NCBI GenBank assembly: GCA_017743475.1
Contig: JAGHYV010000002.1
Coordinates: forward strand, 13,844 to 77,843
Reading direction: 5' to 3'
DNA length: 64,000 nt
Origin: Roseiflexus sp.
GTDB taxonomy: Bacteria > Chloroflexota > Chloroflexia > Chloroflexales > Roseiflexaceae
Shown: positions 1 to 64,000 of the stretch, one piece after another
Numbering within the stretch: the stretch's first letter is position 1
Layout: every line of letters starts with the position of its first letter
Notes under the pieces: model-generated
Database searches by the model: none
What the model was told of the DNA's origin: nothing
Seen by the model: the letters and a program-made list of their open reading frames with translations, nothing else
Program-made: the position numbers and the translations under genes

Positions 1-1664
1 TAGCCAGCCCACTCCTTTTCGCGCAGGACGAACTTCTGGATCTTGCCGGTCGATGTTTTGGGCAGACTCTCGACAAACTCGACGAACTTCGGGCACTTGA
101 AATGCGCTAGCCGCTCGCGGCAGAAGGCGATGATCTCGTCGGCGGTCGTCTGTGCGCCGGGTTTGAGGATGATAAATGCCTTGGGCGTTTCGCCCCATTG
201 AACGTCGGGTACCCCGATGACGGTCGCCTCCAGCACCAGTGGATGCTGATAGAGCACACGTTCGATTTCGATGGTCGAGATATTTTCGCCGCCGCTGATA
301 ATGATGTCCTTCTTGCGGTCGCGCAGTTCGATATAACCGTCCGGGTGCATCACTGCCAGATCGCCGCTATGGAACCATCCGCCGCGAAACGCTTGCCTGG
401 TAGCTTCCTCGTCGCGGTAGTAGCCCTTCATCACATTGTTGCCGCGCATCACCACCTCTCCCAGGGTGGCGCCGTCCGCCGGGACATCGCGCATCTCCTC
501 GTCCACTACACGAAGTTCCGGTGCGTGCAGGTAACCGACACCCTGGCGTGCTTTGAGACGGGCACGTTCTTCAAGCGACAGCCCATCCCATTCGCGCTTC
601 CACTCGCAGACCGTATGCGGTCCGTAGGTTTCGGTCAGCCCATACACGTGGATGATTGTCGCCCCCAGTTCTTCCATCCGCTGAATGATCGCTGGCGGCG
701 GCGGCGCTGCTGCCGTCACGATGGTCAATTGGCGGGCAAAACGAAAGCCAGGTGGGCATTCCATCGCCAGCATAATCAGCACCGTCGGTGCGCCGCAGAA
801 GTGGGTAACCTGTTCTGCCTCAATCAGGGATAGAACGCGGGCAGCATCCACTTTCGGCAGGCAGACGTGCGTGGCGCCGATGCCGGTCACCGCCCAGGGG
901 AAACACCATCCATTGCAGTGGTACATCGGTAGCGTCCACAGGTAGGTGCTATCGGGGCGCAGACCAACCTCAATGATTTCTCCCAGCGCATTCAGATACG
1001 CCCCGCGATGGGTGTAGATCACACCTTTGGGGCGACCGGTTGTGCCGCTGGTGTAGTTGATGCTGATGGGATGATCCTCATCGTCTACCGGATACGCAAA
1101 GGGTTCAGGGCTGGAGTCCTTCAAGAACTCCTCGTAGTTAACGCCGTCCGGCAGTATGCCAGCATCGGTTGGGCTGCCAGCGTGCCGGCTCGACACATCC
1201 GCGACCACGATCACCTCTAGCGCGTTGAGTTGCTTCCGGATCGGGGCGATAAGCGGCGCGAGTTCGGCATCCAGAATCAGCGCTCTGGCACCGGAGTGAT
1301 CCAGAATATAGCCTATCTCATCAGATGTCAGGCGAATGTTGATCGGAACGAGGATCGCGCCGATCTGCGGAACGCCGAAATGCGCCTCAAGCACTTCGGT
1401 CGCATTCCGGCACAGGATCGCAACCCGGTCGCCCGATTCGACACCCTTCCGGCGCAGTGCGTTCGCCAGCCGATAGACCCGCGCACCAAATTCGGCATAC
1501 GTCAGTCGCCGATCACCATCTACAATGCCCCTCTTCTCCGGAAAGACGCGCAGAGTACGTTCCAGAAACATCAACGGCGAGAGTATCGAGCGGTGGACAG
1601 GGAGACCAGCCCACTGGTCGTTCGACCACAACAACTGGAAGCAATCATCGGCATACGGATTCAT
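1..1664 (-). CDS. Acyl-CoA synthetase / AMP-binding enzyme (3' end runs off the window)
   Basis: Translated by hand because the ORF track lacks it (no stop in window). ATG at 1664 with GGAGG RBS. Reads MNPYADD...LSPLMFLERTLRVFPEKRGIVDGDRRLTYAEF...VPINIRL and ends LPKTSTGKIQKFVLRE, typical of acyl-CoA ligases. Confidence 0.9.
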   Translation of the reverse strand, partial: MNPYADDCFQLLWSNDQWAGLPVHRSILSPLMFLERTLRVFPEKRGIVDGDRRLTYAEFGARVYRLANALRRKGVESGDRVAILCRNATEVLEAHFGVPQIGAILVPINIRLTSDEIGYILDHSGARALILDAELAPLIAPIRKQLNALEVIVVADVSSRHAGSPTDAGILPDGVNYEEFLKDSSPEPFAYPVDDEDHPISINYTSGTTGRPKGVIYTHRGAYLNALGEIIEVGLRPDSTYLWTLPMYHCNGWCFPWAVTGIGATHVCLPKVDAARVLSLIEAEQVTHFCGAPTVLIMLAMECPPGFRFARQLTIVTAAAPPPPAIIQRMEELGATIIHVYGLTETYGPHTVCEWKREWDGLSLEERARLKARQGVGYLHAPELRVVDEEMRDVPADGATLGEVVMRGNNVMKGYYRDEEATRQAFRGGWFHSGDLAVMHPDGYIELRDRKKDIIISGGENISTIEIERVLYQHPLVLEATVIGVPDVQWGETPKAFIILKPGAQTTADEIIAFCRERLAHFKCPKFVEFVESLPKTSTGKIQKFVLREKEWAG

Positions 1665-1861
1665 GTTCTTTTCCTCCGGGGTGTCATCTCATCAAAACCG
1701 GTTTTGCAGAAAGCTACGGTCATCTCTATTGCGATGGGAAGGATAGCTTATTACGGTACTATTCGGTGCATACACAGCTATTGTGCTTCAACGCGACATC
1801 GATACATATTGACGGAAGACCGAAAATCTGTGTTCTTCATTCTGCATTCACTTGCGAACGT

Positions 1862-1965
1862 ATAGCAGTTCTCAGATACATTGACCCCTGTCTGGGCCTA
1901 CCGTGTCATGCAAGGTACCCGCATCCGCTTCCAGCAGAACGTAGACCGAAATTATGAATTTCAAG
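1862..1965 (+). repeat. Partial copy (left end only) of the MITE at 44466-44646
   Basis: TATAGCAGTTCTCAGATACATTGACCCCTGTC...GTAGACCGAAATT aligns over ~100 bp with TATAGCAGTTCTCAGATACGTTGACCCTTGTC...GTAGACTGAAATT at 44466; no right end seen. Confidence 0.75.
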
Positions 1966-2125
1966 AATTAATCTCCGTATCACATCTAGTAATACCAGGC
2001 GCTGTACACCGGTGCTCATTCACAATTTGCTCTGCTTGCTACAGATCAAAAACTGGGGTGGTCATCATGAGGGTAAATTTTTTGGAAAGCCCTTACGTCC
2101 TATCTCCTATTTCAGGCATTGGTAC

Positions 2126-2199
2126 GCTCAAACTCCTCCTTCTCCCCCTGTGGGGACGAGAGTTGGGGAGATGGGGGTAAAGGCGGATGAGCATGCAGA
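2126..2199 (+). repeat. Degenerate copy of the CCCCCTTCTCCC/GGGAGAAGGGG REP-like element
   Basis: ACGCTCAAACTCCTCCTTCTCCCCCTGTGGGGA...GGGGAGATGGGGGT...ATGCAGAA resembles the copies at 10053 and 15939. Confidence 0.5.
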
Positions 2200-2280
2200 A
2201 AATCTCTCATCTCTCCTAGATCTCTACTCTTGAGAGGACTGAAGAACACCTTCGATACGGCGCGAGATCTGATGCGTATG

Positions 2281-3566
2281 CTACAACTGCTGCCGCTGCG
2301 CCAGTGCATACGCGATGCCCTGTTGCAGACTGCGCAGCGCAATCATATCCTGCATTTCGGCGCCAATATGCACCAGCGTCTGTGCAACCTCGGCACTGAT
2401 GCCGCTGAGCACAACGCGCGCGCCCAGCATCCGCGCCGCCTGTGCTGCCCGGATCAGCGCGCCAGCGACCTGTGTATCAACTACTCTGACGCCTGTAATA
2501 TCCAGGATGGCAATATCAGCGCAATGGGTCGCAATGCCTTCGAGCAGTGTTTCCATAATCTGCTGCGCGCGGCGGCTATCAATCGTACCGATAATCGGCA
2601 TTACCACCACCCCTTCGGCAATCGGCATCAGCGGCGTACTCAGTTCACGCAGCGCCGCCTGTTGCGCCTCGATCACTTCCTGTTGCAGCGCACGTTCACG
2701 AATGGCTTCTTCCGCGCGTCGTCGCAGCGTGATGTCGGTAAACGACACCATACCGTACACAATGCGTCCCTCTGCATCCCGAATCGGCGCGCCGTGGATC
2801 TCGATCAGTATCCGACCATCAGGGCGCTCGATCTCCATATCATCAACTGATGACGTCTCTCCACTCAATGCGCGTACCAGCGGCATACGCTCTGTAGGGT
2901 AGAGTTGATCAGTTCCGGCTACAAAAGCACGATAAACCTCGGCGAGTTGCCCGACGGTGACGTCGGACATAATACCTTTGCCAAGTATCTCAATAGCGCT
3001 GCGGTTAGCATAGAAGGGACGCCCGTCCGGTTCGACGACGAAGACTCCGACCGGTAGCGCATCGAGAAAGCGGAGCAGGCGTTGCTCACTGTCGCGCAGC
3101 GTCGCTTCGACCCTGCGACTCTCGCTCATATCGCGCATAATTGTCGAGTAGTGGGTGATTGCTCCGTCAGCATTTTTGTGCGCAATGATGACCTGTGAAA
3201 CCGGAATTTCCCTCCCCTGCGGGTCGAGCACTGCCGTATTGCCGCTCAAACCCCCTCGCGTGCAGCGTGCGGCAATCCCTGGTTGAGGATCAGATCGGCT
3301 GCCCAGGCTGGATGAAACTGGGGAATGCGCGGCTCTTCCGACAGAGTATCCACCTCGCCGAGTAGACGCCGACCGGCCGGATTGATGAAGATCACCCGCC
3401 CTTTGCTGTCGGCGGTGCTGATCACGTCTGGTGTATATTCGATAATCGCCTTCAGTCGTTCAGTGACTTCATCATCCTGCTGACGCTGCGCTAGCAATGC
3501 CTCAAGTTCGGCAACGCGACGGCGCAGGCGTTCCAGTTCGTCAGCAGGATCATTCGGGGATGACAT
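2281..3566 (-). pseudogene. PAS-PAS-STAS (RsbR-like anti-anti-sigma/stressosome-type) sensor split by a 1-nt frameshift
   Basis: ORF 3246-3566 (coiled coil plus first half of a PAS) ends AREGV*. ORF 2281-3249 continues SGNTAVLDPQGREIPVSQVII, a second PAS, then STAS (LSTPLMPIAEGVVVMPIIGTIDSRRA...DITGV). The junction GTT TG AGC is one G short of GTT TGG AGC (V-W-S). Confidence 0.8.
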
Positions 3567-3690
3567 ATGGGTTGCTCCTGATTGCTATCGTTGAGCCTGT
3601 TTGCTTGCTGACGCAAGTTTAAGCGATCCCGGCAAAAATGCAATGTCCTGTCTGCTACATGGGATTGGTTTAATGAAGATTTGGAGAATT

Positions 3691-3763
3691 ATAATCCGGT
3701 ATGCTGAACTGACTGTGAAGCTAAAATCCTCGGCTATCTAAGGCAAAGCCTGCCTGTGCGGGC
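3691..3763 (-). repeat. REP-like unit (GCCCGC...GGCTTTG...TTCGGCATACTGGATT family)
   Basis: The reverse complement GCCCGCACAGGCAGGCTTTGCCTTAGATAGCCGAGGATTTTAGC...GTTCAGCATACCGGATTAT matches 44720-44790 and 45988-46015. Confidence 0.7.
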
Positions 3764-3780
3764 TAGAGCGGACTGTGTAT

Positions 3781-4054
3781 TCAAAGACTATCAGACAGTC
3801 GAGCCGAGGGGAGGACGTACTGCCAGGCCCAGGCACGCTGAGAGTTGGGGTGTTGACGCCCCAGAGAGTCAGGCAGGGAGAGCAGGGCGCTCAGAACCCG
3901 GTTCTGGGGAGAGGCGGCGACGTGTTCATTGATGGCCGGGTGGGTGAGGAAGGCTTCGACTTCGGGTGCACCCGGTTCGTTGGGATGCCGTTTGCCGTAG
4001 AAGAAGGATAGAGCGCCGAATCTAGCCCACATAAGAGTTCTCGGTGCGGATGGA
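3781..4054 (-). pseudogene. intI: Integron integrase (IntI) remnant
   Basis: Across frames it reads [54 protein letters not shown] (IntI N-terminal domain), joined directly to [28 protein letters not shown] (the IntI-specific insertion). It has a nonsense codon at 4022-4024, a frameshift and a large internal deletion. Confidence 0.85.
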
Positions 4055-4106
4055 GCGGAAGCAAAATCCATCACCATCTACTGGATAAGACCACACAAGG
4101 GATGAG

Positions 4107-4337
4107 ATGGCTCGTCGTCAGATCACCGGGGACGATGTGGTCAAAGTTCTCATCGCCCCAGAGCAAACGGCAGTTATCCGCGAAGGCCGGGAGGTCTATC
4201 AATCTCGTTTTCAGGCTGGCGAACCACCCAAAACGCATCTGCTCCGCGTCTTTGTAGATATTGACCGCACTCCCCCAGAAGTGGTGACAATGTATCGAAC
4301 AAGCAAGGTTGCGACGTACTGGAGGACAGAAACATGA
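4107..4337 (+). CDS. DUF4258-family putative toxin (N-terminus probably truncated)
   Basis: MARRQITGDDVVKVLIAPEQ...LLRVFVDIDRTPPEVVTMYRTSKVATYW; stop overlaps the DUF2283 start (ATGA). The in-frame upstream HTRDE resembles the lost HARDE motif. Confidence 0.7.
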   Translation: MARRQITGDDVVKVLIAPEQTAVIREGREVYQSRFQAGEPPKTHLLRVFVDIDRTPPEVVTMYRTSKVATYWRTET

Positions 4338-4537
4338 AAGTGATTTATGACCTTGAGACCGATACGCTCACGATTATCTTTGCCGAGACTCCGGTGGCCG
4401 AAAGGAAGATAAGCCGGGGGGTGATTCTGGACTACGATGCTTCTGGTAATCTGGTCTCGCTGGAAATCCTCGACGCTTCACGTCGCGTCACTTTGCCGAG
4501 CTAGATTGAGTATCAAGTCGCCCTCGTGTCGGGGTGA
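4334..4537 (+). pseudogene. DUF2283-family putative antitoxin, decaying
   Basis: MKVIYDLETDTLTIIFAETPVAE...GVILDYDASGNLVSLEILDAS. A compensated frameshift hides EDKPG, and TAG at 4502-4504 is followed by in-frame IEYQVA (likely CAG>TAG). Confidence 0.75.
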
Positions 4538-4675
4538 CATGCAAATGACGGGTGATTGATAAAAGGATAGAACACCGGGAAGCCACAAGGCAGCCTTACA
4601 CCGCATCCGACTGCCCCGCGCTGTGCACTCGATTAACTGGCCAGTCCTGCTCGCAGGCGTTCGGGTTAACGTCTT

Positions 4676-4773
4676 TCCAGACCCACGCAGGCAGCTGACG
4701 CGCGAGCAACTTATCTTCATTTGCCACCGTTCCGCCTCGAGACCCGCGCGGGCAGCTGACGCATGTGTTAGAC
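4676..4773 (+). other. attC-like recombination site (degenerate)
   Basis: R'' TCCAGAC (4676), L'' CAGGCAGC (4688), inner stem CAGCTGACGCGCG/CGCGCGGGCAGCTG, L' GCTGACG (4755), R' GTTAGAC (4767-4773). Confidence 0.65.
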
Positions 4774-4777
4774 CCCT

Positions 4778-5087
4778 ATGGCTACTTCGCAGACTGTGTC
4801 AGATTGAACCCTGGCTAATCCAGTGGGACTCCCGAGGCAATCCTTACTTGTGGGCGGAAATGTCCGAGGTGCCTGCTGGCGTCCCGCTGCCTCCAACAGA
4901 AGGTGAGTTGGTGCAACTTCTCGAGCATACGTTCGCCCGGCTCGTTAGAGCGCCGATAGGGTCGCCCGAATCGTCCATTTTCGTTGAGCGTTACTGTCAC
5001 AGTGGCATGTCTACAGGTCTGATCAGTTTTGCCTTCTGGCAAGAAATTGGGTTGCCACTCTCGCGGGCTCGCTATCTCGGAGCCTGA
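4778..5087 (+). pseudogene. Integron cassette gene of unknown function (~100 aa, apparent frameshift near 4800)
   Basis: ATG lies 4 nt after the attC R' core (MATSQTV), then the frame shifts into the ORF-track frame QIEPWLIQWDSRGNPYLWAE...RARYLGA*. The TGA lies inside the next attC R'' (GCCTGAC). Confidence 0.55.
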
Positions 5088-5136
5088 CAATTCGTCCGAG
5101 CCAATACTGCGCCGCAGTGTAACTCGGGCGTTAGAG
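5082..5136 (+). other. attC site (short, aadA7-like type, degenerate)
   Basis: GCCTGACAATTCGTCCGAGCC...ACTGC-GCC-GCAGT...TAACTCGGGCGTTAGAG resembles the classic GTCTAACAATTCATTCAAGCC...TAATTCAAGCGTTAGAC (16/21 and 13/16 by my alignment against the remembered consensus). Confidence 0.75.
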
Positions 5137-5215
5137 CTTTTCCGAATAACCCGGTGACTTGCACGGCGATCACGCCACAAGCGACAGGGAGAAAGGCAGG
5201 ATACTGGATAGGCTC

Positions 5216-7357
5216 TCACTGCCGTGTATCAATCCGGCTACGCATATCGAGCGCAAACAGACGCACACTGATCGGAGCGCCAGCGCGCGCGGGATCAGGG
5301 GTGGCAGGCGCCTGCAATGTCAGAACGTGCTGACCGGGAGGAAGCAGGAGGTGCAGTGTGCGCGCCGGTGCGCGTCCGGAAAGAATATCGAACGTGCCTA
5401 GAGACGCGCCATCCAGCGACCAGGTGAGTGGTCGTGGATGGGCATATGCTTCCAGCCAGCATGTGAGGCGCACAGGCGTCGGAGCAGGAGAAGGGTTGAA
5501 CAGACGCACCTCAGCCCGCTCTCCCATCCAACGCCAGCGAACGTCGCTGTCAGGCTGGCGTTCAAGCGGTTGCCAACCCTCCCCCAGAAATGCAATCGGT
5601 GAAACGGGCCAGGTATCCGGCATTGCGTAGACCTCCAGCGTTTCATCAACAAAGATCGGCGGCGGTATGCCCAGATCAGCCAGCAGGGGACGCACGCGCG
5701 CAAAATACTCGTCCTTATTGCTCTCCAGGTCCATCGTGATGTAGCGGATGCGGTATGCAGCAAGCGCCCGTCGTCCGGATTCGGGCCACGTGGGTAAAAC
5801 CACGTCATGTCGCTCGACTTCGCCGAACTGGATGTCGCGTATGCCCGGAGTGTACTGCGCAAATGGGTATGCTGGCGGACGAGCGACATACCCGCCGATA
5901 ATTGGCCATCTGTGAACCATTTGGGGCGTCAGATTTTCGCTGCGATTGATGTTGATGTACAGCGGCAGCGGCATCAGCGCGCCATCGGGCGGCGGAAGCG
6001 TTGCGTAGAACGGGTGGATGCGGCGCTCGACGATAGGGTGAGGTCCGGCATAGCCGTCGATGCCCACAACTGCAGCAATCAACACTGCCACAGCAATCCA
6101 CGCGCGTCTCCGTGAGCTACGAAACAGGCGCGTTTGCAGCCCCGCTCGCACGCCGTATGCCGCCAGTACCGCCAGACACAGGCTGACCATCACTGCCATG
6201 TGGTTGGGGCGCTGCCCGGCGCGGATGCCTGGCAAATCCTGAATCAGAGCGTACGGCAGCGGCAGACCGGTATGCCAGCCAGCGATCTTCAACTGTGGTC
6301 CCAGCGCCAGCAGCAGACACGCCAGCGCCAGCAGAACCCAGCGCCACGCATTGCGTCTGAAGGCGAGCGCGCCCACCGTTCCCAGGCTCAACGCCACCCA
6401 TCCCAGCGCCACGTTCCAGATGGGCGCATCGGGATAGATCTGGTTGCGCCAGGCGCGCACTGCCGGACCCCACCACGGATTGACCGGGCTTGGCAGAAAC
6501 ATATCGACCAGGTCGGCGGAGCGTTCGTACTGCACCTGACGCATGTCCCACATTCCATCTTCTGCGCGCGTTGCCAGGCTGCTCAGCGCTGGCGCCAGCG
6601 CCAGCACCCAAACGATAAGCGGGGACGTCCCCCACGCAAACACCCGCGCTCCTTGCAGCACCCGCTGATTGTGCTCAGATGAACGAAAGGCCCCACACCC
6701 CCAGATGCACGCCGCGCATCCAGTATAGAGGGCGGCAAACAGTCCGTAGTACCAACTGCCCAGACTGACCCACACAAGCATTGCCCCGGCTGCCAGCGCC
6801 CAGCGCCACGATGGGCGTTCGAGGAGCAGCAGCAGGGTATAGGCGTACCACGGAAGCCAGTGGATGGCGGCGACTTCCAGATTGCCGTCGATCACTTTTT
6901 CCACGTGATAGGGCGAACAGACAAAGGTGGCGCCGGCAACCAATGCGGCTCGTTCGTCGCCGGTCATCCGCCGTGTGAATAAGAACGTTGCGTATCCGCC
7001 GATGGTGAAACTGGTGAGCACGACCCAGTTCACCGCAGCAATCGATCCGAGGGTAAGGGTCACCGGCAGTGCCAGGATGCCCTGGCTGAAGCCGATAGGC
7101 TGCCAGAAGAGATCAATGCCGTCCGGGTAGAAGAGCAACGGAGAAAAAAACGGGTTGCGCAGCGACGTGATTGCATATGCGATCCACCACAGGTTCCAGG
7201 CGTTCTGATAGGCGTCAACACCATCGACAGCGCCAATAACGCCGCGTGTCAGGTTGATCGTCAGCGGCCAGGTGAGGATCACGCCGAGGAACGAGTAGAC
7301 TGCCAGGGAGATCAGGTGGAAATGTATGCCTATCATCGAAGTGCGCTGTGCATCCAT
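5216..7357 (-). CDS. Multi-pass membrane GT-C-like protein (YfhO/PMT-like) with C-terminal GxGW..E..RW beta module
   Basis: ORF 5216-7438, probable start at 7357 or 7336. Contains YQNAWNLWW, LFYPDG, many TM segments, PIIGGYVARPP and LGEGWQPLE...RWRW; paralogous to 23801-25975. Confidence 0.75.
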   Translation of the reverse strand: MDAQRTSMIGIHFHLISLAVYSFLGVILTWPLTINLTRGVIGAVDGVDAYQNAWNLWWIAYAITSLRNPFFSPLLFYPDGIDLFWQPIGFSQGILALPVTLTLGSIAAVNWVVLTSFTIGGYATFLFTRRMTGDERAALVAGATFVCSPYHVEKVIDGNLEVAAIHWLPWYAYTLLLLLERPSWRWALAAGAMLVWVSLGSWYYGLFAALYTGCAACIWGCGAFRSSEHNQRVLQGARVFAWGTSPLIVWVLALAPALSSLATRAEDGMWDMRQVQYERSADLVDMFLPSPVNPWWGPAVRAWRNQIYPDAPIWNVALGWVALSLGTVGALAFRRNAWRWVLLALACLLLALGPQLKIAGWHTGLPLPYALIQDLPGIRAGQRPNHMAVMVSLCLAVLAAYGVRAGLQTRLFRSSRRRAWIAVAVLIAAVVGIDGYAGPHPIVERRIHPFYATLPPPDGALMPLPLYININRSENLTPQMVHRWPIIGGYVARPPAYPFAQYTPGIRDIQFGEVERHDVVLPTWPESGRRALAAYRIRYITMDLESNKDEYFARVRPLLADLGIPPPIFVDETLEVYAMPDTWPVSPIAFLGEGWQPLERQPDSDVRWRWMGERAEVRLFNPSPAPTPVRLTCWLEAYAHPRPLTWSLDGASLGTFDILSGRAPARTLHLLLPPGQHVLTLQAPATPDPARAGAPISVRLFALDMRSRIDTRQ

Positions 7358-7430
7358 AGACGTGCTGGAACGAGGCGGATTACCTGGTTGATGCCGGGGG
7401 CTACCAGAGGCATCACGGTCTGAACCAACA

Positions 7431-8297
7431 TCACCCATCGCGGCGCTTCCGCAACGCCAGCATCACATAGAGCGGATCCGACCGGTCGAACCGTTCTTCG
7501 AGCGGATGGATCAGCCATGCCAGCAGCAGATCCTTCAATACGAAACGCCGCCAGAATCTGGTGAGACAGGTTTCGTGATACCTTCCGTTGAGGATGCTGC
7601 GCCCAAATGCGTGTCGCTCGACGATGTCGGCGTGTGCCGGTTCGATGTACGTTCGTCGAATATCGTCATCGGTGTAGAAGCGGAAGAACGACCCCGGCTT
7701 TCCCTCCTGCACGAACGCGTTCCGGGCAACCTGTCGGAACGGTCGAATGCCGGCAAAGAACGAACGCCGCTCGCTGCTGGTGAATGGCAACGTCAGCGCA
7801 ACGATGCCGCCTGGAGCGAGCACGCGCCCTATCTCGCGACCGGCTGCAACGTCGTCGGGAATGTGTTCGAGCGACGAGACCGCACTGATAAATGGCGCCG
7901 ATCCATCGCGGAACGGCAAGCGGGTAGCGTCTGCCACGACTGGCAGCAGGTCGCCGTCACCAGGGCGCGCCGTTGCACGTCGTTTGTCGCGCTGCCAGCG
8001 CACACGACGCGCTTCAATCTCGACGATCACGACATTCACGCCCTCTTTTGCCAGCATATGCGGGAACGATGAGGTTCCAGAGCCAATGTCAATCACCGTA
8101 TCGCCACGCGTTACGCCCAGCGCCCGTGTCGCCCAGGGATACTCGATCAGGCGCCAGAGACTGAAATCATTGACCGTTTCCCACAGGATGCGCAGCCCAT
8201 TCAGCGCAACCTCATACCGCAGACAACGCCACGCCGATAAACGGATCGGAGTGCGGCGCACCGGTGATTGTTCGACAGCAGACCCGGAAGTGACCAT
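7431..8297 (-). CDS. Class I SAM-dependent methyltransferase (Methyltransf_11-like)
   Basis: VIDIGSGTS, VADATRLPF and SSLEHI motifs; ORF 7431-8366 with a likely downstream start. Confidence 0.8.
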   Translation of the reverse strand: MVTSGSAVEQSPVRRTPIRLSAWRCLRYEVALNGLRILWETVNDFSLWRLIEYPWATRALGVTRGDTVIDIGSGTSSFPHMLAKEGVNVVIVEIEARRVRWQRDKRRATARPGDGDLLPVVADATRLPFRDGSAPFISAVSSLEHIPDDVAAGREIGRVLAPGGIVALTLPFTSSERRSFFAGIRPFRQVARNAFVQEGKPGSFFRFYTDDDIRRTYIEPAHADIVERHAFGRSILNGRYHETCLTRFWRRFVLKDLLLAWLIHPLEERFDRSDPLYVMLALRKRRDG

Positions 8298-8344
8298 AAC
8301 GCATATTCCTCTACACAGGGCGCTCCAGTATACCATACATCGCC

Positions 8345-8373
8345 TTGACAGCAATGCGATAGTCATGTACTAT
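8345..8373 (+). promoter_or_regulatory. Sigma70-type promoter of the small-ORF/rpmB/rpsR operon
   Basis: TTGACA (8345-8350), 17 bp, TACTAT (8368-8373). Confidence 0.75.
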
Positions 8374-8379
8374 TCATAG

Positions 8380-8402
8380 TTGATTGAAACTATCATTATC
8401 AT
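8380..8402. promoter_or_regulatory. Fur/Zur-like operator
   Basis: TTGATTGAAACTATCAT(TATCAT) just downstream of the -10. The reverse complement of 8382-8400 matches the Fur box GATAATGATAATCATTATC at 14/19, and it matches 17174-17190 at 13/17. Confidence 0.6.
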
Positions 8403-8421
8403 ATCGAGGAGCACGCCGGTC

Positions 8422-8655
8422 ATGGCAGAGAAGAAATCGAAAACCGACGTTACTGCCCGCGATAAGACGGGCCGGGTGACCAACCGGTACTGCAACCATT
8501 GCGGGCAGCGGATTATGAATGACCGTGAGATGGTTGTGATCATGGACGGTCGGCGGCGGAACAAGACGTACTACCGACGCGATTGCTTCAACCGCCTGTT
8601 GAGCGCGGATCGTGAACTGGGGCTGGATGGTTCGCAGACCTGCCCCCTGCGCTGA
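8422..8655 (+). CDS. Small basic hypothetical protein with CxxC
   Basis: GAGGA RBS at 8406-8410, then MAEKKSK...RYCNHCGQR...YYRRDC; first gene of the operon. Confidence 0.7.
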   Translation: MAEKKSKTDVTARDKTGRVTNRYCNHCGQRIMNDREMVVIMDGRRRNKTYYRRDCFNRLLSADRELGLDGSQTCPLR

Positions 8656-8678
8656 TATGCCTGTCGAGGGGAAACCAT

Positions 8679-8954
8679 ATGGCAACGTGTGATCTTACCG
8701 GCAAGAAAGTCGCCTTCGGGCGCAACATTCGCCACAAAGCGTCCGGGGGATGGGCGCGCCGCGCTCCCAAAACCAACCGCACCTTCCGACCGAATGTTCA
8801 TCGGCACACGATATACGTGCCGGAGATCGGGCGCACTATCACGCTCAATCTTTCGACGAAGGCGCTGCGGACGATCAACAAGAAAGGGTTGATCGCCGCC
8901 GTGCGTGATCAGGGGCTGTCGGTCGAAGCATTTCTCAAGGAGCACCTTCGATGA
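8679..8954 (+). CDS. rpmB: 50S ribosomal protein L28 (Cys-poor paralog type)
   Basis: [19 protein letters not shown]...[11 protein letters not shown]...STKALRTI; only one Cys. Confidence 0.9.
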
Positions 8955-9217
8955 CGCATCAGGACGGATCTCACCGTATGCGCGGACGTGGGAGGCGCAA
9001 AAAAGTCTGCGAATTTTCGCGTCTCGGCATCTTGCCGGACTACAAAGACCCGGAGCGGCTCAAACGTTTTCTTGGTCCGACGGGGAAAATCCTGCCGCGC
9101 CGTCGCACCGGTCTGAGCGCAAAAATGCAACGTAAATTAACCATTGCTATCAAACGAGCGCGACATATGGCGCTTTTGCCATTCGTCGAGCGCAGTATCA
9201 CCGACCGGCGACGCTGA
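8951..9217 (+). CDS. rpsR: 30S ribosomal protein S18 (Cys-poor paralog type)
   Basis: KKVCEFS...[49 protein letters not shown]; no CxxC. Confidence 0.92.
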
Positions 9218-9241
9218 ACCGCAGTTGTGGGTGCGTATCAA

Positions 9242-9331
9242 GAATTGAATCCTCAATCTTCATGAGCCCCACAATCAGAACGTTCGGCATACCGGATGAG
9301 TCGCCGGACTACCGCGCAAATACCGGTTTCT
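9242..9331 (+). repeat. ~90-bp degenerate intergenic repeat (second copy 15085-15176)
   Basis: GAATTGAATCC...TCTTCATGAG...CGTTCGGCATACCGG-ATGAG...GACTAC aligns with GAATTAAGTCC...TCTTCATCAG...CGTTCGGCATGCTGG...ATGAG...GACTAC. Confidence 0.6.
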
Positions 9332-9492
9332 GCATAATGTTGGCCCCTCCGCGTCGTTGTCGCCGCGTGGGTGACAACAACAGTTGCGTATCTCCACGTT
9401 TATGCCGACAGTCAGGCGACGTTGTTTCCCCGCCCTCTGTTTCTCGACCCTGTACGCCGCTTTCCAAATCAACAGAAGTCGCCCAACCTTGA

Positions 9493-9520
9493 TTGACACG
9501 TGCGTATCGTTCTGTATACT
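9493..9520 (+). promoter_or_regulatory. Sigma70-type promoter of the His-rich gene
   Basis: TTGACA (9493-9498), 16 bp, TATACT (9515-9520). Confidence 0.6.
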
Positions 9521-9578
9521 AGAGGTAACAGACGCAGGCGCGCCGGATGAGCCTGCCAGGTGGAAAGGAGCCAGAGTG

Positions 9579-9902
9579 ATGTCGCATACGGTTCACGAAC
9601 CGCATCCTCATGTCCACAGCGAGCATTGTGGGCACATTCGCATTCTTCACGACGGGCACGTGGATTATCTGCATGACGGACATCTGCACTACCCGCACGA
9701 GGGGCATTATGATGAGCATGTAATTGCAGTCAGCGCCGATAACCCCGATATCTGCGCTCCCATTGCATGCCAGTGCGGACATGATGGATGCGGACATCCA
9801 CTTGTTCCACATGGTGACCACTACGACTATCTGGTAGATGGACGTTTGCATCACTCCCACGGTGATCACTGCGATGACCATGGTCCGGTGACTGTGGTGT
9901 AG
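9579..9902 (+). CDS. His/Cys/Asp-rich small metal-binding protein with an internally duplicated motif
   Basis: AAGGAG RBS. Two copies of CGH...H(D/G)(G/D)HxDYLxDGxLHxxHxxHxDxH in 107 aa. Confidence 0.8.
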   Translation: MSHTVHEPHPHVHSEHCGHIRILHDGHVDYLHDGHLHYPHEGHYDEHVIAVSADNPDICAPIACQCGHDGCGHPLVPHGDHYDYLVDGRLHHSHGDHCDDHGPVTVV

Positions 9903-10052
9903 GTGAATGTCAGCAGCGAAGGAGTAAGAGCCAGACCTGAGGGTGTGGAAGCCCTGATGCTGCGCATTCAGGTGTGGGTAAGAGCACGCCCCGTTTCCCC
10001 CTTCCTTACACAAGCAAGTTCTCTGACAAGCCTCTGCGCGCTATCTCCCGGT

Positions 10053-10142
10053 TCAGGAATCAGGACGCCCAGGGTCCCCCTTCTCCCACAATGGGAGAAG
10101 GGGGCAGAGGGGGATGAGGGGCAAAAGCGTACCGGAATGCAG
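10053..10142 (+). repeat. REP-like element with a perfect 13-bp hairpin
   Basis: CCCCCTTCTCCCA-CAA-TGGGAGAAGGGGG (10076-10104). Flanks ATCAGGACGCCCA and GCAAAAGCG.AC.GGAATGCAG are shared with 15939-16019. Lies between convergent genes. Confidence 0.8.
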
Positions 10143-10174
10143 AACATCACTCAACAACACACGTCTCGCCGCAA

Positions 10175-10744
10175 TCATCGCAGATCGAACGTTCGCGCGC
10201 GAGGACCGCGATCACTCGCCTCGACAGTGACCGAGATCTGATCACCCTCCTGGAGTGACCGCCGAACCTGGCTGAAGAGCGATCCGTGGACATACACATC
10301 GAACTGCGGATGATCGACGCGCGCAAAGAGGAACCGCCCTGCCGGGTCGATACGCACAATCGTGGCATTGACCGGACCGGATGGGAGTGGACCGGTATAC
10401 GGCTCCCGGTCACGCCGGGAACGTTCGCCCGACCATCCACGCGACTCTCCGCGTGGTCGATCATGCGAGCGTGACCAGTCTTCGGAACGACGTGAACGGG
10501 ATGCGCTGCTTGCCTCAATGGCTTCGTCGGTGATCCTGCCATTCCCCGACACATCGTGGGGGCAGACGCGCCCACCAGTAATATCGGTCAGACTTCGTCC
10601 CTCCTTCCGTGCCCGACGCCCGGCAGGGCAACGGGTCGGTTCGTTCGTAAAGCCTTTCTGCGCATAAAACTCCTGCTCGCCCGCCGTGAACACGAACTCG
10701 CCGCCGCAATCCTTACAGGGAATGTGCTTGTCCTTGAAACTCAT
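10175..10744 (-). CDS. Zinc-ribbon (CxxC-x17-CxxC type) protein fused to a cold-shock/OB domain
   Basis: N-terminal CKDCGGEFVFTAGEQEFYAQKGFTNEPTRCPAG; C-terminal GRFLF...DVYVH...LQEGDQI...GPRA resembles CSD RNP1/RNP2. Confidence 0.75.
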   Translation of the reverse strand: MSFKDKHIPCKDCGGEFVFTAGEQEFYAQKGFTNEPTRCPAGRRARKEGRSLTDITGGRVCPHDVSGNGRITDEAIEASSASRSRRSEDWSRSHDRPRGESRGWSGERSRRDREPYTGPLPSGPVNATIVRIDPAGRFLFARVDHPQFDVYVHGSLFSQVRRSLQEGDQISVTVEASDRGPRARTFDLR

Positions 10745-11024
10745 AGATGGGTGTCCTTACTGTCTCCTTGTCATCCTGATAGTCCCGGATGCGGTCGCCC
10801 TCCCGGAAGACGAGCGAGGTGAGGTTTGGTACGCCTGCCATCAACCTGTCCACGATGAGTGGATAACCGATGCCGGGGTGCAAATGATCTTGTCTATCAG
10901 TTGCAATTTCTACTATACCCGATTGAGGAAACACATGTCAAGGAAATGAACCAGAAAAACGATACGGTCTATCGATGCAGCGTACCGATCACCAGCACGC
11001 TGCATCGATGCATCGGAACTGCAG

Positions 11025-12224
11025 CTACTTGAGGAAGAAGGTGGTATACAGCCCAACCAGGATGAAGAAGGCGAACCACGCGCCCAGCATACCGGTGGCA
11101 ATCGACCCAAATTGTTCTACGCGCGGCGACACGCTGCCATCGCGCTTCGTCCCGCCTGATTGATACAACACCAGCGCCAGGTACGTGACGACGGCAACGC
11201 CGACGATGGTGGTTACGCCAAAAATCAGGATCGACCCCCAATCTATGATGTAGGGGTACTCAGATACGCGATACCCAAACCGTTCCAGAGAGACTGCACG
11301 GATGACTTCCCGCACAACGCCGACCGTCATCAGCGATGCAAACCAGACCAGCAAGGTACGCGGTGCGTGCTGCATCGGTTGCTTCAAGAAGAAGAAATAG
11401 CTGGTCAGCGCCAGTCCAAGACTCGTCAGCGCAACCCCAAGTGGTATGCCGATGCCGAACTCGACGCCTTCCGTCGCTGCCCATAGCAGGCCGGCCAGTG
11501 TATACAGCGGACTGACGACCAGACCGATCAATCGTCCTTGCCTGGCGACCCACTGCATAAAGGGCGCATCCTCTTCAATACGCCGGAAATACCATGCGAA
11601 CAGGGTGAGCACCACTGCCAGGCTCAAGCCCGCCTGCAATGGTAGAAGAAACGTCAGGCGCGGGATATTCCATGAATGGAAAACAACACCGCGCGTGTCG
11701 ATAACACCGTTCGGCGCGTACCATTCCATCCAACGCTCAGGACGGATCGACACCGATGCCAAGACGTGCATCACCCATCCGGCGAAAAAGAGCAACACGA
11801 ACGACGCCACTGCCGACCAGAGCAGTTTTCCGTCGGCGCTCCCTTTGAGATAAAACAGATACGCCAGACCGTAGCCACCCATCATCACAAAGATGAAACT
11901 CACCGACCAGAAACCGGTCAAGGCATTGCTTGCGTACCAGAGAGGGTCATGGATCGTCTGCACGAAGAGCAGCGGCGCAATTCCCGTCACAATGCCGAGT
12001 CCAACCGCGTTGGGCGTCAGCCGTGCTGCGACGCGCCCCAACCGCAGGCGATAGTCAGTCGGGCGCAGGAAACAGGCAATCGAGCACGCGCTCGACCCAA
12101 GCGCCAGGGTTACAAAGAAGATGTGCAAGACCCATGTCACCACCAGCAATACCTGTAATGCAGGCGGATAGAACGGTGCACCCAGCGGGTCGCGCATCCG
12201 TTCGAGCATATCGCCAATGTCCAT
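11025..12224 (-). CDS. CydA-like membrane subunit (second paralog) of a cytochrome bd-superfamily complex
   Basis: ~10 TM segments with WVLHIFFVTLALG, NAVGLGIVTGIAPLLFVQ and REVIR, echoing CydA helices; directly downstream of 12228-13634. Confidence 0.65.
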   Translation of the reverse strand: MDIGDMLERMRDPLGAPFYPPALQVLLVVTWVLHIFFVTLALGSSACSIACFLRPTDYRLRLGRVAARLTPNAVGLGIVTGIAPLLFVQTIHDPLWYASNALTGFWSVSFIFVMMGGYGLAYLFYLKGSADGKLLWSAVASFVLLFFAGWVMHVLASVSIRPERWMEWYAPNGVIDTRGVVFHSWNIPRLTFLLPLQAGLSLAVVLTLFAWYFRRIEEDAPFMQWVARQGRLIGLVVSPLYTLAGLLWAATEGVEFGIGIPLGVALTSLGLALTSYFFFLKQPMQHAPRTLLVWFASLMTVGVVREVIRAVSLERFGYRVSEYPYIIDWGSILIFGVTTIVGVAVVTYLALVLYQSGGTKRDGSVSPRVEQFGSIATGMLGAWFAFFILVGLYTTFFLK

Positions 12225-12227
12225 GTC

Positions 12228-13634
12228 TTACCTCCTGACTTGCGCCTGGGGTTGTGGCGCATACTGCTGTTGAACGAAGTATTCCAAATACAGCGCCATT
12301 GCCGCCCGTTCTTCGGGTGTGCCGACAAACGGGTGCATGTAAGGGAAGGCGCCAATGCGCTGCAGGTACGCTTCAATCTTCGGTGCAGTCGTCATCTTGC
12401 GTCGCTCCAGCAACTGCGCCAGCGAACGCAGTGCCAGGCGCTGATCAAAAATAGTGATCGCCGTCTGATTGCTGACACTGTGGCATGCCGCGCACTGCTG
12501 AATGACCAGCACACGCCCCATCATAACCTGATGATCGGGCAGTCCGGCTGTCGCTCCAACCGAAATCGTCTCTGGACGTGGCAGAAACGGCAGTGAACCG
12601 AGCATACCAGTCTCGTTCAACGGCTCCTCTTCGCTTTGAATTCCACGCGCAGGGATATCGTTGAAGACCAGTTGATTCGAGGACATATAGCCAGCAATAA
12701 TGTCTGGCTTACGAATGACTTCACGGGTGCGCTCCGCGCCAAAAATGGCAGCAAACAGCACTAGCATCGCCCCAAGTGCAATGATCGGATGCTGACGACG
12801 CGGCATTGCCAGCGCAAACAGCAACCCCAGGAAGGTCGCAATCAGCCCACCGACAATGACCGTAAATGTAATAGGTGGAATGGCTGGAGAGCGCAGAATA
12901 GTTTTTGCATGATCCGGAAGCACAGGGTAGAACCAGAGGAACCAAATGCCAAGTGCGATGATCAGCCCGCCGAGCCCTATTGCTGCCGCTGTACGGATGA
13001 TCTGCTCACGCGCGAAATATCCTTTTGGCAAGCTGGTAGCGATTAGCATTACCCAGGCTGCAGTGATGGTGAACATCAGGAAAAACCGCGTGAGCAGCTG
13101 CGGCCAGAAGGTGGGGTTGAAGAAACCGTTCAGGCTCTCACCAGTCGTAAACCAGAGTCCCGGTGTCAACTTGAACGACAGAATGCCGACAATGAGCGTC
13201 AAGGTACCGGTGCCTCCCAACGCCAGAATCCACGCCAGCCGCAGGTGCGTTCGCGGACTGACCCGCCCGAAGGTGTAATAGTAGGCGATAATCCCCACGA
13301 CATCGATCAGGAACATGTACCATTCTGAACCCCAGTAGAGCACAAAATTGTGGATGAGAGTGGAAATACCACGTGGGTTGGCAACAGTCGTAGTTTGCCA
13401 GATTCCCACGCCTGCCAAAGCGCCAAAGACGTATGCGAACACCAATAGCCCCAGTGCACTCCGTTTGAGATAGACGTACAGTTCCGGGCGATTTTCGTAC
13501 ACTGCGCGCCGTTCCAGGTACAGGTTGAACCACGCTGCCGCAACCGTCAGGTGCGAAACAAGGACATGGAAGGCGGACACAATAGCGACGAACATCGCCG
13601 AGTGAATGAAGATACCTTCCCATACCGGATACAT
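12228..13634 (-). CDS. CydA-like membrane protein with C-terminal c-type cytochrome (CxxCH)
   Basis: AFHVLVSH, WGSEWYMFLID and ERTREVIRKP are CydA-like; no Q-loop; CAACH and a distal Met (YMHPF) near the C-terminus; GGAG RBS. Confidence 0.75.
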   Translation of the reverse strand: MYPVWEGIFIHSAMFVAIVSAFHVLVSHLTVAAAWFNLYLERRAVYENRPELYVYLKRSALGLLVFAYVFGALAGVGIWQTTTVANPRGISTLIHNFVLYWGSEWYMFLIDVVGIIAYYYTFGRVSPRTHLRLAWILALGGTGTLTLIVGILSFKLTPGLWFTTGESLNGFFNPTFWPQLLTRFFLMFTITAAWVMLIATSLPKGYFAREQIIRTAAAIGLGGLIIALGIWFLWFYPVLPDHAKTILRSPAIPPITFTVIVGGLIATFLGLLFALAMPRRQHPIIALGAMLVLFAAIFGAERTREVIRKPDIIAGYMSSNQLVFNDIPARGIQSEEEPLNETGMLGSLPFLPRPETISVGATAGLPDHQVMMGRVLVIQQCAACHSVSNQTAITIFDQRLALRSLAQLLERRKMTTAPKIEAYLQRIGAFPYMHPFVGTPEERAAMALYLEYFVQQQYAPQPQAQVRR

Positions 13635-13683
13635 AGGTGCTCCTCGTGATTGCTCAGCGGCGACATATCGTGATATACTTCAC

Positions 13684-13703
13684 GATTATTTGCAATAATA
13701 ATC
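13684..13703. promoter_or_regulatory. Perfect 7-6-7 inverted repeat overlapping the predicted -10/TSS (candidate repressor site)
   Basis: GATTATT-TGCAAT-AATAATC; the minus-strand -10 TATTAT is at 13700-13695. Confidence 0.55.
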
Positions 13704-13722
13704 ACAAAGTATCCGGCTGTCG

Positions 13723-13736
13723 TTGCGCTGGCGCAA
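13723..13736. promoter_or_regulatory. Crp/Fnr-family (NnrR-like) box at -41.5 of the cydA-like promoter
   Basis: TTGCG-CTGG-CGCAA is a perfect 5-4-5 palindrome. Its centre is -41.5 when TATTAT (13700-13695) is taken as -12..-7. Confidence 0.7.
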
Positions 13737-13786
13737 GTTTGCGAGGGCATCGGGAGAGATTATTGAACAGTTGCAACGGTGCGATA

Positions 13787-14473
13787 TTACGACTCGAATG
13801 ACGTCTCCGCCCGCGTGAGCAATTGCTGGCGATCAGTCACAACCACGCACCCGCGTCGACTCTGCACCAGACCCTGCTGTTGCCAGAGATGGAGCAGGCG
13901 ATTGACAGTGTAGTGACTCACGCCGATAAGATCGGCAAGATCGCGCTGCATAATCGGTATCTTCACCTGTCCTGGTGCGCTGATCGGCGCGCCATACTGG
14001 TCAGCGAGGCGGATGAGCGCATGCGCCAGGCGTTGCTCCACATGCTCAGTTGCCAGTTCAAGAAATTGCTGTTGAAGATGATCACGATACTCAGATAGCA
14101 GTCGCAAACTGCTACGCTGGAGCACCGGGTAGCGGTCGATCAAACGGTGCAGGTCGCATGCGCGCCAGGTGAGCAACCGGCAGGGCGAAATCGCCTGTGC
14201 TGCGAGGGTGTACATCCCTTCCGGCAGAACTGCGCTGATCCCGACTATATCCGACGGACCGGACAGGCGAATGACGCTCTGTCGTCCATCAGCAGCGAGT
14301 TTGTAGAGACGTACCCATCCATTCTGCACTGCATATAGCGCTTCCGCCGGAGTATGTTCCTCAAACAAGATTGCACCGCGTCGTGCCTGAGATACACGCG
14401 CATAAGCGGCAATATCGTCGAGCGCCTGGGGATCGAGACCTTCGAAGAGTCGGTAGCGTTCAAGCACGTGCAT
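13787..14473 (-). CDS. Crp/Fnr-family transcriptional regulator (no FNR Cys cluster; Dnr/NnrR-like)
   Basis: cNMP-binding fold (GAILFEE...GWVRLYKLAADGRQ), HVEQRLAHAL and HTH QRDLADLIGVSHYTVNRLL. Confidence 0.88.
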   Translation of the reverse strand: MHVLERYRLFEGLDPQALDDIAAYARVSQARRGAILFEEHTPAEALYAVQNGWVRLYKLAADGRQSVIRLSGPSDIVGISAVLPEGMYTLAAQAISPCRLLTWRACDLHRLIDRYPVLQRSSLRLLSEYRDHLQQQFLELATEHVEQRLAHALIRLADQYGAPISAPGQVKIPIMQRDLADLIGVSHYTVNRLLHLWQQQGLVQSRRGCVVVTDRQQLLTRAETSFES

Positions 14474-14493
14474 AGTGTAATCCTTTTGGGGGC

Positions 14494-14539
14494 GACCGCG
14501 AGATACGCCTGATCCTCCACAACAGGCGCGTCTCGCGTC
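14494..14539. other. Strong stem-loop between the CxxxC ORF and the crp/fnr gene
   Basis: CGCGAGA (14497-14503)/TCTCGCG (14531-14537) and CGCCTG (14506-14511)/CAGGCG (14523-14528); no U-tract. Confidence 0.6.
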
Positions 14540-14588
14540 TCCCGTCAGTTACAATGAAGTAACGGAGAAGATATGCAGGAATGCCGCG

Positions 14589-15038
14589 TTATGATAATGC
14601 TGACAGATGCAAGCGGGCAGGGCGGACGCTACGCGGCGGAGGGGTCAAGGGCGGCAGAGGTTGATGACGGGGGCTATCTTGAACAGTCGGAGTTGCGCCG
14701 ACAGGATGCAGCGCGTGTCCGATCATCAGCAATGTCGTCAGCACGATTGGGTGCACAATCTCCGGCAGATGGTGGCTCAATGGTGTCTGGTCGTCAGAAT
14801 TCAATGTCCGTTCGCCAAAATTGCAGACGAACAGCGGCAATGGCTGTGTCATAAGTCGCTGTACCCACGGCATCACCTGGCAGTGAATGATACACATCAC
14901 TGGGGCATGCAATGCGACACACCAGAAAAGGAACAGAACCAGAGCGCATTGAACCGCGCGCCGTACTGCGCGCATCGGTGGATGAAGGAGAATAACCAGA
15001 TTTGGTGTTGCCGACGAGCCCTCAGGCATCACGATCAA
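14589..15038 (-). CDS. DUF2946/CutF-like small protein (signal/TM segment, CxxxC, Pro-rich C-terminus)
   Basis: Hydrophobic ALVLFLFWCVALH, CIIHC and C-terminal PLPPLTPPPR; likely start at 14975 or upstream. Confidence 0.55.
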   Translation of the reverse strand: MIVMPEGSSATPNLVILLHPPMRAVRRAVQCALVLFLFWCVALHAPVMCIIHCQVMPWVQRLMTQPLPLFVCNFGERTLNSDDQTPLSHHLPEIVHPIVLTTLLMIGHALHPVGATPTVQDSPRHQPLPPLTPPPRSVRPARLHLSALS

Positions 15039-15084
15039 TGCGCTGTCATTTCAGATAAATGTCGAAAGGCACGATGAATTTTCA

Positions 15085-15176
15085 GAATTAAGTCCAGGTT
15101 CTTCATCAGTCTCGCAGCCGGAGCGTTCGGCATGCTGGGAAATGAGCTGCCAGACTACAGGGCGAATTCCAGTTTA
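15085..15176 (+). repeat. Second copy of the ~90-bp repeat at 9242-9331
   Basis: 27/41 identity over the first 41 nt by my ungapped count, plus shared CGTTCGGCAT and GACTAC blocks. Confidence 0.6.
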
Positions 15177-15378
15177 TATTGTCAATCTTCATATGCGTTG
15201 ACCTGGGTGGATCGGCGCATCTCGATAAAGGTGACGATCGGACGCACCGTCATGATAGTAGACTGTGAAAGAAAGCGCAAATCAATCGCCGCTCGTTTTG
15301 CGAGACGCTATCAGTCAATCCCCGGCATATGGTACAATGGGAGAGAAAACGCTGCTCTGGAGTAAGAAGGGCAATGCA

Positions 15379-15843
15379 ATGAGTCGTTTTCTTGACGAAC
15401 GCAGACACACGCTGCCGCCCGCAGTAACGACCCTCGCTGAACAACTTGCTGCTGCCGGGTACAAAGTCACCCAACCGCGCCTCGCAGTGCTTAAAGCGAT
15501 CACGTCGCTGCCCGGTGCATTCAGCGTTCAGGAAGTCGAGCAGTGGCTGATCGAACGTCATGAGTCGCCGGGAATCGCCAGTATCTTTCGCACTATTCGG
15601 CTCCTCTGCGACCTTGGCATGCTCCAGCGCATCCACGGTCTGGACGAGTGCCATCGGTACTGTCTGGGCGGCGGGCACAGTCACCATCTGGTATGCACGC
15701 AGTGCGGCGTTATCGAGCGCTTCGACAACTGTGGCTTGCAGGGAGTTATTTCCGGGCTTGAACAGTCCACCGGCTATCGCATCACCAGCCACGTGGTCGA
15801 ACTGTTTGGTCTATGCCCGCAGTGTCAGTCGATCACAGCCTGA
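15379..15843 (+). CDS. Fur-family transcriptional regulator (Zur-like)
   Basis: KVTQPRLAVL, SIFRTIRLL, HSHHLVCTQCG and FGLCPQC; AGAAGG RBS. Confidence 0.9.
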   Translation: MSRFLDERRHTLPPAVTTLAEQLAAAGYKVTQPRLAVLKAITSLPGAFSVQEVEQWLIERHESPGIASIFRTIRLLCDLGMLQRIHGLDECHRYCLGGGHSHHLVCTQCGVIERFDNCGLQGVISGLEQSTGYRITSHVVELFGLCPQCQSITA

Positions 15844-15938
15844 ACCGGCGGCGATGTCCCACTCCCGTTCCCGGAAACCGCCTGCGGTGCGGTCTGATGT
15901 GGCGCACCCACGGGCGCCGCTGATACAGCGAAGCGTTT

Positions 15939-16019
15939 TCAGGCATCAGGACGCCCAAACTCCCCCTTCTCCACTTGTGGGAGAGGGGAATGAGGAGCAA
16001 AAGCGCACGGGAATGCAGC
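15939..16019 (+). repeat. REP-like element (copy of 10053-10142)
   Basis: TCAGGCATCAGGACGCCCAAACTCCCCCTTCTCCACTTGTGGGAGAGGGGAATGAGGAGCAAAAGCGCACGGGAATGCAG, between convergent fur and permease genes. Confidence 0.8.
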
Positions 16020-16026
16020 AACCGGG

Positions 16027-17160
16027 TTATGATCCGAATATCCGGTTGAGCAACAGTCCTAGCAGCATCACATACGCCGCATACCAGAGCACAACCTTGA
16101 TGGCGTTGATGCGCCCGATCAACCGGTCGAGCATCGCCCATTCCGGGATCGATGAGACTGTAGTTGCCATCATCGCCGCTATCAATGTTCCAATCGGCAC
16201 GATCTGGTGGAGGGCCACCAGGATCGGCCCCGTTGATGCAGCATTGATGTCGAGCGGCAACCCCAGCAGCGTGGCCGCGATCGGACCCCACCATGCAGTA
16301 CCAGCCTGCTTCAGGTACTGGACCAGCGTGAGATTGAAATTGACCAGGATGCCCGCTAGCAATCCGCTGAACAGCACGACGCCGAATAACCGTTTGAACA
16401 GGGTCCACGCCTCACGGTGCGCGCGGGTCAGGATGCTTTCTTTGACACACCCGCAACCGGGATGGTCGGGCAGGTGGCGTTGCACAAACCGCGATGGATC
16501 GAGTCCCAGCAACGGTGCAAGGTACGCCGTGGCCAGCGCCGCAGCAATCCCTGCCAGAACGTAGATGAGTGCGCCGGTCGGACCGACGATCACGAACATG
16601 AATATGATCGCGAACTCATTCAATGCCGGGCTGGCAAACAGAAAGGCGGACGAAGCGCGCTGGCTGGCACCGCCAGCAACAAGCCCGACATACAGGTTCG
16701 TCACTGTGCACGAGCAGACCGGGGTCACCATCCCCATCAGCGTCCCGCCAACGGCGCCGATCAGGTCGTTGCGTCCGATAGTGCGTTCGATCCACGTTGT
16801 GCTGATGCGCAGGCGGATCAGCGCCATGCCATACGTGGTCAAAAACAGGATGATCGGCAGTTTGAACCACTCATATATCGTGTACGATGCGGTATATTTC
16901 ACGTCGAGCGGTCCGAACGGAGTAGGCACAATCCATGCTGGCATCCAGTCGGTCAGCGCCTTCCCCAATGCTTTCCCGGTCTGCGCAATCGGCGCTTCAA
17001 AGACCGGCACGATGCTTCTGGCTTCGGCGCCTGCCAGCCACGCACTCATACTCTGGAACAACGCCATCCCGACAATCAGCGTCAGCACTGCGAGCGAAAT
17101 GATCGGCATCACGCGCTCGAACGATCCACGTGCAGCGGTCAAAGTTGGACGGTTGAGCAT
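16027..17160 (-). CDS. Predicted permease (DUF318/ArsP-like, two-repeat)
   Basis: GMVTPVCSCTV, AFLFASPALNE and a second-repeat LGLPLDI; GGAGAGG RBS before ATG 17160. Confidence 0.8.
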   Translation of the reverse strand: MLNRPTLTAARGSFERVMPIISLAVLTLIVGMALFQSMSAWLAGAEARSIVPVFEAPIAQTGKALGKALTDWMPAWIVPTPFGPLDVKYTASYTIYEWFKLPIILFLTTYGMALIRLRISTTWIERTIGRNDLIGAVGGTLMGMVTPVCSCTVTNLYVGLVAGGASQRASSAFLFASPALNEFAIIFMFVIVGPTGALIYVLAGIAAALATAYLAPLLGLDPSRFVQRHLPDHPGCGCVKESILTRAHREAWTLFKRLFGVVLFSGLLAGILVNFNLTLVQYLKQAGTAWWGPIAATLLGLPLDINAASTGPILVALHQIVPIGTLIAAMMATTVSSIPEWAMLDRLIGRINAIKVVLWYAAYVMLLGLLLNRIFGS

Positions 17161-17173
17161 ATCCTCTCCGTAA

Positions 17174-17190
17174 ATGATAGTAAATATCAT
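17174..17190. promoter_or_regulatory. Fur/Zur-like operator
   Basis: Perfect 6-5-6 palindrome ATGATA-GTAAA-TATCAT just upstream of the permease RBS. Confidence 0.65.
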
Positions 17191-17340
17191 ATACCAAGGA
17201 GACTATACCACTGTACCTGCATTTGTCAAGATGGTGTGTTTTCAAGATAACGCGCTATCGATGTGAGCGCGATCGCAGCGTTGCTGCCCCTGGTGCACCG
17301 ATGGCGCGGCTGGCATCTCGCAATGGTTCGTCTCTTGCCT

Positions 17341-17913
17341 TCAGAATAGACCAGCGCACTGGTGTGCCAGGTGCTGCCACTCCTCGACCAACCGCTCGAT
17401 GGCGATGTGAAAGGTGTGCTTCGTCGACTCGTCGGCGCAGCGATGCCGATATGCGAGACCATACGTGTTGCGCACCCACATTTCGTACTGCACGATCCAT
17501 TCAAGCAGCGCAACAAACTGCCGATGCATCCGCTGCCGCGCGTCGGGTTCAGGTGGGATAGCCGCAGGGCGTATCTGGTCGGGCAACCAGGGCAGACGTT
17601 GAGCGTTAAGCGGCGCGGTCCACATGGGGGTAAACTCGTACCGTTTGAGATAGATTCCGCCTTCTGTCGGGTTGCCGTAGAATGCGCCGAATCCCCACAA
17701 CACGACGCACGCCTCCGACTCAAGCGCCATCAGATAGGCGCTGCTCCCAACTGCGCCGGATGGCGGTCGCTGACGAGAGAACCCATACTCCAGCAGGAGA
17801 TTCCCTTCAGCGCGACGAATATCGCAGCCCCACAGCCAGCATTGCAGATGAAGCAGTTCCGCGCCACGCCTTCGGACCGGTTCAGGCAGGACGATACAGG
17901 CGTCGGGTGTCAT
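17341..17913 (-). CDS. Conserved-looking hypothetical protein
   Basis: LLHLQCWLWGCDIRRAEGNLLLEYGF...; ORF 17341-17964, probable start at 17913. Confidence 0.65.
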   Translation of the reverse strand: MTPDACIVLPEPVRRRGAELLHLQCWLWGCDIRRAEGNLLLEYGFSRQRPPSGAVGSSAYLMALESEACVVLWGFGAFYGNPTEGGIYLKRYEFTPMWTAPLNAQRLPWLPDQIRPAAIPPEPDARQRMHRQFVALLEWIVQYEMWVRNTYGLAYRHRCADESTKHTFHIAIERLVEEWQHLAHQCAGLF

Positions 17914-17954
17914 CGCTTGATCCTGATCGTTCGCAGTGGTTTCCTTGCCCGTCA

Positions 17955-17971
17955 ATGATAGCAACTACCAT
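17955..17971. promoter_or_regulatory. Fur/Zur-like operator
   Basis: ATGATA-GCAAC-TACCAT, 14/17 identical to 17174-17190. Confidence 0.55.
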
Positions 17972-18086
17972 TTTTGGATGACGTAATAATAGTGACACTC
18001 AATGGTTTCGTCAACCAAATGGTCTTTGCCTGAATGTATGCGGAGCAGAGGACATATCCTGTATTACTACCTGTGCGCCGTCTGTT

Positions 18087-18431
18087 GTGAGCGGAATGAC
18101 AGCATCGAACGTCGAGCAGGGAGGAAATAGATGGAGCATGGTGCGCTGGTTTCCGCAATCAGATGTATCGAGATTTCGAGCAGGGATCCTGGCGGCTCTG
18201 GTCGTCTTTGGGTATCCGGTCGAGCCATGGCCACTCATATGGCTACGTTCCACATTTGAAAGCCTGCTGCTTACTGCTGATCCCCTTCCAGCCGCAGTAC
18301 TGGAGCTACAGCCACGACTCGATCAGAGTGAGGGATTGTTCAATCAGATCTGTCATGGGAGACCACTTATGGGCGGTTATCTGGCTCGCACACCATTTTA
18401 CCCTGTCGTGGATAGTGCTGCTAACATGTGA
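18087..18431 (+). pseudogene. Fragment of a YfhO-like GT-C membrane gene
   Basis: AAVLELQP...LFNQICHGRPLMGGYLARTPFYP parallels GAVADLPL...RSQMVHGQPIIGGFIARRPAYD (23801 gene) and QMVHRWPIIGGYVARPPAYP (5216 gene). Confidence 0.65.
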
Positions 18432-18820
18432 GCAAGTGATCGTTGCCTTGAGCTGGTGCGCTACTGCCTATGGTATCGTCGCGAACATTGCACATGCGTT
18501 AGGGGGATCGTCCTCTGGGCGCGCTGGACGTGCTGGCTGCACCCTATAGCCGAATGATCACCCTCCGCATATCCCCCCGGTCGGACTATCCTGCGATCGG
18601 AGAGTACGGCAGAGTGTGTATCCGATGGTCGCTGTCTGAGTCTCTCTATCAGTGATCTGCGCATCACTGCGCTCCCTGTCACTAACGCCTAGTGCACCAA
18701 GGTTCAATATCTGGACATTCCGCCGACACGCCCAGCAATTGCTGCGCCGCCGTGCCGTTGAGAGTGATAGTCCATACTGGTCAGGCGCTATCGATTTCCT
18801 TACTTTGCTGGTTCTGTCTG

Positions 18821-20104
18821 CTAAGATGCTTGCTCTGCGATCAACTGGTTATAGAGCGCTTCGAGATGAACGGTCAGCGTTTCAGCCCGATACCGATCAA
18901 AGACTTCGGCGCGTCCGGCAGCAGCAAGTCGCGTTCCCAGGGCGCGGTCATTCAGCAGACGTATAAGCGCCTCTGCCAGTGCTTCGACATGACCGTAGGG
19001 AACCAGTAAACCAGTTCGTTCGTGGCTGATAACTTCGTTACCTGCCATCACGTCGGTGGTCACTACCGGCGCTCCGGCAGCCATAGCCTCAATCAGCGGT
19101 ATGCCAAAGCCTTCATATCGGCTTGGCGCCGCTACGACGGCTGCATTGTGCAGCAGGCGAATCTTTTCATGCTCGCTTACCGGTCCGACGATATCCAGAT
19201 GATTGGTTACGCCGCCGACTGCTGCAATGTGCCGCAGGTCGGCTTCACCGTTACGGTTGTGACTCACGAACATAAAACGGGCTGTCGGCGCTTCACGCAA
19301 CACGAGCGGCATTGCACGCGCCAGCAAGTCGTATCCCTTGCGTGGCACTAGCTGCCCAATAAAAAGCACTAGAGGAGGTCGAGAAGCGACAGGAGGCGGA
19401 GTATGACTGTAGGCGTCCAGATCCACTGCATTTGGCAGCACGCTTATTCGCTTCGGATTGACTCCCAAACGGATAAGAAGGTCGCGCTCGGCATGCGATA
19501 GCGCTATCACACGATCTACACGAAGCAGGGGAGCGTGAATGAGATAGTTGCGCACTGTGCGGTGTGGATGAGCGCCGCGCGCTATCCGAAGCGCCAGCTG
19601 GCGTAGTGTCGTCACTATATTATCGTAGCGAAGCGGCGCTTCCAGAGGACGTTCCCGATCTGATACGAGGTCGCCGTCGTGCAGGAGTCCATGGATGGTA
19701 AGGACAGTGGGAATACGCAGTTGCGATGCAGCCAGCACCGTTTGAAAGCCAAGGAGATTGCGCAGGTGATGCAGGTGAATAATGTCGGGCCGATCTGTTC
19801 CAACCAAGCGTAGCAGCGACTCAGGACCGAAGAAACCCAGGGTTTTCACTCGATGCACGGGTACCGGACCGGGTAACCACTCATGACGGCGTGACTGTCC
19901 AGGATAGCGTCGGTCGAGGTACTCGTGGGCGACGACAGCATGCCCGCGTGCCGCCAGTGTTCGCGCCTGAAGTTGTTCGGGGCGGCCGGGAAACGCAGGA
20001 TCAAAACCATAGGTAGTGACGATCAAAATTCGCATACGGGTTTGTGGTGCAGTGACTGTTCGTTCCAGTTTGATCGGGATAAAGTATGGCGTCCCAGTCT
20101 GCAC
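18821..20104 (-). CDS. Glycosyltransferase family 4
   Basis: MRILIV (alternative start 20035), FIGQLVPRKG and EGFGIPLIEAMAAGAPVV. Confidence 0.9.
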   Translation of the reverse strand: MQTGTPYFIPIKLERTVTAPQTRMRILIVTTYGFDPAFPGRPEQLQARTLAARGHAVVAHEYLDRRYPGQSRRHEWLPGPVPVHRVKTLGFFGPESLLRLVGTDRPDIIHLHHLRNLLGFQTVLAASQLRIPTVLTIHGLLHDGDLVSDRERPLEAPLRYDNIVTTLRQLALRIARGAHPHRTVRNYLIHAPLLRVDRVIALSHAERDLLIRLGVNPKRISVLPNAVDLDAYSHTPPPVASRPPLVLFIGQLVPRKGYDLLARAMPLVLREAPTARFMFVSHNRNGEADLRHIAAVGGVTNHLDIVGPVSEHEKIRLLHNAAVVAAPSRYEGFGIPLIEAMAAGAPVVTTDVMAGNEVISHERTGLLVPYGHVEALAEALIRLLNDRALGTRLAAAGRAEVFDRYRAETLTVHLEALYNQLIAEQAS

Positions 20105-20110
20105 ACCCTG

Positions 20111-21250
20111 TCAGCTTTGTATTGTTGATGCACGATTGACATGTGTTCCGCGTACTGCCGCGTGATACGCCGCTTCTACCCGATCCGCCACAGCAGACCA
20201 CGCGAATTGTGCCGCCCAACCGGGTGCAGCGTCAGCCATAGCTCGTCGGCGCTCCGGGTCGTCGATCAGGGAACGCACGGCTGCTGCCAGTGCAGCCGGA
20301 TCGCGTGGCGGCACAAGAAGTCCAGTGCGCCCTTCGTCGATCACTTCGGGGAAACCGCCAAAGCGTGATGCGACGACCGGCAGCCCGCACGCCTGCGCTT
20401 CAATCAGCCCAATGCCGAACGTCTCGCTAGCAAAGCTGGTGGCGAGCAGGAGATCGGCTGCGGCGTAGATTGACGGGAGACGTTCACGTGGCAATGCTCC
20501 CAGGAAGCGTACCCGCTTTGCCAGTCCCAATTCCTGCGCCAGTCGCTCCAGGTCGGCGCGGGTTTCGCCATCACCAACGATCATCAGATGCGCCCGCGGA
20601 ATCTCCCGTAAGGCGTGGAGAGCAACATCTACCCCCTTCCAGGGTTGCAGCCGACCGACCCACAGAAGGAGCGGCGTTCCGTCGGTGCGAACGATGTCTG
20701 GATCAGGCGCTGTTGGGCGAAACAGGCTTGTGTCGATTCCGTTGAAGACGACGGTCGGCTCAAACCCGTAGCGTGCTGCTACGGTACGGGCATTGAAACG
20801 ACTGCACGATACTGCGGCATCGACACGTGGTGCGAGCAGTGTATCGCCCGGATAGAAATCCTCGCCGTGGCATCCCAGCACCACCCGCGCTCCGCCGAAG
20901 CGTCGCGCCAGGAGCGCCGGACCCAGGTCATACGGTTTTTGAATGTGGATGATGTCATATCCGCCAGCGATCAGTTCCGGCAGGGCGGCGATCGCAAGAG
21001 ACAGACGTTCGAGCAGTTTAGCTTCGGCATATGCGCGGTGGAGCAACGGGAGCGCCTGAAACCGGTAGCGATTAATAAACGGGAACATCAGCACCCGAAC
21101 CCCCGGCGCCAGCTCACGACGTTTCCCCACTCCGCCGATGATCGTCACTGCGTGCCCGCGACGCGCCAGTTCGCGCCCCAGGTCCCATACAAAACTTTCC
21201 ACACCGCCGAACCTGGTCGTCGTTGTCAAATTGTAGAGTGCAATGCGCAT
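20111..21250 (-). CDS. Glycosyltransferase family 4
   Basis: MRIALYNLTTTTRFGGVE, WVGRLQPWKG and ETFGIGLIEAQACGLPVV. Confidence 0.9.
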   Translation of the reverse strand: MRIALYNLTTTTRFGGVESFVWDLGRELARRGHAVTIIGGVGKRRELAPGVRVLMFPFINRYRFQALPLLHRAYAEAKLLERLSLAIAALPELIAGGYDIIHIQKPYDLGPALLARRFGGARVVLGCHGEDFYPGDTLLAPRVDAAVSCSRFNARTVAARYGFEPTVVFNGIDTSLFRPTAPDPDIVRTDGTPLLLWVGRLQPWKGVDVALHALREIPRAHLMIVGDGETRADLERLAQELGLAKRVRFLGALPRERLPSIYAAADLLLATSFASETFGIGLIEAQACGLPVVASRFGGFPEVIDEGRTGLLVPPRDPAALAAAVRSLIDDPERRRAMADAAPGWAAQFAWSAVADRVEAAYHAAVRGTHVNRASTIQS

Positions 21251-21276
21251 AGCTCGACCACCAGCGCCATCAGCCA

Positions 21277-22950
21277 TTACAAGACACGCAGCAACCAGCG
21301 CTGCCCCGGCAGACGCATCTTTGCCAGTTGTTCGCGATCCTGCGGTTCCAGGCCGCCGGTTGCGCGCAGTGCTGCAATGAATGCGCCTGCGCCCAGCAAC
21401 GCCACACATACCAGTAACCCCGCTTCACGCAACCGCAGAAGAATGCTGGCACGTGGCGGAAGTTCCGGCAACAGTGCCGCCATACCTGCCACCAGGAGCG
21501 CCATCACGCCGCTCGCTAACAAGACGCGTAACGTAAACCACCAGGGCCAGCGTAATCCCAGCAACCGATATCCGCTTGCCGTTGTCCACAACCCTGCCAG
21601 GACGCGCGCCAGCCCAAACGCCAGTGCCACGCCAACAATGCCCAGTAGCGGCGACAGCAGGACCAGCAGCGGAACGACTGAGAGTGTCAGCAGGCGCGAA
21701 ATCACAATGACGCGCAACTTTTCGTACACGATCAGCGCGTTGTGCGCCGTAGTCAACATACTTTCCAGAAAGAGACAGGGCACGAGCACCCATACCAACG
21801 ACGCTGCATCGACATACTGCGGCGTCAGCACTGTCAGCACAGGGCGCGCCAGCAGGATCAATCCCACGGCACCGGGGATGAGCAGCAGCACCTGGAGCCG
21901 CGCCAGCGATTGATATGCCCCCAGAAGCGTCCCGCCCTCACCTGCGCGCACCCTGGTGAACAGTGGCACCTGCACCCCGACCATCGGCGTATACAGGTAG
22001 CCGAGCACCATCCCAACCACCGACGCGCCAGCCCAGAGCAGGGCGACATCGCTGATGTCATTCGCCAGAAACACTGCAAACGACTTACTTGCCAGAAAGT
22101 CGGTCACCGTCATGAGGAATGAAACTGCGCAGTAGCGCACGAATCCGGACGGCAGGGCATTGGCAAGCGGCAGGTCAAGCGCTTCCCGTCCGTCATCCGA
22201 CCAGGAGCGGATATCGGATTTCCACAAACGGTACACGTTCCATCCGGCCAGCGCAACGGCGATCGCGGGGGCAACGAACATGGCGATCAGCACGCCGATG
22301 ATTGCGCTACGGTCAGGATCGGGAGTCATCCGGCTGATGAGAATGGCCGCTGCACTCAATAACGGCGGCAACAAACCCGCTGCCAGCGCCACACTGTTCC
22401 AGGCGCGCTGCTCGAAAAAACTGTTCAGGTACGCCATCAGCATGTCGTAGCAGATGCCTAGGAAGAGCATGATCAGGATGGTGAGCATGATGAGCCAGCC
22501 AGACTCATCGATGAACCGTACAAGAGTCATCTGCTCGACAGGTGGAATGCGCTTATCGGCGAGCACCTTGCCCTGCAACTCGTTAATGTAGCGGTCGTAC
22601 CCTGCGATCAATCCGGCGAACACGATCATCAGGACGACAACCTGTGCTGCAAGTACAGCAGAGATCAACCGCAACACCGCGCGCGGTCCGCCGGTGCGGT
22701 TGGTCTCTGGGATGTACTTCGGCAGTGCACGAGTTGTTCCCAGGTCGATCCAGGTGCCCAGTCCATTACTGGCGCCGCTCACCAGCGCCAGCAAGCCGTA
22801 ACTGGTCAACGGCAGCACCGTTAGTTTGAGCAGCGTTGCGACAATTTCGGCGATCATGCGCAGCGGCACAAACACCGCGTTCCATACAACGGCGCGCGAT
22901 ACCTGGCTGGCGAGTGAAGGAGCGCGACTGGTTGTCGGTTCGGTTGCCAT
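21277..22950 (-). CDS. Wzx-like flippase / polysaccharide biosynthesis protein
   Basis: ~14 TM segments, YGLLAL...DLGTTRALPKYIPE, located inside a glycosylation locus. Confidence 0.75.
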   Translation of the reverse strand: MATEPTTSRAPSLASQVSRAVVWNAVFVPLRMIAEIVATLLKLTVLPLTSYGLLALVSGASNGLGTWIDLGTTRALPKYIPETNRTGGPRAVLRLISAVLAAQVVVLMIVFAGLIAGYDRYINELQGKVLADKRIPPVEQMTLVRFIDESGWLIMLTILIMLFLGICYDMLMAYLNSFFEQRAWNSVALAAGLLPPLLSAAAILISRMTPDPDRSAIIGVLIAMFVAPAIAVALAGWNVYRLWKSDIRSWSDDGREALDLPLANALPSGFVRYCAVSFLMTVTDFLASKSFAVFLANDISDVALLWAGASVVGMVLGYLYTPMVGVQVPLFTRVRAGEGGTLLGAYQSLARLQVLLLIPGAVGLILLARPVLTVLTPQYVDAASLVWVLVPCLFLESMLTTAHNALIVYEKLRVIVISRLLTLSVVPLLVLLSPLLGIVGVALAFGLARVLAGLWTTASGYRLLGLRWPWWFTLRVLLASGVMALLVAGMAALLPELPPRASILLRLREAGLLVCVALLGAGAFIAALRATGGLEPQDREQLAKMRLPGQRWLLRVL

Positions 22951-23801
22951 TACTGCTGTTTGACCAGTCCCAGTTCAAACATGCCGGTGTACCAGTCGCG
23001 TTGCAGGCGATACGCAGCACGCTCCAACCCCAGGCGACGCAGTACGGCTCGCGCGATGCGGTGCGTCGGTTTCGGGCTGTAGAGCGTTCCTTGTAGCAGT
23101 TCTTCTTCGCGGAGATCGCGCACGCTGAATCCGCAGCGCAATGCAAGCGTAGCGAATGTCTGGTACTCGAAATAGTGCATGTCACTCAACCGCTGCATAT
23201 CACGAAACGCAGCGCCCTGCTTGCTGCGCCCGCAGCGTGCGATCAACCATTCGGCAAGCGGACGCGGCATCCAGTTGATCCCCGGCATATGGTAGTGCGG
23301 ATCGATCCAGGCTCGTCGGTTGATCACCGTTATCAGCGCCACTCCGCCAGGACGCAACACCCGCGCAATCTCGCGCAATACCTGTTCCGGCGACTGGACA
23401 TGCTCAATGACATCCCAGCATACCACGGCATCGAATGCTGCATCAGGCAATGGCAACGACTCACCCGCGGCGTTGATAACCGGCAGGTGCAGATGGTAAC
23501 GCGCCGCGCGCAGCATCATGATCCGACAGTAGGCTGGATGATATTCGCTGGCGATGACCTTTGCGCCACGCAGGGCTGCTGCAACCGCAAAGCCGCCCAT
23601 GCCCGCACCGAGATCGAGCAATCGTACTCCATCGACCCGTCCGGCAATCTGTTCCAGTCGCGCAAGTCGTTCGCTCTGATACGCTTCCTGATTGATGCGC
23701 CGCTCGCGCCAGCGCGCAAAGTCGCGCCGCCAGCGCATATGTTGCAGCCAGGGATCAATCGCCTGCTCGAGTTCAGTTGGTGCAGCAGGTGGTTGGGTCA
23801 T
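22950..23801 (-). CDS. Class I SAM-dependent methyltransferase
   Basis: LLDLGAGMGG, AAGESLPLPDAAFD and VIEHV...LRPGG. Confidence 0.88.
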   Translation of the reverse strand: MTQPPAAPTELEQAIDPWLQHMRWRRDFARWRERRINQEAYQSERLARLEQIAGRVDGVRLLDLGAGMGGFAVAAALRGAKVIASEYHPAYCRIMMLRAARYHLHLPVINAAGESLPLPDAAFDAVVCWDVIEHVQSPEQVLREIARVLRPGGVALITVINRRAWIDPHYHMPGINWMPRPLAEWLIARCGRSKQGAAFRDMQRLSDMHYFEYQTFATLALRCGFSVRDLREEELLQGTLYSPKPTHRIARAVLRRLGLERAAYRLQRDWYTGMFELGLVKQQ

Positions 23802-25975
23802 TATCGTTTGGATTCCAACACATAGTCGGCAATGCGGACCTTCAACGCTGCAATGCTCAACTCACGCCGGGATTGCGGGTCAAACGTCGTCGGCGCGTGC
23901 AGGCGCAATTGGGTCTGTCCCGGCGGCACGGTCAATCCTGTGCGATAGGTGCGCACCGGGCGCTGCACGTCCCAGTGCGCGATCAGGCGCTGATCATGCC
24001 ACAGTTCTACCGGGCGCGGCGTCTCGTAAGACGCCAGGGTCAACGCCAATGTCATATGGATTGGCGTATCATACGGGTTGACCAGCCAGAGCGTGTTGTC
24101 GGCGCTGCCCCAGCGGTGCAGACCGTTATCGTTGCGCTCTACGCTGTCCCATCCTTTGCCTGCATAAACGAAGGGACGGCAGGCGTTGGCGAACAGGGGC
24201 AGTTCGTACCAGCGATACTGCGCATCCTCATACTCTGGTGTCGGCACGTGCCCGATCAACATCCTGAGCGTCTCCGCGACCTGTTCCTGCTCACGCGCCG
24301 TTGTCAGGTCGGTGCGCACTACCACGTGGCGCACCGGCGCGAAACACTGCATCGCTCTGAGCGTGGACGGATCGAGCGGTACAACATCTTGCTGCAATGC
24401 TCGCATCGTCCCGATAGTGTACAACAGCGGCATGTTAAAGCTGTCGTATGCCGGTCGCCGCGCGATGAACCCGCCGATGATCGGTTGACCATGCACCATC
24501 TGACTCCGTAATGTGCGGCTCGTTTCGAGCACATCGAGCGGCAGGTCGGCGACGGCGCCGGGGCGCGCTGCAATTTGTTCATAAACTGCCGGGCGCTCCA
24601 ACGGCAGGAAGACGCGCTCTGGCGGGAGCCAGAGTTCGAACAACCCTGCCATCACTGCCCCTGCGATTGGCAGCATGCGCCAGGCATCTGGCGTCCCCTG
24701 GCGCAACTGCGCCAGCCCCTGTGCCGCTGCTATGCTCATCACCATTAGCACCGGCGCGATAAACAGCGCTGGCTTGCGCGCCGTCCCAAAGAGCGGAAGC
24801 CGATCAAGCAGCGCATATGGCATCGGGATGCCCGTATCCTTCCCCAGCACGTGCAAACCGGGACCCATCGCCAGCACCCAGAGCACGATGGCTGTGAGTG
24901 CCAGGTGCCGCTCGCGCCGCCAGACGGTTCGTGCGCCGAGAATCGCCAGCGCCATCAGGGTCCATCCCGCCGGAACGTACCAGACGCTCGGAGTAAAGTG
25001 TTCGGCTATCGGACGCATCCACTGCTCGACCTGCGCTCCCCACAGCGGGTTGTACACATTCGGAAAGAATAATCCGAACAGGTCGACCGACGAGTTGTAG
25101 ACATATAGTTCCCGGATGGCATCGCGCGTCTGGTGACCTATCGGTAATACGTCACGCCGCATAAGCATCCCGGCGAGAAACGGCGCCAGCAGGATCAGCG
25201 TTCCCATCGCAAACAGTGCATAACGGCGGGCGAGCATCCGTCGCTCACGAACCGCTGCGAACCGTGCAGCCATCCATACAATCGTCAGCACGCCGCAGAT
25301 CGACGCCCAGTACCAGTCGGAAAGCACGACCAGTGCGGCGATTGCCGCAGCGCACGCAATGCGCCAGCGCTCCCCGCCGCGATCCAGCAGCGCCAGGGCG
25401 TAGATATAGAACGGGATCCAGTGCAGGCTGAACAGGTTAAGGTGGCTGTTCTGCAACTGTGCGATGTGGAACGGTCCAAGCGTAACCAGCACACCGCACG
25501 CCAGCGCCTCCCAGAATCCGCGCACGTAGTGATAGGTCAGCAGAAAGACGCCAAACCCGGTCAGCGCAAAACCCAGCAGCACCGCCGTGTTAAACGCTGC
25601 GACCGGACCCGCCAGCAGATAGATCGGCAGCGTAAGCACCGCATTTGGCGCGCCCAGCGTTTGCACATACAACTGTACGCCGTCCGGGTAGAAGAGCAGG
25701 TCGGTCCAGAACGGGTTGATGCCGTTCAGGATCGCCTCGCTCACCCACCAGAGATGCCACAGATGCAATCCAGCTTCTTCGCTGCCAGCAAAGTCGAATC
25801 GCCCTGGAGCGCCGTCAATCCCGCCGAACAGAAGTCGGTCGAAGTGCAACGCCAGGGGCCAGGTGACAATCAGCGCCAGCAGCACGTAGCATCCGAGCGC
25901 CAGCGCATAGATGGCGGCGATGCGGCTGCTGGAAGGAGCCGCCCGCTCAGCAGACGAGCGCGTCGACCGCTTCAT
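23801..25975 (-). CDS. YfhO-like GT-C membrane protein with C-terminal GxGW..E..RW module
   Basis: WHLWWV, LFYPDG, GPFHIA and PIIGGFIARR; paralog of 5216-7357. Confidence 0.75.
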   Translation of the reverse strand: MKRSTRSSAERAAPSSSRIAAIYALALGCYVLLALIVTWPLALHFDRLLFGGIDGAPGRFDFAGSEEAGLHLWHLWWVSEAILNGINPFWTDLLFYPDGVQLYVQTLGAPNAVLTLPIYLLAGPVAAFNTAVLLGFALTGFGVFLLTYHYVRGFWEALACGVLVTLGPFHIAQLQNSHLNLFSLHWIPFYIYALALLDRGGERWRIACAAAIAALVVLSDWYWASICGVLTIVWMAARFAAVRERRMLARRYALFAMGTLILLAPFLAGMLMRRDVLPIGHQTRDAIRELYVYNSSVDLFGLFFPNVYNPLWGAQVEQWMRPIAEHFTPSVWYVPAGWTLMALAILGARTVWRRERHLALTAIVLWVLAMGPGLHVLGKDTGIPMPYALLDRLPLFGTARKPALFIAPVLMVMSIAAAQGLAQLRQGTPDAWRMLPIAGAVMAGLFELWLPPERVFLPLERPAVYEQIAARPGAVADLPLDVLETSRTLRSQMVHGQPIIGGFIARRPAYDSFNMPLLYTIGTMRALQQDVVPLDPSTLRAMQCFAPVRHVVVRTDLTTAREQEQVAETLRMLIGHVPTPEYEDAQYRWYELPLFANACRPFVYAGKGWDSVERNDNGLHRWGSADNTLWLVNPYDTPIHMTLALTLASYETPRPVELWHDQRLIAHWDVQRPVRTYRTGLTVPPGQTQLRLHAPTTFDPQSRRELSIAALKVRIADYVLESKR

Positions 25976-25979
25976 AACG

Positions 25980-27977
25980 TTACTTGCTTTCCGTAGCGGT
26001 GTAATCTGCAAGCTGCACCTTTAATGCCGTAACACTTAACTCACGCTGCGACTGCGGGTCATACGTCGTCGGCGCACGCAGGCGCAATCGGGTTTGTCCC
26101 GGCGGTGCGGTCACTCCTATGCGATAGGTGCGCATTGGGCGCTGCACGTCCCAGCGCGCGATCAGGCGTCGATCGTGCCACAGTTCCACCGGGCGCGCCG
26201 TCTCGTAAGACGCCAGGGTCAACGCCAGCGTCATATGGATTGGCGTATCATACGGGTTGACCAGCCAGAGCGTGTTGTTGGCGCTGCCCCAGCGATAGGC
26301 TAAGGAACCGGCATATTCAGTAGCATACCAGCCTCTTCCCAGCGCAACCCATGGACGGGAGCGATCAAGAGTTGATTCTTCGGGTCGATCTCTGTGGTTG
26401 CATTCTATTACCATGCCTAATTGCCCTGGTGATGTAATACGCTTGCAACTTAAATCAGGATAGCGACTCTCCAGGAGACGCTGTACGTTTGCATCATTTG
26501 TAAACACGTATATGGGCTTCTTTGATCGAATCCAGCTCTTCTTTATTTCTAGGTTAGGAGATTTATGCCATTCTTTTAATGTTTTTCCGTAAATTTCTAA
26601 CCAATAGTCGAGATATCTCGGCATTGCCATCTTATCCCACTTGTGAATTATGAAGATAGATTCCTCCTGGCAAATCTCAGCAAACTCTTTCATAAGTGCG
26701 GATGGTTTATAATAATTCTGGTAATAATTGTTTGTAATGTCTTGTAAATGCCTTCCAGATTCTAAATTTGATAGCAGGATTCTATCGCGATATACTACTG
26801 AAAAAGTAAATGAGATGATAGCGGCAAGAAAGATCAATACGAGAGAAATAGAAGTAAATCGAACATCGAAACCTTTGATTGCTTCTTTCAGAGATATACC
26901 CCCGATCATAGAGAAAGGGATGACTAATGGAATAAATGTTCGGTCAAACGGTTTGTCACCCCTAAGAGCACTCAATAAGAATGGAAGCACCATTAATATC
27001 AGAAGTAGGTAAAATCCACTGTAATCCTGATTTTTATCCCTAAAAATCTTTATAAGTCCATATAATACTGGTAAGAGTAGTAACCATCGTTTTGAGATGA
27101 GATGTCCCAAAAATGCAGGCATAAGTTCTGTTATTGTGCTCAAGTTGGGCATTCCTGATGTTCTTGTCATATTATTGTCGATAACTTTTGGAAGGATAGG
27201 GATATACCAGACTGTAGCGACGGCGATGCCCGACACAACCATGACCGCCAGCTCTATCTCGCGGTTGGATGTTAATCTTCTGTCAGGTTGGGCATATTTA
27301 TTTCTAGACCGCGAAAACAGATACCTCGATAACCAATAAATAAAAATAGGTGCGGTAACGTAGATATTTGATGGTATGGTGTAAAAGAGCAAAGAAGTTA
27401 GTGCCACGACCAAAAACCCACTTATTCTACTTCCACTCCTATAATAATGCAAGTTATAGTATAAGATCATTCCGAGCAGTGTCATGCTCAAAGTATAGCC
27501 TCTGACCTGGACAGTAAAGTTTACAGAAGGCAGGGTTGATCCCAAGATAATAACTGCAAGAAATCCCGCTAACGGATCAAAAAAGTCTCTTACAGTCCTA
27601 TAAACATATACAAACGTCAAAAATGTGTAAAACAACATTAGTATGCGAATTTTCCAGGGTTCTCTGAGCAGGTCGAAATCATCGATGCCAAGCCCGTACA
27701 GGTAAAGGTGGTTTAGTATGTTGGCGAAAATATGATTATTTGGTGCGCGATAGTCGGTTACAATCGTTGAGATCGGAACAAACACAAAATGATGTAGTGT
27801 ATAAATCTCGTCATACCAGAAATCGAGATTGATGTATGCAGCAACGACATAAATAAGCCATGGTAGCGCAGCAGCGCATGCTATCAGCGTCCACGCAAAC
27901 TCTGAGCGAGAAGACAAACTCTTTGCAGTTTTGTCTGATAATGCGAGTAGGGCGGACATGCCTGTATGCGAATTCAT
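25980..27977 (-). CDS. Chimeric GT-C (PMT/ArnT-like) membrane protein: low-GC body plus duplicated native C-terminal module
   Basis: DFWYDEIYT, NNHIFA and VQVRGYTL motifs. Sampled lines 26521 and 27001 are 32% and 30% GC. The last ~105 codons closely match those of 23801-25975. Confidence 0.8.
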   Translation of the reverse strand: MNSHTGMSALLALSDKTAKSLSSRSEFAWTLIACAAALPWLIYVVAAYINLDFWYDEIYTLHHFVFVPISTIVTDYRAPNNHIFANILNHLYLYGLGIDDFDLLREPWKIRILMLFYTFLTFVYVYRTVRDFFDPLAGFLAVIILGSTLPSVNFTVQVRGYTLSMTLLGMILYYNLHYYRSGSRISGFLVVALTSLLFYTIPSNIYVTAPIFIYWLSRYLFSRSRNKYAQPDRRLTSNREIELAVMVVSGIAVATVWYIPILPKVIDNNMTRTSGMPNLSTITELMPAFLGHLISKRWLLLLPVLYGLIKIFRDKNQDYSGFYLLLILMVLPFLLSALRGDKPFDRTFIPLVIPFSMIGGISLKEAIKGFDVRFTSISLVLIFLAAIISFTFSVVYRDRILLSNLESGRHLQDITNNYYQNYYKPSALMKEFAEICQEESIFIIHKWDKMAMPRYLDYWLEIYGKTLKEWHKSPNLEIKKSWIRSKKPIYVFTNDANVQRLLESRYPDLSCKRITSPGQLGMVIECNHRDRPEESTLDRSRPWVALGRGWYATEYAGSLAYRWGSANNTLWLVNPYDTPIHMTLALTLASYETARPVELWHDRRLIARWDVQRPMRTYRIGVTAPPGQTRLRLRAPTTYDPQSQRELSVTALKVQLADYTATESK

Positions 27978-28024
27978 CGAGGTCTTCTTTTCAAAACAAT
28001 GCTGTATGCGATATTCTCTGGCGC

Positions 28025-30124
28025 CTACGGCGTGACCTGCACGTCAGTAATTGCCACTCCTCCGTACCACGGCGCCATCTCCAGGTCGAGCAGTCCTGTT
28101 GCACTTGTGAACCACACTGTCAGTTCGGGATTGTGCTCACATTCGCGTATACCTGATAGGGAAATATGCATCTCTTGCGGCGCTCCGGTTAGCGTGATCC
28201 GCTCATGGATATTCCAGTTATCAAGCGAGATGTCAACCATACGCCCGGCAGGTCCGTGCATACGCACCACCAGCGTCCCGCATCCGCCGCGCACCCGCAC
28301 TCTTCCCTCTCCCAATGTCCAGCGCCCAACGGTGAGATCAGGAGTGGCAGGCGCGAACCCGGCGTAGAACCCGAGCGCAGCAGGATCGCCGGGAATGACG
28401 CGCGATGGAGCGCTCATGTGCTGCGCATTCCATGCCCATTCCAGCAGATCGTTGCCGGTGCGCCAGTAGCCGTCGATAGCGCGGAGCGCCGCTGCCGCTT
28501 CCGCCGGATTGTCGAGCACAGCAGCAGTGATCGCGCGCATTGCCTGTGCATACAGACTGCGGCGTTCCATTGACGCTGCCAGACGGTAGAGTTCCAGCGC
28601 CCGCTCATTATCGCCCTGCGCCAGGTAGAGATCGGCAAGGTCGATCAGGCGCAGCGGGTTGTCCGGGTTGGCGTCGTATGCCAGCGTCAACAGCGATTCA
28701 GCCCGTCGCAGATCGCCCGCGTCGAGCGCAGCCCGCCCTGGTGCAGCATACCATATGCCTGCACTCCACGGAATGTACTGTGTGCTGACGATCAGCGCCA
28801 GGAACACCAGCGATCCACCCAGCGCCGCGTAACTGCGCCGGTCACGCAGGAAGCGAGCAGGTTGCCGCCAGAGCGCCGGTAGCCTGATCAGCGCATATGC
28901 TGCGAATGGCAGAACTGTCGCCACAATCGGCAGGCGCAGGCGGGGATGTCCAATTGTCAGCGCTGCCAGCAGGGTCGCCAGCCCGATCCACAGCAACGTC
29001 GGCGTGGCGCGCACGGGTTGCGGTATAAAGCAGAACCCGCCGATTGCCAGCAACATTAGTACAATGTACTGCACATCCGCCAGTATGGTCAGCTCCAGCC
29101 GATATTCACCCGCATTCTGTACGATTGGTGCGCCGCGTGAGTCGATGGAAATGACATCGCCAACCGCATAACTGCGCGTTTGAAGCGCGTAGAGCGATGC
29201 GATTTTGAAGCGCATACGGGTGAGAAACCGCACTGGATCGTCACGAATGATATCCCACGCCATGTGCAGGGCAAGCGCCTGCCGGTCGGCAAGGTTCGGA
29301 ACCGCCGCCAGGCGTGCCTCGCCTGCTGCCTGTTCGGCATCACTGCGCACGGTGCCGTACCACATACTGATGCCGCCGTTCGTGTCGCTTACGATCAGGC
29401 GACTATGCACTAGATAATTCCGCCCCACCCACGGTCCAATGACCAGCATTGCGCCCAGCAATAGGAGGATCGCCGGATGATGCCAGCGCCATACCCGATA
29501 CCCGTCGGACTGAGCACGCCATGCTATCAATGCCGCCGCTAGCGGAATCAGATACACGCCAACCGCGCGCGTCAGTGCTGCAAGCGCCAGGATCACGCCA
29601 GCGCCAAACGCCATTCGCCCGCTTTTGCGATCAATCGCGTCGTTGAGCGCCGTCAGACCGGCAACCAGAAGAGTTATGAACAGTGCCTCGGCGTAGAGCG
29701 AACTGGCATACGATGCCAGCGGAATAAAGAGCGCTGCCAGCAACGCTGTGACCAGACCAGTGATACGTCCGAAGAGATGCGCGCCGAATGTGTAGAACGC
29801 CAGCACCCCGACACTCAAGATGCACGCCTGAAGCAGCAACGCACCGGCGACGTTCATCCCGGCTGCTGGCAACAGGAGCGCCAGAAATGCTGGATAGACC
29901 GGCGGACGCAGCCACTTCCCGGTATCGTGGTAGCCGCCATGCAGGATATGGATGGCTGCGCGATAGTACTCTTCCGGATCACCAGGCGGCACAGCGCCAG
30001 AGCGCGCCTGGATCCACCAGAACCAGAGACGCATGGCCAGCGCCAGCACAATCACGGCAACCAGAGCGATCCGGCTGGCAGCCAGCAGAGCGCGCGCTTT
30101 CCGCAGCGTTTGATGGTCGAGCAT
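28025..30124 (-). CDS. ArnT/PMT-like GT-C membrane glycosyltransferase with TPR-like region
   Basis: GDPEEYY, RPPVYP, LYAEALF and PWVGRNY; TPR-like AESLLTLAYDANPDNP...LADLYLAQGD. Confidence 0.78.
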   Translation of the reverse strand: MLDHQTLRKARALLAASRIALVAVIVLALAMRLWFWWIQARSGAVPPGDPEEYYRAAIHILHGGYHDTGKWLRPPVYPAFLALLLPAAGMNVAGALLLQACILSVGVLAFYTFGAHLFGRITGLVTALLAALFIPLASYASSLYAEALFITLLVAGLTALNDAIDRKSGRMAFGAGVILALAALTRAVGVYLIPLAAALIAWRAQSDGYRVWRWHHPAILLLLGAMLVIGPWVGRNYLVHSRLIVSDTNGGISMWYGTVRSDAEQAAGEARLAAVPNLADRQALALHMAWDIIRDDPVRFLTRMRFKIASLYALQTRSYAVGDVISIDSRGAPIVQNAGEYRLELTILADVQYIVLMLLAIGGFCFIPQPVRATPTLLWIGLATLLAALTIGHPRLRLPIVATVLPFAAYALIRLPALWRQPARFLRDRRSYAALGGSLVFLALIVSTQYIPWSAGIWYAAPGRAALDAGDLRRAESLLTLAYDANPDNPLRLIDLADLYLAQGDNERALELYRLAASMERRSLYAQAMRAITAAVLDNPAEAAAALRAIDGYWRTGNDLLEWAWNAQHMSAPSRVIPGDPAALGFYAGFAPATPDLTVGRWTLGEGRVRVRGGCGTLVVRMHGPAGRMVDISLDNWNIHERITLTGAPQEMHISLSGIRECEHNPELTVWFTSATGLLDLEMAPWYGGVAITDVQVTP

Positions 30125-30131
30125 CGTACTG

Positions 30132-31763
30132 TTATGGATTGTCCGGCGTCTGACGCATCACCAGCAGATCCTGTTCTTCGGCAATCACCTGCCAGCGATC
30201 TGACTCACGCAGGCGCTGAACGAAATCGCGGTGACGATCGGTGCGCAATGCTGCGGCGCGTGTATCGATGAAGAGGTACTCAGCGCGCTCGATCGGCGGA
30301 AACGACTCATCGGGCGGCACGTAATAGATGAAACGGCGCGGCATCATCCGTGGCGCGAGAAACGACGTGACTCCCAGCGATGCATCAGGCGGGATCAATG
30401 CTGCCAGGCGCTCCATCGCTGCCAGTCGTTCAGGGGTCTCTCGGTAGAGCACCGTTGTCGCCACCGGATTGCGATATGCCAGATTGGTTGCTGCCACAAT
30501 GCCAATCACGCCGATCATCAGCACATATGCTGTACGTGATGCGCGATTGTTGCGCCGAATCACACTGACGCCGCGCTGGTCTATCACTGTGCTTCTTGCC
30601 TGCCACCACCCCCACAACCGCGCAGCGCCGATGATGGCAGCAAGTATCAGACCAGGAATAACGAGCGCCTGATACTGTTCACGTACGGTGATCTGAAACG
30701 GGCGCAGCGAGAGCAGGTTCATCGCCAGCGGCGGCGCCGCCAGCAGCGCAACATCGGGTGCAAGCAACGGCAGCAATGCCAGCGGTAGCAGCATAAGGAA
30801 CAGATATTCCACTTTGTCCGGCGTTAGCATCAGGCGCAGCACATCAACAGGACGACTGACAATCGTCCAGAGAATAGCGCCTGCGCTGTCGCCGAGATGC
30901 GAATAGTAGGCAAGCTGCGGGCTTTTACCGGGCCAGATTTCGGTATAATCGCCCTCTGTCACCCCGCCAATGTCCCCTTCTCGCATCTGATAGTCTGGGC
31001 GATAGAACGACGGCACAACGACACTTGTCGAGAGATGGAACCATGCCAGTCCGATGAGAACCGGCGGCAGCACCCAGCGCCACCCGACACGCCACAGCGC
31101 TGCCAGGAAGCCAAACATGGTCACCACCAGCGACACATCGGTGCGGGTTGTCAGCGCGAGTGCCAGCAATCCCACGTATGCGACCCAATCACGTGCATTC
31201 GCCCGTCCATTCGCAGCACGCTGCAAAAAAAAGAATGCGCCCAGCAGCGCCGGAATTGCCAGCGTGCGCGGTTGCCATGGAGCGCTCATCGTCACAAACC
31301 AGAGCGAGGGGTAGAGCAGATACACGCCTGCCCATCCCAGCCCGGCAAGACGCGAACCGCCAAAGCGATCCCGCGCAATCCCATACACTGGCAGCGCACC
31401 GAGCGCCATAAAAAGCGCCTGAAAAAAATTGAGCGTCAACGCTGAGGGAAACAGCGCATAGAACGGAACGACCAGCAGGATTGCCGGAATGAAATCCATC
31501 CCCCACAGATGATCGGTGTGGCGATAGTGTGATATTTCAAGAAAGCGTCCCTGCGTCGTATTCCAGATCGACTGCTGATAGTCGATCTGATCATATCCCT
31601 GCGCCCAATGGAGATACTTGAATGTCAGACCAAAGAAAAGAATGGCGATGTACAGCGCAATGAGCGCCGCCAGCGTCAGACCTGCCCGTCGCTCGATCGT
31701 TGCGAGTAGCTGCACAATGCCTGTTTTGAAATATTCGTGGTGTGATGCAAGCGCTCGTGTCAT
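30132..31763 (-). CDS. DUF2079-family membrane protein (GT-C-like)
   Basis: YDQIDYQQSIWNTTQGRF, DFIPAILL and ITVREQY. Confidence 0.75.
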   Translation of the reverse strand: MTRALASHHEYFKTGIVQLLATIERRAGLTLAALIALYIAILFFGLTFKYLHWAQGYDQIDYQQSIWNTTQGRFLEISHYRHTDHLWGMDFIPAILLVVPFYALFPSALTLNFFQALFMALGALPVYGIARDRFGGSRLAGLGWAGVYLLYPSLWFVTMSAPWQPRTLAIPALLGAFFFLQRAANGRANARDWVAYVGLLALALTTRTDVSLVVTMFGFLAALWRVGWRWVLPPVLIGLAWFHLSTSVVVPSFYRPDYQMREGDIGGVTEGDYTEIWPGKSPQLAYYSHLGDSAGAILWTIVSRPVDVLRLMLTPDKVEYLFLMLLPLALLPLLAPDVALLAAPPLAMNLLSLRPFQITVREQYQALVIPGLILAAIIGAARLWGWWQARSTVIDQRGVSVIRRNNRASRTAYVLMIGVIGIVAATNLAYRNPVATTVLYRETPERLAAMERLAALIPPDASLGVTSFLAPRMMPRRFIYYVPPDESFPPIERAEYLFIDTRAAALRTDRHRDFVQRLRESDRWQVIAEEQDLLVMRQTPDNP

Positions 31764-31882
31764 ATGCTCTGAACTCTCGCCTGTTCCTCGCCTTACACTG
31801 TTCACGCCTCGCGCTGCCCCCTCGATGGACCCCGCTGCCGGTACGGGCGCAGCAGCGTTGCGCCCCGATACATCGTCGTCCC

Positions 31883-31975
31883 ACGTTCAACGTGCAATGT
31901 TCAACCTTCAACCCCTCGCGCCTTCATCCCCTCGCGCCTCGTCCCCTCGCGCCTTTCGCCTCCGCCTCGCGCCTC
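31883..31975. repeat. Heptamer tandem (ACGTTCA-type x4) followed by CCCCTCGCGCCT repeats
   Basis: acgttca acgtgca atgttca accttca, then three CCCCTCGCGCCT units; intergenic. Confidence 0.7.
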
Positions 31976-31981
31976 ATATCC

Positions 31982-34327
31982 TCACACTACCGGCGACCGC
32001 AGGATGCGAATCACCCAGAGATCGAGCGCCGTCACCAGCGTAAACAGGTAGATTGTCGCAACCAGCGCTTTTCCCCACCACCCGCGTCGCCAAAAGCGCT
32101 CAGCGTAGATCGCCCAGCAGAGACAAATGGCAGGCACGATATAGAACAACTGCTTGTCAACCATCGATACCCGATATCCCACCAGCATGAACAGGGTTCC
32201 GACCGAAAACCACGCTGCCAGCATCACCCACAGCAGCGGGCGCTTGCGCAACGCAACAAAACCCGGAACGACAAAAGCGAGCGGAATGAGCAAACCGTAG
32301 TATAAAAAGCCGTCCGGTCGCATATCGTACCGCAGGTGCCGCCAGAAAGAGAAAAGGTAATCACTAAACGGCGGACGCACCACACCGACGCTTTCTGGAC
32401 CACTTGTTGCCAGACTCAGCATATATGGTATGGTTCGCTCGACAATCGGTGAAATATACTGGCCATAGTAGATCAGCGTTGCCGCTCCCAGCGCCACGAC
32501 CAGTGAGAGTGCGACAGGGCGAAGCGGCTTTCGGTCGATCCTCACTGGTGCGATGAGCGCGATTCCAATGAAGCAGACGATGAACACAATGTGGAAGACT
32601 GCCATCACCGTGTAGAACAGGAGTGTAATCACCGTTAGCACGGTAAGCAGAGCAAACGGACCCCATTCGTGGAGACGGGGATACAGTGCGACCATGACCG
32701 TCGAGGTGACCAGTGTCCACCACATGCCGGATGTCGTCGGGATGTTGCCCCACGAATGCAATAGAAAGGTAACCGGTGTGACAGCATAGATCAGCGCTGC
32801 GAAGATCGTCGCGCGATGGCTCAACCTCGCCTTGCGCGCCAGAAGCGCGATCAGAAAGACGCGACTGTTGTCGAGCAGGGCGCTGAAAAGGTTCGCGCTG
32901 GTTTCGAGCGACCATGGAAAGAGTGCAAAAACCGTCGCAAAGAGGTGAAAAAATGGTGAATAGGGAATGACAGGGCGATTCGGTCCCCACTCATTGATCG
33001 GCATTACCGACTCTGAGAACGCGCCGGGAAGATACATTTCCGACCAGTGTCCATTGAGGATCCAGCGTACGCGATCCATGTGCCAGCCGACGTCGATAGC
33101 GCGCATATAGGGGAAGAGCAATCCGCCGCCTTTCAGCCAGAGACCGACGAGAAAGATAACCAGCAGTGCATATCGCACTGCCGGTTCAAGAGGGGCGTCG
33201 AGTTTACGGAAGATCCAGTCCACACCGCGATCTGCCACAGGCGTCAGCACAAGGGTGAAAAGCATAAACCATGCCAGCGGCTCCAGGAACAGTCCAGTCG
33301 GGTAGCGGTACGCTATCAGCGCCCACGCGCCGATCAGCGCCACCATGATGCTCGCACTGCATGCAATCCATGCCGGAACCCGCGCTACGCGAAGGGCGCC
33401 GTACATGCTGGCGACAATAGTCAGTGCTGGCAACACTGCACTCCACGGCGGCAGCGTCACACCAGGCGCGCGGGTGAGCGGCGTTACTGCCACACGCTCT
33501 AGCGACACCCCTAGCGGGCGCGGATCGCGGTACGGATTCGCCGAGATGTCCAGATTCAGGTTTCCGTTGTTGAGGGTGCGCGCTGGCGCGATCAACAGAT
33601 AGCGGCGCATACCCGGCGTCTCAGGCAGGGCAGCGATCATTTCTCCATTGGCGAAGACGCGTGCATCAACTGCGCCGCCATCTGGATGCGCTACCAGTGC
33701 CCGCAGTTCTACGCGCCAATCGCCGTGTCCTAATGCAGGAAGTGTGATCGTCGAGCGTTCGCTTGTCCAGCGATAGGTCAGCGCTCTGGCGATTTCAGCG
33801 TCGATCAGGCGCACTGGCGGTACTTCGAGCGTGCGGTCCGGGATCGCTTCGATGCGCAATCGCATACCGCCAGACAGATCCATGTCGTCGGGCAGGAGCA
33901 GGCGAAAACGCCGGGCACCGCCGCGATCATTGAGGGTGTCAACTCGACGGTCGTTGGCATAGACAGCAATCAGACGGCGTGGATGAACTGTATCGGGCTG
34001 CCAGTCATCCAATGTTAGCGTCACCATGCGTGCATCTTCACGCAATGGAGTCGCAACAACAACCTCGTTTGAACCGGGAAGCGCAGCAACCCGCATGAGA
34101 ACCGTCTGTGCGGTAAACTCACGCCCGTGCATATCGCGAAGGTAGGGATAGTCAAGACGGGTGCCAATATCGAGCGTTACCTGCGGTTGCGCAGTGTAGG
34201 CGACCATCAGTGCGATCAGGACGCCAAGCGCTGTCACTGCCAGTGGCAACCCTGGTTGCCAGCCATGCGGATTGATGAACGCTCTTGACCAGGCGACCGG
34301 AGCGCGTGTTGCTTTCGGAGCAGCCAA
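31982..34327 (-). CDS. Large membrane protein (extracellular beta modules plus GT-C-like TM region)
   Basis: N-terminal TM, a domain with YRWT and RPLGV motifs, then ~13 TM segments with RAIDVGWH. Confidence 0.7.
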   Translation of the reverse strand: MAAPKATRAPVAWSRAFINPHGWQPGLPLAVTALGVLIALMVAYTAQPQVTLDIGTRLDYPYLRDMHGREFTAQTVLMRVAALPGSNEVVVATPLREDARMVTLTLDDWQPDTVHPRRLIAVYANDRRVDTLNDRGGARRFRLLLPDDMDLSGGMRLRIEAIPDRTLEVPPVRLIDAEIARALTYRWTSERSTITLPALGHGDWRVELRALVAHPDGGAVDARVFANGEMIAALPETPGMRRYLLIAPARTLNNGNLNLDISANPYRDPRPLGVSLERVAVTPLTRAPGVTLPPWSAVLPALTIVASMYGALRVARVPAWIACSASIMVALIGAWALIAYRYPTGLFLEPLAWFMLFTLVLTPVADRGVDWIFRKLDAPLEPAVRYALLVIFLVGLWLKGGGLLFPYMRAIDVGWHMDRVRWILNGHWSEMYLPGAFSESVMPINEWGPNRPVIPYSPFFHLFATVFALFPWSLETSANLFSALLDNSRVFLIALLARKARLSHRATIFAALIYAVTPVTFLLHSWGNIPTTSGMWWTLVTSTVMVALYPRLHEWGPFALLTVLTVITLLFYTVMAVFHIVFIVCFIGIALIAPVRIDRKPLRPVALSLVVALGAATLIYYGQYISPIVERTIPYMLSLATSGPESVGVVRPPFSDYLFSFWRHLRYDMRPDGFLYYGLLIPLAFVVPGFVALRKRPLLWVMLAAWFSVGTLFMLVGYRVSMVDKQLFYIVPAICLCWAIYAERFWRRGWWGKALVATIYLFTLVTALDLWVIRILRSPVV

Positions 34328-34409
34328 ACCTGACGACCTTATACCATACCAGCGAAATAATCCAGCGCATTATAGCACAAGCAGAATGGGGTATACTTTG
34401 AACTGTCTG

Positions 34410-34493
34410 GTTCTCAGTTCTCGGTTCCTGGTTCTCAGTTCTCGGTTTCTGGTTCTCGGTTCTCGGTTCCCGGTTCTTGATTTTTGGTTCTCA
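34410..34493 (+). repeat. 12 x 7-bp tandem repeat (GTTCTCR) filling the GT4 5' UTR
   Basis: gttctca gttctcg gttcctg gttctca gttctcg gtttctg gttctcg gttctcg gttcccg gttcttg atttttg gttctca, then C-ATG at 34495; TATACT at 34392-34397. Confidence 0.9.
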
Positions 34494-34494
34494 C

Positions 34495-35574
34495 ATGAAT
34501 CTAGTCTGGCATTCGTCATTCGCATCGCTTACCGGCTACAGCGGTTCCTCTCTGGCGTTTGTCCTTGGTCTCGATGCGCGCGGTGTCGCGGTTCGCCCAC
34601 TCTACCTATATGGCGCTGATCGCGATGAGCATATTATGATGGGTGGCGTTCACCCGCGCATCGCCATGTTGCAACGCGCTCCACTTCGTCTTGATGTGCC
34701 ACAGGTCGTATACGCGCCGGGGGATCGTTTCTCGAAGAACAGCGGGCGCTACCGCATCGGTTTTACCATGCTCGAGTTTGACCGTTTGCCGCAGGAATGG
34801 GTTCAGCAAGCCAATCAGATGGACGAAGTCTGGACCCCAACTGTCTGGGGGGCACACGTGTTTGCCGCCAGTGGCGTGACCCGTCCCATCCATGTTGTTC
34901 CCCTAGGTGTCGACCTAGCGTGTTTTGCACCGGGTTCTCCCCGCACCCATCTGACCGACCGCGTCGTCTTTTTGTCGGTGTTCGAGTGGAGCCGCCGCAA
35001 AGGATGGGATGTACTGATCCGCGCTTACCGCGCTGCCTTTCGTCCTAATGATCCGGTGGTGCTGGTGCTGAAGATCGACTGTCGCGCCCCTGATGAGAAC
35101 CCGGTGCGTGAGATCGCGGCGCTGTTGCCGTCGCCCTCGCCGCCGGTGACACTGCTCTACAACCGCACGCTGAATGCGCAGCGTATGGCTGAACTGTACC
35201 GCAGCGCCGACTGCTTCGTGCTGCCCACACGCGGCGAAGGATGGGGGATGCCGATCCTCGAAGCGATGGCGTGTGGCATTCCTGCAATTGCAACCGATTG
35301 GAGCGGACCAACAGCGTTTTTGAACCACGAGAACGGCTACCCGCTGCCGATCCGTGGTCTGGTTCCCGCAGATGCTGGCGGGTTCTACGGTCGCAGCGCG
35401 CAGTGGGCGGAACCCGACGGCGATGCACTCGTTGAACTGTTACGCCACGTTGCACACCATCCCGAAGAGCGCCGCGCTAAAGGTCAGCGTGCAGCCGCCG
35501 ATGCAGCGCAATGGTCGTGGGAGCGGGCGATCGATATCGTGTATGCACAATTGAACCGCTCCAAACTCTGGTGA
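34495..35574 (+). CDS. Glycosyltransferase family 4
   Basis: MNLVWHS...TGYS, RKGWDVLI and RGEGWGMPILEAMACGIPAI. Confidence 0.9.
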   Translation: MNLVWHSSFASLTGYSGSSLAFVLGLDARGVAVRPLYLYGADRDEHIMMGGVHPRIAMLQRAPLRLDVPQVVYAPGDRFSKNSGRYRIGFTMLEFDRLPQEWVQQANQMDEVWTPTVWGAHVFAASGVTRPIHVVPLGVDLACFAPGSPRTHLTDRVVFLSVFEWSRRKGWDVLIRAYRAAFRPNDPVVLVLKIDCRAPDENPVREIAALLPSPSPPVTLLYNRTLNAQRMAELYRSADCFVLPTRGEGWGMPILEAMACGIPAIATDWSGPTAFLNHENGYPLPIRGLVPADAGGFYGRSAQWAEPDGDALVELLRHVAHHPEERRAKGQRAAADAAQWSWERAIDIVYAQLNRSKLW

Positions 35575-35757
35575 TGTTTGATCAGGATTTCGTGGTATAT
35601 TTTTTGAAGAATGTGACATATAACCCTGACGTTCCCAGATATAACCTATCGCCGCGCTGTGACGCCAATCGGCGCACCATGGTGTGTTGCATAGAAGGTT
35701 CAACGATCCACGCTGATCGTCTACGCTCCGTTCCTGTCCGGCGGGGGTATCGCATCT

Positions 35758-38439
35758 ATGGGTATGACCCTGTTTCTGTTGGGTTTGCTGATCAGCGGCA
35801 GCGCAGCGATTGTTCTGGCGTTTGTCATCCTGCAGCATCGTGAAGCCAATAGCGCTCTTCCCTTTGCGCTGGTGATGATTGCCAGCGCAATCTGGGCGTG
35901 GGGCTATGCCCTGCAGATCAGCGCAGTATCTCCCGATCTTGCCCTGCTCGCTGTGCGGATCAGGTACATTGGTCTTCTTGCCGTCCCACCGTGCTGGCTC
36001 TGGTTTACGCTGATCTACACCGAAACTATTGCGCGCCTGACGAAGAAACAGGTGGCGATGCTGGCATTTTTCCCGGTGTTGACCTTTGTGGTGAACATTA
36101 CCAATGACTGGCATCATCTCTTCTACCGGCGTATCAACGTGATGTCACCCGGTTCGTCGCTCGCTGTAACCTTTGAATACGGTCCCTGGTACTGGCTCAA
36201 CGTTGGCTATTCATACCTGGTGGTGCTGATCGGACTCTGGGTGCTGATCCGGTTCTGGGGGCGGGCGCTGCGTCTTCATCGCATGCCGATCGCCGTGACA
36301 GTCGGCGGGTTGTTCTTTCTGATGGCCATCGGGTTGATCTTCTATATCAGCCGCCAGTTTGCTGGTGTCTTCGACATCACACCGCTATTGCTGCCGGTGA
36401 ATGGAATATTGCTCTACCTGGCATTGTTCCGACCCAGGCTGTTTGATGCGCATCCCGTCGCCTATACGCACCTGTTCGAGCAGTTGAACGACGGAGTGCT
36501 GGTGTTCAATATACAGGGCAAGGTGATCGATTGCAATCCAGCAGCATACCGTCTGCTCGGTCTGACGAATCCCATCGGGCAACCGGTTCAACTCGTTCTG
36601 CAGCATATCCCCCAGCTGGCGCAAATCGGTTCGGGTGTTCTGCTCGAAGAGCCGCTTCGTCTGGAGTACAATGAACAGGTGCTTGATGTGCGCTTGACCA
36701 TCCTGCGTGACCGCCGTGGACAGCAGAGCGGATATATGCTGGTTGCGCGCGATGTCTCAGAGCAGTGGCGAACGCAACAAGCGCTTGCCGAAAGCGAAGC
36801 CATGCTGCGCGAAGAACGTCGTCTGTTCATCGGCGGACCGACGGTGATCTTTCGCTGGGAAGCTCGACGCGACTGGCCCGTCTCATACGTCTCCCCCAAT
36901 GTTCAGGAGCAGTTTGGATATGCGCCGGAAGATTTCACTGCGCACAGACTCAGCTATCCCTCGTTGATCCATCCAGAGGATTATGTGCGGATCAACCGCG
37001 AAATTGTCCATTACCTGCACCAAAAGACACTCTGGTTTCGCCGGGAGTATCGCCTGATGCACGCCGATGGCGAGTATCGCTGGGTCGATGATTATACATC
37101 TGTCGTGTACAACGATCAGGGGAAGCCGGTCTATTTCCTCGGTTATATTCTCGATGTCACCAATCAGAAGCGTGCCGAAGCCGAGCGCCTGGAAATGGAA
37201 CGTCAGTTTCAGCACACCCAAAAACTGGAAAGTCTTGGCGTGCTGGCAAGCGGCGTGGCGCACGACTTCAATAATCTGTTGACGGCCATTCTCGGCAACC
37301 TCGACCTTGCGCTCCTGACCCTTTCCCGCAACGACCCCGCCGCTCAACCGATTCGCAATGCGATGCTGGCAACGCGCTACGCAGCCGGATTGACGCGCCA
37401 GTTGCTGGCGTATGCTGGCAAGGGAAATTACCAGGTTTCCGATGTCAATTTGACCGAGATAGTGCAGGGTATGGCAGCAATGCTGCGGGTCTCGGTCGGC
37501 AAACAGGCGCGCCTGGAACTCCATCTCGCTCCTAACCTGCCGGTCTTTCAGGCGGACCCGTCGCACATCCAGCAGATCGTGCTCAACCTCATCCTCAACG
37601 CCGCTGAGTCGCTCCCTTCCGGCGAAGGCACAATTACAGTGCGCACAGATGTCTGCGATTGCGATGAAGCGTTTTTGAAGCGCAACCGTATCAACAACCA
37701 GGCGCCGCCGGGTCGCTACCTGCTGCTGGAAGTCGCCGATACCGGATGCGGCATGGACGAACGTACCCAGCGGCGTATGTTCGATCCCTTCTTCACCACC
37801 AAATCAGTCGGGCGGGGATTGGGCATGTCGGCGATCCTGGGCATCGTCCGGCGCCACCACGGCGCGATCATCGTCGATAGCGCTCCCGGTTGTGGAACAA
37901 CGATCACCGTGCTTTTTCCGCCATCTCGCGTTGAGCGCGACAGCAGCGCAGATCGTGATCGGGAATCGTTGCCGCCCGTCCCGTCCACGACCGTTCTGGT
38001 TGTCGATGACGAAGCCGACGTGCGCGATGTCACTGCGCGACTGCTCACCCATCTCGGCTTTCGTGTCGTCGTGGTTGCGGACGGCGCTTCCGCGCTTCAA
38101 GCGTTGCAGGAACAGTCTTCAGAGATTGTGTGCGTCCTGCTCGATGCGAACCTGGCGGGTATGGATGCGCCGACCACCCTGCGTGAACTACGCGCGCTTG
38201 CTCCCCACATGCCTGTGGTTGTATCGAGCGGGTACAGTCAGCATGAAGTGTTGCAACGCTTTGCGGGCCAGACGATTGAAGGGTTTATTCAAAAACCGTA
38301 TCAGATGTCCGAGTTATACGGCGTTCTTCAGCATGCGCTGCGGCAGTTCCCGACGATCACCGTTGCTGATCAGCCTTCAGCCGCTGATGCAGCCCCTGCA
38401 ACGCCAGAAACGCCGGGCGCGGACTCCAGTCCGGATTGA
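35758..38439 (+). CDS. Hybrid sensor histidine kinase (7TM sensor, PAS/PAC, HisKA, HATPase, receiver)
   Basis: 7 TM N-terminus; GVAHDFNNLL H-box; NAAES, DTGCGM, FFTTK and GRGLG; REC VVDDE...VLLD...FIQKP. Confidence 0.92.
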   Translation: MGMTLFLLGLLISGSAAIVLAFVILQHREANSALPFALVMIASAIWAWGYALQISAVSPDLALLAVRIRYIGLLAVPPCWLWFTLIYTETIARLTKKQVAMLAFFPVLTFVVNITNDWHHLFYRRINVMSPGSSLAVTFEYGPWYWLNVGYSYLVVLIGLWVLIRFWGRALRLHRMPIAVTVGGLFFLMAIGLIFYISRQFAGVFDITPLLLPVNGILLYLALFRPRLFDAHPVAYTHLFEQLNDGVLVFNIQGKVIDCNPAAYRLLGLTNPIGQPVQLVLQHIPQLAQIGSGVLLEEPLRLEYNEQVLDVRLTILRDRRGQQSGYMLVARDVSEQWRTQQALAESEAMLREERRLFIGGPTVIFRWEARRDWPVSYVSPNVQEQFGYAPEDFTAHRLSYPSLIHPEDYVRINREIVHYLHQKTLWFRREYRLMHADGEYRWVDDYTSVVYNDQGKPVYFLGYILDVTNQKRAEAERLEMERQFQHTQKLESLGVLASGVAHDFNNLLTAILGNLDLALLTLSRNDPAAQPIRNAMLATRYAAGLTRQLLAYAGKGNYQVSDVNLTEIVQGMAAMLRVSVGKQARLELHLAPNLPVFQADPSHIQQIVLNLILNAAESLPSGEGTITVRTDVCDCDEAFLKRNRINNQAPPGRYLLLEVADTGCGMDERTQRRMFDPFFTTKSVGRGLGMSAILGIVRRHHGAIIVDSAPGCGTTITVLFPPSRVERDSSADRDRESLPPVPSTTVLVVDDEADVRDVTARLLTHLGFRVVVVADGASALQALQEQSSEIVCVLLDANLAGMDAPTTLRELRALAPHMPVVVSSGYSQHEVLQRFAGQTIEGFIQKPYQMSELYGVLQHALRQFPTITVADQPSAADAAPATPETPGADSSPD

Positions 38440-39625
38440 GGATGCTGAACGACGCCTGCTCGTGTTGTGGGTTTCCCTGCGCTCCCCAGAGAACCGAAAA
38501 GTTCATATTCTACAAAAACATCGCCCCGACCTATGGACGTCCCTGCTTATCACGGTACTGTTCATACACCCGCGTGATGGCGCGGATGATGTAGTCTGCC
38601 TGATCCTCAAATGTCAACAGATTGCCGAACTCGAACCCTGGAGTCGTGTTAGGCGTCGCCCATCCATACTCGGTAATCCAGATCTGCCGATCACCGAGAC
38701 CATGCTCGATCATCAGGGCGCGCACATTCTCGACGTGGCGAAAGTAGTGGGTCGGGTGATCATTCCATCCCGGACGGTTGCCCGGAAGATCGGGGTAGAG
38801 CCAGTCGGGCGAGTTCGCCGCGCCGCCGGGATGCACTGCCTGCGCATCGAAATAGTCGCGGATCATGCCGTCTTTGTAGGTATACATCGCGCGCAGGTAA
38901 TCAATGTCAGGAACCGCGCGGTTTGGATCGAACACGCCAGTGGACGCTGGTGCAGCAGCCAGCACATATACATTGGGATTGATCGCCTTAATGCGACGGT
39001 AGCATTCTGCAAGCAACTCGACGTATCGCCCCGGATCGTCAGGGGTCACCCGACCGCCGTTTTCGACTGCCAGGTTCGGTTCGTTCCAGATTTCAACGGC
39101 AGCAATCCGATTACCGTAGCGTTCCACCATGGCTGCCACAAAATTTCCCATGACAACCGGATCGTGCGGTTTGCCGCCATTCCCCGGCGCATAGAATGGT
39201 GGCGACTGCACAATGTTGATCAGTAGTTGGGTGTCGCTGGCTGCCACGTCGGCAACGATATGGTCGAGTTCATCCCAGTAGTAGACACCTGGCGCTGCTT
39301 CGATGTCCTTCCAGTGCACCTGCTGACGCACCCAATCGAAACCGGCAATGTTCGTCAGCATCAACACCCGACTGCGATATAGTACAGGTGCACCACTACG
39401 CCAAATTCCAGTGCAGATGTGCGCAGAAAACGCGTTTGCGGCGCTGCTGTCCCGGCTGTATTTGTGGGTGTGGGCGATACCTGCATTGCGTTGTGGCGTT
39501 GGTCGCGTTGTGGTTGTCGGACGCATCTCACCCAACCCTGGTTGGGTCAACGGATTCGTCGTCGATGATCCACAGGCGACAAGCCATCCGAACATCAGCA
39601 GCAAACAGATCAAATGAGTGTTATG
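38357..39625 (-). pseudogene. GH5-like (cellulase-family) lipoprotein, inactivated
   Basis: Lipobox LVAC, WVRQQVHWKDIE, VEIWNEPN and IWITEYGW. LEFGVVVHLYY sits in another frame (frameshift near 39375). Two TAG codons (38531-38533, 38510-38512) replace Trp in P*VGAMFL*NMNF, and the frame runs on to TGA at 38357. Confidence 0.8.
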
Positions 39626-39764
39626 ATGTATCAGATATTCTTGTTGCACGCCGCTCTGCAAATGTGACGCAACGTTCAGAACGTTTCTTCTGTAATTGCG
39701 AATAAGCCTCTTTGCTGGCAGGAGTTCCCCAGATGAAAGATGAAAAAAGGTGCACGCTGTGATG

Positions 39765-40988
39765 TTACTCCTCGTGCCATGACCATTGACCACCTAAAAT
39801 GAGGGCACCAAATCGTTCGCTCCCGTCTCTGTTATGCACAACAAAATGATAGAGGCGGTCATGGTGATCGTAGGGATGCAGCATCGTCTCATCGTACACT
39901 GCTGCGCTGAGGAGGTACCGCCCCGCCAGCAACGGCAGTGCTGCCACGCGCATATCAACCACTCCCTCGCCACGCACTGCAGGAATGTCCAGTCCGGCAA
40001 ACAGGGTATTCGGTCCGGCCAGAAGCGTACCGCTTTCGTGATGGATCGCTAGCCCGAACACTGGTCGTGGCACGGTTTGATGAGCGCGATACCGGACTCG
40101 GAACGTCACTGGCGCACCGGTAAGGGCGATCGGGCATGCAACGCCTTCCGCATTGAGCAGTTCCACACCGATGATCTCAACCTCGCGCGACCCGAAACGG
40201 CGTGTCGGGTCAATGCTCAGCGCGTCCATCTGTGCCAGTGATTCGTATTCACGTCGGTTCACATCGGCAAGATAGGCATCGATCACCTCCCCAGTTGCAC
40301 CGATCGCACGGACAACGCCACGGTCGAGCCACACTGCGCGATCGCACAGGGTACGCACTGTGTCGAGCGCGTGCGAAACGAAAATAATCGTTTTCCCGGC
40401 ATGACGAAACCTCAAGATACGATCCATGCATTTGCGCTGGAACGCTTCATCACCGACCGCCAGCACTTCATCCGTGATCAGGATGTCGGGGTCTACTGCC
40501 GTTGCCACAGCGAACGCCAGGCGTGTGTACATACCGGAGGAATAATGTTTAACTGGCAGATCGAGAAAATCTTCCATCTCGGCAAACGCGACGATCGCAT
40601 CCAGCCGTGCGGCCATCTCGCGTCGGCTAAGACCCATGAGCGAACCGTAGAGAAACACATTGTCTCGTCCGCTCAATTCGGGGTGGAAACCGCTGCCGAG
40701 TTCGAGCAGGGCAGCAACTCGTCCTCGCAATCGCACCCGCCCCAAAGTTGGCTCAAGGATGCGCGTCATCAACTTGAGCGCCGTGCTCTTTCCGGCGCCA
40801 TTATGCCCGATCAGCCCAAAACTTTCGCCGCGCTCCACCGTAAAACTGACATCGCGCAGCGCCCAGAACTCATCCCGGAGTGTGCGCGGACGGAAGACCC
40901 CGAATAGACGCTCGCGTAAGGTGGTATGGCGCTCATGCTGGAGCAGAAAACGTTTCGAGACGTTGTCGAACTCGATCACTGCGCTCAT
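39765..40988 (-). CDS. Wzt-like polysaccharide ABC transporter ATP-binding protein with Wzt_C domain
   Basis: GHNGAGKST, YSSGM and DEVLAVGD; C-terminal GPNT...LLAGRY; GGAGG RBS before ATG 40988. Confidence 0.9.
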   Translation of the reverse strand: MSAVIEFDNVSKRFLLQHERHTTLRERLFGVFRPRTLRDEFWALRDVSFTVERGESFGLIGHNGAGKSTALKLMTRILEPTLGRVRLRGRVAALLELGSGFHPELSGRDNVFLYGSLMGLSRREMAARLDAIVAFAEMEDFLDLPVKHYSSGMYTRLAFAVATAVDPDILITDEVLAVGDEAFQRKCMDRILRFRHAGKTIIFVSHALDTVRTLCDRAVWLDRGVVRAIGATGEVIDAYLADVNRREYESLAQMDALSIDPTRRFGSREVEIIGVELLNAEGVACPIALTGAPVTFRVRYRAHQTVPRPVFGLAIHHESGTLLAGPNTLFAGLDIPAVRGEGVVDMRVAALPLLAGRYLLSAAVYDETMLHPYDHHDRLYHFVVHNRDGSERFGALILGGQWSWHEE

Positions 40989-41046
40989 CGCGCTTCCTCC
41001 CGTCGTTTCCGAAAGCCGCATTCGTTTATCTCCCGCTAGATGGCGC

Positions 41047-41111
41047 ATAGTACTGCCAACATCACCTCGTGTCAACCAGAGTTGACACGACTCTGCGCTT
41101 TGTGCTACATT
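41047..41111. promoter_or_regulatory. Back-to-back divergent sigma70 promoters built on a 10-4-10 palindrome
   Basis: TCGTGTCAAC-CAGA-GTTGACACGA (41067-41090). Minus strand: TTGACA-17-TACTAT (41052-41047). Plus strand: TTGACA (41082)-18-TACATT with TGn. Confidence 0.7.
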
Positions 41112-41137
41112 CAGGGTCAAGCGCTCAGAGTTGTGCA

Positions 41138-42098
41138 ATGAACCGTAACCGTCAGTCCGACAGGGATTCCTCTGTGCACGCGGATGTCGAAACCCTTTTC
41201 TCGAAAAATGGGCAGACCGTTGCCGCGCTGGCGCGTTCGATCCTCGAACGCATTCCGGGGGATCGGATTACACGCGTTCATGAGTATGCTGCACGACTGG
41301 ATGCCAGTGCTGGGACAGTTCAGGCAGCGCTGAACTACCTGACGTCGGTCGGTGCGGTTCGTCTCGAAGCGCGTGGTCGGCTTGGCACCTATGTCCATTG
41401 CTATCGAGTACCCGTTACTCTGGTCACTGGCAATGCGTCGTCCGCTGGTGGGTGCGCTGCCGCTGATCTACTCGCGCCGCCTGGCCGGGCTGGCAACTGG
41501 CCTGCGCACTCAGTTTGACCGCCTGCCAGTCGACCTGGAACTGCGTTTCATCCGTGGTTCAGGGCAACGAGTGCAGATGTTGATGATGCAGCAGTGCGAT
41601 TGGGCGCTCCTCTCACGCCACGCAGCGTTGCTTAGCCCCGAAATCGATGTGGTTGCCGAACTGGGCGATGAAACCTATATGGCGCACTACGTTCTGTTGC
41701 TGCACAATGCCTCGGGGTCTGGCATTCACGATGGTATGCAGATTGGCATCGATCCCTCGTTGAGCGATCATGCCTTCATTGTTCGTGCTATTTGTCGCGG
41801 GCGGAGTGTCGAATTTGTCGAGATCGACGACGCAAAAGAGCTGCACCTGGTGATGAATGGCGTTATCGATGGAACGGTCTGGAGTTGCGAGGATGTGCTG
41901 GGTACGGTTCGTGACCTGACAGTCATCCCCCTGAGTATGGACGAGTATCCAGAACTTGCTGCGCTCGGTGTGGCAACGCTGGTTGTCGATAAAGGCAATC
42001 GCGCCGTTGCTTCAGTGCTTTGCGCTGCAATCGATGCGATGGAACTGCGTGAGATCTAGCAGGAGGTGCTGGATCGGCGGCGCCCGCCTGCATACTGA
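41138..42098 (+). pseudogene. YhfZ-family GntR-like regulator, frameshifted with a premature stop
   Basis: LFSKNG...GTVQAALNYL...LEARGRLGTY shifts frame at ~41395 into IEYPLLW...PLIYSRRLAGLATGL...RGSGQRVQ. TAG at 42057-42059 is followed by QEVLDRRRPPAY*. Confidence 0.8.
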
Positions 42099-42109
42099 AC
42101 GAGAGGATT

Positions 42110-43123
42110 ATGACAGACCTGGCGCTTACTGGGGTTGCGGAAGCGTGGGCGGCAGCGCAGCGTTCTCGCCGCAAGCCGCTGGCACCGTCCACTGTCGAAA
42201 CCTACTGTGACGCATGGCGCTCATTCGCGCTATGGGCGCAGCGTGAAGGACGGCGCACTGTCGCCGATATCCGTGCAACCGACCTGGGAGCCTGGATCGA
42301 ATCACTGACTGATCTGGCAGACGGAACGGTGTTGACCTATGGTCACGGGGCGCTGGCAATCTGCAAATTCCTTGCCGATCGCGGTTGCCTTCAGTGTGAT
42401 CTAGCGCTGGTTCGTCTGCACCTGCGTGACGCCCTTCCCCGCGCCTACGCAAGTCGCGCGCCTGATGTCCCCGATCTGCGCAGACTGGTCTCATTCTACG
42501 ATGGTGAATTACCGCCAGTCGAACCAGGGCGCCGCGGTGAGCGTGATCGGCTCAACAGGCTCCGCAATGCTGCGCTTCTGCACACCCTCTTTTCTACCGG
42601 TGCGCGCATCTCCGAAGTGTTGAGCCTGAATGTGGATGATGTTCTCACCGACGATGGCAGTGTCGCCCCCCGCGCATTCGTGGTCGGAAAAGGACAACGA
42701 CGACGCGCCATTTTTTTGCGTGACCATGCGCAGCGAGCAATTGCGCGCTACCTGACGGTGAGACGCACTGCCTTTCCCCACGCCGAAGCGCTCTTCATTT
42801 CGCACGGACCGCGCGGCGCTGGCGGGCGCCTGGGGCGTATTGCCGCCTGGAGTATTGTGACCGATGCGGCGAGTGCCATTGCCAGTCAGGTCGAGCGGGA
42901 AGGGCGCACCCGTGAAGCGCGCGCGCTGCGTACTGTTACGCCACATACGTTTCGGCATTTTGTTGCGACCTGGTTGCTCAACGAAGGCGTACAACTCTCC
43001 GAAGTCTCGGCGATCCTGGGGCATGCCAATACCCGGATCACTGAGCAGTACTATGCGCGTCACACTGATGAACGATTACAGGAGCTGCATGACCAGTTCG
43101 CGCCGGATCCGGAATCGTTATAA
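42110..43123 (+). CDS. Tyrosine recombinase (XerC-like/phage integrase family)
   Basis: RNAALL...STGARISE, GKG, HTFRH, LGH and C-terminal YY; GAGAGGA RBS. Confidence 0.88.
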   Translation: MTDLALTGVAEAWAAAQRSRRKPLAPSTVETYCDAWRSFALWAQREGRRTVADIRATDLGAWIESLTDLADGTVLTYGHGALAICKFLADRGCLQCDLALVRLHLRDALPRAYASRAPDVPDLRRLVSFYDGELPPVEPGRRGERDRLNRLRNAALLHTLFSTGARISEVLSLNVDDVLTDDGSVAPRAFVVGKGQRRRAIFLRDHAQRAIARYLTVRRTAFPHAEALFISHGPRGAGGRLGRIAAWSIVTDAASAIASQVEREGRTREARALRTVTPHTFRHFVATWLLNEGVQLSEVSAILGHANTRITEQYYARHTDERLQELHDQFAPDPESL

Positions 43124-43139
43124 TTTTACCTGCCCTTAA

Positions 43140-44450
<1,311 letters not shown>

Positions 44451-44465
44451 TGAGTCTTGAGGAAT

Positions 44466-44646
44466 TATAGCAGTTCTCAGATACGTTGACCCTTGTCCAG
44501 GTCTGCTGTGTCGTACGAGACGCCCGCTTTCAGTGAAGTGTAGACTGAAATTCATTTCGGTCGCTACGCAGGGAGCGCAATGGTGATGATTGCGGTCGTC
44601 CGATGCAATCTTGTTCAACAGGTTCAACTCTACGAGAACTGCTATA
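44466..44646. mobile_element. 181-bp MITE
   Basis: Perfect 13-bp TIRs TATAGCAGTTCTC/GAGAACTGCTATA flanked by AAT on both sides; no ORF; partial copy at 1862. Confidence 0.8.
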
Positions 44647-44657
44647 AATCCGCCCTT

Positions 44658-44790
44658 GCCCGCGCGGGCGAGCTTTGTCCTGTAGATGTGAGAGCTTGTT
44701 TGGCAATTATTCCGCTTTCGCCCGCACGGGCAGGCTTTGCCCCGTAGAGTCGACGGCTTTAATCCCGTGACCAGTTCGAGATACTGGATT
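44658..44790 (+). repeat. Tandem REP-like units (partial 44658-44696, full 44720-44790)
   Basis: GCCCGCGCGGGCGAGCTTTG and GCCCGCACGGGCAGGCTTTG...GGCTTTAATCCCG...TTCGAGATACTGGATT, homologous to 3691-3763. Confidence 0.7.
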
Positions 44791-44809
44791 TGTTGCTCAA
44801 TCTTCACCG

Positions 44810-45987
44810 GTACTTGATCACATTGGTTGCTTTGGGTATCCTTTCCTCCTCTGCAAAATGCTCCAAAGGAAGATGTCTCGGCCCAAGACCAGTGACTCTG
44901 ACGGAGGAGCAGCGCGCTCACTTCCTGGCTTGACTAAAGGAGTGACCAAAGCGCAACCCTCGCCTGCGCCCCCGTCCTTCTGTTCTCAGCCGAAAGTAAA
45001 ACCGACGGCCCGATTGCCAATCTGCTCCAGGCAACCCCCGAAACTATGCGCAACATCTGCAAGCGGTGTGCTTCAGAGAGACGGGAAGCATCCCTACAGG
45101 AGTGTTCCCTCCCCGACGCCCAGCCGAAACCGGACGGCAAACAAGCAGCGTTGCTCGTAGCGCTGGCCTGCAGCGCGTCGCCGAAGGGCTGGAACTGCTG
45201 GACGATGCACCTTCTGGCTGACCGACTGGTGGAACTGGGAGTGGCAGCATCCATCTCCGACACAACGGTGTGCCGCGGGTGAAACCGAACGCACGCCCTG
45301 GCAGAAGCGGCAGCGATGCCTCGGACAGCGCACGTCTTAGTCGCTCTGGCAGATGGAAAATGGGCGCGAGCGCTCCGCCGCGCCCGACAATCCTCAGCGC
45401 CCGATGGTCTGCACAGACGCACGGCCATATCCATTGCTGGAGGAAGTTGGGAAGCCCCTGCCGATGGAACCAGACCAGCGCCAACGAGTGGATGATGCAT
45501 ACCAGCGCCACGGCGTCTGCGCCCTGTTTTCGTTTTTCCGACCTCTGAGCGGACGGCGGGCCGTCCACGTGACGGAGCAGCGGACGAACGAAGATGTTGC
45601 CCGGCAGATGCAGCGGCTGGTGGACGAGGCGTTTCCCGAAGCGGAGGTCATCCGGGTCGTGCTGGACAGCCTGAACGTCTATACGCCTGCTCTGGCGTAT
45701 CAGGCCTTCTTGCCGGAGGAAGCCCGACAGCTGACGCGGAGGTGGAAGTTCCATTTCACGTCGAAGCGCGGGAGTTGGCTGAATATGGTGGAAAGAGAAT
45801 GCTCCATTCCGTCCCGCCAGCGGCTGGGTCGGCGGCTGATGGAGAGAGCGAGCGCGCGCCAGCGGAGAGAGGCGTGGATGCAGGCGCGAAACACCGCCCG
45901 CTCCACCGTGGAATGGCGAGTTACCGCGGCCAATGCTTGGCGCAAGTTTCATCGCTTTGATCCTAAGTAATCAGGGTGGTCAAGTAC
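44810..45987 (+). mobile_element. IS630-family element, degenerate transposase
   Basis: HTH part LVALACS...WTMHLLADRLVELGV..SISDTTV and DDE part VCTD...VVLDSLN...SWLNMVERE lie in separate frames. Imperfect IRs GTACTTGATCACATTGGTTGCT/GTACTTGACCACCCTGATTACT (17/22); TA on the right flank only. Confidence 0.88.
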
Positions 45988-46135
45988 TAGCCTGCAGCCG
46001 ATTCGGCATACTGGATTATGTTCACAATCCTTATCAGCCCTACGGCCAGAACGTTATGAGCCAGCAGGCTCCTGGACGAACACCAGGTTATATTCTCAAC
46101 CTTCCTGAGAGAAACGAGGTTTCACTTTTCAACCT

Positions 46136-47728
46136 TCATCCTCTTCCTGCCACATACGCCCGCACCTCGGACGCCGGGATGCGCACCTGCTGCATGGTAT
46201 CGCGGTCGCGCACGGTGACAGTGCCATCTTCGAGCGACTGGAAATCGACTGTCACACAGTACGGCGTACCGATTTCGTCCTGGCGGCGGTAAAGTTTGCC
46301 GATAGCGCCGGTATCATCGTAGACTGTGCGAAAGAAACTTCCGCTCTGGATCGCCTTGCGCAGCTCCCGCGCCATGGCAACCAGACCTTCGTGGTTGCGC
46401 TTGAGTGGAAAGACAGCGACGCGGATCGGTGCAAGATGCGGTTTCAAGTGTAGCACAGTACGGAAGTATTCATCGATCAGTCCCTGCACCTGACCACGTA
46501 GTTTCTTTCCGGCTTCAACCTGATCAGCGCCTGGCATTGCCAGCAACGTCTCGATCTGAGGCATGGTCTCTGGCAATCCCGCCAGGATTGCCTGTCCGCG
46601 TTCAATGAGCGTGTCACGTGTTTCGGGTGCCAGTTTTTCGTTTCTGCCGACTGACTTGAGGAATGCTTCTAGGGCGTCGGTAACAGTGCTCACTCGTTCA
46701 GCTGGAGGCGCCTTAACCATCTGTTCATCATAGGCTTCTGCGAGCACTGCTAGGAAACAACGCCCCACACCAGCCGACGGTTCGATCACGAAGGGCACGA
46801 TATGCCGTCTGCTCTCTGGATCGTAGTAGGTCAGCCTGGCATTGCTATCGCGGTTGGGATTAGCGCGCGCCGTCAGGTTGAGCGTCTCCTGGTCGCGGCT
46901 GTGTGAACCAAGGTCATAGTCGGTGCGACTGGCGATCCCTTCGACCTCCTCGTACCCCAGGGTCGGGTAGTCGTACATTAGGTCGAACGTGCGTTTGGAG
47001 TAGTGCGCCAGTTCGTTGGGCGGCACATCGTAAATCTTGATGCGCGTGCGCGGGATGCCGATGCTCTCCCACCAGGCGAGCCGATCCTCCAGCCAACGCT
47101 GGTGCCATTCGTCCTCAGTTCCAGGCATTACAAAGTATTCGATCTCCATCTGCTCGAACTCGCGCACACGGAAGAGAAAGTTACGCGGGTTGATCTCATT
47201 GCGGAACGCTTTGCCAACCTGTGCGACGCCAAACGGCAGTTTACGGCTGCTGGTCGCCAGCACATTCCCAAAGTTGACAAAGATACCCTGCGCTGTTTCT
47301 GGGCGTAGATACGCAAATGAGTCGGCGTCTGCCACAGGACCGACAGTGGTTTTGAACATCATATTGAACGGTCGCGGCTCGGTCAGGTTGGTTGAACCGC
47401 AGTTGGGGCAACGCCCCTTGATATGATCGGCGCGCCAGCGGCTCTTACAGTCCCGGCAATCGACCAGCGGATCGTTGAACGTTTCCTCGTGACCGGAATA
47501 GCGCCAAGTCAGGCGGTTCATCAAAATGGCGGCATCCAGCCCTTCCATATCGTCGCGCTCATAGACATTGGTGCGCCACCAGGAGGAGATAATATTGTTT
47601 TTCAACTCAACCCCTAGTGGTCCCCAGTCAAAGACGCCTTGCAGTCCGCCATAGATTTCGGAGCTAGGAAACACAAAGCCACGCCGTTTGCAAAGCGAGA
47701 CCAACTGATCCAATGTAGTTGCTGGCAT
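46136..47728 (-). CDS. glyQS: Glycine--tRNA ligase, alpha2 (GlyQS) type
   Basis: [46 protein letters not shown] and [12 protein letters not shown]; AGGAG RBS. Confidence 0.95.
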
Positions 47729-47747
47729 AGAACAACTCCTGTTTAAT

Positions 47748-47975
47748 AAAAAAACCAGGCGATCATCATTCGCCTGGGGACGCATTGCGCAAGACATGCA
47801 ACACGCGGTTCCGCCCCAGTTACCGTTCAGCGCCAACGCCCTGAACCGCCCTGAACGATCACTCGAAGCACATTCAGCTCCTCAGCGCCCTTCCCTACTG
47901 CGCATACCACCAGGCTTGCACCGTCCCCGGCTCGCTGGATGAAACGCACACAGGTACTCCTCTGGTTCAACGCTG
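47748..47975 (-). ncRNA. T-box riboswitch (Gly)
   Basis: Stem I GAGGAGTA...AGCGAGCCGGG...CGGTGCAAGCCTGG; specifier GGC (47889-47887); T-box AACTGGGGCGGAACCGCG (47821-47804); antiterminator CGTCCCC; terminator CCAGGCGA/TCGCCTGG plus T7. Confidence 0.9.
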
Positions 47976-47981
47976 CACGTT

Positions 47982-48923
47982 TTACTTTTCCTCCGGAACG
48001 AGCGCCTGCTCGTTGATCACGCCATTGACTTCGGTGGCGCGCGGTTCCGACCGTAGTGGTTGCGCCGACGATGCGTGGTTGATGTAGGTGTAGATTTGCG
48101 TCGTCGAAATCGACGTATGCCCCAACAGTTCCTGCACAGCGCGCAGGTCGGCGCCAGCGTTGAGCATATGCACTGCGAACGAATGACGCAGCACGTGCGG
48201 CGTCAGGTCGCCAAGCCCCATTTCTTCGGCGTACTGTTTAAGGATCAACCAGAACCCCTGACGTGTCAGACGCTTGCCACGATGGTTGAGGAACAGCGCG
48301 TCGGTTGGCGCATCATTCCCACGGGCAAGCTGGCTGCGACTGTTATCACAGTACTCTTCCAGCGCAGTCACTGCGGATTCATTGATCGGCAGGACGCGTA
48401 CGCGACTGTTTTTACCGGTGCAGCGCACAGTGCCCCGTACCAGGTCGATGTCAGTCATATTCAACGCCACTAGTTCACTTACCCGCATCCCGGTGGCGTA
48501 CAGCAGTTCGAGCATCGCCTTATCCCGGATGCGCTCTGGTGTTGGCGAACGCAACGGCAACTCCAGCAGTTCGTCTACCTGGTGCGGAGTCAGCGCACGT
48601 GGCAGATCGCGATCAACCTTTGGCGAATCGATCCGCTTGGTTGGATCGTGTGGGACGACGCCGCTTCTAGTCAGGAACGCGAAGAACGACTTTACTGCTG
48701 CAACTCTGCGTGCAACTGTCGAACTGGCATAGCGACGCTCGCGGAGATAAAGCATAAATGCCAGAATATCATCGTGCGAAACATCACACCATTCGCGCCG
48801 ACTTCTTGCGCTCACAAAGTCGCAGAATTGATCGAGATCGGTACGATATGCCGCGATAGTATTGGCGGCAAGATTGCGTTCGTCTGCGAGGTACTGCAGA
48901 AACGCTTCAATCTGATCATTCAT
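47982..48923 (-). CDS. xerD: Site-specific tyrosine recombinase XerD
   Basis: ERNLAANTIAAYRTDL, RDKAMLELLYATGMRVSEL, LTRQGFW, TPHVLRHSFA and LLGH..ISTTQIY. Confidence 0.9.
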   Translation of the reverse strand: MNDQIEAFLQYLADERNLAANTIAAYRTDLDQFCDFVSARSRREWCDVSHDDILAFMLYLRERRYASSTVARRVAAVKSFFAFLTRSGVVPHDPTKRIDSPKVDRDLPRALTPHQVDELLELPLRSPTPERIRDKAMLELLYATGMRVSELVALNMTDIDLVRGTVRCTGKNSRVRVLPINESAVTALEEYCDNSRSQLARGNDAPTDALFLNHRGKRLTRQGFWLILKQYAEEMGLGDLTPHVLRHSFAVHMLNAGADLRAVQELLGHTSISTTQIYTYINHASSAQPLRSEPRATEVNGVINEQALVPEEK

Positions 48924-49073
48924 AGTCTCTCCAGCGCCCTGCCGGGATCCAGCATAGATGGCAGACCACATTCTGATAATCTATAAGCATCTTTGCTGGC
49001 AGATGCGCATAGTGTACAACAGTGCATTGTGATGCTCGATGTCTGCGCATGGTACTGCAAGGCTTCCGATGTG

Positions 49074-50093
49074 TCAACCGACTGCCATTGCTTCAATATG
49101 CCAGGCAAAGAAGCGATCAAGATGGTCACGCGCTTCCGCGACGCTGGACGAGTGGTGCACTGCACTGCGCAGTGCGGCTGCGCCGGGCAGCTCAATGCCA
49201 AACTGTCCTATCAACTGTTTCAGCTTGTTCAGCGCCAGGCGTTCGGGCATTTCGTCGCAACACATCTCCAGGTAGCGCGTCAGAAAATCGTATTTGTCCG
49301 CGGGGGTGACTGTCATTGGTTGCATTCCTGCGCGTAATTGAGCGATCTGTCGGAAGATCCACGGATTATGTATTGCACCGCGCCCAATCATAACACCGTC
49401 AGCGCCGCTCTCGCGCAGACGGCGAAGCGCGTCGGCGGCATCACGAACATCTCCTGATCCGATGACAGGGATCCTGACAGCGCGCTTGACCTCAGCAACC
49501 CGCTTCCAGTCAGCAACGCCGCTGTACCCCTGGGCGCGTGTGCGCGGATGGAGTGCCAGCGCTGCCACACCAGCCTGCTCCGCCATTTTTGCTGTATCCA
49601 GGTAGTTCAGGCTCTCCTCGTCCCACCCGGCGCGAAACTTGAGAGTTACCGGGATCTGTACCGCAGCGCAGACTGCCTTCAACAGTCGTTCCATTTTCGG
49701 CAGATCGCGCAGCAGTGCCGAACCATGCCCGCTCCCAGTCACTTTTGGCGATGGGCATCCACAGTTGATGTCGAGAATATCGGCACCGAGTTCTTCAACG
49801 ACGCGAGCAGCCGCCGCAACCAGGTCTGGATCACTGCCACTCAGTTGCATGGCAATGGGACGTTCTTCTGGCAGATAGTCGAGCTGGCGATGGCGGCTGC
49901 GCGCACGAGGGCTGACTGCCGAGGCGCTGGTCATCTCGCTGCACACCAATCCGCATCCGCCTAGACTGAGGATCATGCGGCGGAAGATGCTATCGGTGAA
50001 GCCAACCATCGGTGCCAGCACAATGTTCGGCTCGATGGTGATATGCCTGATCCGGTACTTCGTCGGAAGGGCGTCGTTCATAGACTGCAACAA
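49074..50093 (-). CDS. dusB: tRNA-dihydrouridine synthase
   Basis: VLAPMVG, QLSG, DINCGCP, LHPRTR, GSGD and VMIGRG. Confidence 0.88.
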   Translation of the reverse strand: MLQSMNDALPTKYRIRHITIEPNIVLAPMVGFTDSIFRRMILSLGGCGLVCSEMTSASAVSPRARSRHRQLDYLPEERPIAMQLSGSDPDLVAAAARVVEELGADILDINCGCPSPKVTGSGHGSALLRDLPKMERLLKAVCAAVQIPVTLKFRAGWDEESLNYLDTAKMAEQAGVAALALHPRTRAQGYSGVADWKRVAEVKRAVRIPVIGSGDVRDAADALRRLRESGADGVMIGRGAIHNPWIFRQIAQLRAGMQPMTVTPADKYDFLTRYLEMCCDEMPERLALNKLKQLIGQFGIELPGAAALRSAVHHSSSVAEARDHLDRFFAWHIEAMAVG

Positions 50094-50128
50094 ACTAATT
50101 TGGCTTTCACAGAATAATGCCCATACGA

Positions 50129-50137
50129 ATTATACCA
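50129..50137 (-). promoter_or_regulatory. Extended -10 (TGG-TATAAT) upstream of dusB
   Basis: The plus strand reads ATTATACCA. Confidence 0.5.
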
Positions 50138-50153
50138 GAGTCAATGGCGATCT

Positions 50154-50188
50154 AACGTTCAACGCTCAACGTTCAACCTTCAACGTTC
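50154..50188. repeat. 5 x 7-bp tandem (AACGTTC) overlapping the murJ stop
   Basis: aacgttc aacgctc aacgttc aaccttc aacgttc. Confidence 0.8.
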
Positions 50189-51507
50189 GCCCGCATTCGC
50201 CATCGCAACACCATCCCCAGCGTCAACGACTCCAGCGCCGACGTAAGCGCAAAGGCTGCCGGAATTGCCACAACACCCCATGGTTCAAGCCATACCCAGA
50301 TCAGTGCTATCCGCCCCATCAGTTGCGCGCAGTTGGTCACCAGCGGCGTCTGCGTATCGTGCAGAGCTATCAACCCACGTGTCAGCACTTCGGTTGCAAC
50401 ATACGCTGGCAAACCTGCAATATAGACAACCAGCAGCAATGCTGTCAAATCGCCTGCAGCGGCATCGAAGCGACCACGTTCAAACAGCAGGCGAATGAGC
50501 GAACGACCGGTCAGTGCCAGCATCAGCGCTGCTCCGATTGCCAGAATGATACTGATTGCCAGTGCCGCACCAATAGTCTTGCGCATACGCGCCCAGTCAC
50601 CGCGTGCCGCACTGGCGGCGATGCGTGGGAATGCCGCCTGCGCTAGAGCGACTCCGATCAACCGCAGTGGCACACCCATCAGTAAACCCGCGTTGAAGAG
50701 CGTCGGCAGCGCCCCTGGCTCACGCGCCAGCGAGGCAAAGGCAGTATCGACGATTCCGCCAGCATAATTCACCCCGGACGACAATCCATTCGGCGTCAGC
50801 AAGCGAAGCATCCGGCGCAATTGCGCATCGTGTAGATCCAACACCGGTCGCAAACGAAATCGATTGGCGTGCAAGCCAAGCCAGAGAATAACCAGTTGCA
50901 GTAGCGCATCGCCAACCACGCCGTAGGTTGGACCGTAGATGCCGATACCGGGAATGAAACGCGCCGCCAGAATGCCGCCAATCATGGTGATGTTGTGGGT
51001 CACAATCGAGATCGCAGTAAGCAGAAACTGGTTACGCGCGTTCAATACCGCTATCGCCACACTGGAGATGACAACCAGGATCAGTTGCGCCAGCATGATC
51101 CGTGTCAGTGCCACGGTCAATGCCGCTGTGGCGCTATCGAAACCTGGAGCAATCACGAAGCGCACAAGGAAGGGGGCAAACACGATGCAGATGAGCACAA
51201 TCAGCGCTACGACAGCGGTCAGTGTCGTTGCCGCCAGATTTACCAGACGCCGCTCGGCAGTGTCGCCTTCTTCGTAGCGCACGCCGAGCAACACCGGTAT
51301 CATCGCGTTGGAAAGCGCCCCGCCGCTGATCAGGCTGGCAATGGTGTCGGGCAGGCGGAAGGCAGCGTAGTAGGCGCTCGCTTCCATTCCCGCACCGAAT
51401 TCGGCGTTAAACAACGCCTGACGGATAATCCCCAATCCTGCTGATAGAACATATGCGGATATGAAAAGGATTGTCCCCTCGGCGATGGTGAATTCGCGCC
51501 GGATCAT
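50173..51507 (-). CDS. murJ: MurJ/MviN-family lipid II flippase
   Basis: FGAGMEASAYYAAFRLPD...GGALSNAMIPV, QAAFP and LLFERGRFD; start overlaps the upstream stop (ATGA). Confidence 0.85.
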   Translation of the reverse strand: MIRREFTIAEGTILFISAYVLSAGLGIIRQALFNAEFGAGMEASAYYAAFRLPDTIASLISGGALSNAMIPVLLGVRYEEGDTAERRLVNLAATTLTAVVALIVLICIVFAPFLVRFVIAPGFDSATAALTVALTRIMLAQLILVVISSVAIAVLNARNQFLLTAISIVTHNITMIGGILAARFIPGIGIYGPTYGVVGDALLQLVILWLGLHANRFRLRPVLDLHDAQLRRMLRLLTPNGLSSGVNYAGGIVDTAFASLAREPGALPTLFNAGLLMGVPLRLIGVALAQAAFPRIAASAARGDWARMRKTIGAALAISIILAIGAALMLALTGRSLIRLLFERGRFDAAAGDLTALLLVVYIAGLPAYVATEVLTRGLIALHDTQTPLVTNCAQLMGRIALIWVWLEPWGVVAIPAAFALTSALESLTLGMVLRWRMRANVEG

Positions 51508-52496
51508 CGATCCACAGCCGCCCGCAACGCTCGAATGTTGCTCCATGGCGCCGTTGTTGGCATAACGCAACCGGTTGAGAGACACACGCGCCGCCCACCC
51601 ATGGCATCGATAGCCTGTCGCGCCAATGTCTGAATCGTCGCTGGCGTACCCTCGACGATGTCACGCTGACTCAGCCCGCCGACGACCATGCCTGGAAAAC
51701 GACGCGCCCCTTCTGCGAGGTCGGGCCCGGTGTCCCGATCGTGCCAGTTGAGCGCCTGCACCGGGTACTCTGCTGCAATCTCGAAGTAGGAATACAGCCC
51801 GTGCAGGTGGAGCAGGATGAAGGTTGTCTCTCCCTGTGCGGCGTGAACTGCTTCGAGGATGCGGAGATCGAGCGGGCGGCAGACGTCGCGGTACTCCGCT
51901 TCGCTGATGACGTCCGCTGTGCAGCGTTGCATAGCATAAAAGATGCCATCGGCGCCAGCTGCCAGTGCTGCTTTAACGAAGCGAATGGTTGTTTCGGTGA
52001 TTGCCTCAAGTGCATGAAACAGATCGGATCGGTATCGCCGGAGATGGACGATCTCCATCCCGCCGCCAATCAGGTTCTTCGCCTGGCTGATCGGACTGAA
52101 GATCGTCGCCAGCAGCGGAACATCTGGATCGATCAGTTCGCGTGCACGACGGATCGCAGCCAGGTGCGCGCCGAGCGCTCCCGCATATGGATCAAGCGGC
52201 TCGATCCGACGCCAGTCGGCAGGAACGCTGACCGGATGCGCAACGTAGTCACTAGTGCCTTCGGGGTTCCCGCGGTACACTGCACGACATCCCCAATCTT
52301 CGACACAGAAACTGCTGGACGGTGTGAACTTCACAAAATCCCAATCGTAGTGCGCCTGAAACGCTGCAACCGACTGCGCCAGTTGTTCAGGATCCTGGTC
52401 ATCGACCGGGAAATGACGCCACAACGCAACTGGCGGGCGATCAACTGGCTCACCACGAAGAGCGGCAGCAAGCCGCTCACGGTGCGTCATCGACAT
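51504..52496 (-). CDS. Uroporphyrinogen decarboxylase-family protein
   Basis: MTHRERLAAALRGEPVDRPPVALWRHF, TIFSP, ILLHLHG and LSTGC. Confidence 0.8.
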   Translation of the reverse strand: MSMTHRERLAAALRGEPVDRPPVALWRHFPVDDQDPEQLAQSVAAFQAHYDWDFVKFTPSSSFCVEDWGCRAVYRGNPEGTSDYVAHPVSVPADWRRIEPLDPYAGALGAHLAAIRRARELIDPDVPLLATIFSPISQAKNLIGGGMEIVHLRRYRSDLFHALEAITETTIRFVKAALAAGADGIFYAMQRCTADVISEAEYRDVCRPLDLRILEAVHAAQGETTFILLHLHGLYSYFEIAAEYPVQALNWHDRDTGPDLAEGARRFPGMVVGGLSQRDIVEGTPATIQTLARQAIDAMGGRRVCLSTGCVMPTTAPWSNIRALRAAVDR

Positions 52497-52752
52497 GGTG
52501 CACCTCGTTTCGGTGGCTTATTACTGCTTCTATGGTACCACAGTAACGCCAGTCGAGTGTTGGTAATCGTTCACTCCTGGAGGAACACACGTGTCTGTGA
52601 GCGAGGGCGTCCCGATCTCGTCGCGTCTACGACTACGATAGTAAGATGCCCTCACTCCCAGAATAAGAACACTTACGAACGTCGCAATCGTTGACGCCTG
52701 TGTGGTTGAGGTCTACAATGTTCATTATTCTGTAAAGGGAATCATCAGACGT

Positions 52753-53628
52753 ATGGGACTCTATCCGCCTGACGATCCATTTTTCATCAGCACGTCTCTT
52801 TTCGGTATTCCGCTTGTTGTGCGATGGTACGGCGTTATCATTGTCGGCAGTGCGATGCTGGCAGGTTGGATCGCTGCCAGACGCGCTCGCCAGCGCGGGT
52901 ATGATCCAGATCATATCTGGAACCTGCTGCTGCTTGGAATGGTATCTGGCATCATCGGTGCGCGTGCCTATTATGTCCTGTTTGAGTGGCCTCGCTTCGC
53001 TGGTGCATCGTGGCTGGAGATTATCAACCCGGCAACAGGCGGGTTGGCGATCCATGGAGCGCTGATCGGCGCTGTGGTTGCTGCTGCGCTCTACACACAC
53101 TGGCAGCGCCTGCCGTTGCGCATCTTTCTCGATATTGCCATGCCTCCCTTCCTGCTAGCGCAGGCGATCGGGCGCTGGGGCAACTTTATGAACCAGGAGG
53201 CGTACGGCAGCCCAACACACCTGGGTTTTGGCGTTCTGATCGACGAGCAGCATCGCATCGGTCCGTACCGCGATATGCAGCAGTTTCCGCCCGATACCCT
53301 GTTCCATCCCACATTTCTCTACGAATCGGTCTGGAATCTCACCGGTTTTGGGGTGTTGATCTGGCTGGAGCGACGCCTGCGCGACTGGCTGCGTCCGCTC
53401 GATATTGCGTTATTCTATGCAATCTGGTACGGACTGGGGCGCTTCTGGATCGAAGGATTCCGGACCGACAGTCTGTGTTTGAGCGGTATCGGCGGTTCGT
53501 GTGAAGGGTCGTTGCGTGTTGCGCAACTGGTCAGTTTGCTGATGGTTATTGGCGGCATGATAGGTCTGGCGATTAATCACCATTACGCTGTCACACACGG
53601 AACGCAACCGAAGAGCGCTGAACGTTAG
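52753..53628 (+). CDS. lgt: Prolipoprotein diacylglyceryl transferase
   Basis: RWYG, GARAYYV, GLAIHG, QAIGRWGNFMNQEAYG, HPTFLYES and RFWIEGFR. Confidence 0.93.
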   Translation: MGLYPPDDPFFISTSLFGIPLVVRWYGVIIVGSAMLAGWIAARRARQRGYDPDHIWNLLLLGMVSGIIGARAYYVLFEWPRFAGASWLEIINPATGGLAIHGALIGAVVAAALYTHWQRLPLRIFLDIAMPPFLLAQAIGRWGNFMNQEAYGSPTHLGFGVLIDEQHRIGPYRDMQQFPPDTLFHPTFLYESVWNLTGFGVLIWLERRLRDWLRPLDIALFYAIWYGLGRFWIEGFRTDSLCLSGIGGSCEGSLRVAQLVSLLMVIGGMIGLAINHHYAVTHGTQPKSAER

Positions 53629-53769
53629 TATCACTTTCTAATGATGAAACATATGGGGAAGATGCATCCGCTGCGCCTCCTTCCTTGTTGTTTGCCGGTG
53701 CTGCACCACAGACGATGCAGCGAGCAGATGTTCCATCTTCCGGGGTGCAACCCTTTCGCCTTCAACCTT

Positions 53770-54993
53770 TTACACCCTCTCCTCGACTCGTCCAACCACG
53801 AACTTTAGATACCTTCCTTCGGGAAAGTGCGCTGGTGCTGGATGATCGAGCGGTTGACCAGCCTCGTGGATGATTTGCAACCGTCGGTCGGCGATGGCGC
53901 CAGCTGCTGCCAGCGCTTCGCGGAACGCCTCCGGTCCTACCTGGGTGGTGCAACTGGCAGTTGCCAGCAGACCGCCAGGAACGACGCAGCGCATACCAAG
54001 TGCGTTGAGTCGCGCATATGATCGCTGAGCCGCGAAACGACTCTCCTTACGCCGCGCAAAACTGGGCGGATCAAGGATCACCAGATCAAAGCGTTCCCCG
54101 GAGGCTGCATACTTCTCCAGCAACTCGAAACAGTCGGCAGTTTCAAACTGATGCCGTCCATCGTCGAGATTGTTGAGCATGAGGTTATAGTGGGTTGCTG
54201 TCGCCAGTCCCTTGCCAATATCGACGCTGACGACGCGGCGGGCACCGCCGCGTAGTGCATAGAGCGCAAATCCGCCAGTATAGGCAAAGCAGTTCAGCAC
54301 GGTTCGTCCTGCAGCAAGACCTTCAACGAACCGCCGGTTTTCACGCTGGTCGAGGAACAGACCGGTTTTTTGAGCGGCATAGAGGGCGACGGCAAAGCGT
54401 ATTCCATGCTCGGTAATCACAACCTCGCGCGGCGGCGCTTCGCCATACAGGGTTCTCAGACGTGCGCCGCTCTCCCCGTCAGGTGCTGCATCACGATGAT
54501 CTTCATACGTCGCCGTGCGTGTCCCCGCCGATCCGCGCAGCGCTACACCGCGAAGGGTCGGGTCTACTTTGGCGAGCATCGCTGCCACGTCATCAACTAG
54601 AGTACGTGCACCGGGAGAGTACGACTGTATCACAGCAAAGTCACCGTAGCGATCAATGGTTATACCTGGGAGTCCATCACCTTCGCCAAAAACCCAGCGG
54701 TACGCAGTTATGCCCGCAGCACGCAACGGGGCGCGAAGTTCCCACGCTCTCGTCAGTTGATCGTGCAGCCAGATCGTATCAGGTGGGCGTCGCGTCGAGA
54801 AAATACGTAACGCAATTGGACCCTCTGCATCCCACAACGCATACCCCCGCCACGTGCCGCAGCGGACTGCCACCCACGCACCGGATGGCAGGCGCACGTT
54901 GGGCGGCACATGATCCCGATAGACCCAGGGATGCCCCTGAGCCAGACGCTCGCGCAGGAATGCTGGCAGCGCGATTTCTGGAAGATGCACCAT
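53770..54993 (-). CDS. Class I SAM-dependent rRNA m5C methyltransferase (RlmI-like, PUA domain)
   Basis: GHPWVY, GEGDGLPG, QKTGLFLDQRENR, LNCFAYTG, ILDPPSF and EGRYLK. Confidence 0.88.
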   Translation of the reverse strand: MVHLPEIALPAFLRERLAQGHPWVYRDHVPPNVRLPSGAWVAVRCGTWRGYALWDAEGPIALRIFSTRRPPDTIWLHDQLTRAWELRAPLRAAGITAYRWVFGEGDGLPGITIDRYGDFAVIQSYSPGARTLVDDVAAMLAKVDPTLRGVALRGSAGTRTATYEDHRDAAPDGESGARLRTLYGEAPPREVVITEHGIRFAVALYAAQKTGLFLDQRENRRFVEGLAAGRTVLNCFAYTGGFALYALRGGARRVVSVDIGKGLATATHYNLMLNNLDDGRHQFETADCFELLEKYAASGERFDLVILDPPSFARRKESRFAAQRSYARLNALGMRCVVPGGLLATASCTTQVGPEAFREALAAAGAIADRRLQIIHEAGQPLDHPAPAHFPEGRYLKFVVGRVEERV

Positions 54994-55297
54994 ACACTAT
55001 CGGGTATCAAAATCCTGACTGATCGAACGTCTGCGTGAGAAGGATCGCCTGGTACTATCACACGCAGTGTAGCATGATCCTGAAGTCACTGCACAGAAAT
55101 CAAGGGGAGTGTGTCAGGAGAGACGCTTTTCAGGCAATGCGCAGCGCTTTATCTGGTGCATCTTGTGATCAGACGTATCTCTTGAGATGCCTGAGCGATT
55201 ATTACAAAGAGAGAGGTGAAACCTGCCTTCATCTGTCACGTATGTTCAGGCAGGAGTGTGTGATATGATCTTGTGTGATAAGGAGAGGGATAAGGCC

Positions 55298-55510
55298 GTG
55301 TCGTCGATACTCCTAGGAGTCTTGTGTCTGATTGTCATTTTTGCCGTAATCGGTGTAGTCGGCTTCATCGTAGCGCTGAAGATGGGGGTCATTGTGCATC
55401 AAGCGACGAAGCCCACATACCTGGATACCGGCAATTACACCCTCGACCAGGGGCGTGAAGTGCGACCTGAGGAGGAAGAGCGCGCACGTCTTCCGCGAGA
55501 TGGCGCGTAG
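55298..55510 (+). CDS. Small single-TM hypothetical protein
   Basis: AGGAG-like RBS, GTG start, long hydrophobic helix and acidic tail. Confidence 0.6.
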   Translation: MSSILLGVLCLIVIFAVIGVVGFIVALKMGVIVHQATKPTYLDTGNYTLDQGREVRPEEEERARLPRDGA

Positions 55511-55521
55511 CAGCGACGCCG

Positions 55522-55914
55522 ATGAGTAACGCTCTGAAAATAGCGCTTGTAGTGGGGATTGCTATTGCTATCGAAGCGCTTATACTTCGGCAGTTGTTTC
55601 TTGGCTTCCCCACATGTGTCTTTGTCGGTGCGTTCCTGATCGCCAGCGTTCTCCTGGTGTTCATTCAGTATCTGCTTATGAAGCGCTGGTCGACACTCTC
55701 TGCCTCTCTGCGTCGTCGGAAGTCGCAATCCGAACCCGCGTCGAACTTTGATCCCGGTCTCAGTCCCCCGTCCACGCCGGTATTTCACAGCATCGAGGCC
55801 CCAGAACGGAACGGCGCGCTTCCTGATCAGGAACGACATAGTGTGCTTCCTGAGCATGAACAACATGCTGCGTCATCTGATGAAGATGGTATAATACAAA
55901 AGGAAGTATCATAA
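55522..55914 (+). CDS. Two-TM hypothetical protein
   Basis: Two hydrophobic helices followed by a disordered tail; co-oriented in the operon. Confidence 0.6.
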   Translation: MSNALKIALVVGIAIAIEALILRQLFLGFPTCVFVGAFLIASVLLVFIQYLLMKRWSTLSASLRRRKSQSEPASNFDPGLSPPSTPVFHSIEAPERNGALPDQERHSVLPEHEQHAASSDEDGIIQKEVS

Positions 55915-55932
55915 CTGGCAGGGAATAGACCG

Positions 55933-56571
55933 TTGAGTGCAGCCGAATTACTCCAGCAGATCGCCAACGAAGTTCGCACGTGCACGGCGTGTCGATTGCA
56001 TCAGTCGGCGATGAGAGCCGTTCCGGGCGAAGGTCCGCCGGATGCGAAAGTGATGTTCATTGGCGAGGCGCCTGGTTTCCATGAAGATCGCCAGGGTCGT
56101 CCATTCGTGGGTGCTGCCGGGCAATTTCTCGAAGAGTTGCTTGCGCTTGCCGGGTTGCGCCGGAGTGATGTATTCATCGCCAACGTCATCAAACACCGCC
56201 CACCGGACAATCGGGATCCGGAGCCGGACGAAATTGCTGCGTGCAGTCAATTTCTCGAACGGCAGATTGCTGCGCTGAATCCGCTGGTGATTGTGACGCT
56301 TGGGCGCTTCTCGATGGCGCGCTGGTTTCCAGGGGAGAAGATCTCCCGCATCCACGGTCAACCTCGCTGGATCGACGGACGTCTGATTGTTCCGATGATG
56401 CATCCGGCTGCAGCGCTCCATCAACCGCAGTACCGCGCTCTGATCGAAGCGGATTTTCGTAGATTGCCGGAGTTCATCGCGCAGGCGGAAGCGCGGTCGG
56501 TGCACAGCGCTGCTCCTGCTGCGCCCGAAAAGCCAGATGATCCAGACGTGCAGCAACTGTCGCTGTTCTGA
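55933..56571 (+). CDS. Uracil-DNA glycosylase family 4
   Basis: CTAC, GEAPG, GRPFVG, NVIKHRPP and HPAAAL. Confidence 0.92.
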   Translation: MSAAELLQQIANEVRTCTACRLHQSAMRAVPGEGPPDAKVMFIGEAPGFHEDRQGRPFVGAAGQFLEELLALAGLRRSDVFIANVIKHRPPDNRDPEPDEIAACSQFLERQIAALNPLVIVTLGRFSMARWFPGEKISRIHGQPRWIDGRLIVPMMHPAAALHQPQYRALIEADFRRLPEFIAQAEARSVHSAAPAAPEKPDDPDVQQLSLF

Positions 56572-56577
56572 GCATCT

Positions 56578-57153
56578 ATGAAGACGTATCGGCTTTCTCC
56601 GTCAGGACGACGCAGCGCGATTGTTTTGCTGATTGGCGCGATGCTTATCTGGGTGTTTGCGTTGTGGACGCTGCGGATTACACTTGCTACCAGCAGTGAT
56701 CCTTCTGCCGGGTTGTTTCAGGCATTGCAGGAAAACCTTGACCGCGGGCTTTCCGTCGGTCAGGTTATTCCTGCATTGCTGATGGTAGTGCTGCTTATTG
56801 CGACACCACTGGTTCTATGGAATATTCTTGAAGAGTGGGGCGCGCAGTATACGCTGACCGACGCTGGCTTGCGGTTTACATCGCTTGGTATCGCATTGAA
56901 CTGTTCCTGGGATCGCATCACCGGCATTCGTCGTCTTGGAGATGATGCTGACGATCCGCTCGATGCCATTATGGTGAGCGACGATCTGTCGTCTCAGATC
57001 AAGAATCCGCTGGTACGCTGGCTGCACTGTCAGGCATGCGGTGCCCAACGCCTGCTAATCTATCCAGGCGTTGAAGACCGCGACGATCTGCTCCAGGAGA
57101 TCCGCGTGCGCTCCGGTCTATCCGATGCGCAGTCAGCATTATCACGAGCATAA
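56578..57153 (+). CDS. Membrane hypothetical protein (PH-like C-terminus)
   Basis: Two TM segments, then YTLTDAGL...SWDRITG. Confidence 0.6.
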   Translation: MKTYRLSPSGRRSAIVLLIGAMLIWVFALWTLRITLATSSDPSAGLFQALQENLDRGLSVGQVIPALLMVVLLIATPLVLWNILEEWGAQYTLTDAGLRFTSLGIALNCSWDRITGIRRLGDDADDPLDAIMVSDDLSSQIKNPLVRWLHCQACGAQRLLIYPGVEDRDDLLQEIRVRSGLSDAQSALSRA

Positions 57154-57269
57154 CAGGCTGTGGTGCCGCCTGTAATGATATTTGGAATAAAAACAGAGCC
57201 GCTCCAGGAGCGGTCAAAAAGGAAAGGAGTGTAGCAGAGACCGCAACGAACGATGGTCCCTGCTCGAAG

Positions 57270-58961
57270 GTGCTTATGGCAAAAAACAGATTACGTGCAA
57301 TTCCGCTTGGCGGCGCTGGTGAAGTGGGCCGCAACATGTGGGTTCTGGAGCACAACGATGAGATTCTTGTCCTCGATTGTGGGGTGATGTTCCCGGAAGC
57401 CGATATGCTTGGCGTCGATCTGGTGCTTCCCGACATTACCTATCTCCGCGACCAGAAGGACAAAATTAAGGCGATTGTGCTGACACACGGGCACGAAGAC
57501 CATATTGGTGCAGTGCCATACCTTGCGCCAGAACTTGATTTCCCGCCGATCTACGGCACGCCGCTGACGCTTGGCATGCTGTCAGTAAAACTCAAAGAGC
57601 ATCGCCTGCTTGATCGTGCCAAGCTGGTGAAGATGCAGGCGGGCGAGTCGTTCACCATTGGCTCCTTTACGATCGAACCGTTCAGCGTTGCGCATTCGAT
57701 CCCTGATACGGTCGGTCTGGCGATCGACACGCCAGTTGGTCTGGCAATCTATCTGACCGACTGGAAGTTTGATCACACGCCAGTGGATGGGCGTCCTACC
57801 GATATTGTCAAACTGTCGGAACTGGGCAGACGGTCGCCACTGGTGCTGATTACCGACTGTGTGCGGGTCGAGTCGAAAGGGTACACGCCGAGCGAGCAGG
57901 TGGTCGGCGAGGCGTTTGACGCGATCTTCGCAACTGCGCCCGGTCGGATTATTGTGGCAACCTTTGCATCGAATATATCGCGTGTGCAGCAGGTGATCGA
58001 CTCGGCGGAAGCGTATGGGCGCAAAGTTGTTATTGCAGGGCGCAGCATGGAGAATATGACGCGCATCGCGCTCGAACTTGGGTATCTGCGCGCGCAACAG
58101 GGCACGTTGATCCGCCCGCAGGAAGCGGCAGGTCTTGCCGACGATCAGGTGGCAGTTATCTGCACCGGCAGTCAGGGTGAACCGATGTCGGCGCTAGCGC
58201 GCATGGCCAACCGCGACTATCCCCACGTCAAGATCAAGGAAGGTGATACCGTTGTTGTTTCAGCAACGCCTATTCCGGGCAACGAGGTGTCGGTCAATCG
58301 GGTGATCAACAACCTGTTCCGTCTTGGCGCTGAGGTGATCTATGTTGGCAGCCCTTCGAGCCTGGCAGTGCACGTTTCCGGTCACGCTGCTCAGGAGGAA
58401 CTCAAAATGGTGCTCGCTATCCTGCGCCCAGAGTTCGTGGTACCGTTCCATGGCGACTATCGCCACATGATGCTTTACCGTAAACTTGCGCTTAGCATGG
58501 GCGGGTTGTTCTCTGAGTCGAACGTGATCATCCCCGAAAATGGCGCTGTGATGGAGTTCAGTCGCAACTATGTGAAAGTGACCGGCAAAGTTCCGGTCGG
58601 GTACGTCTATGTGGACGGCACAACCGTCGGTGATGTGGGGCAGGTAGTCGTGCGTGACCGTCAGTTGCTGGCGCGCGATGGCATTCTGATGGTCGTTGTC
58701 AGTATCGACCGAACTACCGGAGAACTCGTTGCGGGACCGGATGTGGTCTCGCGCGGTTTTGTCTATATGCGTCAGTCGGACGACCTGATCGAGTCGACGA
58801 AGAACATTGTGCGCGATGCGCTCTCGAAGCGGAACGGTGGTGGCAAGATGGAGATCGACAGCGCATTCGTCAATCGCAAGATCAAGGATGTCGTGAGTGA
58901 CTATCTCTACGGGCAAACACGCCGCCGTCCAATGGTTTTGCCAGTGGTCATGGAGGTGTAG
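57270..58961 (+). CDS. rnj: Ribonuclease J
   Basis: PLGGAGEVGRNM, THGHEDHIG, DWKFD, GSQGEP and HVSGH; start 57270 or 57276. Confidence 0.95.
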   Translation: MLMAKNRLRAIPLGGAGEVGRNMWVLEHNDEILVLDCGVMFPEADMLGVDLVLPDITYLRDQKDKIKAIVLTHGHEDHIGAVPYLAPELDFPPIYGTPLTLGMLSVKLKEHRLLDRAKLVKMQAGESFTIGSFTIEPFSVAHSIPDTVGLAIDTPVGLAIYLTDWKFDHTPVDGRPTDIVKLSELGRRSPLVLITDCVRVESKGYTPSEQVVGEAFDAIFATAPGRIIVATFASNISRVQQVIDSAEAYGRKVVIAGRSMENMTRIALELGYLRAQQGTLIRPQEAAGLADDQVAVICTGSQGEPMSALARMANRDYPHVKIKEGDTVVVSATPIPGNEVSVNRVINNLFRLGAEVIYVGSPSSLAVHVSGHAAQEELKMVLAILRPEFVVPFHGDYRHMMLYRKLALSMGGLFSESNVIIPENGAVMEFSRNYVKVTGKVPVGYVYVDGTTVGDVGQVVVRDRQLLARDGILMVVVSIDRTTGELVAGPDVVSRGFVYMRQSDDLIESTKNIVRDALSKRNGGGKMEIDSAFVNRKIKDVVSDYLYGQTRRRPMVLPVVMEV

Positions 58962-58964
58962 GTC

Positions 58965-58991
58965 GGGCATGTGGAGATGCCCATCTTTGTT
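58965..58991 (+). terminator. Weak hairpin terminator after rnj
   Basis: GGGCAT-GTGGAG-ATGCCC followed by ATCTTTGTT. Confidence 0.4.
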
Positions 58992-59054
58992 TCCTGCCGT
59001 AGTTCAATGGTAGATGGCACATTGGGGAGAGGAAGGTGTAGTGGAAAGATGGTA

Positions 59055-59091
59055 GCCGCTCACTCCCTCTCCCTGAGACAGGGACTGAAAG
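59055..59091 (+). repeat. Solitary CRISPR-repeat-like unit
   Basis: 37-mer GCCGCTCACTCCCTCTCCCTGAGACAGGGACTGAAAG with hairpin TCCCTG/CAGGGA and a 3' ACTGAAAG handle; no second copy in the window. Confidence 0.35.
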
Positions 59092-59120
59092 GCAACAGAG
59101 CGTCAGTAGAAGGTGAAACA

Positions 59121-59786
59121 TTATTGCCCTCTAGGACGCACACTATTCCGCACTGGTTCTGGTGCATCCGCTTCTTCACGCAACCGTGCAAACAGGCGTT
59201 CACGCAGATGACGCAACTTTTCCTGATACGCTTGCGTGCGGATTGGATCAGTCCACATAATCAGCGCATCCTCACCATTATCGGTGTAATAGCGCGGTCG
59301 CATACCAGCGGGGCGAAAACCATATTTCAGATATAATTGCTGGGCAACAACATTGCTGACGCGCACCTCCAGCGTCAGCACATCGGCTTGGAGATCGAGC
59401 GCCTGGTCAATCAGACCGTTGAGCAGCAACTCGCCAATGCCGCGACCGCGGTACTCCGGCGCTACGGCAATCGTGGTAATATGCCCCTCGTCAACGCTCA
59501 ACCAGACCCCGCCATACCCAACGATCGGGAAGTCGCGCGATGATGGTTGCTGCCCAAAGATCGCAGGGAAGATGCTCGAAAGCAGGTTGCGTCGTGTGAA
59601 TTGGCGTTCGTCGCGAGAGGGCGGCGGATTCGGCGAGGCGCGCGCGACGATGTAGCGACTCGTTGAAGGCGAGCGCAGTTCGTGGCGATAGGTGTTGGCA
59701 GACCAGAGTGTACTGAAACTGGCGCGCTCTATCGCCTGCACTTGCTCGATGTCCTCTTCGGTCATGCGCTCGACAAAATAATACAC
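59121..59786 (-). CDS. rimI: Ribosomal-protein-alanine N-acetyltransferase
   Basis: EGHITTIAVAPEYRGRGIG, TLEVRVSN and YYTDNGEDALIMW; start 59786 (GTG) or 59831. Confidence 0.88.
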   Translation of the reverse strand: MYYFVERMTEEDIEQVQAIERASFSTLWSANTYRHELRSPSTSRYIVARASPNPPPSRDERQFTRRNLLSSIFPAIFGQQPSSRDFPIVGYGGVWLSVDEGHITTIAVAPEYRGRGIGELLLNGLIDQALDLQADVLTLEVRVSNVVAQQLYLKYGFRPAGMRPRYYTDNGEDALIMWTDPIRTQAYQEKLRHLRERLFARLREEADAPEPVRNSVRPRGQ

Positions 59787-59802
59787 GGTGGTCTCGTGTT
59801 GG

Positions 59803-60636
59803 CTATCGTTTCGGTTCAAGCGGACGCGCAAGGTTCGGATTGTTCGGATCGAGCAGCAGTTGACCGGGGTATGCGCCGTCTTTGCCGAAATTCCCGCCGC
59901 CCTGGAACAGCCCGGTCACCTCGACACGCCCCCAGACGAAACTGTTATTCGGACCGAGGTTCAATTCACCAGAAACGCTGGGCGGAAACCCTTCCATCCA
60001 GATCATCTTACCGATCGGTTGCGGGCTGCTTCCGTCTTCTTCGGTGGAAACCCCTTCAGCTAGTACATAGATCAAGGAATTCCAGAAATAGTACCCCTGC
60101 GTCGTCACGGTTTGACCGTTATACCGCGCTGGATCGGCGACCAGGTCAAACAAAGAAACTTTCCCCTCGCCGAGAGGACGATTGTCGATGCGATACTCCC
60201 GTCGTCGAATCCGCTCAATTGGCTCAGCCGAAGCGACAAGAATTCGATGTCTGTACGCATTCTCCGCGCCAAACGGACCACCGGTCTCAAACCGGCCCTT
60301 CACCCGCACAAAGCCGTAGACGGCATCACCGGGTCGATGCAGTTCAGCAGCTGCGTCTCGTGGAAACCCTTCGAGCCAGATTGGCTCTCCCAGCGGTTGA
60401 GCGTCGAGACCGTTATCGAGCGTACTGACCCCAAGCGCCAGCACCTCACGCCCGTCACGACTCAGGTATGCACCTGATACCGTAATGTCTTTACCGTTGA
60501 ATTCCTGTGGACGATCAAGTAGATCGGGAACGTAGAGCGATGATGGACCATCGCCTGTACACGCAACCAGGATTGCGCCAGCGACAAGCACAAGCGTCAT
60601 CCATGAGATGCGTCGGATATAATTGTGCATATACAT
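59803..60636 (-). CDS. Lipoprotein with two repeated OB-like domains
   Basis: Lipobox ILVAC; internal duplication (ALGVST.D.G...QPLGE.IWLEGFP vs AEGVST.E.G...QPIGK.IWMEGFP). Confidence 0.75.
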   Translation of the reverse strand: MYMHNYIRRISWMTLVLVAGAILVACTGDGPSSLYVPDLLDRPQEFNGKDITVSGAYLSRDGREVLALGVSTLDNGLDAQPLGEPIWLEGFPRDAAAELHRPGDAVYGFVRVKGRFETGGPFGAENAYRHRILVASAEPIERIRRREYRIDNRPLGEGKVSLFDLVADPARYNGQTVTTQGYYFWNSLIYVLAEGVSTEEDGSSPQPIGKMIWMEGFPPSVSGELNLGPNNSFVWGRVEVTGLFQGGGNFGKDGAYPGQLLLDPNNPNLARPLEPKR

Positions 60637-60813
60637 TTACATATGCGCTTTCAGCTTGGATGGGGATCTCTTCCATCGGGCATTATAAAATCCAGCGAAG
60701 AAGTTGTCAAAACTGGTGTAATCCATATGTCATCCTGCTGGCACTTCAGGCGTTGATTCTAGTAATTGAGTGCTCGTATAATAATGCCAGGAATGAGTAG
60801 GGGGTCTAACGTT

Positions 60814-61458
60814 ATGTCTGTCCTCTTTGTTGCGCTGGGAATCATGGTATTAGCGCTGCTTGCACTGTTGCTCTGGTTCGTGCCGCACCTGCTGCACCAG
60901 CAATCGGCGCGGGTCGCTGGTGAGACTGCCCAACTGCGTGAAATGCTGCTCAATCTGCTCAATGAACAGGAAGCGGTAGCAATGCGGCAGGCGCAGCTTG
61001 GCGCGTCGCTATCGACGCTCCAGGGACGGCTCGAAGCGCTGGCGCAGAACGGCGGCGTCACCCGGACCTCCCCTGAACTGGTTGTAATGATTGATCAACT
61101 GGAAGCGCGTCTGAGCGATCTTCAGAGCCAGATCCAGTCCTGGCTTGATGGTCGCCAGCACAGTCTGCAAATGCGTGACCGTCAGGACAACGAAGCATGG
61201 GCGAATCTGATGGGATTGCTGGCAGCGATCCAGGAGCGTCTGGGGGCATTGTCACGTGACCGCGCGAATGCGATGGCAGCGTTACAAGCCAGTCAGTTGC
61301 TCGAAGATCTCGAACGTGAGATGCAGCAACTGCGCGCCATTTCGGAAGACATTGCCACGCTGCAAAACAGATTGCGACGTTCGCTCAGTGAGCGTGAGCA
61401 GCACTTGACCCTGGTACGTACTCGCCTGACGAACAATATTACGACCCGCGGCGCTTGA
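60814..61458 (+). CDS. N-terminally anchored coiled-coil protein
   Basis: TM helix followed by heptad-rich helices. Confidence 0.7.
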   Translation: MSVLFVALGIMVLALLALLLWFVPHLLHQQSARVAGETAQLREMLLNLLNEQEAVAMRQAQLGASLSTLQGRLEALAQNGGVTRTSPELVVMIDQLEARLSDLQSQIQSWLDGRQHSLQMRDRQDNEAWANLMGLLAAIQERLGALSRDRANAMAALQASQLLEDLEREMQQLRAISEDIATLQNRLRRSLSEREQHLTLVRTRLTNNITTRGA

Positions 61459-61526
61459 GTGTGTATTTTCGAAACAGTACTCTATTCCTGATGGTCCGTA
61501 GTTCAGAAGTATGGTACGATAAGCTT

Positions 61527-62363
61527 ATGAGCATCATCGTCGTTGACAACCAGGTCGTTCACTATGAGGTGCTGGGTCGTGGTCGTCCCGTGCTCTTTCT
61601 CCATGGCTGGATGGGCAGCTGGCGCTACTGGTTCCCGACGATGGAGCACGTGAAACAGTACTACCGTGCCTACTCATTCGATTTCTGGGGCTTTGGCGAG
61701 TCGCGCCGCAAGAGCACGACCGAGAGTATCCAAAATTACAGCGATCAGGTTATTCGTTTCCTTGATGCTCTCGGCATTGACCGCGTCCTGCTGGTCGGTC
61801 ACTCGATGGGCGGCATGGTAGCGCTCAAAACGGCGATTGATCATCCAACGCGCATCGCGCGTGTGGTGACAGTGGGCGCTCCGATTGTCGGCTCGTCCCT
61901 CTCCTGGTTGCTCAAACTCACCTATCATCGACCGCTTGCCAATACATTGGTGAGCGCTCCCTGGTTGCGTCGTTTTCTGTTTCGCCACTTCCTGGGCGAG
62001 ACGAACGATCCGGCAGTGCATGAAATCCTCGACGACAGCCTGAAATCTTCTGCCAGTACATTGCAGCGCTCGATTGCCTCGATGTTGTACACCGACCTGC
62101 GTCCAGAACTGCCGAAACTGGCTGTTCCTGCGCTGATCGTTCATGGCGGGCGGGACGAGATTGTGAACCCGAATCAGGCGGATCTGTTCCACCATGTGCC
62201 GCTGGCGCAGGTCGTCGTGATGCCGAAAAGTCGCCACTTTCCTTTCCTTGATGAGGCTGAGCAGTTCAATACGCTGTTGCTCAGTTTTCTGGCAAACGAT
62301 CACTCCTCCTTTCGCGACAGCATCGCGCCGCAAACAGTAGTACGCTCTTCACTCACGCCTTGA
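61527..62363 (+). CDS. Alpha/beta hydrolase (probably leaderless mRNA)
   Basis: FLHGW, GHSMGG, HGGRDE and SRHFP; TGG-TACGAT extended -10 at 61512-61520, ending 6 nt before the ATG. Confidence 0.88.
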   Translation: MSIIVVDNQVVHYEVLGRGRPVLFLHGWMGSWRYWFPTMEHVKQYYRAYSFDFWGFGESRRKSTTESIQNYSDQVIRFLDALGIDRVLLVGHSMGGMVALKTAIDHPTRIARVVTVGAPIVGSSLSWLLKLTYHRPLANTLVSAPWLRRFLFRHFLGETNDPAVHEILDDSLKSSASTLQRSIASMLYTDLRPELPKLAVPALIVHGGRDEIVNPNQADLFHHVPLAQVVVMPKSRHFPFLDEAEQFNTLLLSFLANDHSSFRDSIAPQTVVRSSLTP

Positions 62364-62464
62364 ATGCTATCTTTTGCGCTGGTGATCCCAACTAGCGCTG
62401 CGACGCTTTCCTGGATGCAGCGCTGTTGAGTCTGTTGTGCGCGTCATTGTGGTTATGCGTTCTG

Positions 62465-62473
62465 TGGTATAAT
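62465..62473 (+). promoter_or_regulatory. Extended -10 (TGG-TATAAT)
   Basis: Sits upstream of the FmdB-like gene. Confidence 0.55.
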
Positions 62474-62510
62474 CGAAGCGCGTGATTTTCGCCATCGTGA
62501 GAAGAATCCT

Positions 62511-62747
62511 ATGCCGCTCTACGAGTATCAATGTGGTGACTGCTCGCGCACCTTTGATCTGCTTCGTCCCTATCACCTTGCAGACGAAACACTGGACTGC
62601 CCGGTCTGTGGCAGTGATCGCATACGACGCAAAATATCGGTGATTACGCTCAGGCTGGATCAGGCGTCGAATCACATCGAAAACGGAACGATGGGCGCCT
62701 GCTGTGGCAGGAGTTGCGGTTGCGCGTCGCATGGCGGTCAGGGATGA
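62511..62747 (+). CDS. FmdB-family zinc-ribbon protein
   Basis: MPLYEYQCGDC...CPVCGS and a C-terminal CCGRSCGC. Confidence 0.85.
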   Translation: MPLYEYQCGDCSRTFDLLRPYHLADETLDCPVCGSDRIRRKISVITLRLDQASNHIENGTMGACCGRSCGCASHGGQG

Positions 62748-62775
62748 TGCGGAAACATTCACAACAGGACAATAT

Positions 62776-63771
62776 ATGAAAGTTATTATTCCTACTGCAG
62801 GGCTTGGGACGCGCCTGCGTCCACATACCTATAGTAAGCCCAAACCACTGGTATCGGTCGCCGGCAAGCCGGTCCTCGGTCATATTCTCGATACGCTGAC
62901 GCGATTTCCGATCGATGAAATGATCTTCATCACCGGCTACCTGGGCAATCAAATTGCCGACTATGTTACCTCGAACTACAAAATTCCGGCGCGGTTTATC
63001 GAGCAAACCGAACTGAAAGGTCAGGCGCACGCTGTCTATCTGGCGCGTGAAGTTGTCAACGGTCCAACGATTATTCTGTTCGTGGATACGATCTTTGAAG
63101 CGGACCTCAGTTGCCTGACGGAGCAGGATATCGATGGCGCCATCTTCTGCAAAGAAGTGGATGATCCCCGGCGTTTTGGTGTCGCTTTCACCAAGGATGG
63201 ATACATTACCAGACTCGTGGAGAAACCGACGACCGATGAGTCGAAGCTGGCAATGATCGGTCTGTACTATATCCGCGACATTCAGTGGTTGATGCGCGCA
63301 ATCGAAGTCCTGATGCTGCGGAATATCCAGACAAAAGGCGAGTACTTTCTCACTGACGCCCTGCAGTTGATGGTTGAAAATGGCGCCCGCTTCACCGCAC
63401 CTACCGTTGATGTCTGGGAAGACTGCGGCAAGCCAGAGACAGTGTTGCGAACGAATCGTTACCTGCTCGATCATGGTCGCGATTACGTTGATACCAGTCG
63501 TCTGTGTGGTTCGATTATTATTCCGCCTGTCTATATCGATGACACGGCGCAGGTGATCAATTCGATCATCGGTCCGTATGTGTCAATTGCGGCTGGCGCT
63601 GTGGTGAAGGACTCGATCATTCGCGACTCGATTATCAATCGTGATGCGCAAATTGTCTCCGCCACGCTTCAATCGAGCCTTATCGGTGATCACGCGGTAG
63701 TCCTAGGGGACTTTCGCGAACTTAATGTGGGCGACTCCTCCGAGATCCGGTACGGTCGTCCGGCGCATTGA
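62776..63771 (+). CDS. Sugar-phosphate nucleotidyltransferase (glucose-1-phosphate thymidylyltransferase-like)
   Basis: IIPTAGLGTRLRPHTYSKPKPL, GEYFLTDA and WEDCGK, plus a C-terminal beta-helix. Confidence 0.9.
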   Translation: MKVIIPTAGLGTRLRPHTYSKPKPLVSVAGKPVLGHILDTLTRFPIDEMIFITGYLGNQIADYVTSNYKIPARFIEQTELKGQAHAVYLAREVVNGPTIILFVDTIFEADLSCLTEQDIDGAIFCKEVDDPRRFGVAFTKDGYITRLVEKPTTDESKLAMIGLYYIRDIQWLMRAIEVLMLRNIQTKGEYFLTDALQLMVENGARFTAPTVDVWEDCGKPETVLRTNRYLLDHGRDYVDTSRLCGSIIIPPVYIDDTAQVINSIIGPYVSIAAGAVVKDSIIRDSIINRDAQIVSATLQSSLIGDHAVVLGDFRELNVGDSSEIRYGRPAH

Positions 63772-63789
63772 AAAGAATTGAGGGTTGCT

Positions 63790-64000
63790 ATGCTGCACTT
63801 TCCGAGCTCCATCGGCGTTGTGGCCGGGGGAGTGGCCGGTGAGGGCCAGCGGAAGGCGAGCCAGTATAGTCTGCGACCGCCATTGCTGCGTTTGAGCAGT
63901 CGCGACAACTGGGACTCTGCATGTGGTGAGCAAGAGTTGATTCAGCGTATGGTGGCGCTGGCGCACGCTGCCGGTCTTCCTTTCTCCCGCACGTTGATTG
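63790..64000 (+). CDS. Possible partial ORF running off the window
   Basis: Open from ATG 63790 to the edge after an AGGG; no recognisable motif. Confidence 0.3.
   Translation, partial: MLHFPSSIGVVAGGVAGEGQRKASQYSLRPPLLRLSSRDNWDSACGEQELIQRMVALAHAAGLPFSRTLI

Follow-up and report, generated by a model that had tools for sequence, protein, structure and literature searches.

A GT-C-rich locus of Roseiflexus sp. with a shared carbohydrate-binding-module-like domain and a possible role in envelope glycan assembly

Gene content of the locus

The window analysed here is a stretch of 64,000 nucleotides from Roseiflexus sp. (GCA_017743475.1, JAGHYV010000002.1:13844-77843). At positions 18821-35574 lie genes for three GT4s, one class-I SAM methyltransferase and one 14-segment MOP/Wzx-like protein, along with those for five large multi-pass proteins that have 7-12 hydrophobic segments each. 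The genes form one operon in the order GTC781, DUF2079 protein, GTC699, GTC665, GTC736, methyltransferase, MOP-like protein, GT4, GT4, next to which the third GT4 is encoded divergently. A second methyltransferase/GT-C pair lies elsewhere in the window.

18821-20104, (-): GT4, 427 aa, last gene of the operon; Glyco_trans_1_4 E 7e-35, Glyco_transf_4 E 2.5e-20
20111-21250, (-): GT4, about 379 aa; Glycos_transf_1 E 1e-44; open reading frame extends to 21409
21277-22950, (-): MOP/Wzx-like putative flippase, 557 aa; 14 hydrophobic segments; 94.6% identity with RS-1
22950-23801, (-): class-I SAM methyltransferase, 283 aa, paired with GTC736; Methyltransf_11 E 5e-21
23801-26011, (-): GTC736, DUF6311-like GT-C-fold membrane protein, 736 aa; AF2 model (pLDDT 85.7) and Foldseek
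25980-27977, (-): GTC665, GT39/PMT_2-like GT-C, 665 aa; PMT_2 E 6e-4, below cut-off
28025-30124, (-): GTC699, PMT_2-type GT-C with TPR repeats, 699 aa; PMT_2 34.1 bits (cut-off 26.1), TPR_19 E 8e-8
30132-31805, (-): DUF2079 multi-pass membrane protein, 557 aa; PF09852 E 1e-46 across the whole profile
31982-34327, (-): GTC781, first gene of the operon, 781 aa; TM1, two tandem modules, then a multi-pass domain
34477-35574, (+): divergent GT4, 365 aa; Glyco_trans_1_4 E 1.5e-18; 94% identity with RS-1
5216-7438, (-): A740, GTC736 paralog with C-terminal module; 30% identity over 740 aa; PMT_2 E 1.4e-3
7431-8366, (-): class-I SAM methyltransferase, 311 aa, overlapping the start of A740; Methyltransf_11 E 3.6e-14

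Full synteny of the locus extends to Roseiflexus sp. RS-1, a second member of the genus and two MAGs. It is transcribed in hot-spring mats, from which metatranscriptome contigs span 20.2-36 kb of the window. Within this conserved arrangement, the terminal GT4 gene (18821-20104) is a variable allele, sharing 39% identity with the RS-1 gene at the same place compared to 87-95% for its neighbours. Three gene starts were reconsidered: judged by the RS-1 orthologs, the GT4 at 20111 probably begins at M54 (about 21250), from which residue on it is 94.5% identical to its RS-1 counterpart, while the ATGs at 34495 and 25975 are probably the true starts of the divergent GT4 and of GTC736, respectively.

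An earlier note on this DNA, made from the sequence alone, had listed three GT4s and a methyltransferase in the locus as well as a further methyltransferase/GT-C pair at 5.2-8.3 kb; the former are borne out by Pfam matches and the latter is real, consisting of the genes at 7431-8366 and 5216-7438. In this genome, each of the three DUF6311-like GT-C paralogs has a SAM methyltransferase as its neighbour, and the three paired methyltransferases share just 27-29% identity with one another. The substrate of the enzyme encoded at 22950-23801 may be a sugar, but could also be a non-sugar compound.

The note had also named a Wzx. The operon does contain a gene for a MOP-like putative transporter (21277-22950), whose product shows 14 hydrophobic segments in a crude hydropathy scan, in line with the 12-14 helices expected of the MOP superfamily. 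The protein itself matches no Pfam family even at E up to 10, the Polysacc_synt, Polysacc_synt_3, Polysacc_synt_C and MurJ profiles included, has no match in the PDB and yields nothing in hhalign against the MurJ of the window. Its homologs are annotated at source as 'O-antigen/teichoic acid export' or 'Polysacc_synt_C', and one of 16, a protein with 62% identity, matches PF01943 (E 2.7e-7). The protein is thus MOP/Wzx-like by transitive evidence only.

Five GT-C-like proteins had been proposed, and the evidence differs between them. GTC736 has no Pfam match, but some of its homologs carry PF19830, and its AF2 model is a helical bundle whose best Foldseek match is AftD (6w98, E 2e-9), followed by STT3, DPY19, AglB, PglB, ArnT and AftA. 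For this protein, the only one so compared, all PDB matches with E below 1e-3 (17 of 17) are GT-C enzymes, which supports a GT-C fold for GTC736. GTC699 exceeds the PMT_2 cut-off, and homologs of GTC665 match PF13231. PMT_2 and DUF2079 are Pfam families of the GT-C clan, and it is by this membership that the DUF2079 protein is a candidate GT-C. GTC781 is linked to GT-C only weakly at the sequence level: none of 20 family members has a Pfam match, and hhalign of its membrane part against the 665 family gave a probability of 55% (E 1e-4), compared to 29% for GTC736 against the same family. The 781 family was found in 101 of 151 Chloroflexia genomes. The acidic loop that would be expected of GT-C catalysis was found as well. 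E/D79 is kept in 24 of 24 sequences of the 736 family, D56/E57 (a DE loop motif) is invariant in 20 homologs of the 665 family, D412 and H416 are kept in each of 20 sequences from the 781 family, and the conserved acidic residues of all three families follow the first core helix, in the predicted first outer loop. In single sequences, acidic loop motifs are also present in GTC699 (DPEEYY) and in the DUF2079 protein (YDQIDY).

Fold and distribution of the shared beta module

Several of these proteins share an all-beta domain of approximately 120 residues. The three motifs from which it was first noticed, at 5584, 24160 and 26339, are the sole matches to their pattern in the six frames of the window, and one of them (LGEGWQPLE) belongs to the 5.2-kb gene, A740, outside the main locus.

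23804-24172, (-): module of GTC736, aa 614-736, C-terminal
25983-26357, (-): module of GTC665, C-terminal, native GC
33782-34117, (-): module 1 of GTC781, aa 71-182, N-terminal; module HMM E 2e-19 and 3.5e-27 for the two copies of GTC781
33428-33781, (-): module 2 of GTC781, aa 183-300, N-terminal, in tandem with module 1
about 5219-5605: module of A740; module match E 2e-52
23823-24115: direct repeat, copy 1, 293 nt, module DNA of GTC736
26002-26294: direct repeat, copy 2, 293 nt, module DNA of GTC665

The claim that several proteins end in a related module holds for GTC736 and GTC665, the only C-terminal cases within the locus, and for A740 outside it. GTC781 carries its copies N-terminally, where they had gone unnoticed in the earlier note; hhalign of these copies against the GTC736 module gave a probability of 94%. 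No module was detected in GTC699 or in the DUF2079 protein, the module HMM giving only E 11-32 for GTC699. The suggestion that each GT-C uses the module was therefore too broad: three of the five multi-pass proteins of the locus possess it, GTC699 has TPR repeats instead and the DUF2079 protein has nothing comparable.

Beyond the window, the module turned out to be widespread. This genome encodes 28 copies on six or more GT-C families, partnered with PMT, PMT_2 plus TPR, GT87, PIG-V-like, DUF6311-like and 781-type membrane domains, every sampled Chloroflexales genome encodes 10-21 or more, and public data, clustered at 50% identity, contain about 10,800 clusters of the family. Searching 25 copies against Pfam returned no family but only stray single matches, e.g. 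CBM60 with E 0.01; NCBIfam and the PDB gave no match to the module sequence, and DUF7532 has no match in this genome.

The module shared by these proteins is real. Its AF2 model (pLDDT 95.7, 12 strands, all-beta) is a beta-sandwich whose best PDB matches are for the most part CBM6/35/36/4, also CBM29, and the carbohydrate-binding domain of BcsB, with Foldseek E of 3e-5 to 7e-4 and TM of 0.45-0.65. The modelled fold is a common one and resembles those of CBMs to a moderate degree. An alternative to consider is that the module does not bind glycans but acts as a structural spacer, in oligomerisation or in wall anchoring, and just happens to be a beta-sandwich. The top Foldseek match in the PDB is a phage tail fibre tip, domains of haemagglutinin and Cry toxin are among the matches, and module fusions elsewhere include a sulfatase, a radical-SAM domain and further partners, all of which would suit such a generic role. 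However, CBMs account for most of the significant matches listed, and GT-C enzymes bear the module where CBMs occur in their solved relatives. In this genome it follows TM1 or stands at the C-terminus, both of which are extracytoplasmic in solved GT-C enzymes. In addition, E14, R22 and R105 are nearly invariant among 25 diverged copies, pointing to a conserved site more than to a simple spacer. We therefore give the spacer explanation only a small chance and propose that the module may recognise the acceptor.

The module DNA of GTC736 and GTC665 forms a direct repeat with 88% identity over 293 nt (91% over 257 nt), the encoded modules being 72% identical as proteins. The membrane part of GTC665 (about 26300-27977) is low in GC (0.33-0.45), in contrast to its C-terminal module with native GC.

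Export and polymerisation genes around the locus

The earlier note had recognised no Wzy, Wzz or Wzc, and the wider context agrees in showing no Wzy or standard EPS machinery on the contig. On the contig of the window (C188), Wzy_C, Bac_transf, Glycos_transf_4, ABC2_membrane and GtrA have no match, and the genes of the locus include neither a GT2-type polyprenyl-phosphate-sugar synthase nor a priming phosphoglycosyltransferase. Elsewhere, the genome contains seven Wzy_C, seven Bac_transf and three Glycos_transf_4 genes. An ordinary Wzx/Wzy locus for EPS or an O-antigen-type polymer, with polymerase and co-polymerase hidden among the large membrane proteins, would fit the MOP-like protein and the GT4s, and GTC781, which lacks a family assignment, could be another polytopic enzyme. 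Such a locus would, however, have to do without a priming enzyme on its contig and without any Wzy_C, in a genome in which three of the seven Wzy_C genes adjoin Bac_transf genes, and GTC736, GTC665 and GTC699 are GT-C-like rather than Wzy-like. We consider this explanation very improbable.

A Wzt ATPase (ABC_tran plus Wzt_C) is encoded at 39765-41138, and this gene is kept beside the locus also in RS-1 and G095. It raises the possibility of an ABC-transporter-dependent polymer, whose chain would be built by the GT4s in the cytoplasm, capped by the methyltransferase of the operon as in E. coli O8, recognised by its cap and exported via Wzt, and afterwards merely decorated by the GT-Cs, a sequence of export and decoration for which there is documented precedent (PMC11127046). 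Yet an ABC-2 (Wzm) permease was not found on the contig, a histidine-kinase gene on the opposite strand separates Wzt from the operon, the operon has a MOP-like transporter of its own, and the 283-aa methyltransferase lacks extra domains of the WbdD kind. These points make an ABC-dependent route quite improbable.

A two-compartment reading and its precedents

On balance, we lean towards the view that a heteroglycan of the cell envelope is made by this locus in two compartments, the product being a wall-linked polysaccharide or else a lipoglycan. At the cytoplasmic face, the GT4s would use nucleotide sugars to assemble a short lipid-linked primer, the SAM methyltransferase may O-methylate a sugar on this primer or on a lipid-linked donor, and the MOP-type protein would flip the lipid-linked species. 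Outside the membrane, the five different GT-Cs would then draw on polyprenyl-phosphate sugars, each enzyme contributing a residue or linkage of its own, with the module on GTC736, GTC665 and GTC781 facing outwards, binding the growing glycan and keeping the enzyme on its acceptor. Against this reading count the absence from the locus of a polyprenyl-phosphate-sugar synthase, a priming enzyme and a GtrA-type flippase, the transitive nature of the MOP assignment and the weak link of GTC781 to GT-C.

Among the closest precedents is the assembly of arabinogalactan and LM-LAM in mycobacteria and corynebacteria, in which the GT4s PimA/PimB are followed by the GT-Cs PimE, MptA/B, EmbA/B/C and AftA-D. 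As there, cytoplasmic GT4 steps would precede many different extracytoplasmic GT-Cs, several of which bear beta-sandwich domains, CBMs in the mycobacterial enzymes and the CBM-like module here. For EmbC, a C-terminal CBM has been proposed to hold the enzyme on its acceptor glycan (PMC3044687), and the same role has been proposed for the carbohydrate-binding modules of AftD (PDB 6W98; bioRxiv 10.1101/2019.12.22.885152). AftD is also the best structural match of GTC736, and the Roseiflexus genome encodes module proteins of the GT87 and PMT types. There are clear differences, too: the module has no sequence relationship to the CBMs of Emb and AftD, which are outside its best 50 fold matches, no DPA/PPM synthase was identified for the Roseiflexus locus, and a single operon brings the genes together with those for a MOP-type transporter and a methyltransferase, in a Chloroflexales phototroph. 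The module further resembles the jelly-rolls of CBM6, CBM35, CBM36 and CBM4 and the BcsB carbohydrate-binding domain in being an all-beta sandwich of about 120 aa, but unlike described CBMs it is without Pfam or NCBIfam membership and attached to synthases, not hydrolases.

A second precedent is the GtrA/GtrB/GT-C system. In Citrobacter youngae, the GT136 enzyme ORF12 is a GT-C that carries an additional beta-rich domain on the extracytoplasmic side and uses a polyprenyl-phosphate sugar to modify a glycan there (PMC11127046). The added beta-rich domain is common to both, whereas the Roseiflexus locus lacks a GtrB-type GT2 and GtrA_DPMS_TM has no match in the whole genome. As there are five GT-Cs instead of one, standing beside GT4s, the locus looks like one for building rather than mere decoration.

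TMTC-type protein O-mannosyltransferases bear TPR, and so does GTC699; these repeats would suit a protein acceptor, which counts against a wall glycan. Could the operon serve protein glycosylation, with PMT- or OST-like GT-Cs glycosylating and extending on secreted or surface proteins such as S-layer, pili or sheath, and with module and TPR selecting the protein or glycoprotein acceptor? GTC699 combines PMT_2 with TPR, GTC665 has a sub-threshold PMT_2 match and the PMT-type DE motif after TM1, as in protein O-mannosyltransferases (GT39 PMT; PMT_2, GT83 ArnT-like), and the matches of GTC736 also include STT3, AglB, PglB and the C-mannosyltransferase DPY19. Unlike GT39 PMT, these proteins have no MIR domain, GTC665 stays under the Pfam cut-off and the appended module is CBM-like, resembling domains that bind polysaccharides. 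Moreover, five different GT-C cores in one operon are far above the needs of known protein-glycosylation systems, and a gene for an acceptor protein is not evident in the locus. Protein glycosylation is thus unlikely, if less so than the two export routes discussed above.

The heteroglycan reading is best understood, by analogy, as a new variant of a design already known from mycobacteria. Since both the combination of GT-C with a CBM-like domain and the order of cytoplasmic GT4 steps and extracytoplasmic extension have been described there, the surprise is limited. A bolder version, which we offer tentatively and regard as doubtful in its entirety, is that Chloroflexales make their main envelope glycan mostly outside the membrane by a mycobacteria-like GT-C relay, that the module is a new carbohydrate-binding family which sets acceptor specificity, that module DNA is the homologous anchor for swaps of foreign low-GC catalytic cassettes in front of it, as in GTC665, leading to strain-level glycan variation, and that the methyltransferase/DUF6311-like pairs make and transfer methylated lipid-linked sugars.

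The envelope of the Chloroflexales, which are filamentous anoxygenic phototrophs, is poorly known in its chemistry and genetics, and full-text literature searches brought up no article dealing with the genetics of its glycans. The locus, together with the 10-21 or more module-bearing GT-C genes per Chloroflexales genome, provides concrete candidate genes for envelope glycans. Naming the module family, which is outside the Pfam and NCBIfam copies searched, would help with thousands of membrane proteins now annotated as 'hypothetical', and isolated modules in binding assays would offer a handle on the targets of the GT-Cs that carry them.

Gene content and conservation of the locus

The genome studied comprises 4.97 Mb in 206 contigs, with the window at C188:13844-77843. 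Judged by homologs that bear the names Roseiflexus sp. or Roseiflexaceae and by the 95% identity of the putative flippase, the host is a Roseiflexus close to Roseiflexus sp. RS-1; Roseiflexus of this type are filamentous anoxygenic phototrophs of hot-spring mats. The genes of the locus and of a second methyltransferase/GT-C pair are as follows.

Genes in window coordinates, the operon 5' to 3'
31982-34327, minus strand: GTC781, multi-pass protein, first gene of the operon; no Pfam match
30132-31805, minus strand: multi-pass protein of 557 aa, Pfam DUF2079
28025-30124, minus strand: GTC699, multi-pass protein, Pfam PMT_2 (above cut-off) and TPR
25980-27977, minus strand: GTC665, multi-pass protein, PMT_2 below the Pfam cut-off
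23801-26011, minus strand: GTC736, multi-pass protein, no Pfam match
22950-23801, minus strand: SAM methyltransferase, Pfam-confirmed
21277-22950, minus strand: 14-segment membrane protein of 557 aa, no Pfam match
20111-21409, minus strand: GT4, Pfam-confirmed
18821-20104, minus strand: terminal GT4, Pfam-confirmed
34477-35574, plus strand: third, divergent GT4, Pfam-confirmed
7431-8366: methyltransferase of the second pair
5216-7438: 740-aa paralog of GTC736, second pair

From GTC781 to the terminal GT4, spacing is nil or tiny except for 176 nt between GTC781 and the DUF2079 gene. The same gene order was found in four other genomes, namely RS-1 (CP000686, 1042155-1065249), a second genome of the genus (G095) and the MAGs GCA_052744275.1 and GCA_049971255.1. 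All locus proteins are 87-95% identical to those of RS-1 except the terminal GT4 (18821-20104), which shares only 39% with the gene at the same position while the flanking genes reach about 90-95%, and which is therefore a replaced allele. This strain-variable allele at the operon end also has lower metatranscriptome contig coverage. Hot-spring mat metatranscriptome contigs of 90-99% identity span the locus between about 20.2 and 36 kb, indicating that the locus, or those of close relatives, are transcribed in situ, although contig depth is not readable as an expression level.

In the spacer at 31806-31981, a GC-rich hairpin comes after G-rich repeats (GAGGCGCGAGGGGA-type); the core of the spacer is present at five genomic places and is duplicated in RS-1, and metatranscriptome contig depth is very high there. 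The divergent GT4 is preceded by a GGTTCTCR heptamer array (34385-34489) of about 12-13 units, placed between its ATG and a TATACT box; the related locus L001 has 5 units and G095 has 4. With at least 65 double-heptamer sites across the genome, it is a dispersed simple repeat of variable copy number. Downstream of the locus, two tyrosine recombinase (phage-integrase family) genes at 42110-43123 and 47982-48971 flank an SqdB-like epimerase region.

Probable GT-C character of the multi-pass proteins, and the putative flippase

PDB-chain sequence searches gave nothing useful for GTC736, GTC781, GTC665, the DUF2079 protein, the 14-segment protein or the shared C- or N-terminal module, and for GTC699 only TPR proteins. 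The earlier note had read the five multi-pass proteins as GT-C-like, and for GTC736 the fold bears this out: in a structure model built on an alignment of 24 homologs (mean pLDDT 85.7), all 17 PDB matches with E < 1e-3 are GT-C enzymes, led by mycobacterial AftD (E 2e-9) and followed by STT3/OST, DPY19, AglB, PglB, ArnT and AftA. An acidic residue directly after the first core helix is kept in each family tested: E or D at position 79 in 24/24 members of the 736 family, an invariant D56 and E57 (the PMT-type 'DE' motif) in the 665 family (n = 20), and an invariant D412 together with H416 in the 781 family (n = 20). DUF2079 is presumably a member of the GT-C clan in Pfam. For GTC781, the only link to GT-C comes from hhalign, in which its membrane part aligns collinearly with the 665 family (probability 55%, E 1e-4); GTC736, whose fold is supported by a structure model, scores 29% against that family. 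A GT-C identity of GTC781 is thus plausible but unproven.

The 14-segment protein, called a Wzx in the earlier note, shows about 14 hydrophobic segments over its 557 aa and is 95% identical to its RS-1 counterpart. Its homologs are annotated at source as O-antigen/teichoic acid export proteins or as containing Polysacc_synt_C, and one homolog at 62% identity matches PF01943 (E 2.7e-7). The protein itself has no such similarity in Pfam or the PDB, and hhalign found none to the MurJ of the window, a comparison that is uninformative because the alignment holds little diversity. On this transitive evidence, a MOP/Wzx-like protein is a reasonable reading; the designation as Wzx stands on its homologs, not on matches of its own.

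A beta-sandwich module shared by GT-C families

The three motifs from which the earlier note derived a common module are the sole pattern matches in a six-frame translation of the window. When an HMM of this module of about 120 aa was run iteratively on every ORF of the genome, it settled at 28 copies in 27 ORFs. Two of these copies stand in tandem at the N-terminus of GTC781 and were independently confirmed by an hhalign comparison of the 781 and 736 families that aligned the module alone (probability 94%). The consensus reads G[FW]..E .. [FY]RW[ST] .. LP ... WR.Y.lL.P ... D.R.LGV, with E14, R22 and R105 nearly invariant. Searches against Pfam, NCBIfam and the PDB sequences gave no match. Modelled with AF2 from 25 copies, the module comes out as all-beta with high confidence (pLDDT 95.7, 12 strands), and its PDB fold neighbours (E 3e-5 to 7e-4, TM 0.45-0.65) are mainly CBM6, CBM35, CBM36, CBM4, CBM29 and the carbohydrate-binding domain of BcsB, besides the lambda tail fibre tip and some lectin-like domains. 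By its model, the module is a jelly-roll or galactose-binding-like sandwich of the type used for glycan binding, which it would presumably perform as well. Membership in DUF7532, suggested by a weak match on one metagenomic module-bearing protein, was rejected since DUF7532 matches nothing in this genome. The C-terminus of GTC699 (GRWTLGEG...), faintly module-like by eye, gave E 11-32 only with the module HMM and was not counted as a copy; three tandem PMT_2+TPR GT-C genes at C180:1020-7865 share its architecture, but each has a detectable terminal module.

In this genome, the module sits directly after TM1 or at the C-terminus of membrane domains matching PMT, PMT_2 (with or without TPR), GT87 and PIG-V-type Mannosyl_trans2, more weakly Glyco_transf_22 and PTPS_related, and also of DUF6311-like and 781-type domains. 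The survey of its distribution proposed in the earlier note was carried out on 1.84 billion representative proteins and returned 10,830 clusters at E <= 1e-3 (2,545 at E <= 1e-10), with up to eight tandem copies in some proteins and further partners including sulfatase and radical-SAM domains; the ten top representatives are mostly unnamed metagenome entries. All 19 other sampled genomes of the order carry 10 to at least 21 copies (the scoring stopped at 21), and 25 of 181 genomes from the rest of the Chloroflexota one to four each. In a tree of the 27 full-length copies from this genome, the modules cluster by the GT-C family that carries them, which makes most fusions old; clustering by locus, as shared acceptors would lead one to expect, was not found. 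The exception is GTC665, whose module groups with the one on neighbouring GTC736.

Loci compared for GTC665
window: 25980-27977
L001: 7485-9488
L002: 4983-6980
L042: 8100-12010

GTC665 has a mosaic composition: GC content is 0.33-0.45 in the membrane part, against a background of 0.57-0.62, and native in the C-terminal module. The low value persists in RS-1 (0.38) and in the related loci L001 and L042 despite protein divergence to 47-67% identity. Just upstream of the intact gene, L042 has another low-GC copy that is degraded and likewise carries a module, and the two modules agree in 108/112 residues. At the DNA level, the module copies of GTC736 (23823-24115) and GTC665 (26002-26294) are 91% identical in the window and in RS-1 but 76% in L001, and orthologs across lineages are 75-80% identical, a pattern that points to gene conversion between the two adjacent copies in the lineage of the window and RS-1.

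Towards a function of the locus

Wzy_C, Bac_transf, Glycos_transf_4 and ABC2_membrane have no match on the window's contig, GtrA has none in the whole genome, and Pfam found no GT2 among the locus genes. Elsewhere in the genome there are seven Wzy_C and seven Bac_transf genes, several side by side; ordinary Wzx/Wzy loci thus exist and are detectable here, and the lack of a Wzy that the earlier note had reported for the locus holds. Two other clusters resemble it. C139:30751-41162 encodes a methyltransferase, a DUF6311-like GT-C with a C-terminal module, a GT-C with an N-terminal module, a lectin-like DUF1080 protein, an 824-aa secreted protein and a PMT_2 protein; C56:197489-203821 encodes a methyltransferase, a GT4, a Bac_transf priming enzyme and a GT-C with an N-terminal module.

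The reading that suits these genes best is a two-compartment assembly line of mycobacterial type, with GT4s in the cytoplasm, a methyltransferase, a flippase-like protein and five different GT-C cores, and with neither polymerase nor priming enzyme. The GT4s would make a lipid-linked primer; if a glycolipid carried it, as with PimA/PimB, the lack of a phosphoglycosyltransferase would be accounted for. Once flipped across the membrane, the primer would be extended and branched outside by the GT-C enzymes from polyprenyl-phosphate sugars, while the module may keep hold of the acceptor glycan, a role also proposed for the CBMs of EmbC (PMC3044687) and for AftD. A protein glycosylation system, to which the TPR repeats of GTC699 and the OST and PMT matches would point, is a less likely alternative that fits fewer of the facts. 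The same goes for export by an ABC transporter: a Wzt ATPase (39765-41138, ABC_tran and Wzt_C) lies about 4 kb from the locus, yet it and the GH-like lipoprotein gene that follows it (region 38531-41138; NEP motif, no Pfam family) stand beyond a histidine-kinase gene, and no Wzm was found on the contig. Both genes are conserved in RS-1 and G095.

Within the assembly-line reading, the methyltransferase may have a specific partner. Each of the three DUF6311-like GT-C paralogs of the genome (GTC736, the 740-aa protein and C139:31573-33672) adjoins a SAM methyltransferase, and these methyltransferases are only 27-29% identical to one another. This recurrent adjacency suggests a functional couple, in which the methyltransferase might methylate a lipid-linked sugar that the GT-C then transfers. 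The pairing was not seen in three distant homolog contigs and is thus established for this genome and its close relatives only.

GT-C enzymes with CBM-like domains and pathways running from GT4 to GT-C are already established (Emb, AftD, PimE and others, besides GT136 ORF12, PMC11127046), and the locus shares both traits with mycobacterial assembly. What appears new is an operon uniting five GT-C cores, a MOP-like protein and a methyltransferase with no polymerase or primer, in a host lineage that is new as well, and a module that constitutes an uncatalogued family, strongly expanded in Chloroflexales.

Follow-up and report, generated by a model that had tools for sequence, protein, structure and literature searches.

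A two-part gene for a predicted membrane glycosyltransferase in a strain-variable slot of a putative Roseiflexus cell-surface glycan operon

The operon and its two GT-C genes

The window, that is, the whole 64-kb stretch of hot-spring Roseiflexus DNA that was analysed, contains on its minus strand a putative cell-surface glycan operon with the gene order E-D-C-[B]n-A-MT-F-GT4-GT4. The first gene of the conserved block, E (31982..34327), is an open reading frame for a membrane protein of 781 aa with no Pfam or NCBIfam match, and is followed by gene D (30132..31805) for a DUF2079 membrane protein (Pfam E=1e-46); both are syntenic across Chloroflexales. Gene C (28025..30124), the conserved upstream flank of the gene of interest, encodes a 699-aa membrane protein with Pfam matches to PMT_2 (34.1 bits) and TPR_19, and is syntenic in L001-L011, L013 and L016. 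Downstream of genes B and A lie MT (22950..23801), a SAM-dependent methyltransferase gene adjoining A (Methyltransf_11, E=5e-21), and gene F (21277..22950), a syntenic open reading frame for a 557-aa multi-pass membrane protein, again with no Pfam or NCBIfam match, for which a flippase-like role is a guess. Two genes for cytoplasmic GT4 glycosyltransferases of the GT-B fold (18821..21409), recognized from their reading frames and from the Pfam families of the identical L001 genes, end the operon. Other Chloroflexales have E-D-A(-A)-MT-F at the syntenic locus, without B or C.

Gene B (25980..27977, minus strand) encodes 665 aa, and its AlphaFold model (pLDDT 83) and Foldseek comparisons identify a predicted membrane glycosyltransferase of the GT-C fold, weakly PMT_2/GT39-like, with a C-terminal beta-sandwich. 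All 30 PDB matches of the model at E<=1e-3 were GT-C proteins (TM-scores 0.45-0.56), among them STT3, ArnT, ALG9/12, PglB, Emb, AftD and DPY19. The Pfam PMT_2 profile (PF13231) matched residues 108-218 at E=6e-4 with 20.5 bits, below the gathering cut-off of 26.1, and the NCBIfam scan gave no family; several homologues carry a precomputed PF13231 match and two are named 'glycosyltransferase family 39 protein' by NCBI. The protein is best called a distant PMT_2-like protein rather than a curated PF13231 member. Besides this weak match, it resembles ArnT/PMT_2 proteins (GT83/GT39-type) in the fold search, where ArnT structures ranked second and third (TM 0.53-0.54 on the target), and in an acidic pair after the first transmembrane helix, but in addition to its sub-threshold score it has none of the MIR domains of eukaryotic PMTs and carries an extra alpha/beta domain and the beta-sandwich tail. 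The pair, D56-E57 in the motif LDFWxDE (27807..27812, minus strand), follows a model helix at residues 9-35 and is unchanged across 29 homologues; its putative catalytic role and the extracytoplasmic sidedness of its loop are taken from the GT-C family. By analogy with ArnT, PglB and Emb, the enzyme most likely acts on the outer membrane face, and would most likely move a sugar from a polyprenyl-phosphate donor to a growing glycan. A dN/dS of 0.16-0.17 indicates purifying selection on gene B, and metatranscriptome contigs cover it. A BLASTP comparison of the B body with the product of the upstream gene C, itself a PMT_2 gene, gave no similarity, and the idea that B diverged from a paralogue of C was rejected.

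Gene A (23801..25975, minus strand; 724 aa) starts with the ATG at 25975, 4 nt past the gene B stop, as in the gene calls of L001 and others. Pfam and NCBIfam scans of its product gave no match, and the AlphaFold model (pLDDT 91) pointed to a second GT-C fold membrane glycosyltransferase, with AftD as the first Foldseek match (E=8.5e-10), STT3, DPY19, AglB and ArnT among the others, and CBM6/35 for the tail. The C-terminal domain common to both proteins, hereafter C-dom, comprises residues 538-665 of B (128 residues; 25983..26363, minus strand) and 23804-24187 in gene A. Its all-beta model in B is a CBM6/35-like beta-sandwich, and the Foldseek matches of both tails to CBM6/35 (for B, CBM35 2w3j and 2vzp) are weak (TM 0.53-0.55 on the target, E 3e-3 to 7e-3), with a tail pLDDT of 47-84 in B and >90 in A. 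The C-dom sequence matched no Pfam or NCBIfam family, Pfam CBM families included, and it is CBM-like at most by fold rather than a demonstrated CBM member. A phmmer search of C-dom against 1.84 billion representatives returned 117 proteins at E<=1e-3, most of them matching at residues ~580-715 of 680-760-aa proteins; C-dom is the C-terminus of ~700-aa A-like proteins of Chloroflexales, and all A-like genes in L012-L032 have it. The targeting module of a first-pass annotation is better read as a carbohydrate-binding-like beta-sandwich.

The mycobacterial arabinosyltransferases EmbA/B/C and AftD share with A and B a multi-pass GT-C domain with soluble domains behind it, the last of them a CBM-like beta-sandwich, and Foldseek matched such structures to both A (AftD) and B (Emb, AftD); the Emb genes are likewise tandem GT-C paralogues in a cell-envelope glycan locus. 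The lectin-like C-terminal CBM of EmbC is a proven acceptor binder and provides a precedent for a GT-C enzyme with a tail CBM (PMC3044687). However, A and B have no detectable sequence homology to Emb/AftD (10-13% identity), are far smaller and have a single tail domain, whereas the Emb tails are not known to be homogenised by conversion, nor the Emb genes to be presence/absence variable. In the Roseiflexus operon, the tail of B may hold an acceptor polymer that A also works on.

Composition, age and strain variation of the slot

The 47-nt intergenic spacer and the body of gene B (codons 1-537, the transmembrane domain and an alpha/beta middle domain) form a low-GC cassette (26364..28020, minus strand) of 39.5% GC, compared with 52-64% in every other 1-kb bin of the window and 0.60 in the gene B tail. 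Maximum-likelihood GC change points were located 5 nt past the gene C stop and at gene B codon 538 (window ~26364), and this codon is also the start of homology to gene A. The 30-32% GC originally given for ~26340-27900 applies to some 60-nt lines (5 of 26 in 26341-27900 at <=32%, minimum 28%) and not to the average (mean 39.6%); the 63% of the line at 25861 was confirmed. All three codon positions of the body have an unusual GC content (GC1 0.42, GC2 0.36, GC3 0.41), and FYMINK residues make up 33% of it versus 17-20% in neighbouring genes. A promoter/terminator scan gave promoter-like matches concentrated in the AT-rich body, as composition alone predicts, and no convincing terminator candidate between genes.

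This two-tone composition is shared by relatives. Across L001-L011, with body identities from 100% down to 44%, B bodies have 37-49% GC and tails 54-62%, and the change point of each allele falls where the converted domain begins or no more than ~50 codons from there. In all 15 B-bearing related loci the gene is full-length, with a low-GC body and a high-GC tail, at body identities down to 44-47%. As this architecture extends to all B genes found in the Roseiflexus group, with body identities as low as 44%, the fusion is old; the gene can be called chimeric in that its two parts differ in composition and evolution, but not in the sense of a recent graft.

Separate searches with the two parts assigned the tail to the A-like domain and recovered distant, tail-less body homologues (474-621 aa, several phyla) that stop exactly where the low-GC part ends. 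In a donor search of a 5.8-billion-protein set, the best body matches outside the Roseiflexus group had 31-34% identity and none was closer, so that the search yielded no donor; three such outside homologues have gene/contig GC values of 48/52, 44/52 and 62/63%, near those of their own contigs. Body divergence scales with flank divergence by a roughly constant factor of ~1.8 at all depths. Recent substitutions in the body comprise 126 W->S versus 104 S->W changes, giving an implied equilibrium GC of 0.43 versus 0.38 at present, whereas the flanking genes have an S->W excess (implied 0.38-0.50 versus current 0.54-0.61) and the tail has an implied equilibrium of 0.49, not above its current GC; these values come from parsimony polarisation on a distant outgroup (L002) with mosaic sequences, and minority alleles include deleterious polymorphisms. 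The distance of the outside matches, their host-like GC, the tracking of flank divergence and the near-equilibrium spectrum do not bear out the idea of a horizontally acquired body, and its foreign origin is unproven.

Comparison of the locus across strains, also proposed at the outset, revealed a slot with 0, 1 or 2 copies of B, or a remnant, among the related loci: C is directly followed by A in L013, L016 has an internally deleted B remnant, L003 has psiB-B, L011 has B1-B2, and L010 has two B copies. The four classes of B bodies are 40-48% identical to each other and their order varies by genome, while C on one side and A-MT-F on the other are syntenic in every locus and contain mosaic recombination. 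The cultured strains R. castenholzii DSM 13941 and Roseiflexus sp. RS-1 did not come up in the genome scan behind this comparison. Most loci are MAG or metagenome contigs, and for this reason the frameshifts in L003 psiB, L011 B2 and L013 A could be assembly errors. One metagenome contig joins the end of gene C to A, skipping B, with 56 nt on the short side of the joint, and in run X9 the depth of B is ~1/3 of that of the flanks. Another contig has a joint 24123->28063 with only 22-32 nt on one side. The suggestion that the repeats allow deletion of the A body found no counterpart in 25 related loci and 8 metagenome or metatranscriptome runs, the variant forms being B-less, B remnant and two B. 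A literature search on glycan-locus variation in Roseiflexus retrieved nothing specific.

The shared repeat and concerted evolution of the tails

The close match that had been noticed between the last ~315 bp of gene B and 23801-24115 was confirmed as a gap-free alignment of 293 nt at 88% identity (26002-26294 versus 23823-24115), the only long direct repeat in 20000-32000. At the protein level, B 538-665 and A 609-735 are 72% identical (E=5e-57), and the likeness is lost in the last ~22 nt of each gene and in the first ~25 codons of C-dom. The longest identical run between A and B is 49 nt, and paralogous tails have identical runs of 49-84 nt, synonymous positions included, which were reached in 0 of 5000 permutations. 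Contigs of other strains stop matching at 24123, the upstream edge of the A tract.

Neighbour-joining trees with bootstrap grouped the C-doms by genome and not by body class, with L003 B and psiB together at 100% and L011 B1 and B2 at 88%, and the phylogenies of body and tail differ. Tandem tails share 97-98% of their DNA sequence, and the bodies next to them 42-56% of their protein sequence; in L003, the B and psiB tails agree at 385 of 390 nt beside bodies of 42% identity. In the WIN/L002 quartet, 20 sites of the C-dom core support concerted evolution versus 4 for orthology, and the other 27 orthology-supporting sites lie mostly in the C-dom flanks. Because the C-doms group by genome and the informative sites show a concerted core, the likeness of the A and B tails reflects recurrent gene conversion over a ~250-300-nt core. 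The conversion tracts in the window are 26002..26294 in B, where the concerted-evolution sites cluster, and 23823..24115 in A, identified by the repeat match and the quartet sites (both minus strand).

The proposed origin of the B tail as a copy of the neighbouring A domain is contradicted by several comparisons. In the deeper Roseiflexus group, A and B tails are only 37-39% identical; since a deep-branching B tail is only ~37% identical to its adjacent A tail, it was not copied from the present neighbour. The window-group A tails join the B tails at 95% bootstrap, with 59% identity to deep-group B tails and 39% to deep-group A tails, and L004_A and L005_A contain recent B-type patches (B -> A). 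A point against this direction is that deep-group A tails are the furthest from outgroup A tails (31% identity versus 36-39% for B-type tails); they may have evolved fast or have been replaced, and part of the 95% support could come from long-branch attraction. The old conversion in the window lineage probably also ran from B to A, with a B-type tail apparently taking the place of the A tail.

Origin of the two-part gene and its possible ecological meaning

The explanation that we regard, as a whole, as probable combines a variable-slot cassette, an old fusion and conversion of the tails. Gene B would be one cassette of a strain-variable slot in the glycan operon, filled by 0, 1 or 2 B genes that fall into at least four divergent classes, all with an AT-rich body and a GC-rich tail, and would descend from an old fusion of a stand-alone-type GT-C body with the CBM6/35-like beta-sandwich of native A-like enzymes. 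The tandem tails, including that of A, would have been repeatedly homogenised over the ~250-300-nt core, and this conversion would account for the 88% repeat, for the high GC of the tail and for the abrupt GC change where body and tail meet. The end states among the loci suggest that the tail repeats may also supply the homology for cassette gain and loss.

A recent fusion of a ~30% GC catalytic domain to a fresh copy of the A C-terminal domain, with the repeat as the trace of duplication, would explain a GC break exactly at the start of the A homology, a body that is atypical at all codon positions and in amino-acid usage, tail-less body homologues outside Roseiflexus, and the absence of B at the syntenic site of other Chloroflexales. 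We nevertheless consider it very unlikely, and largely refuted by the wide occurrence of full-length orthologues, given that all related loci have the fused two-tone gene to 44% body identity, that a deep-branching B tail is far from its adjacent A tail, that the best non-Roseiflexus body match reaches 31-34%, and that the tail core evolved in concert after the lineages split; divergences of 44-92% exclude that the orthologues derive from a single fused gene by recent lateral transfer. A model without DNA exchange, in which purifying or convergent selection on a common binding surface alone keeps the tails alike, would be consistent with a tail dN/dS <0.5 and with the conservation among orthologues of the most conserved stretch, RWGSAxNTLWLVNPYDTPIHMTLALTLASYET, but orthologous tails at comparable protein identity have dS 0.7-1.3, and the long identical runs between paralogues at synonymous positions, the 20 versus 4 core sites for within-genome grouping and the near-identical L003 tails beside 42% bodies make this very improbable. 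The chance that the gene is an artefact, in which a contig of a low-GC organism was mis-joined to Roseiflexus at a shared repeat, is close to nil. Although the window and most loci are metagenomic and the junction adjoins the repeat, more than 10 independent assemblies, drawn from different studies, have an uninterrupted reading frame over both junctions, the frame is intact and under purifying selection, and contigs of several runs cross the junction, RNA included. The same two-tone structure in the independent assemblies L001 and L004-L008, together with a metatranscriptome contig (26242-27863) over the GC junction, indicates that gene B is no assembly chimera.

The alternative with the most weight, which we hold to be possible but clearly the less likely reading, concerns the low GC itself, which could result from decay in place. 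Bodies too divergent to recombine would escape GC-biased gene conversion or recombination-linked selection and drift to an AT-leaning mutational equilibrium, the recombining tail would stay GC-rich, and the GC boundary would be a recombination boundary. The body is indeed near its substitution equilibrium, and the implied equilibrium of the flanks is well below their current GC, so that some non-mutational force holds the flanks up. Amelioration of old foreign DNA would hardly leave GC low in all four body classes genus-wide, every allele has its change point at the beginning of the converted domain or close to it, and the roughly constant ~1.8-fold ratio of body to flank divergence is as vertical descent predicts. 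Against this, the polarisation has the limits given above, GC-biased conversion in Chloroflexota is an assumption of this reading, the implied equilibrium of the tail is no higher than its current GC, and variable glycan genes of low GC are by convention read as foreign in origin (PMC3715488). The absence of B and C from the syntenic locus of other Chloroflexales also means that an ancient acquisition is still needed to explain why the gene is present.

With the cassette, the old fusion and tail conversion as the preferred explanation, the locus corresponds, in Chloroflexota, to a variable cassette of the O-antigen type and has an unusually sharp intragenic GC boundary. Like the low-GC genes of O-antigen and capsule loci (wzx, wzy, glycosyltransferases), B is a strain-variable, low-GC membrane-protein gene between conserved flanks, with divergent allele classes and flank mosaicism, and the cause of low GC in O-antigen-type genes is an acknowledged open point (PMC3715488). 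In contrast to those loci, the slot belongs to a Chloroflexota phototroph, its variable gene is a GT-C gene and not Wzx/Wzy, the GC step falls within one reading frame at a domain boundary, and one flank is a domain-coding repeat common to the next gene. Concerted tandem paralogues, such as the tuf genes or repeat-flanked polymorphic-toxin and pilin cassettes, are similar in that likeness within genomes exceeds likeness between orthologues, tract edges are sharp, and repeats could mediate cassette gain and loss; however, conversion between A and B is limited to one domain of two otherwise non-homologous genes, with no silent donor cassettes and no dedicated recombinase.

For genome annotation, these results provide a fold-level assignment (GT-C plus CBM-like tail) for two families without a curated profile. 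As a GC break in one frame that is conserved across the genus, the gene also offers a compact test case for whether AT-rich polysaccharide genes owe their composition to foreign origin or to missing recombination-linked GC maintenance. We tentatively suggest, as a conjecture more likely wrong than right, that the GC step is a natural marker of recombination-dependent GC maintenance, with non-recombining bodies at the AT-leaning mutational equilibrium of the Roseiflexus genome and the tail, under continual conversion with neighbouring genes and other strains, held at ~60% GC, and that variable glycan genes, in this operon and perhaps in O-antigen clusters at large, owe their low GC to allelic isolation and not to foreign origin. 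If true, it would follow that the acceptor-binding tails along the series of GT-C enzymes are kept matched by conversion, such that new cassettes are pathway-compatible. The locus is also a clear case of domain-limited conversion between two adjacent, otherwise unrelated genes, in which the sugar-binding-like tail stays alike and the catalytic bodies diversify. In phototrophic Chloroflexota of hot-spring mats it reveals a hypervariable surface-glycan slot comparable to the O-antigen and capsule loci of pathogens, which would vary a polymer of the cell surface and suggests that phages or predators are the presumed selective agent in mat populations.

A two-part glycosyltransferase and its operon

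The B open reading frame (25980..27977, minus strand, 665 aa) is real, and carries the sole low-GC island in the 64-kb window: positions 26364-28020 have 39.5% GC, with all other 1-kb bins at 52-64%. Maximum-likelihood GC change points fall 5 nt past the stop of the upstream gene C (28025-30124, minus strand) and at codon 538 of B, separating an AT-rich body from a tail composed like ordinary genes in the genome. GC in the body is low at all three codon positions (0.42, 0.36 and 0.41 at positions 1, 2 and 3), and FYMINK amino acids account for 33% of its residues versus 17-20% in the neighbours. From codon 538, the protein is 72% identical over 128 residues (E=5e-57) to the C-terminus encoded by A, the next gene downstream (23801..25975, minus strand); at the DNA level 26002-26294 and 23823-24115 are 88% identical over 293 nt, with identical runs up to 49 nt. 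The low-GC body and repeated tail described in the first-pass annotation are thus both present; its value of 30-32% GC holds for sampled lines (5 of the 26 sixty-base lines in the low-GC stretch are at ≤32%) but not as a mean.

The nearest contigs to the window derive from hot-spring metagenomes and Roseiflexus sp. MAGs, and the genome is of the Roseiflexus type from hot-spring mats. B is the fourth gene of a minus-strand operon, following E (781 aa), D (DUF2079) and C (PMT_2 plus TPR) and preceding A, MT (SAM methyltransferase), F (a 557-aa membrane protein) and, as genes 8 and 9, two GT4 enzymes. Gene calls on related contigs start A at an ATG at 25975, leaving 4 nt after the B stop, a spacing that fits translational coupling; in the mechanical ORF list, A begins with a TTG at 26011 and overlaps the last 32 nt of B.

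The AlphaFold model of B (pLDDT 83) comprises a GT-C membrane domain, an alpha/beta domain and a C-terminal beta-sandwich. The membrane domain has its best PDB matches in STT3, ArnT, ALG12, PglB and Emb, the PMT_2 profile is matched below threshold only, and D56-E57, directly past the first transmembrane helix, is invariant in 29 homologues. The modelled tail resembles CBM35/CBM6 (TM 0.53-0.55). No curated family matched A; its model (pLDDT 91) is again a GT-C enzyme (AftD, STT3, DPY19, ArnT) and ends, like that of B, in this CBM-like tail. Both resemble mycobacterial EmbC in architecture; the C-terminal domain of EmbC, a lectin-like CBM, binds the acceptor (PMC3044687). A and B would both attach sugars to a polysaccharide of the wall or surface, working on the outward-facing side of the membrane, with the tail holding the polymer. 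A second MT gene (7431-8366) adjoins an A-like GT-C gene (5216-7438) on the minus strand 16 kb away; the latter is 30% identical to A and shares its tail domain at 31-34%, and the pair (5216-8366) may form part of another module that modifies glycans.

B is functional and not decaying; its dN/dS is 0.16-0.17, as in the neighbours, and metatranscriptome contigs span it across the GC junction, with DNA carry-over possible. Of three comparisons, two gave B a dS about twice that of the flanks, suggestive of older allelic lineages.

An old fusion in a variable slot

Distant body homologues from several phyla, 474-621 aa long and 24-34% identical, stop exactly at the motif that closes the low-GC part of B and have no tail. 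Among representative proteins, 117 carry the tail domain, in most cases as the final ~120 residues of ~700-aa A-like proteins. In Oscillochloris, Viridilinea and other Chloroflexales no A-like gene lacks it, and loci there read E-D-A(-A-A)-MT-F without B or C. B therefore combines a GT-C body of stand-alone type with a tail native to A-family proteins. The first-pass annotation had proposed a foreign domain grafted onto a copy of the neighbour's C-terminal domain, but the chimera is old: full-length orthologues, which that annotation itself named as grounds for refutation, are widespread in relatives, and every Roseiflexus-group B shows the two-tone design (L001-L011: body 37-49% GC, tail 54-62%), even at 44-47% body identity to the window's B. 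Tail-bearing GT-C genes have undergone tandem expansion generally in Chloroflexales, with two to three A-like genes, each with its own tail, in L023 (7573-14184), L014, L024 and L026 (Viridilinea and Chloroflexaceae MAGs). The domain also forms three to six tandem repeats in 750-1300-aa proteins of other organisms (P0051, P0056, P0072, P0078), making it a mobile module beyond the A family.

Across strains, the interval between C and A holds no B, one, two or a remnant. One B is found in the window, L001, L002 and L004-L009, and two in tandem in L010 and L011; in L003, an intact class-II B is preceded by a frameshifted class-III copy (8025-9993). The L016 remnant (1720-2216), between intact C and A, fuses body residues ~12-124 straight to tail residues ~74-128, with ~1.3 kb deleted. 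B is absent from L013 (Roseiflexus sp. H69_722), where 52 nt separate the C stop from the A start; its A gene (9864-12100) is broken over three reading frames, reflecting a pseudogene or MAG assembly errors. In metagenome run X9, one contig joins the C end to the 5' part of A, skipping B, and B depth is about one third of flank depth. The four body classes are 40-48% identical to one another, and their order differs by genome (III-II in L003, II-IV in L011).

Deletion of the A body through the repeats, as first suggested, was seen in none of 25 loci and 8 runs; it was B that was variously lost, truncated or duplicated. Where cassettes stand in tandem, the repeats on either side could drive duplication and loss among B copies; for single-B loss of the L013 type, there is no repeat on the upstream side of B. 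Strains 100% identical over most of the operon differ in discrete patches of 80-94% identity in C, the 3' half of B, and A, indicating that homologous recombination often shuffles the locus; imports are frequent and sub-gene in size. Such patches were seen in 21000-34400 against L001 (B 100%, A 92%, C 93%) and L004. Contigs of several DNA and RNA runs cease to match the window precisely at 24123, where the A conversion tract has its upstream edge, and at 28063, 38 nt inside the C 3' end; the two points are joined in one contig each of runs X5 and X16 (22-32 nt on one side). A divergent haplotype block may be the cause, or an artefact of alignment.

Conversion of the tail between neighbouring genes

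Tails do not track bodies in relatedness. The tandem tails of L003 differ at 5 of 390 nt and those of L011 are 90-98% identical in parts, with adjoining bodies 42% and 56% identical, respectively; tails pair by genome instead of body class (L003 100%, L011 88%; neighbour-joining, 300 bootstraps). In a quartet of the A and B tails from the window and L002, 20 core sites group tails within genomes versus 4 for orthology, and sites for orthology lie mostly in the domain's first ~76 and last ~70 nt. The tails thus evolve in concert, through gene conversion across a tract of ~250-300 nt; protein-level selection alone is ruled out by identity at synonymous positions.

In the deeper Roseiflexus group (L009, L010, L011), A tails are only 37-39% identical to any B tail. 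A tails of the window's group share 59% identity with B tails of the deep group and 67% with their own B tails, and fall on the B side of a split with 95% bootstrap. Read as a single event, a B-type tail probably overwrote that of A in the ancestor from which the window's group descends, with the caveat that deep-group A tails also stand furthest from outgroups (31%) and may instead have evolved fast. Recent patches likewise run from B to A: the A genes of L004 and L005 carry a B-type 'GVTA(P/L)PGQTRLRLRAPTTY', in contrast to 'GLTVPPGQ...' in the remaining A genes of the group and 'GVTVSPGQ...' in that of L002.

Origin of the AT-rich body

Low GC in glycan genes is conventionally read as foreign origin (PMC3715488), and an ancient acquisition of B is likely since other Chloroflexales lack it. 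Several points nevertheless speak against a simple foreign signature of the kind first proposed: no donor was found in the databases searched, all four body classes are AT-rich across the genus, and the bodies diverge in roughly constant proportion to the flanks. Recent substitutions, crudely polarised with a distant outgroup and mosaic sequences, comprise 126 W->S versus 104 S->W changes in the body (implied GC 0.43, current 0.38), which is near compositional equilibrium; the flanks show an S->W excess and an implied equilibrium far under current GC. Non-recombining bodies might thus sit at mutational equilibrium while recombining DNA, including the tail, is held GC-rich, an explanation we consider rather unlikely given the crude polarisation.

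The first-pass observation is therefore confirmed and its interpretation partly supported. Variable low-GC cassettes in glycan loci, CBM tails on GT-C enzymes and tandem paralogues that evolve in concert are already known; what is unusual is the combination of a genus-wide GC step within one ORF at a domain boundary and conversion of one domain between otherwise unrelated neighbours. The locus would be of more interest if the step did mark a recombination boundary.
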